Notes: generated from the sequence alone by a model not told the origin. Shown: positions 1-64,000, counted from the first letter of the stretch. The stretch: DNA of 64,000 nucleotides from Dudresnaya verticillata (GCA_977862235.1 OZ374557.1:3100001-3164000), one strand, 5' to 3'. Numbers and translations: made by a program.

Positions 1-1278
1 TCTTTATTTCTGGGTATTACATCCACTACAAGTCTCTACCACACCCTTTTCCTCTTTTCCCTTGAGCTACCGCTCACCGAGAGCATTTGTCCCCAGGACA
101 GCTGTCGTGCCGTTTGATCGCCGACTACCTGGCCGAGGGCCATTCTACTACATCCCTCCGACGTTTTATTGTTAGAGAGAAGGGTCCTTTTGTATACCAC
201 ACGCACACCGGCTACAGTAACCCCATTTGATTTGGGTGATCTCCTGAGATTTCCTCCTTACAGAAGGATATTTGTACGCCGATTGCGTATTGCCAACCCC
301 TCCTCGGGTTAAAGGTTAGCGGTGGAGAACTATTGAAGATCGAGGGGCCGAAACGAAAAGGGAGTGTTGCGAAATGGGGTTGTATAGGCCGACGAACGGT
401 TTATGAGAAGGGTTGTAAAAGTAAACGGAAAAACAAACATTTAATGTTTCGTCCCCCCAAGCACCTCGCGCACCGTGGGGACGTGCCCCCTCTGCTGCCT
501 TCTCAGTGTCCCACACACTCTGCTGGCGTGTCCATCATCGAACATCTCCCCGGACAGCGCCCTTGCGTCCAAACGTCTCTGCGGCATTACAGCTAGTGAG
601 ACGTTACGCGTTATGCGTTATGCTTTCGTGGGTAGCATGTGACGGCACCGCACGACGGCGACCCACCCCCTTTATTGGTGCCACAATAGATGAGTCTTCC
701 TATTCGGGTATGCGGAGGCCCCCTCCCTATTGCGGTATGCGGATGCCCCCTCCCTATTGCCCAGAAAAAGGGCCCCCCAGCGCAGCACGGAATGGCAGGG
801 TCTCCCTACAGTACTGAATAGAGACCCCCTTCATAATAGTCATAATTAGGGGAGCTCTTTCCGAAAGCTCCAGGGCAGCACCCCCTTTTCTGGGTTCCGC
901 TCTGCGCCACTAGTCGCAATGCCTCTAGTAAACCCTTCTGCAGTAGCCCCTGATAAAGGTCTCCCCTCAGCATGCAGAAAAGACTGCCTACAGCATGTGC
1001 CTCATGTCTGTCTGCATGCAGCTGCAGCATTGGGGCTGTAATATGAATTTCACAGACCTAAGATTGCGCAGAATTTCATTAGCAGGTCACATCCCCTCCG
1101 AAATTCACTTCTAGAATCGCTGTTTGGGACTCGCATAGGCCGCCGAAACAAAAGGGCTGGGCACCAGCGGGGGAACGGAATGTTTCGGTCCATGAAAAAA
1201 TATATTTCTAGGCCGCCGAAACGTTACGGCTTGTAAATGTTTCGTCCCCTGTTGCCACATATGCGTACTTAATTACGG

Positions 1279-2501
1279 CTAATTGAACGCAGCGACAAGA
1301 ATGGGAAGCTGTACCCTAGTTCCAGCAACGCTAGTATCGTAGTTGTGCACCGTGAAGCTCATCGGTCGCACGCAGATAGTCCGTGCACCCGGCAGACGCG
1401 ATAGCGTCGACGTTTGCGAGGACGAGTTAGAGAGCGGCGCTAAAGTGACGGATACATGCTTCGCATCGAACTGTCTTCTACTGTCACGTCCGTATATAGG
1501 CGAGCTCGCCGCCATGGTGACGACATCCGTGACCATAAATCGAGATCCTGAGTTGAAGTCCCCATATTTTCGAGTCAGCACGACTAAACAGTTCTTCCTT
1601 ATTACCAACCTTACTGAGGCAACTTCTTCCAAACGCTTCGCCACTGAGTCTGATGGTTGCCTGCCGTATGTGTCCGCACCAATGCAAACAAAATCATGGC
1701 CTTCTAGTTTCTCCATCTCTCTTCCATTGACACCGGTAACCTCTACCTTCTTCAGGCATAGACGCGTGGAACCGTTGGGCGGAGCATTGCGTGATTGCGC
1801 GCTTGTTGTATTTAGCTCAACAATGTCAGAGTCCCGGGGCGAGCCGTACCGAAATCTCTGTAGCATAGAGTAGAATACACTGTCCTCCCTCTGACGATAG
1901 TTATGGTCTAGCAAAACAACAGCTCCATTTCCATACCCTGTGAATAGTAGAAACCAAACTCGAGATTGGAAGAAAGTTTCAAAGTAACACTTTGTGTCCT
2001 CAACACCAGAGGTTCCAGCTGAAAGGGATCACCAGCGGTTATGAGCTGTCTTCCACCCATAGGCAATGCGGCGTCCTCCTCCCGCGACGTAAGTCGACGC
2101 AGGACATAGTCGATTGCTTCAATTTCGTTCCTTTTGATGAGAGAAATCTCATCAATGATTAAGCACTTGATCGCCCTCAAAATACCGCATAGTCGTTCAT
2201 TTCCGGATACCTTCTCCCAAAGATGTCTCTTTGACCATTCCCATGAACAATGACCGGAAAACAGGGAGTGCATCGTACATCCATTGAGATTGGACGCAGC
2301 ATTATTGCTCAGTGCACAAACCGCAACTTGCTTGTGACCACTGGAACTAGACCGTGCGCGTCTCACAATTTCTTTCAAAACATGGGTCTTTCCAGACCCC
2401 ACCCCGCCTAGAATAGCCACACTCTTTCCCTTCTGAAAGGCCTTGATAGCATTGGTCTGCGAGCGATCAAGTCCTGTCGCGCTGACCGGATAAACCTCCA
2501 T
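1279..2501 (-). pseudogene. PIF1-family SF1B DNA helicase, frameshifted and C-terminally truncated
   Basis: Walker A GGVGSGKT, LIIDEIS, 'LPMGGRQLITAGDPFQL', 'NYRQ' and 'RVQLPI'. Split over ORFs 1908-2501 and 1279-1914 (frameshift near 1980). Stops before the T-x-H/N-K/R-AQG and YVALSR motifs that the element B copy retains. Confidence 0.88.
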
Positions 2502-3549
2502 GATACTGAAGTATTAGAAGAGGATTGGTCCCAGCTGCTGTTGCCACCTTTTCTAGATAGACTAGACTGGGCTCAAGCTTAAGCAGGGGTCCAAGGTACA
2601 TACAGTCCGGGAGACGGGCTCCGGGTAGTTCAGGCCGTCTCGGAGAAGCTCGTTCCCGCGGGAAGCACGGCGCAAAATGGTGCCAATTTTCAATTGAAAA
2701 TATCAGCATCTTCAGAACCGATGGGTGCCTCTAATCTGAGCTGCTCGGGGATGACATGTGACGGCACAATAGATGTGATATCAAATCTGTTGTAAGCTAG
2801 GCGGCAGCTATGTTGGAGCTGCCGCCCAGCTTGGTATCAACCAATTCTTGGTATCAACCAATTCTCCACCAATTTAGACCGCCCGGTAGACATTTGCAGC
2901 TGTGTGTGAAGCTCCAAGCTCACAAATATTTCCCGCCAGCATCGGCCGCTTCAATCGTAAGAGGCCCTTTGCTCAGGCAAGGAGCGTCTCAAATTCTGTA
3001 GTGGTACAGTAGTAGCCCACAAGAGTCCACAATTATTCAAGGAGTGTTTGCCGCCGCTGCGCGCGCAGACGCAAAAAAGCTGTTAAAGTAATGTCTCAAA
3101 TCGAGCGCTAGCGTGAAGTAGACGCATTCCTCGTACCTTACAAACTTCTTTCATCGCAAATCCCTCGCTGAATTCCGCATATCGCAAAATATCGCAAAGA
3201 GTGTGTGTCCCACAGTATGTAAGCCAAGTCATGATTTTCCCCACCCTTTACGCACACAAGAAGGTGTGGCGCACCAAACCAGATAGTGCACTGCCATGGT
3301 ATGTCTGCCGACATCATAGGATACGTACGTGTGTAAAATGCGTGTGTTTTCCAGCGTAGGGGAGAAGAGCCGACAGACTTGTTGATAGCACTATATATCC
3401 GGATACGATTACTCCTGCAGCACATCCGCGTTTTGTTGCTCACGTATCCTACCGTGACCAAGAATTGCGTGTACGAAACCTCGGCTTCGATATGGTCCGG
3501 AATAGCCCGTCATTTCTCGAGTTTACTTGCCGCCTTCCGAAATAGCCTG

Positions 3550-3720
3550 TCTCCGAAACAAATTTCCACGATCGTGACGCCTGTGAAATATGAATTCACA
3601 GGAAACAGGTCTGGGAAATACGGTTCTGGGTTACCAAGTCTATGAGTAACAGTTTCACAGTCATCGTGACTTCGAACACAATTTCACAGACACTGCAGCT
3701 GTGGAAGTAATTCCACGCGC
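3550..3720. repeat. Degenerate ~30-bp-period array of spaced palindrome CTGTGAAA-N4-TTTCACAG
   Basis: Units near 3550, 3580 (cctgtgaaatatgaattcacagg), 3610, 3640, 3670 and 3700. Confidence 0.6.
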
Positions 3721-5895
3721 ATGAATGCCTGCAGATTCGCTTTCGTGTTCGTAAACGTCTGTGCACCAAGTATTTTTCACGGCCTTGTTTCCGGAAATAG
3801 CACAGCCAGTATAGTAGTTGACCTTCCGTCACCTGTGAGCACGGGTCTTCACCGTCTGAGATCTGTCCAGCGTCCCAAAGGAACTGAACAACTGTTGGAG
3901 CTGAAAGATCCTCAAGCTTCGTAGGAACAATCTTCTGCAAAAAGTGATGGCCAAGTAAATGCTGGCAGGAAGGAAGCTCATACCAATCCGAGTACGGGTA
4001 GTGAAAAGTGGCACCTCCAGGCGTTTCTGGATTCATTCGGAAATCACACAGAGTTACTGCCCTTGCAATATTCATCTGAGATGTCCGGGCAGCGCTGGAT
4101 CTTCTTTTCTTCCTTCCGAGCGCAAAACTTTCAACATCAGGTTCCTCCCAAGGTCTATCATCCACCATAATGGCTGTGCCTACAAAACGTCCAGCCGTAC
4201 CAGATTCTTCTGTGTATGCGTATGGACCTTTAACTAAGACCCTTTTGATAGCATCTTTCTTCCATAAAACAACCTCAGATTCACAGTCGTGCAGGGAGTC
4301 AGGAGCCGCATCCGTGGCCACCTGCGATACACTTGCGAACCGAGTAGCAATTTCGCCTTCCGCGACCTTCCCTCCCTTGAAGAATCGAATTTCTGGGTGG
4401 ACCGATCCTTTACCAACCTCGATGTCCCTGCCATCCACCTTCGAAATGAATGAGCATGCCGGGCGTTGGTCGAACGCGCACCTCTCGGGACCTCCACATA
4501 CGCACTGCATGTCATTGATGCTCGTCTCCCCGCGGGTCGCCTTCTTTCTTACCCTCCGATTAGTATCATTAGTATCACTATTCCTTCTCTCTGACTCCTT
4601 CGGAGTACCCTTGTGCTTTACCCTTGCCCGCTTCGTGTAAATCCTCCAAACCCTGCACGACTTCTGGAAGACAATCCCTTGCTTTGCTATCTCAAGTAAC
4701 GCCTTGCCAGCACTTCCCTCCATTCCAGTCGTCATCAGATTCGTGCAAAGGGCAGCAAAATTCTGGGTCTTCGTATTCCTGTCCGGCTTCTTGATATCCA
4801 TCTTCACGTAGAGGGTTTCAAGTTGCTCATAGTCTTGTATCTCCCCGTCACTTCCAATCCAAGGTGCGAAAGAAACCGTTCTAACTTTAACTACTTTCCC
4901 ACGAACGTTCTCCGGGATTAGAGAGTTGTAAACAAGCTCGCCAACCGTATTGATTTGATCTGGCGCAGTAATCGTATCGCCTAAAACAGTCCCCGTAGCG
5001 TTCTGCGCTACGTGCCTCACTTCTGTGTCCCGTAACTTTTGCACAGCCCAAACCAACTCATTCACATGCAGGTCCTTGTAGCTATAGTACTTAGTCCGAA
5101 TCGGGTGTGTGATGTGACCTCCACCATCCAGTAGCAGAGACGTACACCGGGCAGAAACTTCTATCGGAACCTCCACATCAAAACCAGATTGGTGAGATGC
5201 CTCCTTTTCCGCCGGCGGATCGAAACGATCGTTTACCGACGTATTCTTCTCAAGACCGTTTCCAATCGAAGCTGAAGAAGGCAAAGGCTCTCGATGGCCT
5301 GTCGTTACACACGAGTTCGAAGTACTTCCGTCATTCACAGTCGTTCTGGACCTTTCTTTCCTTGAGCGTTTCGTGGGATGCCGAGGTGTGCTTTTCGACT
5401 TTGCATTGCCCACATCTCGTCGCTGTAGTCCTGGCGGTCCGTCTCCATGACTGTCAAGGCGGGAGTTCCCCATCGGTAGTCGCGGTCTTCCTGGTTGGCT
5501 CCGTTCACCCTCGGTGGGCCGTGTTTCGTTACGCTCTCCATGCCTAGTCGCCCCCTCCTCACGACTTGTGCCAGGCACACGTGCAGGTGCCTGCACGTAG
5601 GGAGCAGCAGTACCAGGTGCTCCCCAGATGCGAAAGACTTCCCTAATGCTGCATTCGGTCTACGTCCCGTCTCGAACTCTCCGCCATCAGTCGGACTATA
5701 TTCTTTCACGCACACGAGAACCTTCAATTTACCGATTCCTGCCTTGCTCTTACTGACATCTTCCACCCATCTTGCGCACTCAATTATAGTTGTTAATGTG
5801 GAAACAACTGGCGATAAACTAGCAGGAACACCGTCGCTGCAATCATTTCCACACATCCGCCGTAGACACGGCAATAAGATTTCCAGTACACGCAT
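3596..5895 (-). CDS. Conserved transposon-associated protein of unknown function (copy A; probable frameshift between ORFs 5335-5895 and 3596-5596)
   Basis: 666-aa ORF sharing blocks with ORF 61787-62836: W-K-x-x-[IL]-x-RV-x-VKG-x-Y, GTAI[ML]VD, AV-x-L-x-DF, YPY-x-x-WY and a Cys cluster. Confidence 0.7.
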
Positions 5896-7087
5896 ATCCG
5901 GGCGGTCTTACGTAAAGTCCTTCGTAACCGCTGCGCAGCCGAACTTCACGTGAAAGAAAGGTAATAATTTCCGGGTTGTTTGCCGCTGCAGCGCGCAAGA
6001 GACGCAGACAAAACAGGAATGTTAGCTATAGCAGCACAGCACAAAAAGCGAAATGCGGGGAGCAGGCAGTGTGGACAGCAATATCTCACGCGTGAGATAA
6101 ATAGATGCAAGAACAGTAGCGCAATCTTGTTCTGGTTGACCCAATCTGTAGCATGGAAGCCGAAATAAGTCTGCAGATACCTCTAGATTAGCAGTATCGG
6201 GACGTTGCGCATATGAAATTCCTGCGCGCAGACGTCTGGAGCATCAGTAGCCTAGGCCGTTCAACAACAAGTCTTGAAGACGGCGATCACCGTATGGCAA
6301 CAAGGCAGATGACTGCTGCGAGGGTGGGGATGAGGACTGGTTGCAACGCCGGGGGCATAGGATCATGAACCTGCACGTTTTCCAGACGTCTTCTCTGACG
6401 CCCGCAATCGAGATGTAGCAATGCAGCCCCGTGCCCCTTGATTTGCGGAACTGAACCGTGTTTAAAAGTTAGATTTTTTTGCAAAATTTTCGAAGCATGA
6501 AAATGGGCACGGCTGCATGCAGCAAGCCCAGAAAATGATTTCCTGTACCAAGTGCAAAAATGAGGAGAGTTCTCATCCAAGCAGCGCTGGCAACGTTGTT
6601 TCCCAAGCACAGCTTTACGCAATACCAAAACCATTCCTTCAGTGACGAAAAGCCCTTCGAGAGGCCCTCCGCGGGGCCCCGCTGGGCCCTGTGGAATGCC
6701 CGGGTATGCCTGCGATGGCAATTTCATTTCCGTGTGATTCGCAGTTAACTTTTTAGCTAGAAGCACAAAATGGCAGAAACGTTGCGTAGGGGAGGTGAAG
6801 AGTATACATTACAGAATACGGTACTAGTCGAAAAGCGCGCGTGTGCCGCAAGGCGCGATACATCCTCCATTAGAATTTTGGACCAGTCTTGACTGTAGTG
6901 CACTAGTGACTGCTCAATCCAGCTGGATTTGGCGTGTAGAGCTGTAGCATGCCACTATGTGCACATAGTGACTATTTACTCTTTGCCCTCAACTGACAGA
7001 GATAACTACTTATTACTGAACCATACGGTTCTGTTTCATAACATTTGTGAAGCAATAGGTCTGATACCATTCGTTTCTGGAGCAATA

Positions 7088-7260
7088 AATCTGAACATAT
7101 TGTTTTCGGAACCACGAAGTCCGAAAATACTCTTTCCTGAAGCTACTGGTCTTTGGAATAGTCTTTTGGTCACTAAGGGCTCCGAAATGAAATTCTGAGG
7201 CCCGGAGTAGCCGAAGTAGTTTTCTGATCCAAAACGCCCTGCGAACATAAGTTCACAGAC
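7088..7260. repeat. Degenerate ~30-bp-period palindromic array downstream of the transposase
   Basis: Units such as ctccgaaatgaaattctgagg and cctgcgaacataagttcacagac at ~30-bp spacing. Confidence 0.45.
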
Positions 7261-7342
7261 AATTAGTTAGGACATTCTACTATGCAATCATGAAGCTTAC
7301 AAAACGGGTTTAGTGGTCCTGCACGCACGCTCCTACAGAAAA

Positions 7343-10300
7343 CTACTCTGAACAACACGGACATGTCAGTTCGAGGCAACTGAAGTACGTCCAGTGAAGA
7401 TCTGCTTCAGAAACATCCATTGGGCTGCTGTTGTACATTGGCGATGATTTCGCTTTGGCCTTCAAGTTTAGAATACAGACTTAATATGCCAGTAGAGCTA
7501 TGTAGAACTCCTGGTAACAGTAGCGGAGACTCTTCTCGATTTCCGAAACTGCGCGATTCCTCTGTTCATGGGCGACCGTGTTGGACATGTTGAGGTTATC
7601 GTGCGAGGTAGGGACGTAACTCGGCGAGCAATTGTGATTTAGAGCATGAAGGGAATCAGAAGTTATCGTTGTGTCCTCAATGGCCCACCAAAGAGTATGC
7701 GCTGCGCTGTTGTACAGTCCGCAGGCAAAGTCGTAGATAATATGCCGAGGTAGACGGGGAAACCGCGACACGATGGCATCCAGTACAGACCTCGGCCCTT
7801 CATTCTTCTCCAGCACCTTGAACCCCATGATAATAGGAGATGAACAAGAGCAGCAGAATGTCAACGCGCCTGGAGTGTAACTCTTATTCTTCTGCAAGTA
7901 ACGCTTGGAGCAGACACCGAAGAAATCGTCCTGAGATATACCCTTTAACTCGTCATTAAACGGCATCGGACGCACTTGTGGGTGGGCGGGGAAGAAAACT
8001 CCGGTTCTACAAGCAGATGCGTACTGATTGTCAATATTCGCTTCAAGCCTATTGGCAAGGTTAATTCCCAAGTACTTGGCTCGCAGTGATTCAAATTCAG
8101 CACTTCTCCAGTCTTTTGCGAAACTGGAAGCTTTGCAGACTCCCGGTGGCAATGTAACATAGAATTCATAAAAGTCCCTCACCCGTCTCACCACATCATG
8201 AAGCGATTTCCCTATATGTTGCAGCAGAACTTCGCACACGTTTTCGAGGTACAACGTCGCGGAGAGTCCTCCGCGCAGTATCCGTAGAAACCTTAGCACA
8301 TTATAGTTTTCGGTCTGACTCCTCTGTGCAATCGGAACAGTTGTCTCCTTCAGTTGTTCTTTAACTCCTTCAATTCCTGCCATGCAAGCGTTAGCTACAG
8401 TAGATAGACTTTGCAGCTGCTTCTTTGTCACAAGCTGAGTACATGGGGCCTGCACTAATGCCTTAAAAAGTATGAACAAGTCATGTCGGCAGTCCCTTAG
8501 GACTTCTTCTTCCTCGTCTCGATCTGATGTGAAGCTACTGTTCCACGGCAAACCTTGAGTATCAGCTATACTAGCAACGCTATCCCTTGAAATATATGCC
8601 GTGACAGTTTCCTTAACTCCTTCATGCGCAGCTGTCAGCGCATTCCTGTTGTTGCGCTGACATACCTTCACAAGGTACTTCAGAAGCGCCCTACACAGAC
8701 GTAGAAGCAACACCTCCTCAGTAAAAATGAGAGTTTTGAGCTCCCGAATCCTCTTCAGTACGCATTCGCCTATGTCATCGCTACAGTCACCACCGTTTCT
8801 ACCACATATGGACTCCTGGAAGTAGCTGGTTGGAAGAACAGAGGGGTTGATGAGACAAACTACTGAAGCACATGCCGAAACCGTTTGGCCAGTAATGGTA
8901 ATTGAGGAGCCCTCTATAGCAGAGATCAGTAGGAGCGCGGTCTGTTCCCGGCGAAGCAGTCCGGGAAGCGGACGCTTTCTCGTAGCATTCTGGGAGACTG
9001 CCCTAGACACGTGTAGCGCCTCGCAAGGTTGGGACGCGTTTGTAAACTTCCTTCGCAACCTTTTCTGATACCCACTCCATATGCCATCCGCGCAAATTGC
9101 ATGCATCCGTCCAGTCGCCTCGCATGTGTTGCACTGAAATAAACTTCGCGGTGGCGCAACAACGATTAACTTGCACATAACCACACACAGTTTCTGAATC
9201 AACCTTGCAGAACGCCACCCATGCTGGCTTCCAACAATCCCGCGTCATCAGACGTCGTTCTCGGACTCCTTTCGGACCAGACATTTCTAACAGGAGGTGG
9301 TGCATGCTGCGCTCCTGCCCCGGGGGGATGCGATGAATCATCATGTGTATCCTGAATCGATTGGGATGCGGGGGCATCATATCCTTCTAAATCGAAAAGT
9401 CCGTCTCGGACATTCCTGTCAACTTGTTTCTGGAACTGCTGCTCTGGTGTCAACGTAGAGTCGCGCTGCAACCAAATCCCTGGGATTAAATCTGCACTTA
9501 TGTTAGAGAGCATTGTGGAGTGGAACTGCTGTATGCGCCCGCTAACAGTTCCATTCGTCAAAGACACACCTGTCAATATGTCTCGGAGTACCACATGTGT
9601 AGCTGCAGAAGATAGCATCAGGAGTAATATACCATGGTCCCGCCCTTCAGAATGAATCTTCGCATTGCAAGACAGGCTGCTGCACTGGAATATCTCTATA
9701 TGCATTCGGCAAGATCCAGCCGAGAATAAGAGAATGCCCTCCTGAAGTTTCCTACTGCTTTCGGAACGTAGACTGTGGCATACCATACATATCTTTGGAG
9801 CCTTGACGAGAAATGCGGCACACTTCTGCGATAGCTGCAATACTTCCCGGTCAACTCGAATGCTCCGTGTGCAGTTGACAATTGGAAGTGGGAAATAGGA
9901 TACTGATTGTAGGTCGAGCATGGGATTCCAGTCCGGGCCGTGTTGCATAGTTCTGGGACGCTGCTGCGGTCCAGACCCTTCAGTACCGTTCACCGGCCCT
10001 CCATGAGTATCTAGTGAATGGAATAAAGTGACGTGCTTACAACTAGTCGTCTTTGACAAATCGCAGAAGGCGCATATCCTGTGCTCCCCATTCCGCATCG
10101 TACGCCTTATCGGAATGTATAGAAGCTCATCTGTAGAGAGTGGATCCGCCCTAGCAATTACAGATATCGCTGTTCCATGGTGGTTTCACAGATGAGGAAG
10201 GTCGAACATGAATACAGCACATTCCACATCGCCAAACTTACTTTGCACATTTCAATTAACGCCAGTGCGCATTCCGTTCGTGTGGTAGGTAGATAGCCTG

Positions 10301-11317
10301 ACAGACAGGTTGATATCTCGTCCAGTAGAGATGTAAATGCTCCAGCATGATGACAGCACGGATCTTTGAAGGCATCCAGACTCGTTCTAACACGATAATC
10401 GGTATACCCAATGCAAGTACAGCGAATTGAACCCGCCTTGTCTATCCATGTACAACACGTGTGGCGTTCTCTAGACTTGGATGCAACTCCCTGACCGCCT
10501 GAGGGAATAGTTTTTGTTGATGTAGAGAACCGTGCGCGTATACCAATAACTGAACCGAAAAGTAGCTCCAAACCATTGTTTCTCTCTTTTCGTCTAGAAT
10601 GGCTTCCGAGGAGAGCGGCAAGTCGACCCCCCAACTCTGCAGAGCTAATTATCCTCGAATTGGAACTTTGTCCAGTTGAGCCAGTCCTTGCAGAAACTTC
10701 AAGGTACTGCAGCAATTGATTTGCAACACCTTCCTGTCCATTGCTAGGAATTGTTGCAATGAAGCGGCAAAGCAAGGCTTTGCTTTGCAAGGCGTACGCC
10801 ATTCTAATGAAACCAACCTGTCTCCTAGCACGTCTTCCTAGCGATGACCACTCCCTGCCCGATTTTGATACCGCGGCCTAACAAGACCCAGGTCAGGCCG
10901 TAGAGGCAAGTCGTGGTACGACATGCTTCCCCTCGGGTCTGAAATATACCTCTCATACATATCCGTCGTCGTACCGATAGGGTCAGGTAACGCCGTACCC
11001 CCATGTGCTTCTTCTGCAAAATCCTTCAATACCTCCCTCACCTCCTCCTCACTAAATCCACAATTTGAGACAACGCCCAGACATTCAGACCTGTCTCTCC
11101 CAGGGGCTTCTGTTAGGGTGCTCGCATCCACAGGGCCTCGAAGTAATGATCTACTAGTAGAAGCCCCCCTAGACCACTTCACACTGCTGTATGGAAGGGT
11201 AGAGGCGCCGCGGTCACTACTGAGAACGTGAGATCCACTATCTTCATCGGAATCATACTCTGCACCAAACGAGCGCACATAGTCACGATACGGACTAGAC
11301 GAATCGGTACAGGACAT
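7343..11317 (-). pseudogene. SWIM-like + CxC cluster + KDZ (Kyakuja/HMGXB3-like) DDE transposase, disrupted
   Basis: Catalytic-type motifs CADG, 'TPGALTFCCSC', 'IIYDFACGL', 'SDSLHALNH-C' and 'NTVAHEQRN'. Upstream CTC..CCHH and CxxC..CKH Zn motifs plus a CxxC..CxxxxC cluster. Fragmented into ORFs 10838-11317, 10158-10802, 9199-10098 and 7481-9202. Homology to copy B continues past the TAA at 7481-7483 to a TAG at 7343 (LTCPCC). Confidence 0.85.
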
Positions 11318-11322
11318 CGGAA

Positions 11323-11340
11323 TCCGGGGGTGTTTGCCGC
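11323..11340 (-). promoter_or_regulatory. Shared upstream motif GCGGCAAACACYCCCGGA (transposase copy)
   Basis: Near-identical motif at 13516, 18555 and 21472 (+) and at 5970 and 3041 (-), always co-oriented with the next gene. Confidence 0.6.
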
Positions 11341-13581
11341 TCGCACGTGCTCGGGTCGGGTCGTATACGAAAGGCCAGGGCCCAGAATTGGAAGAAACAG
11401 GCAGGAAGTGAGGGCCGCGCGCGTACGAGTTCGCAAGATAGGAAGAGAAGATATACGTCAGTGATAAGCCTCGGGGCGAAAGCGGGTGCGAGCGGATGGA
11501 TAGGAACAGCTTGGGGGCTTCGGCAAGGTTTATATTTCTGCTTCCGGAAGCCGTCGAGCTCCCCCATACTCCGCGGAGAATTACGGAAGAGGATCACTTC
11601 CTTCTCCTCGCTGCACCCGGGTGGGGCCCCTGCACACACTCTGAATAACGCCTACACGGCCATGCGCATGGCTCGCCAGTTGCGCAACTGGCTCCGACAT
11701 GATGGGGGCCAAAGAAAATACCGACCGCTAATTTCTGATAATAGCAGTTCAGATTTAATTTGCATCACGGTGCTACTTTTGCGCACAGATGAGCAGTATG
11801 AAAGCCGTCCCTAGACGCCCTAAAAAGGCCACTTTTGTAGCACGTTTGTCGTTGTTCCTACGGTACGCCCGAACTGAATATGCTAATTTCTTTCCGTCAG
11901 CTTCAACATCATGGGAAGGGCTTACTGCTTCCAATAGAGCAAGACGAAGTCCGGGAGAAAGCACAGGTTGGCCGTAATTTTTCATACATTGAATACAGGA
12001 CGCTTGTTTTAAAGAATACGTAGCATTTTGCCTCATATCTCCGTAGTTAGACCCTTAATCTTAAAACAAATCGCATTTAGACAACCTAGCAGTGTCCCTA
12101 CAGTGGCAATGCGGTGCTAGATTTGAAACATCTCGGAAGTCGAAAGTGCAGTATCCTCTTGTCAATGTTTAGCAATCTGCTGTAGTTAGCTACATCTTTC
12201 TGAACAACAAACTTGGATTTGAACTTTGGGAATTAGATGCCATAATCCTTTCAGTACATCACTGTGGATGTGGAATGAGTATGAAATACTTTTGTTTTGG
12301 AAGAAAACCCGTTTTCTCTGCGTAGTTCGTCTCTGAATAGCAGTTTGGGTGCTATCCCAATGTTCAGCATGCTTTAACTCCTTAGTTATTCAAGAAAGGT
12401 ATATGAATCGAACTGTATTACGCAGTGTACCGTATGTCTGTGTATTCGAACAGTAAAAATTGGATTTAGTGTCCATTCCTCTGATATATCTTAAAAAGTC
12501 TCTGGAGGTCTCCAAATAATGATTTCACAGACCGCAAAACGCTAAAAATAATTTTACAGATGTGATAGCTGCGAAAATACATGTCACAGTCTGAATGTCT
12601 CGGAAAGCATATTTCACAGGTCGGGAACAATTACATTCTCCAATCCCACAAGCGTCACTGCAACTACAATGTGTACGGTCTTTCATGCAAGCGTGAGGCA
12701 TGCATTCCAATGCTCATGATCCCAGAATGCAGCACCGCAATAGCACCGCGAGACCCGAAATCTAACTACATTCAATTGCTACGAACAAACCTGTGCTTAC
12801 AATTGTAACTGTACAATAACCACGGTCTGAAGACCGTATACCTACAAACGGGGTTTCACAGGTCGTAAGTCTGGAAAGGTGAGAAACTCACTGATTTTGT
12901 TTGATTCATTCTATTTTGGTTTTACTTCAAAAATCCTTTTATGTTTTTGATCCACCACGATTTGTAACCGCACCCGTGCACGTGCATCAAAAGCCCTAAC
13001 TCCACCAGGATCAACTCCAGTTGGCATGCGGATCTAATGCGCCCCTGCCGCCCCATTATTTTGGCGGGTGCACCCGCGGGCGGTTCGTCGGCTCAGGGCG
13101 TACCGACGGCCATGTTCGTCGTGGGCGCAATAGTTCCGCCGACGGCTGTCGCCCGCGCGCGAACTGTGGAACAACATCGCCTGACCCGGGTCCAGCTGAA
13201 CATTCAAGAACTACTAACCTGTACTCTTATTCCCTGTGTGCGCGCGACCAGTGGTATCCTGCACTCACATCCACACTCCCTCCGACCCACACTCCCACAC
13301 CTACCTTTTCTCACAACTTCCTGCTTCTGCGAGCACCGTGGTGCCGGTCGTGTTGGCAAGCACCCAGCGAAAGGTGAGGCTCTCTTTGGCCGAGCCGAGC
13401 CCGCGCGTGGCCGGAGCCTCGCTGTGTTCACAACAGCAGAGGCTTACCGCCCACTCATTGACGCACTACTCTCTTCCGTGCTCAGTGGTTATTGTGTTTT
13501 TGCGTGTGCGTGCATGCGGCAAACACTCCCGGAAAAGCGATACACCTTGTTCCTTACGGAAGTTTCTACAGTGCGCGCGTC

Positions 13582-16500
13582 ATGGACGTATCAGGGCTAC
13601 GAAAAGATGCGGATGACTCTGTCACGCTCGCCATCGCGAAGACTGGCAGGCTTAGTTCGGAAAGGATGGAAGTGCTGCGCAAGAGAAGTGTGCGGGTGAC
13701 TCAGGAGCTACGGGATATCGAGAGAGAAATCGAGAAAGAAACCGAGCGCCTGAATGTCGCGGCCCCACTGGCGGATGTAGCGAAGCCCGCTGCGCGTTCA
13801 TCGTACGCTCAGCTGGCGGACTTAGAAGAGGCCCGCAGACCGCGTTCATCGTACGCTCAGCTGGCGGACTTAGAAGAGGCCCGCAGACCGCGTTCATCGT
13901 ACGCTCAGCTGGCGGACTTAGAAGAGGCCCGCAGACCGCGGCAAGAAGGAAACAGCTTCGGGAACAAGAGGAGAAGGACGGATCTAACGGGTCCCAGCCC
14001 CTCTGTCGGACGCGTTGCAAGTGCCCGCACGCTGTCGGAAGTCCCTGATCAAGTCGCTCCTTCTACGAAGAGTGCAGGTTTTCATGTTCACCACGCGGGG
14101 TCGAGCCACGACCACGCCCAAGACACCGGCCCCGTTGGGGGAATTCCAACCTTAGGTCAGCCAGGTTGGCTGTCGCGTGGGAGGACAAGCGGCCCTACCA
14201 CACGCAGGAAGAAGGCCGTGGAGATGTTTGGAGACTTTCCTGCTTGGACAGGGCTTAACCCCAAGCATAATGAGAAGATTCCTGATGACCCTGCGAATCC
14301 GTCACATCCCGGGCACAGTGATTATCTGAAGGGATTCCTGGACGAGGCTAGGAAACCGCTTCCCAAACTTCCGAATGGCGCGCCCGCTAGGCACAAGCCA
14401 AGGCGCACCCGCTTCAAGCGTAATCCGGCTTCTATCCAGGAAGATTTCTGCGGAAATCTCCAGGAGATGCGCAACGGAGCACTAGGCTACGAAGTTGGTC
14501 ATCAGGGTTTCAATGTTGAAGTGCCGGAGTCCGACAACGAGGACATGGTTTTGGAAGGTGCTGAAGGTGAACAAGGAGACGAAGCTGATCAGGACGAGCA
14601 AAAGGAAGATGAAGGCAGCAATTGTGGTTTAATTTCTGAGACCAGAAAGTGTACGAGTGAGGAACTCGAAACGTTGAAGGTGGAACGGATGAAGAACAAG
14701 TTAGAAGACAGGAAGCTTGATGTTGACTTGTAAATTGTGCACGCCACCATCACCTTCCCGGTTATTGACCCTAGATCGGCCACAGCATCTAACAGGAAGA
14801 TTTGGAGTGTAACTCTTGACGACGACTACTGGCTTGAGCACTTCCTTTCGGTCAACAAGCATTTCATGCTTCCTGAGGCGTCTTAAGCAAAAGATATCTC
14901 TTCGTACAGTGATCATTTGAAGGTGTTCCTGTATCTCGAGCTAAACTTCCTCATCCGCCACGCTCTCGATAACAAATGTCGATTGATTCGAGATACTCTC
15001 GAAGGGAAATGGTCGCAAGAGAAGTTCACGTCTACCCTGGTGGAGAAGGAAGCCACAATGTTTAAGTTTCGTATCAACAAGGCACAGACGTCAAGTCTAC
15101 TCTACAACTTCAAGTGTGCAAGCCAGAATCTCGACCTGAACAAGAAGCTAGTTGACGATGTGGCTGGCATGACTCTGTGCATAGGGTTTATAAGAAACAC
15201 TGCTAAGGTGAATGACCGAAGGCCAGACTCTCCGTTGATGCTATTCCTGTGCCGCAGTCTCTCGTATGACAGTGAGAGCGTGGACGAAATGGGGGTAGAG
15301 AAGCGAATCGACACTGTCAATGGGTGTATGTGTGGAAACCGACGTCAACTCGATAGGTGGCGACCAGATGTGGACGATACGATTTTCTTTGAACCGTTGG
15401 AGTCCTTCGTCGCATTCTATCGCATGTTTAGGGCTGCCCACAACATATGCAGGCCCCGCAGAGACTACTGGAATATCTCCTCGGGGATAGAATACCGCAA
15501 GGTTCCGGATCCAAGCCTGGAACTGGCTCTTCTTCTCGGCGCCCGGCGCTCCGCTCGAGTGTTCTTGACCAGGAGCTGAGTACTGGTGTCGACAGTGGCT
15601 GCCGGGCGTTTTTGGATGGCTTGGGGGAGGCGGAGTGTAACCCTTCTCAGAAGAATGCTGTGAGCATGGTTCTGTGCGAAATGGGGGATATGGGGAGGGG
15701 ATCCTCATCCTTCTGCGAGATCGTTGGTCCTCCTGGAACGGGAAAGACGACTACTATTTCAACTCTCGTGGCTTCCTTACTGCATCATTCTACTGCAGGC
15801 CATCTGTGTGAAGGTGCTGTAGAGCGCAACCGTCTGAAGAAGGAAGATGGTCGGACGCGTTGCAGTAATAACCCCCAAGGGGTGCGTATTTTGGCGTGGT
15901 ACAGTTCCAACCAAGCTGTAGATAACATCTCTCGCAAGCTCAAGATGGGATTCGCGGATGGCAAGGGTAGAAAGGTTATACCCGATGTAGTCAGGGTTGG
16001 TCGTCAGCGCTACAAGTTAGAGGATTTGCTGGACATTTCTCTGAACGAGAAGGCATTGGTATTCGATAGAGAGATCTTCGACAAGGAGAAGGAGGCATCG
16101 GAGCATTTCGAGCCAAGCAACTTCGCGTCTACCAAGGCCAGAAAGGCGATGGCACGCGAATGCATCGTGTTCTTGTCAACGCTTTCAACTGCAGCGAGTG
16201 CTGTCCTGCAGGAGTTGAAGGTACCCATTGATGTCGTTATTGTGGATGAGGGTGCAAATTCAACAGAAGTGGAGTGTCTTATCCCTATCGCTGCTGCCGC
16301 CAAGACCACTAAGAAGGGGACGGGTCGCTTGCATGTCGTCATATGCGGATACCACAAGCAGTTACCCCCTGTGCTGCTGTCGCAGTTTGCTGTTGGGTCC
16401 TTCCTTGCAAGGATGAGGCATTTCAACTACAGTATGCCTTACAAGATGCAAATTAGGTCCCTATTTGAGCGCATGGTAGACCGTTATCGTTGTCCGGTAG

Positions 16501-17309
16501 CATGGCTTTGTCGGCAATACCGTACACATCCTGCGATTGCCAGAATCCAAAGCCGAATGGTTTATGGTGACCTCATTCTTCACCCGTCTTCGGTTGACCG
16601 GTACGAATATCCCTACAATTCTGGTCGCTATGGCTTTTCTCCATTCACGTTCATGGATACGTCCAAGAGTTTGGACCGATTCGAGTTGTCTGCTGGAGGT
16701 GGTAAGTTCACGAATAACTTCGAGGTCAGGCAAATTAATCGGGTTCTATGGAGATTGAAGAACATCATGTCTAGTTCTAGGGATTCTGGTGGGCCAGATT
16801 ATGAGGAGCTGTGCAGCGAGATCATTTTCACCGCACCGTATCGCTCACAAGTTCAGAATATCAGGGATCATCTATACTATGGCGACGGTTTTCTTTCCGA
16901 CAAGAGGGTGAGGAAGGATTTCGATGTGCTCATCGACTCTGTTGATGCACTCCAAGGTCTTGAGCGCAGCATCGTCATCATATCTTTGACTAGAAGTAAT
17001 TCTGGCAGAAGTATCGGGTTTCTAAAAGACTTCCGCCGTATCAACGTCGCAACAAGTCGGGCAAAGAAGCTGCTGATTTTGGTAGGCGATACCACTACAC
17101 TCTGTGGGAAGAGTCGCATGTTGCATGGGTTCTGGGATGCCTGCCTGCAAAAGGCGAATGGGACTGGCATCGAATTCGTTGTTCCTGATCGCGGAAGACG
17201 GGACGTGCGCCGCTGCAAAGATATTGAGGACATGCAGCGCCCAATGCGAACCCGCGGCGGATACAGCTTGCGTTCTCAAGAGAATCAGTTCAATGGACAA
17301 GGGTCATGA
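13582..17309 (+). pseudogene. Upf1/Sen1/DNA2-like SF1 helicase with long N-terminal extension, disrupted
   Basis: GPPGTGKT, VIVDE, G-x-HKQLPP, SLFER, QYRTHP, APYRSQV, SVDALQGLE and RINVATSRAK. ORFs 13492-14733 and 14917-15579 share one frame interrupted by two TAA codons (14731, 14884), followed by a frameshift into 15447-17309. Confidence 0.85.
13793..13940 (+). repeat. Perfect 48-bp coding tandem repeat x3 (RSSYAQLADLEEARRP)
   Basis: Units start at 13793, 13841 and 13889. Confidence 0.95.
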
Positions 17310-18655
17310 GATTCGCAATTGTGTGGAACCTTATTTGCAGCGGTCCTAGTCTATGTGAAAGCATCTCGACATGGATGCAAGCGTAGGCATGCGTGCTTCT
17401 GTCAATTCAATAAACTTGTGGTTGTTATACATAGCTCCCTTCCGATATAGAGTCCGTATTTCAAGCGTTTCCATATGCATATGCCTAGCATACATCGCAC
17501 TAGACATGGAAACAGACTTCTTCAGCAGCTGCTAATGCGGGCATGCTGCTGCGCGCACGCATTACTGAAGATGTACGTTTCCATGTCCTTGGACCTGTTC
17601 TGTAGTTACCAATAAACTAAGTGTCTTCCCGCTTTTTGTAAAGAGAAATCCACAGACACACCTTCTCGTAGAAATGGTTTCACAGGTTCATTTGTCTGTA
17701 GAATGCTTTTAGTAGGCGTACGTGCCAATTAACTACTATTAACAGGCACATGTGGCTATAAAACGCCATTCAGGTGATTTGCAGTTGGTGAAAATCTAAC
17801 TTAACAATTGTTAACATTGATTACCATCCCGCGCAATGAAACCTCCACGACGACTACCTCTGGTCCTGAGGTAAAGAACGTCAAAATCAGATTCCGCCAA
17901 TTTTTGTGCCCGTAAAAGAACTTTCACAGCCCAAACGGCCTTAGAAATTAATAAACAGTCTAATAGTCCCAGAAATGTATTTCACAGATATTTGACTTCA
18001 GTAGATTGAAAAATATGGACTGCCATGGATCCTAGAAAAGATAATGCCTTCGGAGAAAATGATAATATTTTCAAATTCTAGATTTTCGATTGTTTCAGAC
18101 TGAATGGCCACCGTTGAGTACACTCATTCCATGGAATCAACGCCGGCCCACACCCATCTGGGCCATTTCACCTCAAACGCAATAGCCTCAAATCTTCGCG
18201 GTTGGTCGTCCAGTACACGCGTTCTGGCAACTTCCCGCAATCCCCCACACCTGCCCTTGGGTGTGCACTCTCCCTGTGCTCTCCCTATTCGAACAGGCTC
18301 GATCAAGAGATACGTCGTGATATCTGCGAAGGTTTTCCTTGATCTACCTCCGCGCGCGCGACGACGAGCGCGACCTGCCGAGCGATCGCTCGAGCGTGTC
18401 CTTCGGGTGACACACCCGGGTGTCTACCTGTCAATCGTACCTGTGAGCACCTGCGTCTAACGACGCGCTGAGTTTAACCTCCTTGCGGTTCTGCACTCTT
18501 TCGCGAGCGAAGCGCCTTTATTCTCCTGCGCTTCTCAGCGCGCGTTGCGTGCGAGCGGCAATCAACCCCGGAACTGTATGTCTCGCGCAAGCTGGTGGCA
18601 ATCACGCCTGGATATCTTTCCAATTCCACATCGTTTTGCAAGGGGGTATTGAGAT

Positions 18656-20419
18656 ATGGTGTCAAGCAAGAAGGTCAGGTTCGGAGAGGATACGGGTAAC
18701 TCAGGTGTATCTGGTGATACTGCGACCAGAACGTCCAAGGGAAAAAAGACTATTGCGAAGACAAGGGGTTCGTACAAGCGTCGTCCAGCAGGAGAGGAAA
18801 GCAAGCTCAATATTCAGAAGCTTGTCCAAGACACAACACGAAGAGAAATGTTGAAGAGGAGAATCGCCGAGGTCATTAACATTTCATTTGCCTCCTGGTG
18901 CAAATTTGATGGCGATAGCTGCTTTGACTCCGGTCTTGACCGATTGCATACGTTACTGATTGCTTCGTCGCTAACGAAAACTATGAGGAAGCATTTTCGA
19001 AACAACGAAGCGCGTCGAAAGGCTCTCCTATTCGTGGCCAACGTTTTGAAGAAGCAAGATGTGGACACCGAAAGCGGTACTAACAAAGACTTGAAGCGTA
19101 TCTACAGGCGTAATCAGACGTCCTTGTGCAATACCGCAGCGGAAGACTTATCCTCTGTGTTGTCTCTACGATGGGAGGCTGGTACAGAAGACAAAAAGAA
19201 AATCGAAAGTCGTGGTAAGGGAGGGAGGAAGGGGAAGGTGCTTAGGGTGGATGAGAAATTGGACAAGCTGCACGAGATTCCTAGATCATTTCTCCGGAAC
19301 GTACTCGCAAGAGATGGTCGAGATACAGGAGCCGTATATGGCCGCTTCACGCCGTCGATGCTGCTTTCAACTGCAATTGCATATGCTCTTGAAGTTAAGT
19401 CTGGGAAAGCATCAAGTGGGCAGCAACAATTTCTATTCAGAGTACACAGAGTATATGCCTCATGGCAAAGGATGTTTATTGACTCGACCTTAATTGTGAG
19501 AGAGTCTGACCGCAGCATTGTCCTTGGTGACGATGAGAACTACACGGTGCTGAATCGAGCCCTTATGGTTTCTTCCCTATTCAAGTGCCTATTCAACCAC
19601 CTGTACACAGCACGTGATTCAGAAAGAGACCGCAAGCTTGCCTTCAAATCGGTACATGACAGTTCGCATTCATCGCTGGGGACCGCGATTACCGAAATGG
19701 ATACTTGTCTGCAGAAAGTACGTCAGCTTGACACTGTGGATTTGGATTTCAGTCTTCTTGGAGTTTTAAGTGGAGTCCTTGTGTCCACACAGAAGATGAA
19801 TCCCAGTGAAGCTGAAAACAACCCTTTCCGTAGAGGTAGACCTATGTTTGGAGACATTTGGAAGTCTGCTGAGAGACTTCGAACTTCAGGCGCGGGTGTT
19901 TCGGAAGCTGGTTTGTCCCCTTCTGCCTCAAGAGAAGAAATTGGAGCTCGTATTCAGTCTTCTTTGTTGTCTTCGTTGCGAGAAGAATGTGATGATAGAG
20001 ATATTCCCATCTCTCAACGGGCCGTTAGCAAGATTGGGCGCATTGTGGTGGATAAAGAGCGATTTAGGGCGTATGGAGATGTCAAGATTGCTCTGTGCGA
20101 TACTTTTTCCTTTCTAAAGGAGGCAATGTCCATAGCCCAGGAGCTGCTCGTTCATTGTCATGAAGCACTGGATGCAGTGGATTTATCTATTGAAGATTGG
20201 GATAGAGTGACTGGGAGGGAAAAGACTGATCTATGGGTAGCAATCACCATTCGATTGTTGTCCTTGGGCATCATCCTTCCTCGGTTCCGCTACACTATTT
20301 CCAGTGTATATGAAGAGACAGTTGCTGCTTTCTACCTCAACAGACTTGACGCGGAAACTGGGGAACGAGTTGCGAGAGCCCCTTTGCGCGTCGGAAGAGT
20401 CAGAACCAGTACGTCATAA
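18656..20419 (+). CDS. Hypothetical 587-aa protein with basic N-terminus (element A cargo)
   Basis: Long uninterrupted ATG ORF, preceded by the shared motif at 18555. No family recognised. Confidence 0.7.
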   Translation: MVSSKKVRFGEDTGNSGVSGDTATRTSKGKKTIAKTRGSYKRRPAGEESKLNIQKLVQDTTRREMLKRRIAEVINISFASWCKFDGDSCFDSGLDRLHTLLIASSLTKTMRKHFRNNEARRKALLFVANVLKKQDVDTESGTNKDLKRIYRRNQTSLCNTAAEDLSSVLSLRWEAGTEDKKKIESRGKGGRKGKVLRVDEKLDKLHEIPRSFLRNVLARDGRDTGAVYGRFTPSMLLSTAIAYALEVKSGKASSGQQQFLFRVHRVYASWQRMFIDSTLIVRESDRSIVLGDDENYTVLNRALMVSSLFKCLFNHLYTARDSERDRKLAFKSVHDSSHSSLGTAITEMDTCLQKVRQLDTVDLDFSLLGVLSGVLVSTQKMNPSEAENNPFRRGRPMFGDIWKSAERLRTSGAGVSEAGLSPSASREEIGARIQSSLLSSLREECDDRDIPISQRAVSKIGRIVVDKERFRAYGDVKIALCDTFSFLKEAMSIAQELLVHCHEALDAVDLSIEDWDRVTGREKTDLWVAITIRLLSLGIILPRFRYTISSVYEETVAAFYLNRLDAETGERVARAPLRVGRVRTSTS

Positions 20420-21578
20420 ACATTGTACTATAGACATATATGTGCGATCGAGCTCGGCACAACATAAAGATATCTCAACATATGTTAACTTGTTCATATA
20501 AAACTCTCTAGCGGTTGGCATTTCTGTGTTGTTGTTTTCGAATACATCATGATGCAGCGTAACACATGTCTTGCGGAGGTCCTCGCTTGTGTCACCCTTC
20601 GTGCAATCGCGCGATATTGCATGTGTCTATCTGGACATGGAGGCAGAGCGCGATGCAGGCGCCTGCATGCTTAAGCAATTGACGACATGAAATCTCTATG
20701 CTTGCCTGTGAAACCTGATTCCCAGACGCCAGGAACGAGAAGTGCATTTCACCGCCATTTGGCTTGTGAAAGTATACATAATGCCATCTATGTCTCAAAA
20801 GATATAGTTCACAGGCGTACAGGCCATGAAGTTGATTTTATAATGTCATTGCGCCCTCAATATTGCTTCTGGTGTACAGGGGCCCAGACACTGCTTTCCT
20901 GAGCTCGGCTACAATTACATCGACATGAATTGAAATGAAACCTGTAATTTACTGAATTTCAGAAAATCAGAAAACCCTACAATCAGCGAGCGACCACGAC
21001 AGCCGAGCCGGGGATTTTCGGAATTTTTGCTCACAATTACCGGACGCGCGCTCATGGCCCAGTTCAGCCCGCCCTGAACAACCAGCGCAGTGCAGTGAGG
21101 GCCCCTCCCACCTCCCCCCTCCTCATCCATCCAAAAAGAGGTCCACAAGGCTGTACGGTGGACTTCAGCCGCTTGGGGCATCCTAAAACCTGTGGATTCC
21201 GTGCGTTGGCGTGGAGGAACTCTGAAACCAGAACATGTACGTCACACGGACTCCAAAATTCTCTTCGGGTCCCATTTGCGTTTGCGCTTTCGTTGACTCT
21301 AACTCTTTGTCCTTCCTCGTGTGTTCGTATTGTGTTGTTTACCCTTCCTCTCGAACTAACTCTCTATCTTTCGTAGTTGTGTCTGCGGCAACTACGGCTC
21401 CACGGGCGATCTTCCCCTGCTGCGTATCTCTTCGAAACCCTATCTTGCGGTGGCGTGCGAGGCGTGCGCAAGCGGCAAACACTCCCGGAAATTCTTGTTG
21501 TTCTTGTTGTTGAATGCGTGTGTCTCGCGCACATAAACAGCCGTTAATATACAGCTACAAGGTTGCCAGGGGTTAAGT

Positions 21579-24173
21579 ATGGTTGACTCTAGTGAAGCTA
21601 GAGAGGATTCATCTATCGGTGCCGCTTCAGAACCCAACTCCGCCGATGGGTCTGATATTGGCGAAGAGAATGGGCAAGAAGTGAACAAATGTCTAGCACT
21701 CCATGAGATGGAGGCAGAGGCCTGCAGGCGTTTCTATAGCGGATCTTTGCATGCAGATAGCCTGGGTGACCTTATTGTTCAGCATGCAAGGGTATACGAC
21801 AATAGTGCTAAGGTTCTAACTGTCGATGCGTTCGAGGAGTATGCCGCACACACCCCATGCTGGGGTCCTGTTCCTGACGCATTTCTGAGCGTGTTTGGCA
21901 CTAGGGTGATGCCCGATATGCCATCAGAGCCTGGGATCATGAGCATGTCTCAGAGGAACGGAATGAAGGATTCTCCAGAACGTTCAGCGAAAGCCGTACC
22001 GACTGTTGAAAGACGAAAAAAAGGGGAAAGGAAGAGGCGGAATACGGACAATTCTGCTCTTCGCGTTTCTTCGCCAGAGCCGGCATCAAAAAGACCGAGA
22101 AGCACAAAACCGGCGAAGAGGAAGAAGACGGAAGGACGCTGTACTGCTGAATTGGATTTATCCGACCACGTTTCTATCGAGACTGAGAAGCCCAGTCGAC
22201 CCAAAGAAGACATTCCTTGTACGGATATGGTATCTGTGGAGAAGGCTGCAAACAAGGATGCTAAGAAACCTGTCCCCAAGAACGCAGAGAAAACATCTGG
22301 AAAGACTAAAAGCAAGTCGGGAGAAGCAAAGGGAGTGAATATTCAGGCAGGCAACGGGAAGGGACCCAAAGCTAACTTGACCAGTGGCAAAGCTGGCAAG
22401 ACTGTGCCCAGTAGAAGTGCAAAGCATGCTGGAAAGGGTGTTAAGAACCTTGCCGGTCCATCATCGCTATCAGCTGATGCTCCTAGCGTGGACGGGACGG
22501 ATGATAACACTGATATTGATGTGCCCAAGGACAGCAATAAGGCTATATCGAAGATAAAGGCAGCTGTCGATTACGGCAAGAATGCAGAGAAATCAGTAGC
22601 GGAGAAGTCTGCCGTTGTCGACTCCAGCAAGGATGAAGGGACGGGAGGAGCGGCTAAGTCTACTGCTATCAGCACTGTCAAGGGTTCGACTAAATTTGGA
22701 GCAAACAAGTCTTCATCTCTAGATATCGTCAGGGGGGATAATAAGAATGTCAGTACGGGCAAGCTTGCTGTCGTCGTTGCCGAGAAGGGAGAAAGTCCAG
22801 TTGGGTGTACAGATGTTGAAAAGTCTGAAGCTATGAAATCCAGCGCCAGGGAGGATGGGAAGGGCAGTAAAGAGGCTGAAGCTGACAAAGCTGACAAGGC
22901 TAAGGAGTTAAGTACTGGGAAGGTGGGCAAGAAAGCCGATGCGGTCAAGACTAAAGTCCCAAAAGTTGCTGATACTTGCCAGGAGAATATGGAAGCGAAG
23001 AATGTGCCTGAGACCTCAGGGCAGAAGAAACAGAGGAATGAAGATGGAGAACACGAGAAGGGCAGTAAAGAAGGTGTAGCCCTGGAGACAGATACAAGAA
23101 CTGAGTCTGCTGAAGTCGTCATGGTTAGCCGTTTGGTCAACGAGAAGAAGGGAAAAGGATCACTTGTTGCTACGAAGATCCCCTGTACGACGAAGTATAG
23201 AGTTCAGGGTTGGCCTGAAGGAGAAGTTAGTATTAAGACGGCTGATGCCGTAACGCTCACAGAGCAAGCACTTGGTCCTTTTTTTAGCTTCCCTACTGCA
23301 AAATGCAACGATTCGTCCTTGCATCTAGCAGGCCAATGCTTGGAGAGAGTACGTGGGATTTTTCCATTTCATGAAGGAAGAGCCGACGTCGCGTTCATCA
23401 CAGATACTTTACTTACCAAGGGCTTTTCAGACGAATTGAAGGCCGGGGTAGGGAAAGAGGAATTGTCTCTCCGTCTAACCCGCTACATGACAAAAGGGAG
23501 CATACCTCTTCTCATGGTTCAGGAATGGATATTTGTTATTGTCTATCGGGAGTCTGGAAAGCACGAGATGGTGGCATTGCGTAAATCTTCCATCGTTCTC
23601 AGCTTCGTAGTAGACGAGCTTTTAGAAGAACACCCGTTTCCAGAAGGGTTTAACCTTGCGGATAAGCTCAAAATGAAGCAGCCTTTACTCTTCATTTTCG
23701 ATAGCCTTGACGAGCTACATCAGGGAGAGGTCTTCAACACGGTGATGTTGCTTCTGGAGTTGTTATTGAGGCATGCATACCGGAAGCGTCTCCAACAGTT
23801 CAAGGACAAGGAAGAGCGCGACCCTCCCAGCGTTACCAAGGCTATGAAAGCTTTGAGACAGTTTTACATCGAGCTTGGTGCCATAATAACTGGGCCATTG
23901 CAGATGGATAGCACTACTTGCGGATTCTATGCGCTCGCCCATGTCGTCAATGGAATGAAGAAAGGATATATGGATCGCATAAGTAATGTATGCTTAGAAA
24001 GAAGGCAGTACCCAAACTATAAAGACTTGAAGGGACGAAAGAGGGCCTGGAAGATGTACCGCTTCAACCAGAAGGGGTTGTTTACGTTTGACTTTATTTC
24101 GATGATGGTTTCGAGGTTTCGCAGCTACGCTAAGGAAGCAATCTACAAATTCGACAAGAAGATTGTAGACTAG
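21579..24173 (+). CDS. Lys/Ser-rich protein with C-terminal Ulp1/C48-like cysteine peptidase
   Basis: Intact 864-aa ORF. His (GKHEM), 'LFIFDSL' and 'GPLQMDSTTCGFYAL' match the H..D..Q-x5-C order of Ulp1/SENP peptidases. Confidence 0.78.
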   Translation: MVDSSEAREDSSIGAASEPNSADGSDIGEENGQEVNKCLALHEMEAEACRRFYSGSLHADSLGDLIVQHARVYDNSAKVLTVDAFEEYAAHTPCWGPVPDAFLSVFGTRVMPDMPSEPGIMSMSQRNGMKDSPERSAKAVPTVERRKKGERKRRNTDNSALRVSSPEPASKRPRSTKPAKRKKTEGRCTAELDLSDHVSIETEKPSRPKEDIPCTDMVSVEKAANKDAKKPVPKNAEKTSGKTKSKSGEAKGVNIQAGNGKGPKANLTSGKAGKTVPSRSAKHAGKGVKNLAGPSSLSADAPSVDGTDDNTDIDVPKDSNKAISKIKAAVDYGKNAEKSVAEKSAVVDSSKDEGTGGAAKSTAISTVKGSTKFGANKSSSLDIVRGDNKNVSTGKLAVVVAEKGESPVGCTDVEKSEAMKSSAREDGKGSKEAEADKADKAKELSTGKVGKKADAVKTKVPKVADTCQENMEAKNVPETSGQKKQRNEDGEHEKGSKEGVALETDTRTESAEVVMVSRLVNEKKGKGSLVATKIPCTTKYRVQGWPEGEVSIKTADAVTLTEQALGPFFSFPTAKCNDSSLHLAGQCLERVRGIFPFHEGRADVAFITDTLLTKGFSDELKAGVGKEELSLRLTRYMTKGSIPLLMVQEWIFVIVYRESGKHEMVALRKSSIVLSFVVDELLEEHPFPEGFNLADKLKMKQPLLFIFDSLDELHQGEVFNTVMLLLELLLRHAYRKRLQQFKDKEERDPPSVTKAMKALRQFYIELGAIITGPLQMDSTTCGFYALAHVVNGMKKGYMDRISNVCLERRQYPNYKDLKGRKRAWKMYRFNQKGLFTFDFISMMVSRFRSYAKEAIYKFDKKIVD

Positions 24174-24334
24174 TTGCTATTACTAAACAAAACCACCTCT
24201 GTTAACTTCCACTTTAAAGATTCTTAGCATAATGTGCTAACTGTGCAGTACAACATCGTCTTCCATAGGAATAATATAGACTAGAAAGATGTAATTGTGC
24301 AACGAACAGCTACAAACGGGAAATAAACGAACCA

Positions 24335-25475
24335 AGGGCTGTGAAAGCAATTTCTACGACATGCGAAGCTGTTAAAGATACTTCTAGGGCGACAGTGCCT
24401 GTGAAATCTGTTTGCAACATTCCGTTGCCTGTGAAATGTATTCCGCGGGGAAAATATCTGGACCTTGAATTATAATTAAAGAACAGCACGGCATGTGCAG
24501 CACATTTCTCAGTCTGGATGACCTTGAAAATCCATTTTACGTACCTCATATCTAGAAACAATGTTTCATGGGCTCCAGGCCTCATAAATAACATTTTCAG
24601 AACTGCAGATAGATCAAAGGCTGATTCTGTGGTATCAGATATAAAACCATGAAACTATCATCTGCAGTGAATAAATGTGATTTACGCCGTATCATATGTA
24701 TGGAAAACCCCTTTCACAGACAGAATTGCCTTTGAAATGAATTGCACAGGCTAAAGGTCTGTGAAAGGCATTTAACAGGCCAAAGTGTCTCTTAAATGAA
24801 TTTAAGAGGCCTAAGTGTCTGTGAAATGAATTTACAAGACCCTCTGGGAAGTCTTGGCAGGACGTGCCAGGATGAGCCTGTAAAATCTCTATTTGCATGA
24901 CTGTTGCTGGGGAATGTATGCTTTTGATACATATTGTCTGCCAACGGCGTTTCTGGGTCGTTATTGCCTGCAAAACTTAGTTCACAGACAAAATGTCTGT
25001 AACATACGATATAGTGGTAAAATGTACGTGAAATAGACTTCAAGAGCGAGGAAATGCGAAAAAGGCGACCCATGCGACCAATGACAAGGGGGTACAGAAC
25101 CGACAGGAGGTATACAGCTGTCGAAAGTAATGGATACAAAACACGTTTAACGGACTGTTTGTCTCTAGATTAAATTTTACAGTCATAAAATCTGTAAATA
25201 TATCGATTACGGTCGTTATGGCTGTGAAGTGCTTTTTACTGGTCCTATGTCGCCAATGTGATGTTCTCTTTCGCATTGCTCACGGCCATATAGCGGTGGC
25301 ATAGTATGAAGTTTCATCGGTAGCAAACTTTCGAAATGGGTCTTTGTGGCAAAATGGACTGTGAAAGTATATTCAAGGGAAACAGGGCTGTGAAATGAAA
25401 TTCAGGGACGTCCTACCCAGCCTTTGAAAACATTTTCGAGAACGGAATGGCTGAGAAAGTAATTTTACAGGCGAC
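24335..25475. repeat. Dense cluster of CTGTGAAA/TTTCACAG palindromic units (possible subterminal region of element A)
   Basis: Units at about 24339, 24398, 24428, 24700-24840 (30-bp period), 24967, 25358, 25388 and 25451. Confidence 0.65.
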
Positions 25476-26713
25476 ATGCCTGGCAAATGGCAAATGTAGT
25501 ATGCAGGCTCTTTGTTTTGCACTGGTCACGCTGCGTGACCAAGATGCAGAGTACTGCTGTAATGCACTTTGATCATGGCGCGCGCGTGCCGGCGGCGGCT
25601 GTGCGCGCGCCTTCGCCACCCATCTAGGCACCTCTCGTCAGTGAGCGGAGAGGGGGGCCGGTCCATTTCGTAATATGCTTTTTCGAATACTTCTAGGCCG
25701 CACGTCCCGAAAGACCACCCGCCATTGCGCACTGCTAAGGCCGCCGAACCAAGTATGATAAATGCTGTACGTGCCTAATGTTTCGTCCCCTCCGAATTCC
25801 TGTATTGGCGGTGCACTTTTTAGGGTCTCAACATTGCTAGCCTATCTTACAGTACATCATTGACACTTTCCGTTACACATTCATTTTGGTTCTATTTTTG
25901 GTTCTTTACAGGATAATCATGACGTGGCATGCTCGCTTCTGACGATGGCGAGAGTGTGTATCTTCTCAGATCGTTGGCACAAGCTGCAGTCTTTGACCTG
26001 TCCAGGTCTTCCGTCGTGTACCCATAAAGGGGTAAGGGCCATGTGAATGGTCCTCCGGCACGGCCGCTTGGGGATGAAGACTTGCCAAGAAACCACGCAG
26101 TCTAACACGCACAAATATGCCTAACAACCAATAGACGATTTATGCCCCAAGATTCTTCGCCGCGCTGCCCTCTTCATCTCATATTCGTAACTATTTCCGC
26201 CAAAACAAACATGGGATCTGCCTCATTCGTCTAATTGTTGTGCAGTATTGTTCTGGATACCTCTGCAGAACGGACTCATGTCTGATGAAGAGTAAGGGGT
26301 GTTGTACGGACCGCTCAAGCCAGCCGTCCCCGTCTCTAAGCCTGTGCTGGCCTGCGACGGAAAAGACTCCAGAGACTGTCGTATGTCAGTCCCCATTCCT
26401 GTAATCCCCTAATAGGATCAAGTCGGGTGCACTCTGGGGTTTGCACTTGTCACAGATCCACGATGTCTGCAATAGGGATCGAAACTGAGACAATGGATTG
26501 GTTTTCGAGTATGCGATTCACATTGCAATCAAACGGTTCGACTGGAAGCGTGTTGGCTCCATTTCTTGCGTTGGTTATCTTGTATACTGATCTCGCGTGT
26601 GAATGCAGACAGCTTTTGGGTCCAACCTTCGGCCTTAGAAATCGGGGCTTGTGTCCGGGTTCTGTGCCCGGCTTCTGTGCTTCTGCCTTCCCAGCCTTCC
26701 CAGCACAGATACA

Positions 26714-27361
26714 CTAGTCAGAGCTGGAGTTGATTCTTCCCTTTGAATGACGGCTCTTAATGTGAGAGGAAAGGTGCGACTTCTGTCCAAATCGCTTCTG
26801 GCATTCGTCATAAGGGCAAACATGGTTTTTTTCCTTCAGATGGACGCTTGACACATGATCGTGTAACGAGCGATTTTCTCCGAATCTCTTGCGGCATTCA
26901 TGATACGGACATTCGTACTTGCGCTCCTGGTTGTGCACTAGATTTATATGCTTCTTTCGGTTAGACTTGTCCGAGAACCATTTCAGACATTGCAAACATT
27001 GGAAGGGCTTCTGTTGCAAATGCACTGATTTGAAATGATTCTTTGCAACCGAGCGCTGAGAGAAAGCCTTTCCACAAGCTTCACAGGTATGAGGCTTCAG
27101 CTTCATGTGAACTACTCTCACATGTTTATTCAGATTCGAAGCTTGTCCAAATGCTCGTTTGCACACTACACAGCTAAACGCTTTTCGCTCCTGCACGTCA
27201 ACTCCACCCGTAGGCGACGCAATGTTTGTAAGCAACTCTGAACTTGGCCGGAGCACTGTTTCCCAGTAAGATCTGCTCGCAACAGCTCCGATACTCTTCT
27301 CTTGTCCTGGAGGATTGTGCTCCACGGAAGGTTGTAGAACGGAAGGTTGTAGAGAAGACAT
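26714..27361 (-). CDS. C2H2 zinc-finger protein (5 fingers)
   Basis: Five C-x2-4-C-x12-H-x4-H fingers with KPH/KPF/RKY linkers; intact ORF. Confidence 0.92.
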   Translation of the reverse strand: MSSLQPSVLQPSVEHNPPGQEKSIGAVASRSYWETVLRPSSELLTNIASPTGGVDVQERKAFSCVVCKRAFGQASNLNKHVRVVHMKLKPHTCEACGKAFSQRSVAKNHFKSVHLQQKPFQCLQCLKWFSDKSNRKKHINLVHNQERKYECPYHECRKRFGENRSLHDHVSSVHLKEKNHVCPYDECQKRFGQKSHLSSHIKSRHSKGRINSSSD

Positions 27362-28975
27362 GAGCGTCGCAAGATGCGCAATGGCAAGATAGCAGGTAGA
27401 TCTACCGAGACAGGCTTTAGCCTGGAGTATGCATGCGCGTGCCGACTGCGGCTTCTTCTTGACCGGTCTTTAAGCCGACATTCCCGATTGCACGGAATCT
27501 CAGGCACGAAGTGTTTAGGAGTTTCCATCGAAGATTCAAAAGGAAGCGAAAGGGTGCGGTTTTGCACCCTTTCCGAATAAACCAAGGGGAACAGTACCAT
27601 ATCTTCGTCATGGCGTCATTTTTCATCGCGCCACGTGACCGGATGTCGATAACCGATAACAGTTCCTCGTTTGATTTTCCGACCCTTCAAAGACTGCCGG
27701 TTTCGCTGCTCGTTGTAGCATTCTGGCTTCATTCTGTGCACTGGTGCAAAACCTTTCGACAAAAGCTGCTGCTGTTCCACAATCGTCGCGAAGGGTCGGA
27801 AGTATGATAGCCCACTGGGTGCCGACACCTCGGTACAGCACCTGCCGGTTACCATCAGCTGAACAAACACCACACCTGTACTCGGTGAGTGTTTGAGCGA
27901 TGCCGCACAGCCTTCTGTGCGGCACGCGCACAAGATCTGGATTCGGAATCCAGATCCCGGCCTAACTTTGAAAACAGTACAGCACGTGTATCTTCTCCCG
28001 GAGCTGAAGCTAGAGAACACGAAAATGGGCAATATCGTTGCGCTAAAGGCAGGGCTGAGACAGGTGATAACACGCTTGTCACTCTGGTCGGCCAGAGTGT
28101 GAAGGTATTAGAGCAGTAGTACAGTACTGGCAGGAAAGGAACGAAGGCTAAGAGGGAAGATATGGCTCGGTGGCGGAGATATCCGGATTATCACTCTGGC
28201 GAACGAAGCTAGCCAGGTGACTAATCTAGAGAACTAATGCTAGGAGACGTGCCCCCCTGATCTCGGTTTCATTTTGAGTAGATGCTGCCACACCAGTATG
28301 TGCACAAAGTAGAGAGAGTTAAATGAAAATTCACTTCGCATCATAGCAGGAGGCCTCAGAAAATCGGCACAATTGAATGGGTACGCCCTGCCCTGTACAG
28401 AAGCGCTGTCGACAGATGCCATTTTTTCAGACATCGATATGCAGAACGATTGGGCTGCTTGTTGCGAAAACATTGTTCCGAGTATCAGTTCGGGCGTTTC
28501 GAGTGGTGCTACTACGCCAGTATGAGTTTCACCGACGCAACCTGCGAAGCAAGCTATACCGTCAGCAACTGGACAGCTCTGTGACAGTTTTGACAGCTAT
28601 TGGGGCGTTTGGCATCCACATTATTTTTGTTGCATTGTTTCGTTGTGGGGGGTGACAGATACATCGGAACATACTGTATTGTCTTCCCCCACGACGGAGA
28701 GTACGTTTTCGCCTCGCGCAGCGTGGTTGTCGACACCAAGCACGTGCTGGGCAGTGCATGCATTCTATTCGCTGCTAGGGAGCGGGCATTCTCACGCTGT
28801 ATTTGTCCCAGAATTGAGGCCAGCACACGTGCTGAGCACGTTGAAGTTGTGCTGGAGCGCCTGAAAGGACGGGGCACGGCGCATCCTGTATACTGGTGAA
28901 TATCGCAGTGATGACGACCATTGCGTGCTCCATCTATTTCGAACACATGATTTGCACACACGGGATGATTCTCTG

Positions 28976-29401
<426 letters not shown>

Positions 29402-30074
29402 AGCCTTCTTTTTGTGTGAGTGTCGGCTTCTGCTCGTTGCACTGCGCTTCGCTTTGTGATTGTAAACTTGTCTATTGTATCTCCGCGCGTGCTGTGTCTT
29501 TGTCCTCAACACTAGCACTGCTACCATTTTCTTTCGTTCGCGTAGGGCTTCTCGGATTTCATTTCGCCCTGCCGTCAAGCAAGCCCGGCACCCTCTCCCC
29601 TCCCGTGCGCAGAGATCTACCCATTGTGTTTCTGCGTAAGCATCAAAACCCAAAACCCGACATTTCCAGTTTCTCTTGCAGCAGTTGACACGTCGGCCTT
29701 GTCCATCTGTTTGATACATAGGTTCGTCTCTGCTTTTTCGAGACCCAGGGGTCACCACTATACAGGCCCATTCCAGCAGTGCCCTACATCGCTTTTCTTT
29801 ACCTGCCCCTCCGAAAACTGTATCTGAGGGAAAAAAAACTGTATCCGAGGGGAAGGTTCTCAACATTCTACGGCCAGTCGCGCTTCAATTTGAACTTCCG
29901 ACCGATTTCCCATTTGCAGTATCTTGTGAAGTCAGCACTAAGGGCAGCTCACAGCAGCCTTCTGCACAAGATCTTTTGCTTCATTCTCGCAAGGGGTTTC
30001 TTTTCGCAACGCTCTGTCAAGTTCACAACTGACCTACCCGTAACAGCTGGTGCCACTTGAGAGTTCTTCCAAAC

Positions 30075-30587
30075 ATGTCCGGCCGCGCTTCAGGCACGTC
30101 ACACAAACTTCAAATGTCTTACATCCTCAACAATGGCGAAGATCGCTCACGCCACGACCCCATGGATATCGACAATGCGTCATCGTCCTCTGGCAGAAGG
30201 CGCCCGCCTGGTGCTGTGGACGGTGAGCGCAAGTATGTGTGCCCGACGTGCAAGTTTAAGTTCCGTTTAAAGGGTGATATGCAAAAGCACATAAGGACCG
30301 TCCATCTCGGCATTAAGGACCATGAGTGCCCGAAATGCGGTGCGAGATTTGCAGAACGGGGCAATCTCACGAAGCACACGAAACGCCACGAGGGCTTACG
30401 CGAATGGAAATGCAGTGTTTCTGGCTGCTCAAAGACTTTCGTTCTTCGGGATGGGTTGGCGCGACACGAAAAATCTGTACATGGTCTTCAGGACCGAAGT
30501 TTGTCATCTAGACCATCAGAAAAATCTTCTGGTTCGACACCCAGACAATCCTCTCATGACTACTCAACGTCGCGCTCTAGGAAATGA
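30075..30587 (+). CDS. C2H2 zinc-finger protein (3 fingers)
   Basis: CPTC..HIRTVH, CPKC..HTKRH and CSVSGC..HEKSVH; first ATG at 30075. Confidence 0.92.
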   Translation: MSGRASGTSHKLQMSYILNNGEDRSRHDPMDIDNASSSSGRRRPPGAVDGERKYVCPTCKFKFRLKGDMQKHIRTVHLGIKDHECPKCGARFAERGNLTKHTKRHEGLREWKCSVSGCSKTFVLRDGLARHEKSVHGLQDRSLSSRPSEKSSGSTPRQSSHDYSTSRSRK

Positions 30588-33500
30588 GGTGCAGGAGTGC
30601 AACCGCAGCTAGAACCTTGGCAATTTGGAAAGCTGACCTCTACCCGTGTCTCACCAGTTCTGGCCCCAGCATGTTGATGCTAGTTGCAGTGACTCTAAAC
30701 TATCTCGTTCAAGACTATTTGGGATTTAGCACGGTGGCACAATTCGTCATGCCTTTCTTTGCGGTCCGACAGCTGAGGATTTCCAATTATAGCATCTTAC
30801 ACGTACTCTACTTGCTCCGATCGAGTGTTGGAGTACAGTGTGGCAGGCAGGACTGCTTAATTGGATACTTCTGTTGTGGGAGGATTCCATTCAATGGCCA
30901 TCGGAGGACTAATATTACACCTCAATCAGACTTGCTAGCGCTCCGCTATTATCACGTCGTCGGTGAGTGGCAAGAGTTCAGACGAAGATGATCATTTTCG
31001 CCCCTACATTATTATGCCATGTTCGCATTTGGTGTTGAGTGGAAGCGAAAGCGCAAAAAGTGCATATCGCTGCTTCGGTAATAGAATTGTCTCCATTGCA
31101 CGAGGCAGACTACAGGTATGGCCGGAATAGGGACTCACAAATCATGTGAAAAGTCTGAACGCACAACCCAGTACAGTATTTCAAATAGTTCAATGGAAGG
31201 CAAGCCCTGACTGGCTTGCCGGCAGACAATCCCGCTATGCCCGCTATACGCGCCTCAGCTACACAGTGATTTCTTGATATGTAGAACAGAACATAAGAGT
31301 CAACACGACTGAGGACTCATTTGGTCCACATCTGGGTCCGTTGCGTTTAGTCGCGCCAAAACAGATCGGAGGATAAAGTTTTAATTCGGTCCAGAACCTC
31401 TTGCTGTGATAAAAGCCCCCTTACTGAAGGAGGATGACTTAGGCACTAACTATTTGCTATTTCAGTTCTGCAGTGTTCAAAATGTCGCTGTTGTCACGCT
31501 CTGAAAGCTGGCTGGGCTGTCGGCTACAGAAAGAATGATTGAAACGAAGCGGTACGGTAGTCGGTAACTCCCCAAACAGAAAACCTGCAGGCATGAAAAG
31601 GATATCCATTTACACTGCCGGGGAGGGTTGGCAGATGACAATGTCAACAACGATGGTATGAATTTATCCACAAGTCGTTGCAGCCTAGTAGCCTAGGGAC
31701 CAAAACTTTCAGCAGGAATCAAGCGCAGAATAGCAGCAGAAGATCTCCACTGCACCGGCTGATGGTCACCGGAATAGATTCAGGAAGTGGAGCAGCTGTC
31801 CCAGCAGGGCAGAACGATACGATTGCAGAGCAGAACGACGTTCAGTAGCCGGCACTTCCACAACAAGTCTACTCTCTTGTTGGCAGTCCTTGGCCGTCGG
31901 ACAGGTCACGATCAGTAAAACGGCGCCAGCACGGCGCCAGTATGGCCCCCCGCAATAGTCGGAAAGACAAATACGCAGCTACTGAATTCAAGCGATACAA
32001 AGTGCTCATGGGAAGAGCAAGTGCAAGCTAGCATGCAAACTAGCATGCAAACTGGCCTGAGTCATCACGGTAGCAAATAAACAACGAACACATGCAACGC
32101 AAACCTCTGTGTATGAATAGCACAGAAGCAACAGCAATGCGTATGAAGAGGGGCAACGCAGAGAAAAGCGAAAAGCATCCAGAAACAGGGAAGCAAGGAG
32201 AAAACGCTAGTCGCAGAGTATAAAGAAAGAGAGCGCGGGTCTCTCGGGCGTCGTGCCTGTTCTTCGTTGCGGCGGACATACCCCGCTGCAGCAAAATGGG
32301 CGCTGTCAGCTTATTACTGACTTGCCGAAGAGGGGGGGCTGTGTGGCATAGCTGTAAGACCAGCTGTGCCATGAATGCGGAGCTGTAAGACCAGGTGCGC
32401 CACGTGTGCCACGCTGTGCGCACGCTGTCAGCCGGTGGCGAAGACGCCCGCTGGAGCTGTATGCAAGTGCGCTGTGGCGCCCGCGGGTCGCCCTCTCTGA
32501 AACGAGATACTTCCTCGATGCCTCCGCATCCCTGCCTCCGCCCTCTCGGCCTCTCCCTTTATTCAACCACCTACTCGTAGTAGCCCTGATATTTCCAGGG
32601 TGTGACCTCGGGAGATTACTCTCTTACAGTACAATTTCGTAAGTAACCTCAGAACAACAACCCCTCTCGGGTCATTGCTGGCGGTGCATATGGATAAGGT
32701 CTCACACTCTCATCGTCTCAATAGAGGAAATCGTAGAGGTACACTCCAGTCGGTCTTTTCGGGGTAGATGGGGTCTACGGTGTACCTCCCTCAATACAGC
32801 CAACTGAACGCACATCGCGAGAGTGTGGCGACAGTCCATATTGCCACGCATAGCCGCTGTCCGTGCTTCCGCGGCGTGCGGCCACCGCGCGCAACGGCGC
32901 ACTCATTCAAAATAGAAGCCCGCCATGATAGAACAGCCGCGGCACGTGCCCGCACGTGTCCGTTCAACAGCGCGTCACGGTCACGCTCAATCATTATGGT
33001 AATTAAAATCGGTTCCATGAAATTACCTGGGAACGGCGCGCTTGCCCGTATGGGCGCCCCAGACCAGGCCCAAGAAGCAGGCGTGAACGGACGGGCAACA
33101 GCGCGCTGGCCCGTGTGGGCGCCCCAGAACATGCTCAGGACGCAGGCGTAGATGCCACTGTAATAAAATTTGATGTGAGACGCATGCTTCGGTTCGGTCC
33201 ACTGTAGTTATTACCATTCGGGCTTTTCCCGGCAAAGAAGGTGTACGACGTTCCTGTACGATATTTCTTCCGTTGCAGGGCCCTTTCTTGACGACCGGAC
33301 ACCCCTTCAACCCTTCTCCCCACCGCGACCCGTCACAATGACGCCGCCTGCTTTCCAGTGTACTGTGCACATGCTCTGCTCCTTCCCGCTACAGGCAATT
33401 CCCAAATGCCACGCCGTCAGCACTCAAAAGCACCGAAACGTGCTAAGGGTTCTCAGTCTAACCGAAAAACCCCTACTCCTGCACCACTCCTGTCTGACAT

Positions 33501-35273
33501 GTTTAGAGCGCTTGTCGACCCTACGACCCCCACAACTGCGCAACGGCCGACTGCGCGTCCGGCTCGTACGAACACGCCGCTCCAGACCAACACAATCAAG
33601 AGAAGAAGTACGGAAAGCTCCGACAAGATGGCCTATCGGGGGCTCGAGGAGACAGAAGACCTACAAGCAGCAGAAGTTTCTATCCCGAAGGCAACCCAAA
33701 ACATGGCAGGGCGCCGTGATACCAACGTTCATCCGGAACGCCGTCGCCAGTCTCGAGGACCCCGAGACATTCAGAGCACTTCTACAGGTGGGACGCATGC
33801 GACTCAGACATCGGCGGCGGCTGTTACCGATGAAGATGCAATCACGCCAGTTGTGGGTGTCGATCCAGAACGCCGCCGACAGTCTGCACGCCGTGAGCAC
33901 ACCCACACTACTTCTTCGCGTGGGACGCATATGTCTCAAGAAGCTGTGCCCGCAACCGCCGTTGTCATCGAAGTGAATACTGATGACAGCGAAGAAGATA
34001 TGATCGTACCCGTTCCCGATAAGCCCCAAACTACGTCGAAGGACAGTGAGGGAAAGCTCCCAGAACGTCTCAAGCCGAATCCCGTGCCCGAGCTCGCATA
34101 TGTTGCAGTTTCTATTTCGCGTGGATCGAAGGCAATGATATGCCCGACGAAACTGATGCATCACATGCCAGATTTCGAGGCTCTAGTTCGTGTAATTGAT
34201 GTCGCTAAGCTTCTTTCTTATACGACTGACATGGTTCATAATGGATTCCGCCCGTACGAGCCAATTCTCCTTAGCGAACCCATCTGTCAGTTTGACGGGT
34301 TCCATATTAACCTACCGCGCTACGTCTTGGCCGGGAATCACCGTACGTCAGCAGCTCGGGAAGCGGGTCTACCTGTGCTTTGGGCTCGCATCACATTTTC
34401 GAAACAAGTACGTGGCGTCTACGAGCAGTTGTGTCTAGCAGAGAAGACTTTCGTGGGATCCAAGGGCAAGAGGAAGAATTTGGAAGCATCGCCCAGATGG
34501 CCTTCCGCGCCCTCGAGCTTCTGGGGGTTGCTGCAAATGTCCGCGACGTTTCTCCAAAAGAGCGAACACCGCTCCAGAACGTCGCGATGTTGCGCACGTA
34601 CGTGCGAAACGATGCCGTTATCAGCTCCAAGAAGCTTGGGAAGTGCGGAATGTGCTATGGTGGAGTGCATCTGTTGACGAAGCGCATGTTTGCGGACACG
34701 CCTGCGCAAGCAGATGATCGTACGCACTTCTTGCTGAACTGCGCGCGAAAGAACGATCGTCGCAATGCCAACCGCTATCTCCGAGGCTCGGTGCATCTCA
34801 TCGAGACCGTCATACCGAGCACACCGAAAGAACTCGGAGCTCGCAAGTCCGGTCTAGACGTCCTCAAGTACTTCGAGAGTATGCGCGTGATGCCTCCTCT
34901 AGTCATCAGCCACATGTTCAACTGTGGAAGCCTCACAATTCCTGAGCTCCGCGAAATGATTGAAGACGCTGTTCAGGAGTTTGAGGAGACTGGTGCGATC
35001 GAGGAGGCCATATTTACTCGCCCTCTCACCGACGCCAAGAAGGCACAGCGAAAAGTGCCTGGCGGCCTTCCCCAGTCATCGCTACGGGGAAGAGGAAGAG
35101 GGCTGAAGTTGACTACGTGGAGAAGGGTGGCCCGATCCAGAGCAAGAGGAAGAAGACTGGGAGTATTAGGCGATCCGTCGCCGAAGAAGAGGAAGACGAG
35201 ATCGAAGAAGACCGCCGAAGTCCTGAGTATATGACTGCGCAGGCGAGGGATGTGGGAGCTGCGGCGGTTGTGC

Positions 35274-35502
35274 CTGCGAGCGATGCACGCTTCCCAGATG
35301 CGGGAGATGTTGCGCCGGTGAGGGACGCAAGCGTCCCAGATGAGGCTGATGAGACTGTTGCCACCACAATGGACGCATGCGTCCCAGGTGAAGCCCAGGA
35401 GACAGTTGGCGCGGGGAGGGACGCATGCGTCCTAGATCTGGACCAGGACACAGTTACCGCTTCAAGGGACGCATGCGCTCCAGACGTGGCCCGCGAGACA
35501 GT
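35274..35502 (+). repeat. Degenerate 48-bp coding tandem repeat containing GGGACGCATGCGTCCC; continues at 48576-48650
   Basis: Motif copies at 35324, 35372, 35420 and 35468, then 48589 and 48637 after the LTR element. Confidence 0.85.
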
Positions 35503-36275
35503 TGTAGTATAGCTGTCAGCACACTATCAGCAGCGGCTGTAAGGTATGCTGGCAGCGCCGCACTGTAATGGTGCACACGATGACGCCCGCTGGCGAGTCG
35601 TGGTTGGGCAGCGTGCCCTTAGTTTTTTCGTTGAATTAGTAGCGGTCGACCGCATTGCTGCCGGCAGCGGCCGCGCACCGTGCCGCACACGGCGCGCCCC
35701 TGTGACGCTCTCCGGCACCGAGCCGTTGAGAGGGCCGCTGCCCGTTACGCCCCGCGCGCGCCCACGGGTAACCGTTACCCGGACGTGTCGACACGTGTAT
35801 GGGCGCGCGCTCGCACACCTCCCGCGTTGGTGTTGTGGGCCGCACCTACTGTAGAAGTAGTCGTAGTGCACATAGTGTAGGGTATTTAAGACCGTCGTCC
35901 ATCGACGGCTCAGTAAACCGGGCAAGCAACAGCTCGCGCTGAAGCTTGCCCCCAGCCTTTTCGGGTTCGATCCCTTTGCCTTACGCCAGCGGGCGGTTTC
36001 CCTTTTTCCCTTGCCTCGCTAGGCTTTCCCCTTTCCTTTTCCTTTCCGTCGGCTTCGTGCCGCCCTTCGACAGGGACGCTGGGATCCGGCCGCTGCCTAC
36101 CCGCGTACGGTACGCTCCGTGTGCGCTCCGGCATCGACGCCGTCGATCCGCACCTGCGGGGCGCACGCGGCCGACACCGCTCCACCAACCCCAACAGCTA
36201 CCCATCGACGGGTCTGTGCGGCGGCTTCGGACCAGCAAGTATCAGACGTCGGATCGACCCGACGTCTATACTACA
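35503..36275 (+). repeat. 5' LTR
   Basis: TGTAGTATAG...CTATACTACA (10-bp terminal inverted repeat). About 15 substitutions versus the 3' LTR by eye count. Confidence 0.98.
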
Positions 36276-36276
36276 C

Positions 36277-36293
36277 TGGTCTCCCGACCTAGA
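36277..36293 (+). other. Primer-binding site, probably tRNA-Tyr
   Basis: TGGTCTCCCGACCTAGA lies 1 nt after the LTR. Its complement ends CGGGAGACCA, like eukaryotic tRNA-Tyr acceptor ends; the tRNA identity is inferred. Confidence 0.7.
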
Positions 36294-36342
36294 AGTCGTC
36301 GAGACCCAAGTACTTCTCGCATCGACGCAATCGAAGTAAAGG

Positions 36343-38722
36343 ATGTCGAGTCCTCCTGACCCGGCCGCTGCCGAATCGGCCGCTGCCAGAAAAGTTGAGG
36401 ACGCGACGCGTCGCACCTCAATACTGAGTACCATCGGCGTCTCAGGTACTCCTCTACACGATGTGAGGCTCGAGCGGAGGGCTGCACTGCAAAAGGCCCT
36501 CGCCGGGAGTCTGGTCTCGGTGGCCGACCTCCAGCTGCTGTATGAGGAGACCATGGACTCGCTAGCCGAAGTGTACGACCACCTTAAGCTTCGATAGCTG
36601 CGGCGAAGGCCGAAGGCCCGCAAGACCTGGACACGCTTCGACGCGGTCCTTTGGCGTCCATCGAGGACGGAATAACCCGGTCAGAGGGGCTCCTCGATGA
36701 GCTACGCCGCCGCGTTGAGTTGATAGAGCGCGCGCCGACGCGGCAACGCCAGCGGGCTACAGGCCCGTCGTCGGCGCAGCGCTCTCCTCCGCGCCCGCAG
36801 TCACCAGCGGGTGCAGTTCAAGAATCGGCCGCTGTCATACTTGCCGAGCAACGAGCTCGGCATCGCTTTCCTTCACAACCGCCATCTCCACCGAGGAGTG
36901 CGGCGGGGTCGCACCATCCGAGTGGGGACCCCAATCCGTTCTACGGGGTCGACCCCAGGTTGCTCCAACAAGCCCTCGACGGGCAAAACACAAAGGGGGG
37001 ACCGACCCCCCGACAGCACGAGGGCCCGTCTCTGCCTATTGGCATTGGGGCCCACTCATGGCAGGCATCGAGCCTTTAACCACGCTGGTGCCAGAGTTCG
37101 CTAAGGCGATTGACTACCGCTCGTACCGTCTCGATGACGTCGATCAGCAGGACAATCGACAGCAGGTGTGCAGCGGCAACACTGCGAAGATTGTCAGCCG
37201 CATGAAGGCCCTGATGCCCCGGCTCGACCGGTTCGACGGCAAGGAGCCGATTCGCCTGCTTGGTGTGCTTCGACAGCTACGCCAAGCATTCAATGGCGTT
37301 AGACTATCCGAAGGCGCAGCGGCGCGGGTGGTGTCCTGGTTCCTCGATGGAACCGCGTCGCAGGTGTACTCGAGTCACCTGTTCTCGGGGGTGCGCACAA
37401 CGCAGCGCGGCACCCCACCCTGCTGGGCCTCGGTGATCAATACCCTCGTCGAGAGGGTCGTCACGGACGACGTCATCGCAGACGCCCATGACCGGCTGAC
37501 CACCGCCAAGCAGAGGGACGCCGAGTCCGAGCTTGAGTTCGCTACTCGCCTCGAAGGGTATGCGGACGCCTGCGCTGGCGTGTACTCCGATGAGAACTTG
37601 ACGCATCAGTTCCTTCGGGGCCTGCTGCCCACGACAAGACCCGCAGTGGCGGAGAAGGTCAGGCAGCTGCCTATGGTCGAACAGACCAATTTTAGTACCG
37701 TTCGTCGGATTGCCCATAGCGAGGGCACAACCTACCGCGCCCGTTCGGCAAAGGCAGCGCAGCCTACGAACACCTCGGGGCGCGGCAGGTCAGGTAGCAG
37801 CTCGGCCAGCGGCCGTACACTGCTCATCGAGGGCCCACCAAGCTGTCTTAGCGGGGACGTTGCTATCGACAGCACAATGCTGGTGGACCCCGACGCGGAC
37901 GGGTTCGAGGCCGTCGAGACCCTCGACATTACAGGACGCATCGACGCGGTCCTACCCAAGCGCATACCACCGCTCACTCCAACTCAGGAGGCGATGGCAC
38001 GCGCAGTCATCCCTGATCGAAAGGGATGGTACATCTGCTGGTTCTGCCGCGAGGTCGGGCACATCATGTATTCGTGCCCGTACCTCACGAAGGAACAGCA
38101 GACGTACTGCGCGTATGCGAACTGCAACCATCGAATGGAAACGCAGCCGCATTCGCGCAATATGCTCCAACAGCTCATCGACGAGCGCGCACCAGCGGGC
38201 GCAAGGACAGGGAGCCCCGCACGGCGCTACGACGCGCCGCGGGGTGGGGACCGACGCTTCGATGCGAGGGGTCCCCCGCAGCGCATGGGCGCACCAAGGT
38301 ACCGCGGAGAGCCGCAGGGGTACCGCGGGGATCGTCGAGACCCACGCCGCGAGTACCGCCAAGGCGACGCACCGCGGTTCCTGCTGCGCGATAAGCGGTT
38401 CGGCTTCGACGAGCCCGCTGGCCGTCAACCTCAGGCATCGACGCCTCCGAGGGCCGACCCGCGCCGCGAACTGCTTCGAGCAGTTATGACGGTGCAGGAG
38501 CACACCGGTCTCACCGCCGACGAGTGGCTTCCGCAAGCGTTCGACGCGCGGCACAGGGGAGAGACAGCTAGCGGGCAGGGAAGTGATTCCCCTCTCCTTT
38601 TTGACACGCCTCCGCGATCGACGCGAGGCGCCTCAGGGGTTACGAAACACCCAATCGGAATCGAGCACGAAAGTTCGGATTCCGAGGATAATTCTGACCG
38701 GGTCGATCCGGAAAAAGAATAA
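36343..38722 (+). CDS. gag: Gag (main ORF 37058-38722; upstream fragments 36343-36597 and 36651-37079 are probably a broken N-terminus)
   Basis: Retrotransposon capsid-like 'FDGKEPI..L', 'Q...ES..EF..RL' and 'FLRGL', plus the zinc knuckle CWFCREVGHIMYSC. Confidence 0.88.
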
Positions 38723-41700
38723 AGGCGGCGCCGCTCGTGCGGTCGCGCGCACCGTCTTGTCCAACACCAGACCCACCGTCCCTTCCACCTTCGACGGCGT
38801 TGGGGGCAGCGAGCCCCCACGTCGAGCGCAGCGGCGCTTCGAAGGACACGAACGACGTCCCGGTCGACGGGACATCGTGGGCGACGCGTACCAAGCCACC
38901 CTGGCCGTCGCGGCGTCGACGCAAGCGGCAGGCTAGGCGAAAAGGGCGCAGCTCCCCAACGGCGGGACAGGCGGTACCCGACGCTCGACGCGAGGGTACC
39001 GGGGCTCCATGTATCGACGCAGAGCCGGCCACTACCCCCGATGGGTACGTGTGCCTCCTGTCCTCCGAGATTTACCGAGTGTCCGGGTCCCTCGGTGCGG
39101 ACCCGCGAGTTATGATACCCCACACCATCGCGGTGGACACCGGTTCCGGTTACAACCTCATCGCTCGAGGTGCCCTGCCCGCAGGCTGGGAGGAAAACGC
39201 GTCAGAGATCGACTCCGCGCCACGCCTGGCAGGCGCCGACAAGACTCCGCTGAGGCTGTCCGGCGTCGTCCACCTCTCGATGAGGTTGGGGAACACGATG
39301 TTCCGCGTGCCTTTCATCGTCGCCGACACGCTCGCGGTCGACGTACTGATAGGCACGCAGTTTGTCAACGCGCACGTGCGCGGAATCGACGTCGAGTCGA
39401 GAAGGCTGACGCTGAGGAAAGGAGTCTCGGTGCCCATCCTCAGCCGCAGGAACCCTAGCGAGGGAACCGATCCGGCAACGCAGCCGAAGAACCCATCGAA
39501 GGGTTTGTCAAAGAAGCACCAGCGGGAGCTTCTCGACTGGGATCACGATACCCACACCATACGCCTCGCTAGGCAGGTGGTTGTCCCAGCCTACTCGCAG
39601 AGGCTCGTCTCGGCGACGTCGGGGGCTAATGGGTTAATCCACACGGAGCCCAAACCCTCGTTGCAGTTCCGCCACGGCGTGAGACTGACCAACGGGGTGC
39701 ACGACATCGAGTCGGGGCGACCCTTCGGGGTTATCATGGGCAACTGGACGGACAAAGCCCGGACCCTACCGAAGGGTACCGTGGTTGGCTATGCGGTCCG
39801 CAACCCAGTCGCCCTAATAACCCCGAACCGCGACGTCGCGGAAGAGTTCGGGAGGGTGATGAATATCACCACCCTTCCCCAAAAAGGGCAGCGGCCCAGG
39901 GGTAGGGGGAGCAACGACCCCCCAGTCACGCCGTCGATGGCGAGGGGCCCCGAGCCCACAAAGCTCCAAGGGGCAGCAACCGCAGCGGCGGATAAAAGAG
40001 AGTCTGTCGAGACTGGGAGTCACAGGTGGACCTTTCGTCTATCGAAGACAAGGTCACCCGCGAAGAAGTCCTCGCCATGCTTCGGAAGCATCAGTCCATG
40101 TGGGACGGGAGGCTAGGCACGATTGCCGCTACGCAACACCACATCGACGTGGAACCCGGCACGCGGCCAATTCGCTCAATGCCCTATCGACAGGGCCCCG
40201 CTATGCGGAAGCTCGTACAGAACGAGGTCGAGACCATGCTGCGTGCAGGGGTAATCGAACCCGCCACGTCGGAGTGGGCATCGCCAGTCGTTCTGGCGCC
40301 CAAGAAGGATGACACGCTCATGTTTTGTGTGGACTATCGACTTCTCAACACCAAAACTCTGAGCGATGCGTACCCACTCCCACGCATGGATGACTGTATC
40401 GACAGTCTTGGCGACGCTGCCATTTTCTCCACGCTGGATTGTAACGCGGGGTACTGGCAAATCCCTGTCGCAGCGGCTGACAGGGATAAGACCACGTTCA
40501 CGACGTTCCTAGGGACGTTCCGCTACCTGCGGATGCCCTTCGGACTGAAGAACGCCCCTGCGACTTTCCAGCGTGCACTGGACATCATACTCAGCGGAGT
40601 TAGATGGCAGTGTTGTTCGATCTATCTCGATGATGTGATCATATTCTCGCGGTCGATCGCAGAGCACGTCGGTCACCTATACCGCGTGCTGACTCTGCTT
40701 CGCAAGGGCGGCGTGTCCCTGAAGCTGAAGAAGTGCCACTTCTTCCAGTCCCGCGTGGACTACCTCGGTCACGTGATCGAGCCGGGGAAACTACGCATGG
40801 CGAAGACAAGCATCGACGCGTTCCGCCATGCGCAGTTCCCGACCTCCCTAACGAAGGTGAGGTCGTTCCTCGGGGCGTGTAACGTTTACCGCCGCTTCGT
40901 CAGGAACTTCGCGAAGATCGCTCCTCCGCTGACGGATATGACCCGCAAAGATGTGGATGTGGATTTCGATAATCCAAGCGCAGCGGCGCTAGAGGCATTC
41001 GAGACGCTGCGAGCGACACTCTTATCGCCTCCTATCCTACGGCTCCCTCGCGAGGGCAAGCCGTACGTCCTCGACACGGACGCATCGGCGTACCAGCTCG
41101 GATGCGCCCTGCTCCAGGAGCAAGAGGACGGCCAGTTACACCCCGTTGGGTACTGGTCTTACTCACTAAGCTCAGCGGAGCGAAACTAGTCGGCCACGGA
41201 GCGCGAGTGCTTTGCAGTGGTGTGGTCGATCACAACCCTGCGTCCCTACATCGAAGGGACCCGGTTCACGGTACGAACCGACCATGACGCCTTGCGCTGG
41301 CTCATGTCTTTGACCGATTCGTCCGGTCGCCTCACCCGCTGGCGGTTACGACTCGCGGAATTCGACTTCCAGATCGAGTAACGCCCGGGTAGGGTACACC
41401 AGGTGCCGGACGCGCTGTCCCGCCTGGTGAGGCCTCGACGGCAGCAAGAGGAGGTTGACGACGACGTCCCTACCTATGACCCCCCTGCGGTCGACCGCCA
41501 GAAGGAGGGTGCCTCGAGTACCGAACCCAAGGCACCTTCGTTCTTGCTGACCACGCGGTCCCAAGCCAACGCGTCGACGCGGAAGGCGCCGGATCGACCG
41601 ACTGCAGTGGGCGGCACTGGCAGCGAAGCCAAGGAGCCTTCGGACAGCGACGAGCCACCGGGGCTTGCCGACGACGAAGCCTGGGACGACTGCGACGACG

Positions 41701-43270
41701 TCGACCTCTTCGACCCTGGCCGCATCGATGCGAGCCAAGAACCGACGGACCTCACCCGGGTTGAACCGGTGAAGCTCCCTTCACCAATAACCGCCGAGGA
41801 ATTGGTGGATGCGCAGCGGCGCGATTCTTTTTGCCAAACAGTATTGGCACGGCAGTCCCGTCGACGGGATAGTCACTTCTTCGAGGACGAGGACGGGCTC
41901 TTGTGCCGGCGTCACCCCTTCATCTCCTCGTTGGAGCAAATAGTGGTGCCCGAAGCGCTACAGCCGCGGCTTCTCACGCTCGCGCACCACTCCCTCCTGG
42001 CTGTCCACCCTGGCCAGAACAGTATGTTCTACACGCTCCGCGAGAGCTACTACTGGCCACACATGTCAGCGGACATAGCCATGACAGTTCGGAACTGTCC
42101 TCACTGTGCCAGGGACCGCATACGCTTGCGGAGGTCCCTTCATCGGTTGAAGTTGTTCCCGGCCACGAGGCCGCTCGAGTCGCTCGCGATCGATATCCTA
42201 GGGCCACTGCCCAAGACGAAGTCAGGAAAGCGATTCCTGCTCGTCATGACGGATCGATTCACGAAGCTGACTCAAGTAGCGCCGCTGCGCACCATCACAG
42301 CGTACCACGTCGCCATGGCGTTCTGTGAGAGGTGCATCTTCCACTATGGACCACCGAGGTCTCTGTTGTCCGACAACGGGAAGCAATTCACCTCTAAGTT
42401 CTTTCAGGCAGTGTGCCGCTACCTCGGACTGAACAACGTGTTCACGTCCGCCTACAGGCGAACGGTCAGGTTGAGCGCTACAACCGGACCGTCATGGCCA
42501 TGTTGAGGAATTACATCAACGATCACCAGGACGACTGGGATCGATACGCAGCGGCGTTGACGTATTCCTACAACTGCCATGTCCATCGCACAACGCGGAC
42601 GACACCCTTCAGCCTCGTGCTGTCCCGGCCGCCGCCGGAGTTCACTAAGTTTCATAAGGCAGCGGCCAGACCGAAACCTAGTGAGGACGTGCGCGCAGAC
42701 GTCCTCAAGCGGCTCGACGCCGCCTTCGCAAGCGCATCGAGCGCTCTCGACAAAACGCAGCGGCGTTACAAGAAAGACTTCGACAAGCGTGTCAGAAAAG
42801 TCAACTCCCGCATTCGAGCGGGAGACTACGTCTTCATCGACGCGAGCGACGGGGTTAAGAAATCCAAGAAGCTCCAGAGCCCAGCGATAGGGCCCTACCG
42901 TGTGCTGCTTAACGACAAGCGCACGCTGTTCATCGACAGAGGCGGCTTGGTCGAACGCATCGCAGCGGACCGCGCCGTCTACTGTCCCCCGCCGCTGCGG
43001 GAGGATACTGCGCAGCGCAGCGCCTACTTACCCACCACTGAGGAACTCGCGTCCAAAGCCGTCGACGGCCCGCGGTTCGTGGTGGATAAGGTCCTTGATC
43101 ACGGTACAGCCGACGATGGCACGCTCGTGTTCAAGGTGAAGTGGACCGGCTATCGCAAGCCGACGTGGGAGCCACGTTCCCATCTCCCCGAGGAGATGGT
43201 GAGCCACTATTTCGCATCGCAGCGGCGGCGAAACACCAACCGGCTCGAAGCCGTTCGCTCCTCCTCATAA
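38710..43270 (+). pseudogene. pol: Pol: aspartic protease, RT, RNase H, integrase, chromodomain; disrupted
   Basis: VDTGS; MPFGLKNAP and YLDD; DTDAS; H..HPG..CPHC, AIDILGP, SDNG, NGQVER, GPYRV; chromodomain 'VDKVLDH..FKVKWTGY..TWEP'. Lesions: frameshift near 40020, TAG 41187, TAA 41379 and frameshift near 42457. Confidence 0.95.
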
Positions 43271-44865
43271 CCCCTCGGCGGGGGCGCCTCGCGCTTGAGG
43301 AGGGGGCCGCAGGCATTCGTTGCCTTTTTGCAAAGGCAATCGATGCCTCACCCTACCCTGCACTGGGCACGGAGCCCAGACAGGTCACCCTTGCGCCAGC
43401 AGCAGCGGCAGCAGCGCAAGAGGGGCAGCAGAACGCTGATTCCGGCGAATCGATGCGCACAGGGCAGCTGCCAGCTAACCAAGCCTGGGGCAGCGGCCCC
43501 GGGCTGGTTGCACGCACTCGCAAGCGCGAGGCGACTCAGCCGATACCGCGCCTTCGCGCGTGACAGGCGTCGATGCCTCACGCACGCAAGGTAAGGGGCG
43601 CTGACGAGCGGCTACCGTAGCCGCTCACCAGTGCCGCGCACGCGGCGCTACCGTCGCTCATGCCAGTGCAACCCAACGCGCCAGCCGCAGCGGCTGCTGT
43701 GCGAGGAGGGGTCACAGCAGCGTGAGTGCGGAGCGGGCGCATCGCCGCGCCCAAGGCCGTCGCTGCCGAAGCGAAGTGGTGTGGGACAAAGGGCAGCGGC
43801 CCGATCGCCATTCCTCACTCGGATGCACCGGAGTGCCGTTGCACTCGATGTGCAACGGCACCCCAAAAGCGAGCGTCACTTTTGGCGTGCGCCTCGGCGC
43901 GGGGCGCACGCAGCGCATCGAGCGCGAAAAGTGTTCCGGCTACAGTACGTACTGTAGCCGGGGGTCGGGAAACACCCAACCAGGCCAGCGGGCCGGAAGG
44001 CAACAGCCAATGTAAGGGGTTGCGAAAAATCCCAAGCCAACGATTGGCTATAATTTGGGCGCAAACCGCCTCCCGGCGGGAGCAACAGCAGCGGCTGATC
44101 GAGTAGCTAGAAGCGGCGCGCCGCCGACAAGTGGGTGCGAGGCAGCGGCCTCACCGAAGCTGGCCGCTGTGGCACCAGGCGCCCAAGACGGGCGCGCAAG
44201 GGCAACCACTGTGGCCTCCCCCATGCCAAGGCGGCATGCCGCGCAGCGGCGCTGGGGAGCCACATGGGACCGGCACGCTTGCCAATTGCACCTGAGCAGC
44301 GGCTCACGCAAGCCCCGCGTCGAGAAGACCGCTGTCGTAGCGCAGTGGCGATGCACGCGGGCTCGACGCGCGCGCGCGCAGCACTCACCGTGGGCAGCGG
44401 CCCGATGTGGTGAGCTGCTGCGCCGGCGAACGCTCTCGCCACAAATAAGTTCACATCGACGCGGGCCGAAGCCATATCCCACCCCTTTCCCTTTTAACAT
44501 GTCTAACGACGCAGCGGCGTAACTGGACTAAAAGGCGCAGCGGCGCTCTAATCGCTGGGTGCCACGGCACCCGCGGACACTATGCGTCGTTCGCACTATT
44601 GGGAAGCGTTGCCCCCGGCCCCCGCTTCCGGCTGAGCAGTCATCGACGACGCAAAGCCAGGGGCGGAGGGGTCATAACCGGTCGCCTCGGCCGCAGCGCG
44701 CGGCTGAGTAGGCGCGGCAGCGCCCGCCGCGGTACCCGACGCCTGGTACACCGCAGCGGCGCCAGCGGCAGCGGCCGCTAACCCAGCAGGGCTCACTTGC
44801 CCCACTGGGGGACCATACCCCTGCGTCATGTAGCTCTGGGGGACGGGCGCAGCGGCGCCCGGCTG

Positions 44866-47475
44866 CTATGGGACTCCACTGCCCTGCACCACCCTCGACG
44901 GGGTGTAGCCGGAAGGGCCCCATGGGAGCATATGGCCAGCGGGCCCGACGGCATAAGGCAGCATCGGTTGCTGCGCAGCCTGCGCTGGCGCATATGACGG
45001 CATCGGCTGCTGCGTCGGCGCCAGCATCGGGGGCGGCTGGTACTCCTCTCGTGGCCGCTTGCCGAGGGACCCGACGACTGGGGATGAACGTGCAGCGCGC
45101 CTCAGCTCTTCCTGCAGTCGTTGCGCATCGTGCGCAAACCTGTCCCGCTCGGTGCGGTAGCGAAGGGCGATGGCGTTCGCAGCGGCGAGGTCGTCATGCG
45201 TCCCCGCTAGATGGGCCGCAAAGGCGGCAACGAGAGTGCGCAGCGGCGCGTCCTCACCCAACTGCACCAGCGCCGCGGCGCGGCGTACATTTTGGTCGCT
45301 CCAGAGGCTCGCCGCCACCGGCGCATCGAGCGCATCGGTTGTGGGCGGCGGCACATAAGCAGCCACCGCCATCGATGGCGGTGAGCCATACCTCACCGCC
45401 TGCCTCGACGGCGTATAGGCAGCGGGAAGCGGATCGACTGCTGCCTGCTTCTCCTGACCTCCACCCATGGCAGCGGCCGGGGGAGGTGGTGCCACAGCTC
45501 GAAGTGCCGGTGCCGCGGCACGTGGCACCGGTGGCAAGTCGGGCTCGGCCTCCGAAGCCATAACGGCAGCGGCCGACTTGGATGCCCCACCTATGCCCCG
45601 ACGAGCGCGCGGCTTAGCCGCCATCGAGACGTAGCCGCGATCCTTCCGCGGCGCGCGTGCGCGTTGGATCTTGTGAAAGGTCCCCGCCACCGGGTTGACC
45701 CCGCAAATGAACGCATCGACGCGTGTTGCAAAGTGGCGGCGAAGGGTGTGCCTCTCTCTGGCAGCGGCCACGAAGCGCGTCGTGTTCAGCAGCTGCTTGA
45801 ACTCGAACGTCACCGATGTCTTGTCCGGGCCTGCCGCGCCTCGGAGGCGTGGGAAGCCCGGGCGCCCGCTGCGCCACAGTACATCGAGGTACACCAAAAT
45901 GCGTTCGTCGAGGACCCAGCAAATTTCCTTCGATAGGATGTCGGAGGCGTAGCGACGCCCCACCTCAAAGGCATATTCGTCGGAGCGCCTAGCGAGGAGC
46001 TCTCGACGAACTGCCTCATTTCCCGCCGCGGCGTAGTGGAAATACCGCTCGATGCTGGGCCACGGGACGATCATGCCAGCGGGCACGTCCCGGTGCGAAT
46101 ACCACTCCGCGGAGGGAAACCACGACGCGTCGAGGGCCGGGTGCAAGCGGGCACCCGTGGTGATGAGCCCATCACCGGGAGCGCGGCAGGTGGCCCAGTC
46201 CCGCTCCCCTATGCACAGCCCGAGGAGGCGGCGCGCGCAGTCGGCATCGGCCAGACCGCGCACCTCCTCCGGCATCTCCTCGATGGGGAGGTCCCTCAAC
46301 CAGGCCAACGCGGCCGCGAGGGGCTTGTGGGACCCATCGACGGGTTTCACAAAAAGGGCTTCGGCGCCCTTATCCACGATCAGCAGCTGCTTGATCGTGG
46401 TGACGAACGAAACGTTACACGGTAGGCCGTTCGGTACGAGCCATACCGGCGATGCGGGCATAAAGGCGTTGTAGGCAGCGGCCCCGCCATCGTCGCTCGC
46501 ATCTGCCACGCGCAGGAGACGTTGGACGTCAATCCGTTGCACGGGCAACCGACGCCACTGGTCCAGCGGGATCTGGTGGCGCGGTGCCTCCCACGCGAAG
46601 ACAGTGGGAGGCAATGCATCTGCATTGGGCACCGCGACACCGAGTCGCTGGGGCCCAATCGTCATAGATACCCCTCGCATGGTGATAACCGGCAGAGGGG
46701 GAGCCACGGCAGCGGCCGATGACGACTCAATGGCAGCGGCCATGCTTGTCCCAGGGGCGGTCGGCGCCCCTGCCCCGGGGTCGCCTTGCGCCGATGCGCT
46801 AAGGCCCCGGCGGGGCACAAATGGAGCCGCAGCAGGCGGCATTCTGCTCCCCCTTGACGCGGAGGCCGTCGACGACCCCGTTAAGTCAAGGGCACGAGCC
46901 ACGGGTGGCGCATCGACTCGCGGAGCAGTGAAGGGCACAGCGACCGGGGCCGCCTCCTCTGGGCATGGAGCGGCAGCGGCCGCCCCACTCCGGTCCTGGC
47001 CTCCCAATCCTCGCAGCGGCGTGTCTTGGGTGGCCACCTCGACCTCCTCGTAGCTCAGCAGAGGTCGGGTCGCCTTGCCCCGGGCCAGCGCAGCGGCTGC
47101 TGGCACCGGGGGCACTTCGGCGGGAGACATGTCAACCGCAGCAGCGGGACGCATCTCCGATGTCTTGGCGGGCGCAGCGGCGCCTGCCCCAGCTTGGTCG
47201 GTAGCTGGTGGGCCGATATGCGCAGCGGCGCCGGCCCCAGCCGCCGACGCGGCAGCGAGGCCACTGGGCACCGAAGCAGCCACCGCAGCGGGCGGTGGGT
47301 GTGGCAGCGCAGCGGCGCCTTCCCCAAGCGCGTCCTGCGCCTGGGGTTGCTGGGCATCCGCCATCGGCTCCGCCGGTGCAGCCGTCGATGGCGCACCAGC
47401 GGGCGGCGGCGGCGTGGTTGCGGGCGCCTCTTCGTCAGGGGCGCCCCGGGTGGCAGACGAGCACGTCTTGGCCAT
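44866..47475 (-). CDS. Antisense extra ORF of the retrotransposon (Ala/Pro-rich ends, globular middle, short coiled coil); unknown function
   Basis: Open for about 1000 codons. Likely ATG at 47475 (MAKTCSS) or 47364 (MADAQQ). A probable frameshifted tail lies at 44596-44829. Confidence 0.72.
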   Translation of the reverse strand: MAKTCSSATRGAPDEEAPATTPPPPAGAPSTAAPAEPMADAQQPQAQDALGEGAAALPHPPPAAVAASVPSGLAAASAAGAGAAAHIGPPATDQAGAGAAAPAKTSEMRPAAAVDMSPAEVPPVPAAAALARGKATRPLLSYEEVEVATQDTPLRGLGGQDRSGAAAAAPCPEEAAPVAVPFTAPRVDAPPVARALDLTGSSTASASRGSRMPPAAAPFVPRRGLSASAQGDPGAGAPTAPGTSMAAAIESSSAAAVAPPLPVITMRGVSMTIGPQRLGVAVPNADALPPTVFAWEAPRHQIPLDQWRRLPVQRIDVQRLLRVADASDDGGAAAYNAFMPASPVWLVPNGLPCNVSFVTTIKQLLIVDKGAEALFVKPVDGSHKPLAAALAWLRDLPIEEMPEEVRGLADADCARRLLGLCIGERDWATCRAPGDGLITTGARLHPALDASWFPSAEWYSHRDVPAGMIVPWPSIERYFHYAAAGNEAVRRELLARRSDEYAFEVGRRYASDILSKEICWVLDERILVYLDVLWRSGRPGFPRLRGAAGPDKTSVTFEFKQLLNTTRFVAAARERHTLRRHFATRVDAFICGVNPVAGTFHKIQRARAPRKDRGYVSMAAKPRARRGIGGASKSAAAVMASEAEPDLPPVPRAAAPALRAVAPPPPAAAMGGGQEKQAAVDPLPAAYTPSRQAVRYGSPPSMAVAAYVPPPTTDALDAPVAASLWSDQNVRRAAALVQLGEDAPLRTLVAAFAAHLAGTHDDLAAANAIALRYRTERDRFAHDAQRLQEELRRAARSSPVVGSLGKRPREEYQPPPMLAPTQQPMPSYAPAQAAQQPMLPYAVGPAGHMLPWGPSGYTPSRVVQGSGVP

Positions 47476-47785
47476 ACCGCACGTCGACGTGGGCAATCGC
47501 GTCGAGCGAAGGGGGCGGAGTAAGCGTAGCACGGCACACACACGACAGCGGTCACTGGTGTGCTGCAGCGCGTGGGCGAAGGGGGGGTCGTGGAGAGCGA
47601 TACCCGCAACCTCCCCAGCGCCGACTCCGCAGCGATCCTTATATGCGCAGCGGCGCAGACAGGCGGGCACGCGCATACACCGTCGACGGGCGCGCGTGCC
47701 AATCACTGTCAACGGCCACTCGGGATTGCCATCGTGGCCCCGGCCCCGGGAAACCTCAACGGCCGTGAGCGGGGCGCTCACGCTT

Positions 47786-47797
47786 GAGGGGGGGCCG
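47786..47797 (+). other. Polypurine tract
   Basis: GAGGGGGGGCCG immediately before the 3' LTR. Confidence 0.9.
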
Positions 47798-48570
47798 TGT
47801 AGTATAGCTGTCAGCACACTATCAGCAGCGGCTGTAAGGTATGCTGGCAGCGCCGCACTGTAATGGTGCACACGATGACGCCCGCTGGCGAGTCGTGGTT
47901 GGGCAGCGTGCCCTTAGTTTTTTCGTTGAATTAGTAGCGGTCGACCGCATTGCTGCCGGCAGCGGCCGCACGCCGTGCCGCACACGACGCGCCCCTGTGA
48001 CGCTCTCCGGCACCGAGCCGTTGAGAGGGCCGCTGCCCGTTACGCCCCGCGCGCGCCCACGGGTAACCGTTACCCGGACGTGTCGACACGTGTATGGGCG
48101 CGCGCTCGCACACCTCCCGCGTTGGTGTTGTGGGCCTCACCTACTGTAGAAGTAGTCGTAGTGCACATAGTGTAGGGTATTTAAGACCGTCGTCCATCGA
48201 CGGCTCAGTAAACCGGGCAAGCAACAGCTCGCGCTGAAGCTTGCCCCCAGCCTCTTCGGGTTCGATCCCTTTGCCTTACGCCAGCGGGCGGTTTCCCTTT
48301 TTCCCTTGCCTCGCTAGGCTTTCTCCTTTCCATTTGCTTTCCGTCGGCTTCGTGCCGCCCTTCGACAAGGACGCTGGGATCCGGCCGCTGCCTACCCGCG
48401 TATGGTACGCCCCGTGCGCGCTCCGGCATCGACGCCGTCGATCCGCACCTGCGGGGCGCACTCGGCCGACACCTCTCTACCAACCCCAACAGCTACCCAT
48501 CGACGGGTCTGTGCGGCGGCTTCGGACCAGCAAGTATCAGACGTCGGATCGACCCGACGTCTATACTACA
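47798..48570 (+). repeat. 3' LTR
   Basis: 773-bp direct repeat of 35503-36275. Confidence 0.98.
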
Positions 48571-49570
48571 ACAGTTACCGCTGAAAGGGACGCATGCGTC
48601 CCAGATGTAACGCAGGAGACGGTCTTGGCTGCAAGGGACGCTTCCGACGCAGCTTTCTTGGAAGAAGCTCTGGAAAGTACTCCAGGGCCCCGCGATGATC
48701 AGGATTTATTTGAAGGCAATGAAGCTGACAAGAAAATTCAAGCCCTGAAAGCGGAGGTCGAGGAACTGCGCTTGAAGGTATCAACGTTAAATGCCACGGT
48801 GTCGGTAGAGCATCCTGCATTGCCCCTGAACGATGTAGTTCAGTCTCAGATTGAAGAACAGGTTCAGGCTCGCCTTTCTGAAAAGGAGGCCGAGTTCGAG
48901 GCCAGATTTCAAGCTGAGTTGCTCGCTCGACTCACCCGAGAGAAAGAAGCCCAGGCTGAGTGAGGCGCCACATTCGAAGCGCGGGTTCTACAGGAGGAGG
49001 CGCGACGACGTGAGCAAAATGGAGAGAGTTCCGAGCTCGTTCGGCTTCGCGATGAGGTTGCGCAGTACCGCGCTCGAGACGAGGGCAGCACCAGTACTGC
49101 ACAGCAGGAAGATGGTCCCGCGAGACGAAGCCGTCGTGTTCGCATTCCGTCTGAGGCATCTTTGCGTGCTCTCGGCCGTGCTGGTCTAGAGGATCTGGGG
49201 AAGAAAATGGAAAAGCTGAAGGATAGCATGTAGCCTAGGCTAAGTAGCTACTTTCTTGCGGCTTACTTCAAATGATCGCTGGGACGCATGCGTCTCAAGC
49301 TCCAAACCGTTTCAATCTAAAGATCTTCAAGTCGACTTATCTGCGAATTACCTATGGGTAGCTTGCAAGCTTAAAAATGTAAATTGCTAGCTTGTTGGTT
49401 AAATCAAATGTTCACTGGGACGCATGCGTCTCAAGCTCCGAACACTTTCAGTCGGAAGAATCATCTGCGATAAATCTCAAGCTAAAAATTGAAGCTGGGA
49501 CGCATGCGTCTCAAGCTGGAAAACATTTTCAATGGGAGTGGTCTTTGGCCAGTATATACTGGTGATATAC

Positions 49571-49626
49571 TAGTGATTTACAATTTTAAGCTTGGGATAT
49601 CCAAAGCTTAAAATTGTAAATCACTA
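49571..49626. repeat. 56-bp near-perfect palindrome between convergent genes
   Basis: tagtgatttacaattttaagcttgggat|atccaaagcttaaaattgtaaatcacta, with one mismatch. Confidence 0.92.
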
Positions 49627-49847
49627 CGTTGCTGTGTACATGTTGCAACAAATTTTCGCTTGGACGCATGCGTCTCAAGCTCCAACGCCCTTGAACTGGA
49701 GGACGCCTGGGTGTTAAGCTCGAAGGCATTTTCCAATCGAAAGATGTCCCATTGGCAAGCTTATGGGAAGCACGTAAAGTACTTGTTTACTTCAAAGGAT
49801 CATACGAGGCAAAAGATCATACGAGACATCGCAACGCGTATACGTAT

Positions 49848-51566
49848 CTACGCATCAACTCCACTGCTATGGTCGTCCGCAGAATATTCGGAATCGGAAT
49901 CCGACGAGTTGCGAACATCCGCTGACTTCCTCTGATCTTCTGCAGTAACTGGAATCGTTCTTGGCGCCTTTTCGCCTCGCTGGGACGCATGCGTCTCACG
50001 CTTCTCAGCATTTCCCTGGGAAGACTCCTGATCAGATATACTACGGGTGTCCCTTTCAGACACGTCCAGGAAGGAAATATCTTCTTCCCAGAATTCGTTG
50101 GAGTCATCCCTACAGACGAACGGATTCGCATTCGCAGCGCGTAGCTGGTCTGAAACTTTGTAGACATCCGTAAGAACCCTCATCCTTTCCATATAATGCA
50201 CAGATCTGATTTTAGAAACCTTCGCTTCTTTCTTACGACGCGTTTCACGAGCGAAACGGTTTTCCTTCTTCAGCAAGGCCTTCGCTTCGACGTACTCGCT
50301 GACCAAGTCCTCTAGATTCGGAACTTTTTCGAACTCCTCGATAATCGGAGACGAAGGCAGCGAGTAGGCTTTCTTCTTGTTCTTATGAGGCAGGACCGTC
50401 AAAAACAGCATACGAGAGCTTTGCACGCGGATCTGCGAGGGCATGTCCACAGAGAAAGTGCTTCTCGGTAATATCGTGATGTCACCAGTATGCATCTTGA
50501 ACTTCCTCTCGCCCTCTTCATAAGCAGACGCAAGAGACATAACTTCCGTTCTATGCTCGAACATCTCCCCTTCTTCATCGCTGTCTACCTCGCTCGTTAG
50601 CGTACGGATTGAACCCCCGCCAGTTGTGACGTACGAGAAATCCATGTTGCGCGCAGTTGGAACGGGGCACGCGTCAACGCTGCCTCCTAGATACCATAAA
50701 ACGTAGTAGTCCATTTCCCTCTCGTCGTTAATCCGGCTTCCAGTATAGAACTTAGAATCGGACCCATACTGAGCTGGGGTTAGCAGAGACGGAGTAGAGA
50801 AGCACATCTTCTTCTTGGTGATCGCCGTTAACATCTCGGCACTTCTGCACATGAAATGGGACAGGGAAGCTTCCTGCGGGGGTAGTGTAGGGCGGTGAAT
50901 CACTCTGCGTCCGGACCATGGCTAAGCGGAGTACTGCGCATTGTCCTCTTGGCCTTGTTGTACGTGCACATGCTGTCCCACTCCTCCACCGTTCCCCACA
51001 CCCCGTCCCAGTTGCAGCTCACGTCCGGGATGCATAGGGCCGCTGCCGCATGGTTGTGCTTGAGGCAGTCCCTCATGGATTTCCAACCCCCATACGCGTA
51101 GATAGGGACATCACTCAGAGGGTGATCGTATCCGCTTGCACGCAAAGTCTTGAAGTTTGGAGTCGGATCTCCCTTGTTTTTCTTCTTCGAGGACGATGTA
51201 CGGAGCAGCTGTTGATGAGAAGAAAGCAGAAAGTGAAAAACAACGAGTGAAGTTCCTGAACGTAGACGATGACGACGCGCTTGACTGAAAATGTGGAGTC
51301 GAACCGCGCGCGGCGATGTATTTGGGGGGCTTTGTATACCCTACGGATGTTTGGGAGTAGTGGGGTTCGGAGCTTCGTATCACCTCGAGGACCGTGGGCC
51401 AAGTAACGTCAGCCAGTTTCTTGGGCCATTGCAGACACTCTGGAATATGCGACTGAATCAAACGGCCGTTTCAACGGTCTGAAATTATGCAAGAGATTGT
51501 CCCAGCCCACTGTCGCGCATGAAGTATCATTACAGTTTTCTTAGGGTGCCGCCAATCTGTTCCATG
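49848..51566 (-). pseudogene. Fragmented hypothetical gene; central part resembles a degenerate 2OG-Fe(II) dioxygenase beta-helix fold
   Basis: ORFs 49848-50903, 50900-51145 and 51111-51461 on one strand. Pattern 'QYG..F..(D)..YYVLWYL..GGG..GDITILP..R-MLFLTV'. Metal-binding histidines are not visible. Confidence 0.4.
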
Positions 51567-51898
51567 AATTTACAGCTACGACAAATACGAATACGAAATC
51601 TGTACTACGCACGCGTCGCAGCATACAGGCCTGTGGCCCGGGCCTGAACACGCTCTAGATCTCGCCCGCGCACGCGCACGGGGCACGCAACTCGCATGCA
51701 ACAGTATTTTGGAAATCATTCAAGAACCCCAACGTCGACTCAGTTCCTGCCACGCTAGCGTCCAGATGGAAGTTCATGAACTTCAGAGCAGACGTGCTGC
51801 ATACCACCACCGCTAAACCTCCCACACACACACGCGTCTGCTCTTTGTGGCACACTCGTGCACTAGTGTACTGCCCAGCTGGCGCACACACTTGCGAC

Positions 51899-54036
51899 AT
51901 GGACCCACGCCGCTACCGAAGATGGGCTTGGGCTGCGGCTTACACTCGTCATATTAGGAATCAGGTGCTAGGAAATAACAAGTTCAGCAGTGACGAAGAA
52001 GAGACGCAAGCGGATCTACAAGAGGAAGACCAACGCGGCCAAGTCCGCCAATCGGGAAGGCGTGTTCCGCTCGCGGGAGCGCGAGCGTCGAGGGATACGA
52101 CGCTCAACGACGGTGAAGAAGACAGGACTGTGATCCGCAGCCACGATTTGCAGGGCACCCAAGTTCGCACGCGTACACCCGCGGATCTGACCATTTCGCG
52201 TGAAACCCGGCAGGAGAACACCCACCTGAACGGCAACCATCAGCATGCGGTGGTGCGCGACGCAAGGGATAGACATCACGAGACGGAGACTGCGGCGGCA
52301 ACTGCAGCTGCGACGCATGCGTCTCAAGCCAACGGCGCGCCCGTCGTGGGGCGCCGTCAATCGCGACAGGTGGCGGAGACAGTGGCGGCAACTGCAGTTG
52401 GGACGCGTGCGGCCCAAGCCAACGGCGCGCCCGTCGTGGGGCGCCCCCAGTCTCGACGAGTGGCGGAGACAGCGGCGGCAACTGCAGCTGCGACGCATGC
52501 GTCCCAAGCCAACGGCACGCCCGTCGTGGGACACCCCCAGTCTCGACAGGTGAGGGAGACAGCGGCGGCAACTTCAGCTGCGACGCATGCGTCTCAATCC
52601 AACGGCGCGCCCGTCGTGGGGTGCCGTCAGTCGCGACAGGTGACGGAGACAGCGGCGGCAACTTCATCTGCGACGCATGCGTCTCAATCCAACGGCGCGC
52701 CCGTCGTGGGGCGCCGTCAGTCGCGACAGGTGACGGAGACAGCGGCGGCAACTTCAGCTGCGACGCATGCGTCTCAATCCAACGGCGCGCCCGTCATGGG
52801 GCGCCGTCAGTCGCGACAGGTGGCGGAGACAGTGGCAGCAACTGCAGCTGGGACGCATGCGTCTCAAGCCCGCGGCGCGCTTGTCGTGGGGCGGCGCCAG
52901 TCGCGAGAGGTGGGGGAAGCAGCGGCGGCAGCTGCAGCTGCGACGTATGCGTCCCAAGCCCTTGCGGTGGCCCTGTATGGGAATTTCCATGAGAACTGTT
53001 CTAATACTATTGTCGCAGATATTATCGACAGCATGTTGACGACGATAGTTATGAAGGCCGCGGGAGGTTTGGTGCAGGGCACTGGAGATATTGGGAAGCC
53101 TACAGGTGTGGGAGAGGAAACGCCTGCATCCCTGGGACTGTTCCAAAGAAGCCATGTTCCTCAAGGGGTAAAGCGAAGTGGGAACCCGGATGGCCTGGAA
53201 CCACCGACCAAGAAGCCCAGATCGGACGTAATCGTAGCGGGACAGAGCAGCGTGAAACGGTTGTGCGAAGTTCTTCCCATACAGGATGCAGTTCCGGGCC
53301 TAACCACCTCGGAACGTAAATTCGCGGCCATGAGGAGGAACATACGAGACGGGGGATTCATTGTGAGCTATAGTGAATTGCAGGTGTTTCGAAGGAGGAC
53401 TACTATGGTCAACGACGAGTTCCTGAACTTATTCGTTCGAGCCATCAATCGCCGCAATTTTGAGAGTTGTAAGCGTCCAGACGGTCCCAAAAGGTCTTTC
53501 ATTTTCACATCTTTCCTACTACCCGCACTGGTGACGTCTTCGAGGAAGTGCAATGGCATCGCGTATACACTTTCGAGTAAGTGGTTTGGAAATCAAGTAT
53601 CGGAAAGCTATGGAAGGGAGTTTGTTATGGCTGACTTCGAGATTCTGATGATGCCCTTACACCTGGGTGGCGATCATTAGGCCCTCCTCATCGCTGATTC
53701 TTCTCGTCGCTGTGTTCAAGTGTACGACTCACTGCAAACCACAATGAACAACCAAACCAGGGATGCAGTGCAACGTTTTAAGAGCTACATATCAGGGGAG
53801 GACTCTAATACAAGGCACAGGAGGCGACTTACCCCTTGGACAGGGATCATGGAGTGGCCGACGCATCAGGATCGGTCCCTTCCAAGACAGGACGACGCCT
53901 ACTCCTGTGGGATTTTCGTCATGTTTGTAGCCATTACATTGCGAGGGGTTGCTGCCCTATGTTTGGGATGGAAAACATTACTGTTCTGCGAAGTAGAGCG
54001 GTAGCTATAGTGCAAGGTGTCGACATTTCGAAATAA
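51899..54036 (+). pseudogene. Repeat-containing protein with C-terminal Ulp1/C48 SUMO-type peptidase, disrupted
   Basis: 'MVNDEFLN', 'IFTSF', 'PLHLGGDH*ALL' (TAG at 53678 at the conserved Trp of HW), 'VYDSL' and 'PRQDDAYSCGIFV'. Frameshift near 53935. Confidence 0.9.
52285..52960 (+). repeat. 90-bp coding tandem repeat, ~7.5 copies (ETAAATAAATHASQANGAPVVGRRQSRQVA)
   Basis: GACGCATGCGTC or a variant at 52312, 52402, 52492, 52582, 52672, 52762, 52852 and 52942. Confidence 0.95.
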
Positions 54037-54507
54037 ATGCCCCAATGTCTTTGCTGACCGATGCTAGCATCGTTAACCAAAGCTTTGACTGCCTAGCCCT
54101 TATCGGCTGATAACTTAATATATGCAATTGTATGGGCATTTGCGCTTGTTCAATAAGCAATTTTCTCGACGTTTTCATAGCTGAGGCTCGTTCCATGCAT
54201 GCATGCATGTATAACTGCGCGGTTCTTTGTGGGAGGCATGCGTCCTAGCAATATACAGGCAGGACATCGTAATCGATGTGTGTCGTGCGGAGTGGGACGC
54301 ATATGCGTATATGCCGTATGCATGTGCCTTCACTTATCCGATCCTATAGCGATGACTGCATTTTGAAGTAGTTACATATTGTGTGAAGATATCACATTGA
54401 GGTAAACGGAATCTTTATTTTCGACATACTGGTTCCAGCTGGGCACATGCACGACAATTATAGTACTACAAACTAGTGTGTATTTTGTGCACACATCTTT
54501 CCAACCA

Positions 54508-57500
54508 TTATTGCTCAGCCGTAGCATTGAAATTGGGACAACAAGTACAAGTAAGACGAAGGCATCCGAAGTAGCACCATTCCACATCACAGTCAGACAA
54601 AAGCCGGGCTCGGTTTTCGAATACAGATGTTTGCTTTGCCCGTCCACGAATGTTCCCTATGATGAAATAGAAAGAGAGTAGTGCAACGTAAAAGTGACAT
54701 CCTGAGTTTCTAAGAGATCTGCAAAGAAGCTTGATCCGTCTGTTTCTCTGCTCATGAGAAACTGTATTTGCCAGATCCAACTCCTTATGCGAAGAAGGTA
54801 TAAAGGATGGGGAGCAACCCGTATGGTTTGAGGCATGGAACTTATCTCACACAATAACTGTGTTCTGAATTCCCCACCATAATGTGTGAACAGCACTTGC
54901 ATAAAGACCAGAAGCAAAGTCATAGATGATGTATCGCGGGAATCTGGCAAACTTGGAAGCAATCATGTTCAAAACAACTTTTGGCCCTTCGTCACGGAAG
55001 AGAACCTTGAACCCGAGAACGACTGGATTGGAGCACGAACAAGACATCGTCATGGCTCCTGGCGTGTATTCTTTCTGTTTCTGATAAAATGTCTTCGACC
55101 ACGGACTTATCTTCTCTCTGTTGCTGTAACTCCAATCCTCAGTGACAAACGGAAATGGTCTGACTTGGGGTCGCCCTGGAAAATAGTTGCCAGTTTCAAC
55201 TGCGCAGCGAACAGAGTCTGATTCGTTCATCTTGTGTTCGATTGCCAAGTTCGCGCCATACTTCTCATTCATCTTGGACAGAAGAGCCCCCTTGTCTGCA
55301 ATACTCCATTCCTGGCAGAACTTCAGTGCCGTGAACGTCCTTGTTTCTGACGATATGCCCGCTGCGACCCTCGAGGATGCATTTTCATACGATTTGTAGA
55401 ACGTATCGATGCATTCTGCAGATGATACGTAAAACTTCCCAAGTGCTTCACGTGCTGCAAAACTTTCCTTCTTCAGGTTTCCCTCTGCGTCGCGTTCCAT
55501 CACAGTCACTGTAAAAGTAGCTGCTCGAATAAATCTATTCGTCCTCACCACTTTTCTTTCATTTATTCTTGGACCTATCCCGTGCAAAAATTGCACCAAG
55601 GGGCTAATGTCTTGGTTCAGACACATGCGTCCCATTCCAGAAAGTGACAGTAATTGTTCTCTTCTGATACACTGTGTCAGCGGTCCTTGAAGATCAATTT
55701 GGAACAACCGGAAGATCTCATTGCTTCTGTCTCTATGGTACGCGGTGGTACCTTGCCGAAAGGTTTCTGTCCAGCATGTTCCTGAACGAACAATTGTACT
55801 CAAGAGCGGGCCTTCTAGATGGTCCAAAGTTTCTGAAACAGCCACCAGAACGTTTTCTGTCCTGGACGTCTTTGGATTTGGCTCATCCGGGAAAAAGGAC
55901 GATGTCTCGCTCGAGATCTCGCTTCCAGACACATAGACACCGGCCCTTACTAGGAAGTCCTTGTCCCTATTCCTCAGGAATTGCATCAATGAGCGCAACG
56001 GTTGTAGTAGTCGATAAATCATACTGTCTGTATGGAACAAGGCATTGGAAAGCTCCCCTATAGATTGCAGCCATGTGTTTGATCCTATGTCATTGAAGTA
56101 GTCGTTGGGTGCATTTCCGCATATAGAAGCCGGGTAGAAATGTGTAGGCAGCAAATCGGGCGAGAGTATACGAATAGTTTGAACGAAATCCTCTATGTTT
56201 TGCTTTGTGCAAATGATGTCTTCTCCTTTTGCCGCTCCCAAAAGGATTTTGGGGACTCCAGTCCTTCTGATTAAAGAAGTCATCGGCCTTCGATGCAATT
56301 TTCCACGACCTACTTGAGACGCACGCGTCCCAGACCGATTTGGGAGAGGCTCGCAAGACTCAGAAATGTTCCGTATCGGGAGCTGCAGTCTGCGTTTGTA
56401 TCCTTGCTGAATCCCATCCACGCAAATTATTCGAAGTTCACGACTGGGACCCTCGCATCGCGAGCAAGTGAAAAGGGATTCAACAGGGTTCATAGTCATT
56501 AGTCGTAGCATTAATCCACATAGATTGCGAAGGGTTCGCACAGAACGGCACTGCGGAATGACTGGTAGTAACCCAAACTGCTGGAGCTATATTACTTGTG
56601 AATGAAAGTGTGAGAGCCGTCCACTTAAAGTCCCATTAGACAGTGCCACACAAGTTAGCTCCCGTCTCAGAAAGGCGTGCGTTGTTGCAGACGTCCCAGT
56701 GTCCAGAAGAATGCAGTTTTCTCTGCCTTCTGGTTGGATTTTCGCGTCACACTCTTCAGAACTGCATTTGAATACCTCCATTCTCATTTCACACGGGCCA
56801 ATACTGTACATTACTATGCCTTCCTCGCTCAGTTCCCTCGTCTTGGGGTCTCGGGGAGATCTGCACTTCTGACATATGTTGGGCGCTTGTACAATATACT
56901 TCTCTCGTCGCTGCGCTGTAAGGGCGACTGCATTGTCGACATGCAGTGATCTAGAGCAATTGACAGGGGCCAAGGGAAGGTGTGAAATGTCTTGTGCCGA
57001 TTCTGATTCCTCCTTCTCCATATCATCTTGATCCTCTTCTCGGTTTTCATCAGTATCTAATAGGTTACTGTGGTCCACGGCGATGCTAGTATGTTCACAA
57101 CCCCCTCTATGCAAAGTGTCACAAAACACGCCAGCAAAAAACTTTCCCTTGTTAATAACCCTAACGGGCACAAAGTATAACCATCCTTTCTCTCCCAGAA
57201 GAGAGAAGGTTAAAAGTACCCTTCCATTGTGCATTGATACGGCCTTCGGACATGACATTTTGTATGCAGAAAAGCTCATTTCACTTCTATTCTCATACAA
57301 TTCGGCAACTGCTCGAGCTGTCGTCTTCGTAGAAACACTGTATAGAGAAGAGACCTTCTCAATGAATGAAATAATTCCTTTCAAATGAATGCATTGTACC
57401 TTGTCAAAATTTCCATGCGGTACAGTTTGGGATCCATGCGTCTCTCCTCGTTCTTGTTCGGATTGTGTATGGGCCGATTAAGACTCATGCGTCCCAGTCC

Positions 57501-58435
57501 CAGACGTACCATCCAGATCCCTCTGCGATGAATTCGGCAAGGCTTGGTGTGCCCCGCCCATCCCGTCCCCATGCTCAGATGGACTTGCTTCTTTGTCGAC
57601 GATGTCGATTTCGTCTATTAGAATTCTGAACGAAGTTATTCCAATGCAGGTGCAGAACAGTTTCCCATGCCGTGATATCCATGTCACAACTGCGTGCTTG
57701 TCCATGCCCTTTCCGCCCTCTGCAGCAACTTCTGAATGTGCCAATTTCGTACTAATAACAGGATGTGGGCAGTTCGGAAGGATCTCATGTGGCCCATATG
57801 CCTTCGTACTGTTTTTTTAAGGACATCACGAATAATATTCGAGAACTTCTTTAAACGTTCCCGTCGCTCATCTGGATCAATATTATCTACACTACTCAAC
57901 GGGACTAAATGTGAATCGAGCTCCTTGCAGAGATCTAAGTCACTGCCTCCGCATGCTACGCAAAGTGTCCTAACCAGTACTTCTGGAATTTTTCGTTCCA
58001 TTGCCCTCCGCCTCTGCGCTGGTCTCCGATCATACCGACGCCCGCCACGGTCGTGCAAAGTTCCAGGCCGGGCTTGGCGTTCAAAACACGGAAGTTATTT
58101 GCGTTGCAAGCAGTTCCGTGATCAGATTCCTCCGTACTAGGAATCACTTCGCCGTTATTTTCTTGGACCCGAGAAGTATTTCCCTCACTCAGCCGACAAA
58201 ACGCAGGATCTTGACCTTCATACATTCTCATTACTGGCCATATATCTCGCAGCCCGAACTGAACTTCTTCTGGGACATTTGATATTCCTGCTTCCGTATC
58301 AATTTCATTCCATACCGTATTGCTTCCCACTTCTCCTTCTTGTAGCAACGAATGCACTTGGTGCAATTCTTGCTCAGACCACTCAGACATTCCCCCGCCT
58401 CCCAATGTCATGGAGTGTATCTCGCTAAGAACCAC
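54508..58435 (-). pseudogene. SWIM-like + CxC + KDZ DDE transposase, copy B, disrupted
   Basis: CVDG, 'YTPGAMTMSCSC', 'IIYDFA', 'DKFHASNH-C', 'NTVSHEQRN' and C-terminal LTCTCC; upstream FCTCIG. Colinear with copy A. Stops at 56587 and 54847, with frameshifts upstream. Confidence 0.85.
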
Positions 58436-59094
58436 ACTTCGAAATGGCTAATGTTGTAGATTCAGAACAACAGCCCACAACCGCAGTTCTTCGATGGGCA
58501 CAAAGAAGTACACCTGTGAGCTCGAGCTCACAGATATCTCAGCTCTCGGTATTTATTTGCAGTTCTCGTCGCACTACCCATGGAGGATGATTGGAATGCC
58601 TCGCAGACTCTGTAACGGTATGCCATTCGGGCAATTGTAACATTCTTATATCGAGAGGGGTGTACTACATCCTCATCTGGATACAACCAATAAAAATTAT
58701 TTACTTGGGCCCAAGCTTCCCATATTTCTGCCAATCAATTACCGCCACTGATTGGGACGCGTGCGTGCTATACTAACAATTTTTGTATGAGACTATATGA
58801 AGCACTGTACGACTGATACCACCTTGTTCCGCTACAAGGAAGCGTCCCACGAATGGCATACGCATGCATTCCGGTTTCAGCCCGGCGAAAGCTGTGATAT
58901 TTTGATATTTTGATTCCTGAACATATCATTTGGTGCCGTAACAGCCTCTCGGGAGCCATAAAATCCCGCGAGACTGAAACGAACCGAAACACCTAGAAGG
59001 TTTCAGCCAGATTGCCGCGTTATTCCCCGTAGTACCGTGTGGTCGCACTTCTCACTCGTTTCCCCACACGCTTCTTCACTTCTTGAGCACAAAA

Positions 59095-60570
59095 ATGGGC
59101 ACTCAACTCGATAACGTGCAGAGAAGAGCATTGCAGTCCTTCCGCACTGGGCGATCGCTGGCCATCCTCGGCGGTGCCGGTAGCGGCAAGTCCTTTCTAC
59201 TGCACGAAATTATTGATCACGCAACGAAAGCGGTTGGGGACTACCGGAACATTGCCGTATGCGCTTTCACGAACAGGGCAGCCAAAAGTTTGAACGGGAG
59301 AAACATTCACTCCCTCTTTGCTGCCCCATTGAGTTGGCCTTTTCAAGTGGATAAGCTCCTCGAAGAAACTGCGAAGACTGCGGGCGCTGTTACTACACTT
59401 CGACAAATTCAAGTCCTCATCATCGATGAAATAACACACTTGACCGCAGGAATGCTTGACAGCATAGATGGGGTTCTGAGGGAGCTTTCATCTCCCAGAA
59501 ATTCTTCCCTCCCTTTTGGGGGACGTCAAGTAATTATAGCAGGGGACCCGTTTCAACTCGAGGCGATCCCACAAAGGCATGGAACATCAGAAGAGAATTT
59601 GCAGGTGTTTCATGCTCGCTCCTGGTTCCTTAGCTTCGGGGGATTTGGAACGGGTGCTGTGGCGATTCTTTCGGGTAACCACAGGCAGGCTGAGTCAGGA
59701 GTACTTCGATCTTCTTGAGAGAGTGCGCTGCGGAACATTCAGCGATGAGGACGTCAACAAAATCAACAGAACAAGTGTTGCGATTTCTTCGCCTCCGTCA
59801 CACTACACAAGACTTTTCTTGGAGAATAATGAGGCGGACTCGATAAACGAAACATATCTGGCTAAGATTCGCAATCCTTCCTTCTATCATAGAGCTGAGG
59901 ACAAATTTCACACTGCCCAGCATGGTGGCGTTCACTCCAACTGCATAAGGGTTCTGGATTCAATGGCCCGAAGGGTCATCCACGTAAAAGTCGGGCGATT
60001 GTTCTCACTACTATGAAAACGGGTGCGTTGCTTCCCGGCTCTCGGGGTACAATATGCGGAATTGTAACAAATGCTCATGACACGAGTGCTATTTCGGCAT
60101 TGAAGTTGAGAACTGATGACGACACTATTCACACAATGTCTCCTCGTCTGTTTTCAAGTCGAAACAGAAAAGCAGAAGTAATCGCTACCCGGAGGCAGTT
60201 CGCTATCGTCCCAGCTTATGCCACAACGATTAACAGAGCTCAAGGACTCACCCTCTCGAGAGTGGCTGTTTCATTCAAGGATATTAACAGATGGAAACCG
60301 TTTGGGATGGTATACGTGGCATTGTCAAGATGCACGTCCCTTCAAGGTGTGTGCGCATCAGGGTTAACTAGAGCAAACATTATTGTAAGCCCGTAAGCAA
60401 GGTACTGCTTCACAAGAATTTCGAAGCTGCGAAAATATTATCCTTCTCGAGTAATAGAGGACATGAGTACGTCTAACACTGAATCCTACATTGCTGAAAA
60501 GAAGAGGGTCCGTGGAAGCGCTCACGCCGACTTTCCGGAAGCTTCTGTGCCAAGGCGACGTACGGTATAA
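59095..60570 (+). pseudogene. PIF1-family helicase, copy B, two frameshifts
   Basis: GGAGSGKS, LIIDEI, 'LPFGGRQVIIAGDPFQL', NHRQ, 'RRQFAIVPAYATTINRAQGLTL' and 'YVALSR'. ORFs 59083-59718, 59579-60016 and 60013-60396. Confidence 0.92.
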
Positions 60571-60720
60571 GTGGAATTTGTTCCTTTGGCGCGCTTAATG
60601 CACGTGCATAGTGGTAGGAAGGCACGAACAGCAGATTATATGCACGTATAGAATACCTGCCGCTAGTGGCAATTACTGCCTCTCGGATTCCGCAAGATGT
60701 TCTGATAGAGTCCTCTGGAC

Positions 60721-61113
60721 ATGAGGAACCAGGATCTCCGTGATTCGTGGGAGGGCCTGTGTCGCCAACGTCGGCGGCGCATTCCAGTTCCCGACTCTGG
60801 ATTCGTTCCGATTCTACATATTAGGGATCGTAAGCTGCGAGATGCCGGGATTCGATGGTATTGTGGGTCATTTCCCGGAAAACCGGATGTCCTCAAGACT
60901 CGACTTGGTCCCGAGGTCTACAGGTTGCACAAAGCCCGAATTGAGTCTGGATTGAGTGTGAAGCGTTGGAATGCGGGCGTGCAAGCCCGACTCCTAGATA
61001 GTCTGAAGGCATTTCTGGATGTCTTAGATGACCAAAACTGTGTTGGTCAGAAGCGCAAACGCGAGGATTTGAGTCCCGTGCGCAGAACGACCAAGAAGCG
61101 CAAACCAAGTTAG
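60721..61113 (+). CDS. Small basic hypothetical protein
   Basis: 130-aa ATG ORF with an NLS-like C-terminus; no family recognised. Confidence 0.35.
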   Translation: MRNQDLRDSWEGLCRQRRRRIPVPDSGFVPILHIRDRKLRDAGIRWYCGSFPGKPDVLKTRLGPEVYRLHKARIESGLSVKRWNAGVQARLLDSLKAFLDVLDDQNCVGQKRKREDLSPVRRTTKKRKPS

Positions 61114-61786
61114 CAAATCATCGCATTGGAAGCATGTAGTACCGAATATGTTTTAGAGTTTGCATGAAGGTTGAAGACGTACTCCCTTGCCACATAGTGT
61201 AGCGTAGCTACAACTTAGGACACTGAGGCGTCTCTAAATAAATCACACATTTCGATTCCTTACTCATGAAGCACAGGATGGCACTCATGCAAAGCAATGG
61301 TATTTCTTTAAGATGCATGCGGCGAATGCGTCCTACGGAACAAAAATGGGATTGAATTTTAGGTAGACAGGAAAGGGGAGCATGCGTCCCACAGAAGTAT
61401 ATAAGAAATATAATTCCGCAAATATGCAGCAATTTAAGTCATTAAGTCAGAGACGCACGCGTCTCTGACTGATAATATTTTAATTTTCTTACTAAGACTC
61501 ACGCGTCTCAGAGCACAAAAATAAAAAGTAATTTTTCTCAGACGCACGCGTCTCTGACTGACGCCGCGACGCGGCGTGTATATGGTGCTATGTCCAGAAG
61601 GTCATAATTGTATCCCATTGTGAAAGAGTGGGGCGCATGAGGTTTAAAGAGACGTGTGCGTCGCACTGTTTCCATCTTAATGACAAATCAACCTTTATAC
61701 TCATTGTATCGACTTCCCTTTCAAACCTACAGTTCATTACGAACGAGTGAGATGCATGCGTCCCAGGTACTCGCAACTATTGAAAA

Positions 61787-63361
61787 TCAACCTGCTGACT
61801 GAATGCATTCAATCCGACTTTTGTGCCAGAGAAAAGCCTGGAAAGGAGGAAGACCCGTAACTTGTTTCGGCACTCTTTGATCAGAAACGTGCAGAGCTCT
61901 CATATCCTTCAATTCTCTCGACTTATACCATTCAAAGTAGGGGTACTTAATGTCTTCAGCGTAACCGTCGTCGTCAACCTCGCCAAGATCACAGTGGAAA
62001 TCAGCCAGGAGAACTGCTCCAGTAACATGAAGGGAACCGGGTTCAAAACGCGTTTTCATATTCACTTTCACACCTTTCCAGTCAACAAGAATCGCGGTCC
62101 CGATATCCAAATATTCTCCCTTCACCCTAACCCTTCCAAGACTGTTCTTCGGCCATGACACAGGACGGCAAAGGAGGCTGTCCTTGCTTGGATTTTCGTC
62201 GTCTGCACTCCACGTCCCAGAAAAATAGGTGAGATCGTGTCCCTCCATTATGGAGCAGAACTGAAGTGATGTATTTCCGGAAGGAACAGGTCGGCCCAGG
62301 ACGTGTGTTTCGAACAGGTCAACTTTTCCAGTCCCAAGCTTCCTTACTCGCAAATTGTCTTGGAAAATATCGCAAGTTGCAGTTGGCTTCTCAGGGCAGT
62401 TCCGAGGACAAACTGAGCAGCCTTCTCTATCGTATCCAGAGAGCGCAATGTCCCTTAAAATCTTACCCACTGCGATATGTCTTGGATTCTTCTGCAGAAG
62501 AATTGAGAGGAGAGCGTAGTGAACATCTCGTCCATTTCTGCTCACCTTGCTGATCTGTAACGTCACAGAGTGAGAACCGTTAACTTGAAATGGGCGACCA
62601 TTCAAGCCCTCCCTCAGCGTGGACCGTGCGAAGGACACTTTTCCCCCACGAACACCGTTCGGGACAATGCTGTTATACTTAATTCCAGAAGTCCTTTGTC
62701 CGTCATCTTTCATTTTCTTCTTTGCCGCTTCAAACACGGCAGATACAGCCTGGTTGAGGATTGTTTTCGGTATGAGATCGAAACTGTCGACGTCAGTACT
62801 CCGCTGCCGAGAACGACAACCAGCTGCGCTAAGCATCAGAGAAAGGCATCTTGCTGCGTCCTCATCCCGAATGTGGAACGTTGAAGAATTTAGACTGGAC
62901 AGCTTTTCGATCGGGTTGCACTCGGCCTATTTCGTTTCCCATGGTTGCGTCACCGACCCGGATTATACCCGGTTGATCGGTACTAGTTCCATCACGAATG
63001 GATGGAATAGCCCGATCTGCGATATTGCCTTGAACAGCGCTTCTTCTCACGCCAGGAAGAATATTTCGGGTCTCGGTAAGAGACGCACGCGTCCGAAGTT
63101 GGTTTTCGACCACGTTCGGGCCCCAAAGTACGACGATGTTTTGGCTGTCCCGGCTTTGGTTGTTTTCCTTACCGTATGACTTTGCACTGAGGAGCAGTGA
63201 TATTTTCCAGCTCGCGGATCAGTGTTAATGACGTCTTGAACGAACTGTGCGTTGTGGCGCATATTTTCCAAAGCAGACTTCACCAAACTGCGTTCTCTGC
63301 ATTGTACGGACCCGTATATCGTGTCCAGACAGCGCTCAAGACTGTTGTTAGTGCGAAGCAT
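61787..63361 (-). pseudogene. Conserved transposon-associated protein of unknown function (copy B), fragmented
   Basis: ORFs 63047-63361, 62862-63113 and 61787-62836. Shares motif blocks with 3596-5895. Confidence 0.7.
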
Positions 63362-63481
63362 AGTGAGGATGACAGTTATTCGTAGTTGCCGTCGGTAGGA
63401 GAAGGATGGACATGAAAGGGACAGAGATATTTGAGATCGGGTACTAATTGTTTCAAGTAGGAGAGGGGTGCATCCAATGAC

Positions 63482-63599
63482 CAGAGGTACACTTTGACAT
63501 GTAAAAGTGTACCTCTCTACCCGGTGTACCCCGTCTCTGCCAATGAAAATCGTGAACGGGGTAGAGAGGTACGTTTTTCATGCTCAAAATGCACCTCTG
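63482..63599. repeat. Nested imperfect inverted repeat (~44-bp arms, each itself palindromic)
   Basis: cagaggtacactttgacatgtaaaagtgtacctctctacccggt pairs with acggggtagagaggtacgtttttcatgctcaaaatgcacctctg. Confidence 0.75.
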
Positions 63600-63902
63600 C
63601 TGTTATTATAAATGTGCATTGCCGATGAGTAGTTTGGCTGTCCTGATTAACGAAGTACTCGTCCCCGTAACAGCTGTTTGTACTGAGACCGGCTTGTAGC
63701 TTGCATCTCCGTTCGAGTCGGAACGATAGAATGCACCACGGGACTCTTCAATACTACCGAAGGATGGTCCCTTTTAGTTGTAGGACGCACGCGTCGTACT
63801 AAGCTAGTTTCGAATATGAATAAGTGCTTGGTACAGTAACAAAGGTTGTGTTTACTTGTTCGATACTCTTTGCCGTTCATGAATGCCTTTAAGTACAAGG
63901 CA

Positions 63903-63961
63903 AAACTATTTTTTAGTTTACTAGCCTTACAAGGCAAGGCTAGTAAACTAAAAAATAGTTT
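63903..63961. repeat. Perfect hairpin, 26-bp arms, 7-nt loop
   Basis: aaactattttttagtttactagcctt-acaaggc-aaggctagtaaactaaaaaatagttt. Confidence 0.95.
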
Positions 63962-64000
63962 ACTGGGCAAAGGAGGGGTGCCACGAAGAAGATAACTCTA

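Follow-up and report, generated by a model that had tools for sequence, protein, structure and literature searches.

The 64,000-nt stretch of Dudresnaya verticillata OZ374557.1 analyzed here (the window, taken at its full length) contains two decayed KDZ-type DNA transposons, A and B, from a lineage whose transposase and stand-alone PIF1 helicase gene are inherited in step, PIF1 being under purifying selection. The features of the window are as follows.

327-25807, no strand: element A, a decayed KDZ transposon of 25.5 kb
319-326, + strand: left target-site duplication (TSD) of A, GCGGTGGA, unique in 1-1280 at one mismatch or fewer to the right copy
25808-25815, + strand: right TSD of A, GCGGTGCA, pairing with the left TSD at 7/8
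1279-2501, - strand: A PIF1 helicase gene (Pfam PIF1, E = 5.7e–20), one frameshift near 2007
3596-5895, - strand: A gene X, in two frames, homologous to the X genes of B and L072
7346-11317, - strand: A KDZ-type transposase, in four frames, one stop at 7481-7483
13462-17309, + strand: A SF1 (AAA_11/AAA_12) helicase cargo gene, broken (Pfam E = 5e–39 and 2e–34)
18656-20419, + strand: A orphan cargo ORF of 588 aa, no Pfam match
about 21537-24173, + strand: A Ulp1-like ORF, named from residue order only
3037-21489: six copies of an 18-nt motif, at 3037 (-), 5969 (-), 11323 (-), 13516 (+), 18555 (+) and 21472 (+)
32578-32703, + strand: 126-bp repeat, an undisrupted paralogue of the A target, with one TSD copy
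32711-32718, + strand: predicted left TSD of B, CATCGTCT, its partner copy outside the window
32719-64000, no strand: element B, its right end outside the window
33406-48963, + strand (33406-35502 and 48571-48963): B ParB-like gene, split by a Gypsy element
35503-48570, + strand: Gypsy chromovirus-type LTR retrotransposon of 13.1 kb, nested in B
49848-51340, - strand: B ORF Z, in two frames, no Pfam match
51659-54001, + strand: B Ulp1 (Peptidase_C48) gene, stop at 53678-53680
54520-58411, - strand: B KDZ-type transposase, two in-frame stops and frameshifts
59095-60396, + strand: B PIF1 helicase gene (Pfam PIF1, E = 2.1e–19), two frameshifts
61787-63577, - strand: B gene X, in two frames, 32% to L072 X (E = 2e–40)

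The 8-mers flanking A agree at 7/8 positions, that is, an 8-bp TSD with one mismatch, and an inverted subterminal motif is present at its left and right ends. Its right end is the rank 2 window match of a terminus matrix built from related loci only, and its left TIR is short, with a 13-nt core. The 15-nt terminus pattern by itself was not above chance (reached in 23/100 shuffles), the + strand of the window holds 35 8-mers within one mismatch of the right TSD, and a blind search for TSD and TIR pairs found nothing for A because an exact TSD was demanded. The 126-bp repeat at 32578-32703 acts as an in-window empty site, since A interrupts its paralogue, likewise of 126 bp (215-326 and 25816-25829); in the empty-site alignment the left part scored 48, the highest of 500 shuffles being 34, and the right part is weak, its score being equalled in 28/500 shuffles. 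Rfam and ARAGORN detected no RNA genes in the window, so a tRNA or snRNA target is unsupported. In A and B alike, KDZ, PIF1 and X have been disrupted by frameshifts, stops or insertion, and so have the SF1 gene of A and the Ulp1 and ParB-like genes of B; both elements are dead, and mobilization would have to come in trans. None of 19 candidate viral contigs was confirmed.

The left end of B shares 16/18 nt with the terminus of two complete relatives (L007 and L011) and is the best matrix match of the window. Without its Gypsy insertion B exceeds 18.2 kb, and all 27 copies of the palindrome GACGCATGCGTC lie in B, none of them in the insertion. The Gypsy element has 773-nt LTRs with 15 differences and a 5-bp TSD, and encodes gag, RT, RNase H, integrase and chromo. 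The ParB-like gene that it splits has C-terminal 48-nt repeats containing the B palindrome; a Pfam search of this gene gave no match, and its ESM Atlas features (0.92-0.95) lead to ParB_N clusters. B Ulp1 is real, matching Peptidase_C48 at E = 5.7e–13 once its internal stop is read as X; it has 90-nt repeats in its N-terminal part and is similar to the Ulp1 of L052, at a level reached in 0/300 shuffles. B PIF1 aligns in three HSPs, in three frames, that together cover residues 3-452; A PIF1 aligns with residues 3-331 of an intact relative of 502 aa and lacks the C-terminal motifs V-VI.

An earlier note on this DNA had claimed four genes shared by A and B with clear protein similarity, no DNA identity and different order, forming a fixed core (transposase, PIF1, Ulp1 and X) of ~18-25 kb elements. 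The gene orders and orientations are as it gave them: A reads PIF1, X and KDZ on the - strand followed by SF1, the orphan and the Ulp1-like ORF on the + strand, and B reads ParB-like (+), Z (-), Ulp1 (+), KDZ (-), PIF1 (+) and X (-). It was also right on DNA identity, blastn finding no match between A and B genes, and on protein similarity for three of the four, which tblastn pairs at 32-37% identity for KDZ (E = 2e–95), 44% for PIF1 (E = 3e–35) and 23-25% for X (E = 1e–11). Ulp1 did not hold up: we rejected clear homology between the A and B versions because the A ORF has no tblastn match to B and its local alignment score was equalled in 55/300 shuffles. The A ORF has no Pfam C48 match either, its H..D..Q..C order being visible by eye only.

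The window transposases have no direct match to Pfam KDZ (PF18758), and the family was reached transitively, through 10/57 further homologues at E ≤ 1e–3, two of them above the curated cut-off; one homologue, P0093, scores 49.8 bits to KDZ across the part that aligns with the window (E = 2e–14). A smaller homologue set gave 2/25 KDZ matches, both under the cut-off, and CxC4 was matched by 5/25 of that set and 3/57 of the further one (two above cut-off). The A transposase is 35% identical to a 1190-aa relative, and that of B 34% to P0004 over 998 aa (E = 6e–175). D587, D1058, D1083 and E1114 (P0004 numbering) are invariant in 18/18 long homologues and kept in A and B, and we infer that D587, D1058 and E1114 would be the three that perform DDE catalysis. 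Both window transposases have conserved N-terminal Cys/His clusters of CxC/SWIM type; Pfam SWIM gave no match, and the SWIM-like spacing was seen by eye only. The profile searches proposed by the earlier note returned PIF1 in both elements, C48 in B and KDZ/CxC4 through homologues, but no SWIM, and no C48 in A. Zisupton and Dileera have an 8-bp TSD, and Kyakuja a 7-bp TSD with CA..TG termini and no TIR (PMC12730594). The three complete relatives (L007, L011 and L012) show 7 bp and A 8 bp with one mismatch. Of the features looked at for Zisupton, TIRs are present but short and imperfect, and TSDs read as 7 or 8 bp; the Kyakuja description does not fit, the termini being CAA..TTC with imperfect TIRs.

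The related-locus set comprises 81 loci in 36 families, 79 of the loci GC-rich and most at 59–68% GC. L007 and L011 are copies that are 99.65% alike and occupy different sites, and L012 makes a third complete element. Each of the three is 11-12 kb long with imperfect TIRs, encloses KDZ, PIF1 and a third gene, and is flanked by host genes; TSDs are of 7 bp in 3/3, or of 8 bp in 2/3 counting the terminal C. Remnants of neighbouring elements were observed at L012 and L061. L072 and L052, which overlap by 277 nt (99.6%), together supply a third gene order for X, KDZ, PIF1 and Ulp1, L052 PIF1 being a stand-alone 502-aa ORF and its Ulp1 having Peptidase_C48. PIF1 adjoins the KDZ transposase in 46/81 loci and 24/36 families, the two genes being arranged in tandem, convergently or divergently. 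In one family (L048/49/53/74) the 9.4 kb upstream and the 10 kb downstream contain no PIF1, and the gene is absent from L041 but present in its nearest relatives; thus PIF1 is not needed in cis.

These loci bear out KDZ DNA transposons of several genes, with accessory genes encoded separately and in variable order, given their TIR/TSD ends and tree congruence, but break up the fixed core. Linkage in relatives was found for transposase and PIF1, whereas Ulp1 and X occur in 0/79 GC-rich loci, the three complete elements included: the core is the transposase plus stand-alone PIF1, usually with one more fast-evolving gene, and Ulp1 and X are sublineage extras. Sizes start at 11 kb rather than 18 kb, and the figure for B is a lower bound. 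The search for TIRs and TSDs succeeded for A, L007, L011 and L012, and the search for empty sites yielded a stand-in, the paralogue at 32578-32703.

For 24 elements, the tree of PIF1 and that of the transposase have 16/21 splits in common, against four or fewer after label shuffles; 12/12 well-supported KDZ splits are recovered in the PIF1 tree, with no supported conflicts, and distances correlate (Mantel rho 0.83; 0.76 for the GC-rich set alone). PIF1 dN/dS was 0.10-0.23 in 11/11 pairs, which are not independent and have dS of 0.6-1.8, near saturation. Walker A and Walker B are retained in 24/24 element PIF1s, which group together in one clade (support 1.0) to the exclusion of 26 outgroup PIF1s. 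Element PIF1 scores 115-122 bits against solved genomic-type PIF1 chains and 55 bits against Helraiser. We rejected a Helitron origin of the locus on the absence of Rep, the stand-alone PIF1 and this poorer Helraiser score; as the earlier note had it, there is no HUH Rep, no Helitron family being found in 35 window ORFs and two Rep motif patterns being absent from six frames.

Gene X had no homologues among 2057 candidates, no usable Atlas match, and a predicted structure of pLDDT 32. The third gene of the GC-rich elements had no Pfam match, no clear PDB sequence match and no Foldseek match at E ≤ 0.001; a wide structural search gave weak matches of its low-confidence N-terminal part, several of them MADS-type chains (one, an SRF complex, at Z 4.7, rmsd 5.0 over 76 aligned residues); a MADS-type likeness may be taken as a lead only. 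Whole-profile comparison of X with the third gene gave P = 0.044, and the top domain pair P = 0.0026 (probability 11%, nine pairs tried), which is suggestive of homology between the two.

Short motifs private to each element were also found. All 20 copies of CTGTGAAA lie within A. A fixed 18-mer search in A gave five matches, and a pattern widened to fit these sites gave six, against 0.02 expected and 0/100 shuffles; one copy lies upstream of each A gene, in the sense of that gene. The motif is likely a promoter or TSS element, and with all six A genes behind it they would likely be co-expressed.

For the role of PIF1, we give about an even chance to a red-algal KDZ lineage in which the transposase works by cut-and-paste and the co-inherited PIF1 re-copies the element at the donor site. 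The transposase would excise the element at its imperfect inverted ends, recognized through the private subterminal motif of each family; insertion would produce the 7-8 bp duplication, and PIF1 would drive long repair synthesis, restoring the 11-25 kb element in the emptied donor site. Other genes (X or its counterpart, Ulp1, ParB-like, SF1) are gained, lost and shuffled. The job suggested for the helicase rests on what is known of eukaryotic PIF1, which in the long-tract repair of breaks promotes migration of the D-loop and synthesis by strand displacement. A need for PIF1 driven by size is weakened, because complete PIF1-bearing elements measure only 11-12 kb, and accounts of other KDZ elements, 11-30 kb long, leave helicases unmentioned in the sections consulted (PMC11343200; PMC12477816). 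Replicative transposition, with ends nicked and joined without excision and PIF1 unwinding for a host polymerase in a Mu/Tn3-like manner, would be in keeping with purifying selection on PIF1 across deep divergence and with two asymmetric, imperfect ends, and the TSDs fit either route. It nonetheless seems unlikely, as no resolvase or polymerase gene occurs among the scanned ORFs, a KDZ family without PIF1 exists, and other KDZ elements with TIRs and an 8-bp TSD move, again with no helicase mentioned in the sections consulted (PMC11343200). We are similarly doubtful of a helicase-driven replicative DDE lineage of old red-algal descent, in which a captured genomic-type PIF1 copies the element, X or the MADS-like protein reads the private motif arrays and a private promoter motif, and up to six genes make up a small virus-like programme; were the replicative reading true, transposons would have recruited PIF1 a second, independent time besides Helitrons, with different chemistry.

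The host very likely has a PIF1 of its own, which counts against a supporting role for the element's copy, either clearing the ends of the transpososome or of other proteins after strand transfer, or helping host forks to pass GC-rich repeats and protein-bound motif arrays. The listed functions of PIF1 include displacing proteins and unwinding secondary structure (PMC8788227), private motif arrays are dense and most related loci GC-rich, but PIF1 is kept equally in hosts of 43–50% GC (the window and L052), and we regard this role as rather improbable. A reading of each gene as an independent nested element, or as a host gene lying by chance near KDZ copies (both kinds had been allowed for by the earlier note), or else as Helitron debris, is highly improbable and already largely refuted. 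Nesting is indeed common (Gypsy in B; the remnants at L012 and L061), and the A Ulp1-like ORF has no detectable homology to B Ulp1. Yet copies at different sites enclose PIF1 within their TIR/TSD ends, the trees are congruent, there is no Rep, and PIF1 scores far better to genomic PIF1 than to Helraiser; one motif also precedes all six A genes, and a third element with four genes exists.

With a DDE lineage in which selection has kept PIF1 in very distant hosts, it becomes testable how 10-30 kb cut-and-paste elements multiply and why some DDE elements have helicases, and L007/L011, near-intact, recently duplicated and of three genes, offer a minimal assay system with and without helicase. The termini and motifs found here enable annotation of such elements. 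PIF1 is treated as the Helitron mark among transposons, so annotation may wrongly assign red-algal PIF1 matches to Helitrons or to the host. Helitrons are not known to make TSDs. They too encode a PIF1-family helicase (PMC8788227), but fused to HUH Rep, whereas here a stand-alone PIF1 of ~500 aa lies beside a DDE-type transposase within TIR/TSD ends.

Red-algal Plavaka elements of 17-19 kb carry a ParB-domain accessory gene, PAG3, beside tandem inverted repeats, and PAG2/PAG3 are reported with Zisupton elements in Bangiophyceae (bioRxiv 10.1101/2025.02.11.637652). B likewise has a ParB-like gene and palindromic repeats, PAG3 being compared by description only; PAG3 joins an N-terminal ParB to a 2OG oxygenase, and Pfam detected no 2OG oxygenase, methylase or SET domain in B. 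The Plavaka transposase is EnSpm-type, unlike the KDZ-type of A and B, and the main text of that preprint does not contain the word 'helicase'. Family-private short motifs throughout the element, coding sequence included, recall VANDAL Mutator elements (VANC anti-silencing), as a lead only; the same Bostrychia preprint cites VANDAL as self-binding (bioRxiv 10.1101/2025.02.11.637652).

With giant KDZ elements (those of Ectocarpus, and Cryptococcus KDZ1) ours share a large Cys/His-rich transposase with a KDZ-type C-terminal domain. The AcademH and KolobokH helicases are RecQ-like, of SF2. AcademH and KolobokH are, like ours, DDE transposon lineages with a helicase gene, but of other transposase superfamilies and with a DEAD/Helicase_C helicase rather than SF1B PIF1 (PMC10799480); ours do not fit their description, the helicase being PIF1 and the transposase homologues matching KDZ. 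Lengths of 9-30 kb, asymmetric or low-identity termini, subterminal repeats, 7-8 bp TSDs, extra genes and nested TEs are further likenesses to KDZ elements (PMC12477816; PMC11343200). Differences from those described are the short imperfect TIRs together with a 7-bp TSD reading in the complete GC-rich elements, and the separate PIF1 gene co-inherited with the transposase: the passages and supplements on KDZ elements that were searched name neither PIF1 nor a KDZ-linked helicase, and the literature searched (Repbase and one key supplement lying outside it) describes no PIF1-bearing KDZ lineage. Accessory genes in giant KDZ elements, and helicases of other kinds in DDE transposons, are already known, so the earlier note's view of the combination as undescribed narrows to the partnership of a KDZ transposase with PIF1.

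The window DNA is eukaryotic and intron-poor, with a GC content of about 49% once one insertion is set aside. Gene calls and a domain scan returned the gene orders of its two decayed KDZ transposons, A (327-25807) and B (32719 to past the window end), as an earlier note had stated them. That note also held that four genes are similar between A and B as proteins but not as DNA. No identity was found at the nucleotide level, and the protein similarity stands for the KDZ transposase (32-37% identity), the stand-alone helicase PIF1 (44%) and gene X (23-25%), but not for Ulp1: the Ulp1 gene of B is a true Peptidase_C48 (E 5.7e-13, internal stop read as X), while the Ulp1-like ORF of A had no match in the domain profile search, and their alignment score was equalled by 55 of 300 shuffles, so the two do not match. 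Both elements are dead, their transposase, PIF1 and X genes being broken by frameshifts and stops; the PIF1 of A ends ahead of motifs V-VI. About 240 nt in the transposase of A (9241-9484), lying between two aligned blocks and absent from homologues, are either an insertion or an unusual intron. The ParB-like gene of B is split by a 13.1-kb Gypsy element (35503-48570; LTRs 98% identical, 5-bp TSD), which has 61-69% GC across most of its length vs. 49% in the host and carries an antisense ORF (44869-47913, 1015 aa) with no Pfam match; it possibly came by transfer from a GC-rich alga.

No window protein matched the Pfam KDZ domain directly, but the assignment is borne out through relatives. A search of 1.84 billion representatives yielded 775 transposase relatives; KDZ was detected in 10 of the 57 scanned (two above cut-off) and CxC4 in 3 (two above cut-off), and a separate scan of 25 proteins found KDZ in 2 and CxC4 in 5, every one below cut-off. 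Across 18 long homologues, four acidic residues and many Cys/His positions vary little or not at all, and A and B keep them apart from a few decay substitutions. Given these matches and retained residues, the window transposases belong to KDZ transitively.

Linkage was assessed on 81 loci, 80 of them the top-ranked among 182 confirmed metagenome matches and one taken from a genome collection, grouped at 90% DNA identity into 36 families. Two have 43% GC; the other 79 (0.59-0.68) likely come from GC-rich red algae. PIF1 adjoins the transposase in 46 of the 81 loci and 24 of the 36 families, placed downstream in tandem, convergent, or upstream and divergent. Among the 12 PIF1-negative families, nine have too little flank to judge, and that of L072 overlaps a contig carrying PIF1 (L052; 277 nt, 99.6% identity; combined order X<, KDZ>, PIF1<, Ulp1>). 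Since L072 diverges past the overlap, the two may represent separate copies from the same family and not a single locus. One family has no PIF1 across 9.4 and 10 kb of flank, and L041 lacks it at the position where its nearest relatives carry one; the existence of PIF1-less families shows that PIF1 is not required in cis. L041 also has a RecQ-type helicase (DEAD, Helicase_C, RecQ_Zn_bind; 767-2603), 8-10 kb upstream of its KDZ gene; this helicase may be a host gene, part of another element or a helicase replacement. The L081 contig, filed under a Gracilibacteria MAG, bears a KDZ-PIF1 element nested among GC-rich algal-type elements and is likely eukaryotic contamination. Small orphan ORFs lie close to PIF1 in B (60721-61113, +) and L052 (1759-2268), with no mutual similarity detected.

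The 79 GC-rich loci yielded neither X nor Ulp1; another conserved gene occurs instead in 17 of the 36 families and a third one in 8. The fixed core of transposase, PIF1, Ulp1 and X proposed earlier thus falls, and only the transposase-PIF1 linkage survives. The lineage is defined by these two genes, with X, Ulp1, ParB-like and SF1 as sublineage extras: the multi-gene KDZ transposon is real, on firmer support than before, but narrower in scope.

Comparison of copies located bounded ends. L007 and L011 share 99.65% identity along 11.2 kb with both flanks different, and L012 is a third complete element (12.2 kb). All three start with CAA and end with TTC; each has imperfect TIRs of short length and a subterminal motif particular to its family, with the transposase, PIF1 and third gene between its ends; outside lie host genes (ABC transporter, multicopper oxidase). 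A 7-bp TSD fits all three and an 8-bp TSD two. Ends or remains of a second related element beside complete or near-complete ones (L012:669-3719, L061:5363) suggest clustering or insertion near kin. A terminus matrix trained on five locus termini, with the window left out, gave its highest window score, 18.1, to 32720 (+) and the second, 13.1, to 25806 (-), ahead of 11.9 for the third, and the left end of B agrees with that of L007 at 16 of 18 nt. The window features bearing on these ends and on the intervening DNA are as follows.

215-326 and 25816-25829: 126-bp repeat, one copy, with A inserted in it
941-963: 23-bp derivative of the 126-bp repeat, within A
26714-27469 (-): C2H2 zinc-finger gene, likely host, divergent from the next
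about 28900-29400: long (GAGT)n/(GT)n microsatellite between the zinc-finger genes
30033-30587 (+): C2H2 zinc-finger gene, likely host
32578-32703: 126-bp repeat, uninterrupted; B starts 15 bp after

The left end of A is well supported by converging signs, each modest alone; the terminus-pattern test for it was not significant. The 8-mer outside 25807 reappears with one mismatch at 319-326 (candidate TSD), immediately before GAAC and the sole inverted copy of A's subterminal motif. The DNA flanking A on both sides resembles the unbroken repeat, which has a single 8-mer copy, and excising A plus one TSD copy in silico restores the same 126 bp. This repeat, starting (C/T)AGTA and ending GGTCTC, may reflect target preference or extra termini; a CAGTA start is also given for Ectocarpus KDZ-1 and a 156-bp relative in PMC12477816, as a lead only. 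B contains near-perfect long hairpins (49571-49626, 63482-63599, 63903-63961); because those at 63482-63599 reuse the left-subterminal GAGGTAC, its right end may sit just beyond 64000.

Each element also carries private motifs. All 20 window copies of CTGTGAAA lie within A, and all 27 of the palindrome GACGCATGCGTC (one mismatch allowed) within B, whose Gypsy insertion is free of it. Every one of the six genes of A is preceded by an 18-nt motif in the gene's own sense, and this motif occurs at no other place, under a pattern widened after the fact (five hits under the fixed pattern); it lies 6-90 nt from the first Met for five genes and about 540 nt for PIF1. From this arrangement, SF1 and the orphan gene are true parts of A rather than chance-nested passengers. 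The arrays suggest an element-encoded DNA-binding protein, for which X, the ParB-like protein and the third gene, whose weak structural matches are MADS-like, are candidates. B's palindrome is embedded in coding sequence of ParB-like (33406-35502, 48571-48660), Ulp1 (51659-53000) and Z (49978), within tandem repeats of 48 nt in ParB-like and 90 nt in Ulp1, and is dense downstream of X (61452-61751); similar palindromes, GACGC-n-GCGTC, follow X at L072:110-215.

PIF1 and transposase trees of 24 elements (22 locus families, A and B; two PIF1-positive families were left out for short coverage) have 16 of 21 splits in common, vs. at most 4 in label shuffles, with no supported conflict at split support of at least 0.9. 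Their distances correlate at 0.83 overall and 0.76 in the GC-rich set alone. In overlapping pairs with dS near saturation, dN/dS is 0.10-0.23 for PIF1 (11 of 11 pairs) and 0.03-0.07 for the transposase; PIF1 Walker A and B are present in 24 of 24 elements. Element PIF1s and six close database matches group into a single clade, set against 26 outgroup PIF1s chosen from 72 lower matches (Helitron helicases and red-algal host PIF1s not knowingly included). The sister of B's PIF1 is a protein attributed to Gracilaria domingensis, which makes a florideophyte red alga the likely host. Against solved structures, an intact PIF1 scored 115-122 bits with genomic-type PIF1 chains and 55 with Helraiser. 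The simplest reading of these sequences is a single old capture of a genomic-type PIF1, retained despite repeated gene-order changes.

The elements are bounded, insert by staggered cuts (TSD) and carry a KDZ-type transposase and a selected helicase. Independent nesting of the genes, set beside the shared splits and the enclosing ends, is highly improbable. For the role of PIF1 we see an even chance that the transposase would excise and integrate the element, after which PIF1 would power extended repair synthesis templated by the sister copy, with net copy gain. That PIF1 instead plays an ancillary part, in removing proteins or easing fork passage, is rather doubtful, and replicative transposition, compatible with the same TSDs, is unlikely.

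In the literature searched, which left most subscription journals and Repbase outside its coverage, no description of a PIF1-bearing KDZ lineage was found, and the link is probably new; Supplemental Table 6 of bioRxiv 10.1101/2025.02.11.637652, on curated red-algal elements, may include it. Already on record are KDZ elements of giant size that carry accessory genes (PMC12477816, PMC11343200), their 7-8 bp TSDs (PMC12730594), red-algal Zisupton elements with ParB-type accessory genes (the same preprint), helicases carried by AcademH and KolobokH (PMC10799480) and the PIF1-family helicase of Helitrons (PMC8788227), with PMC5751038 as further background.
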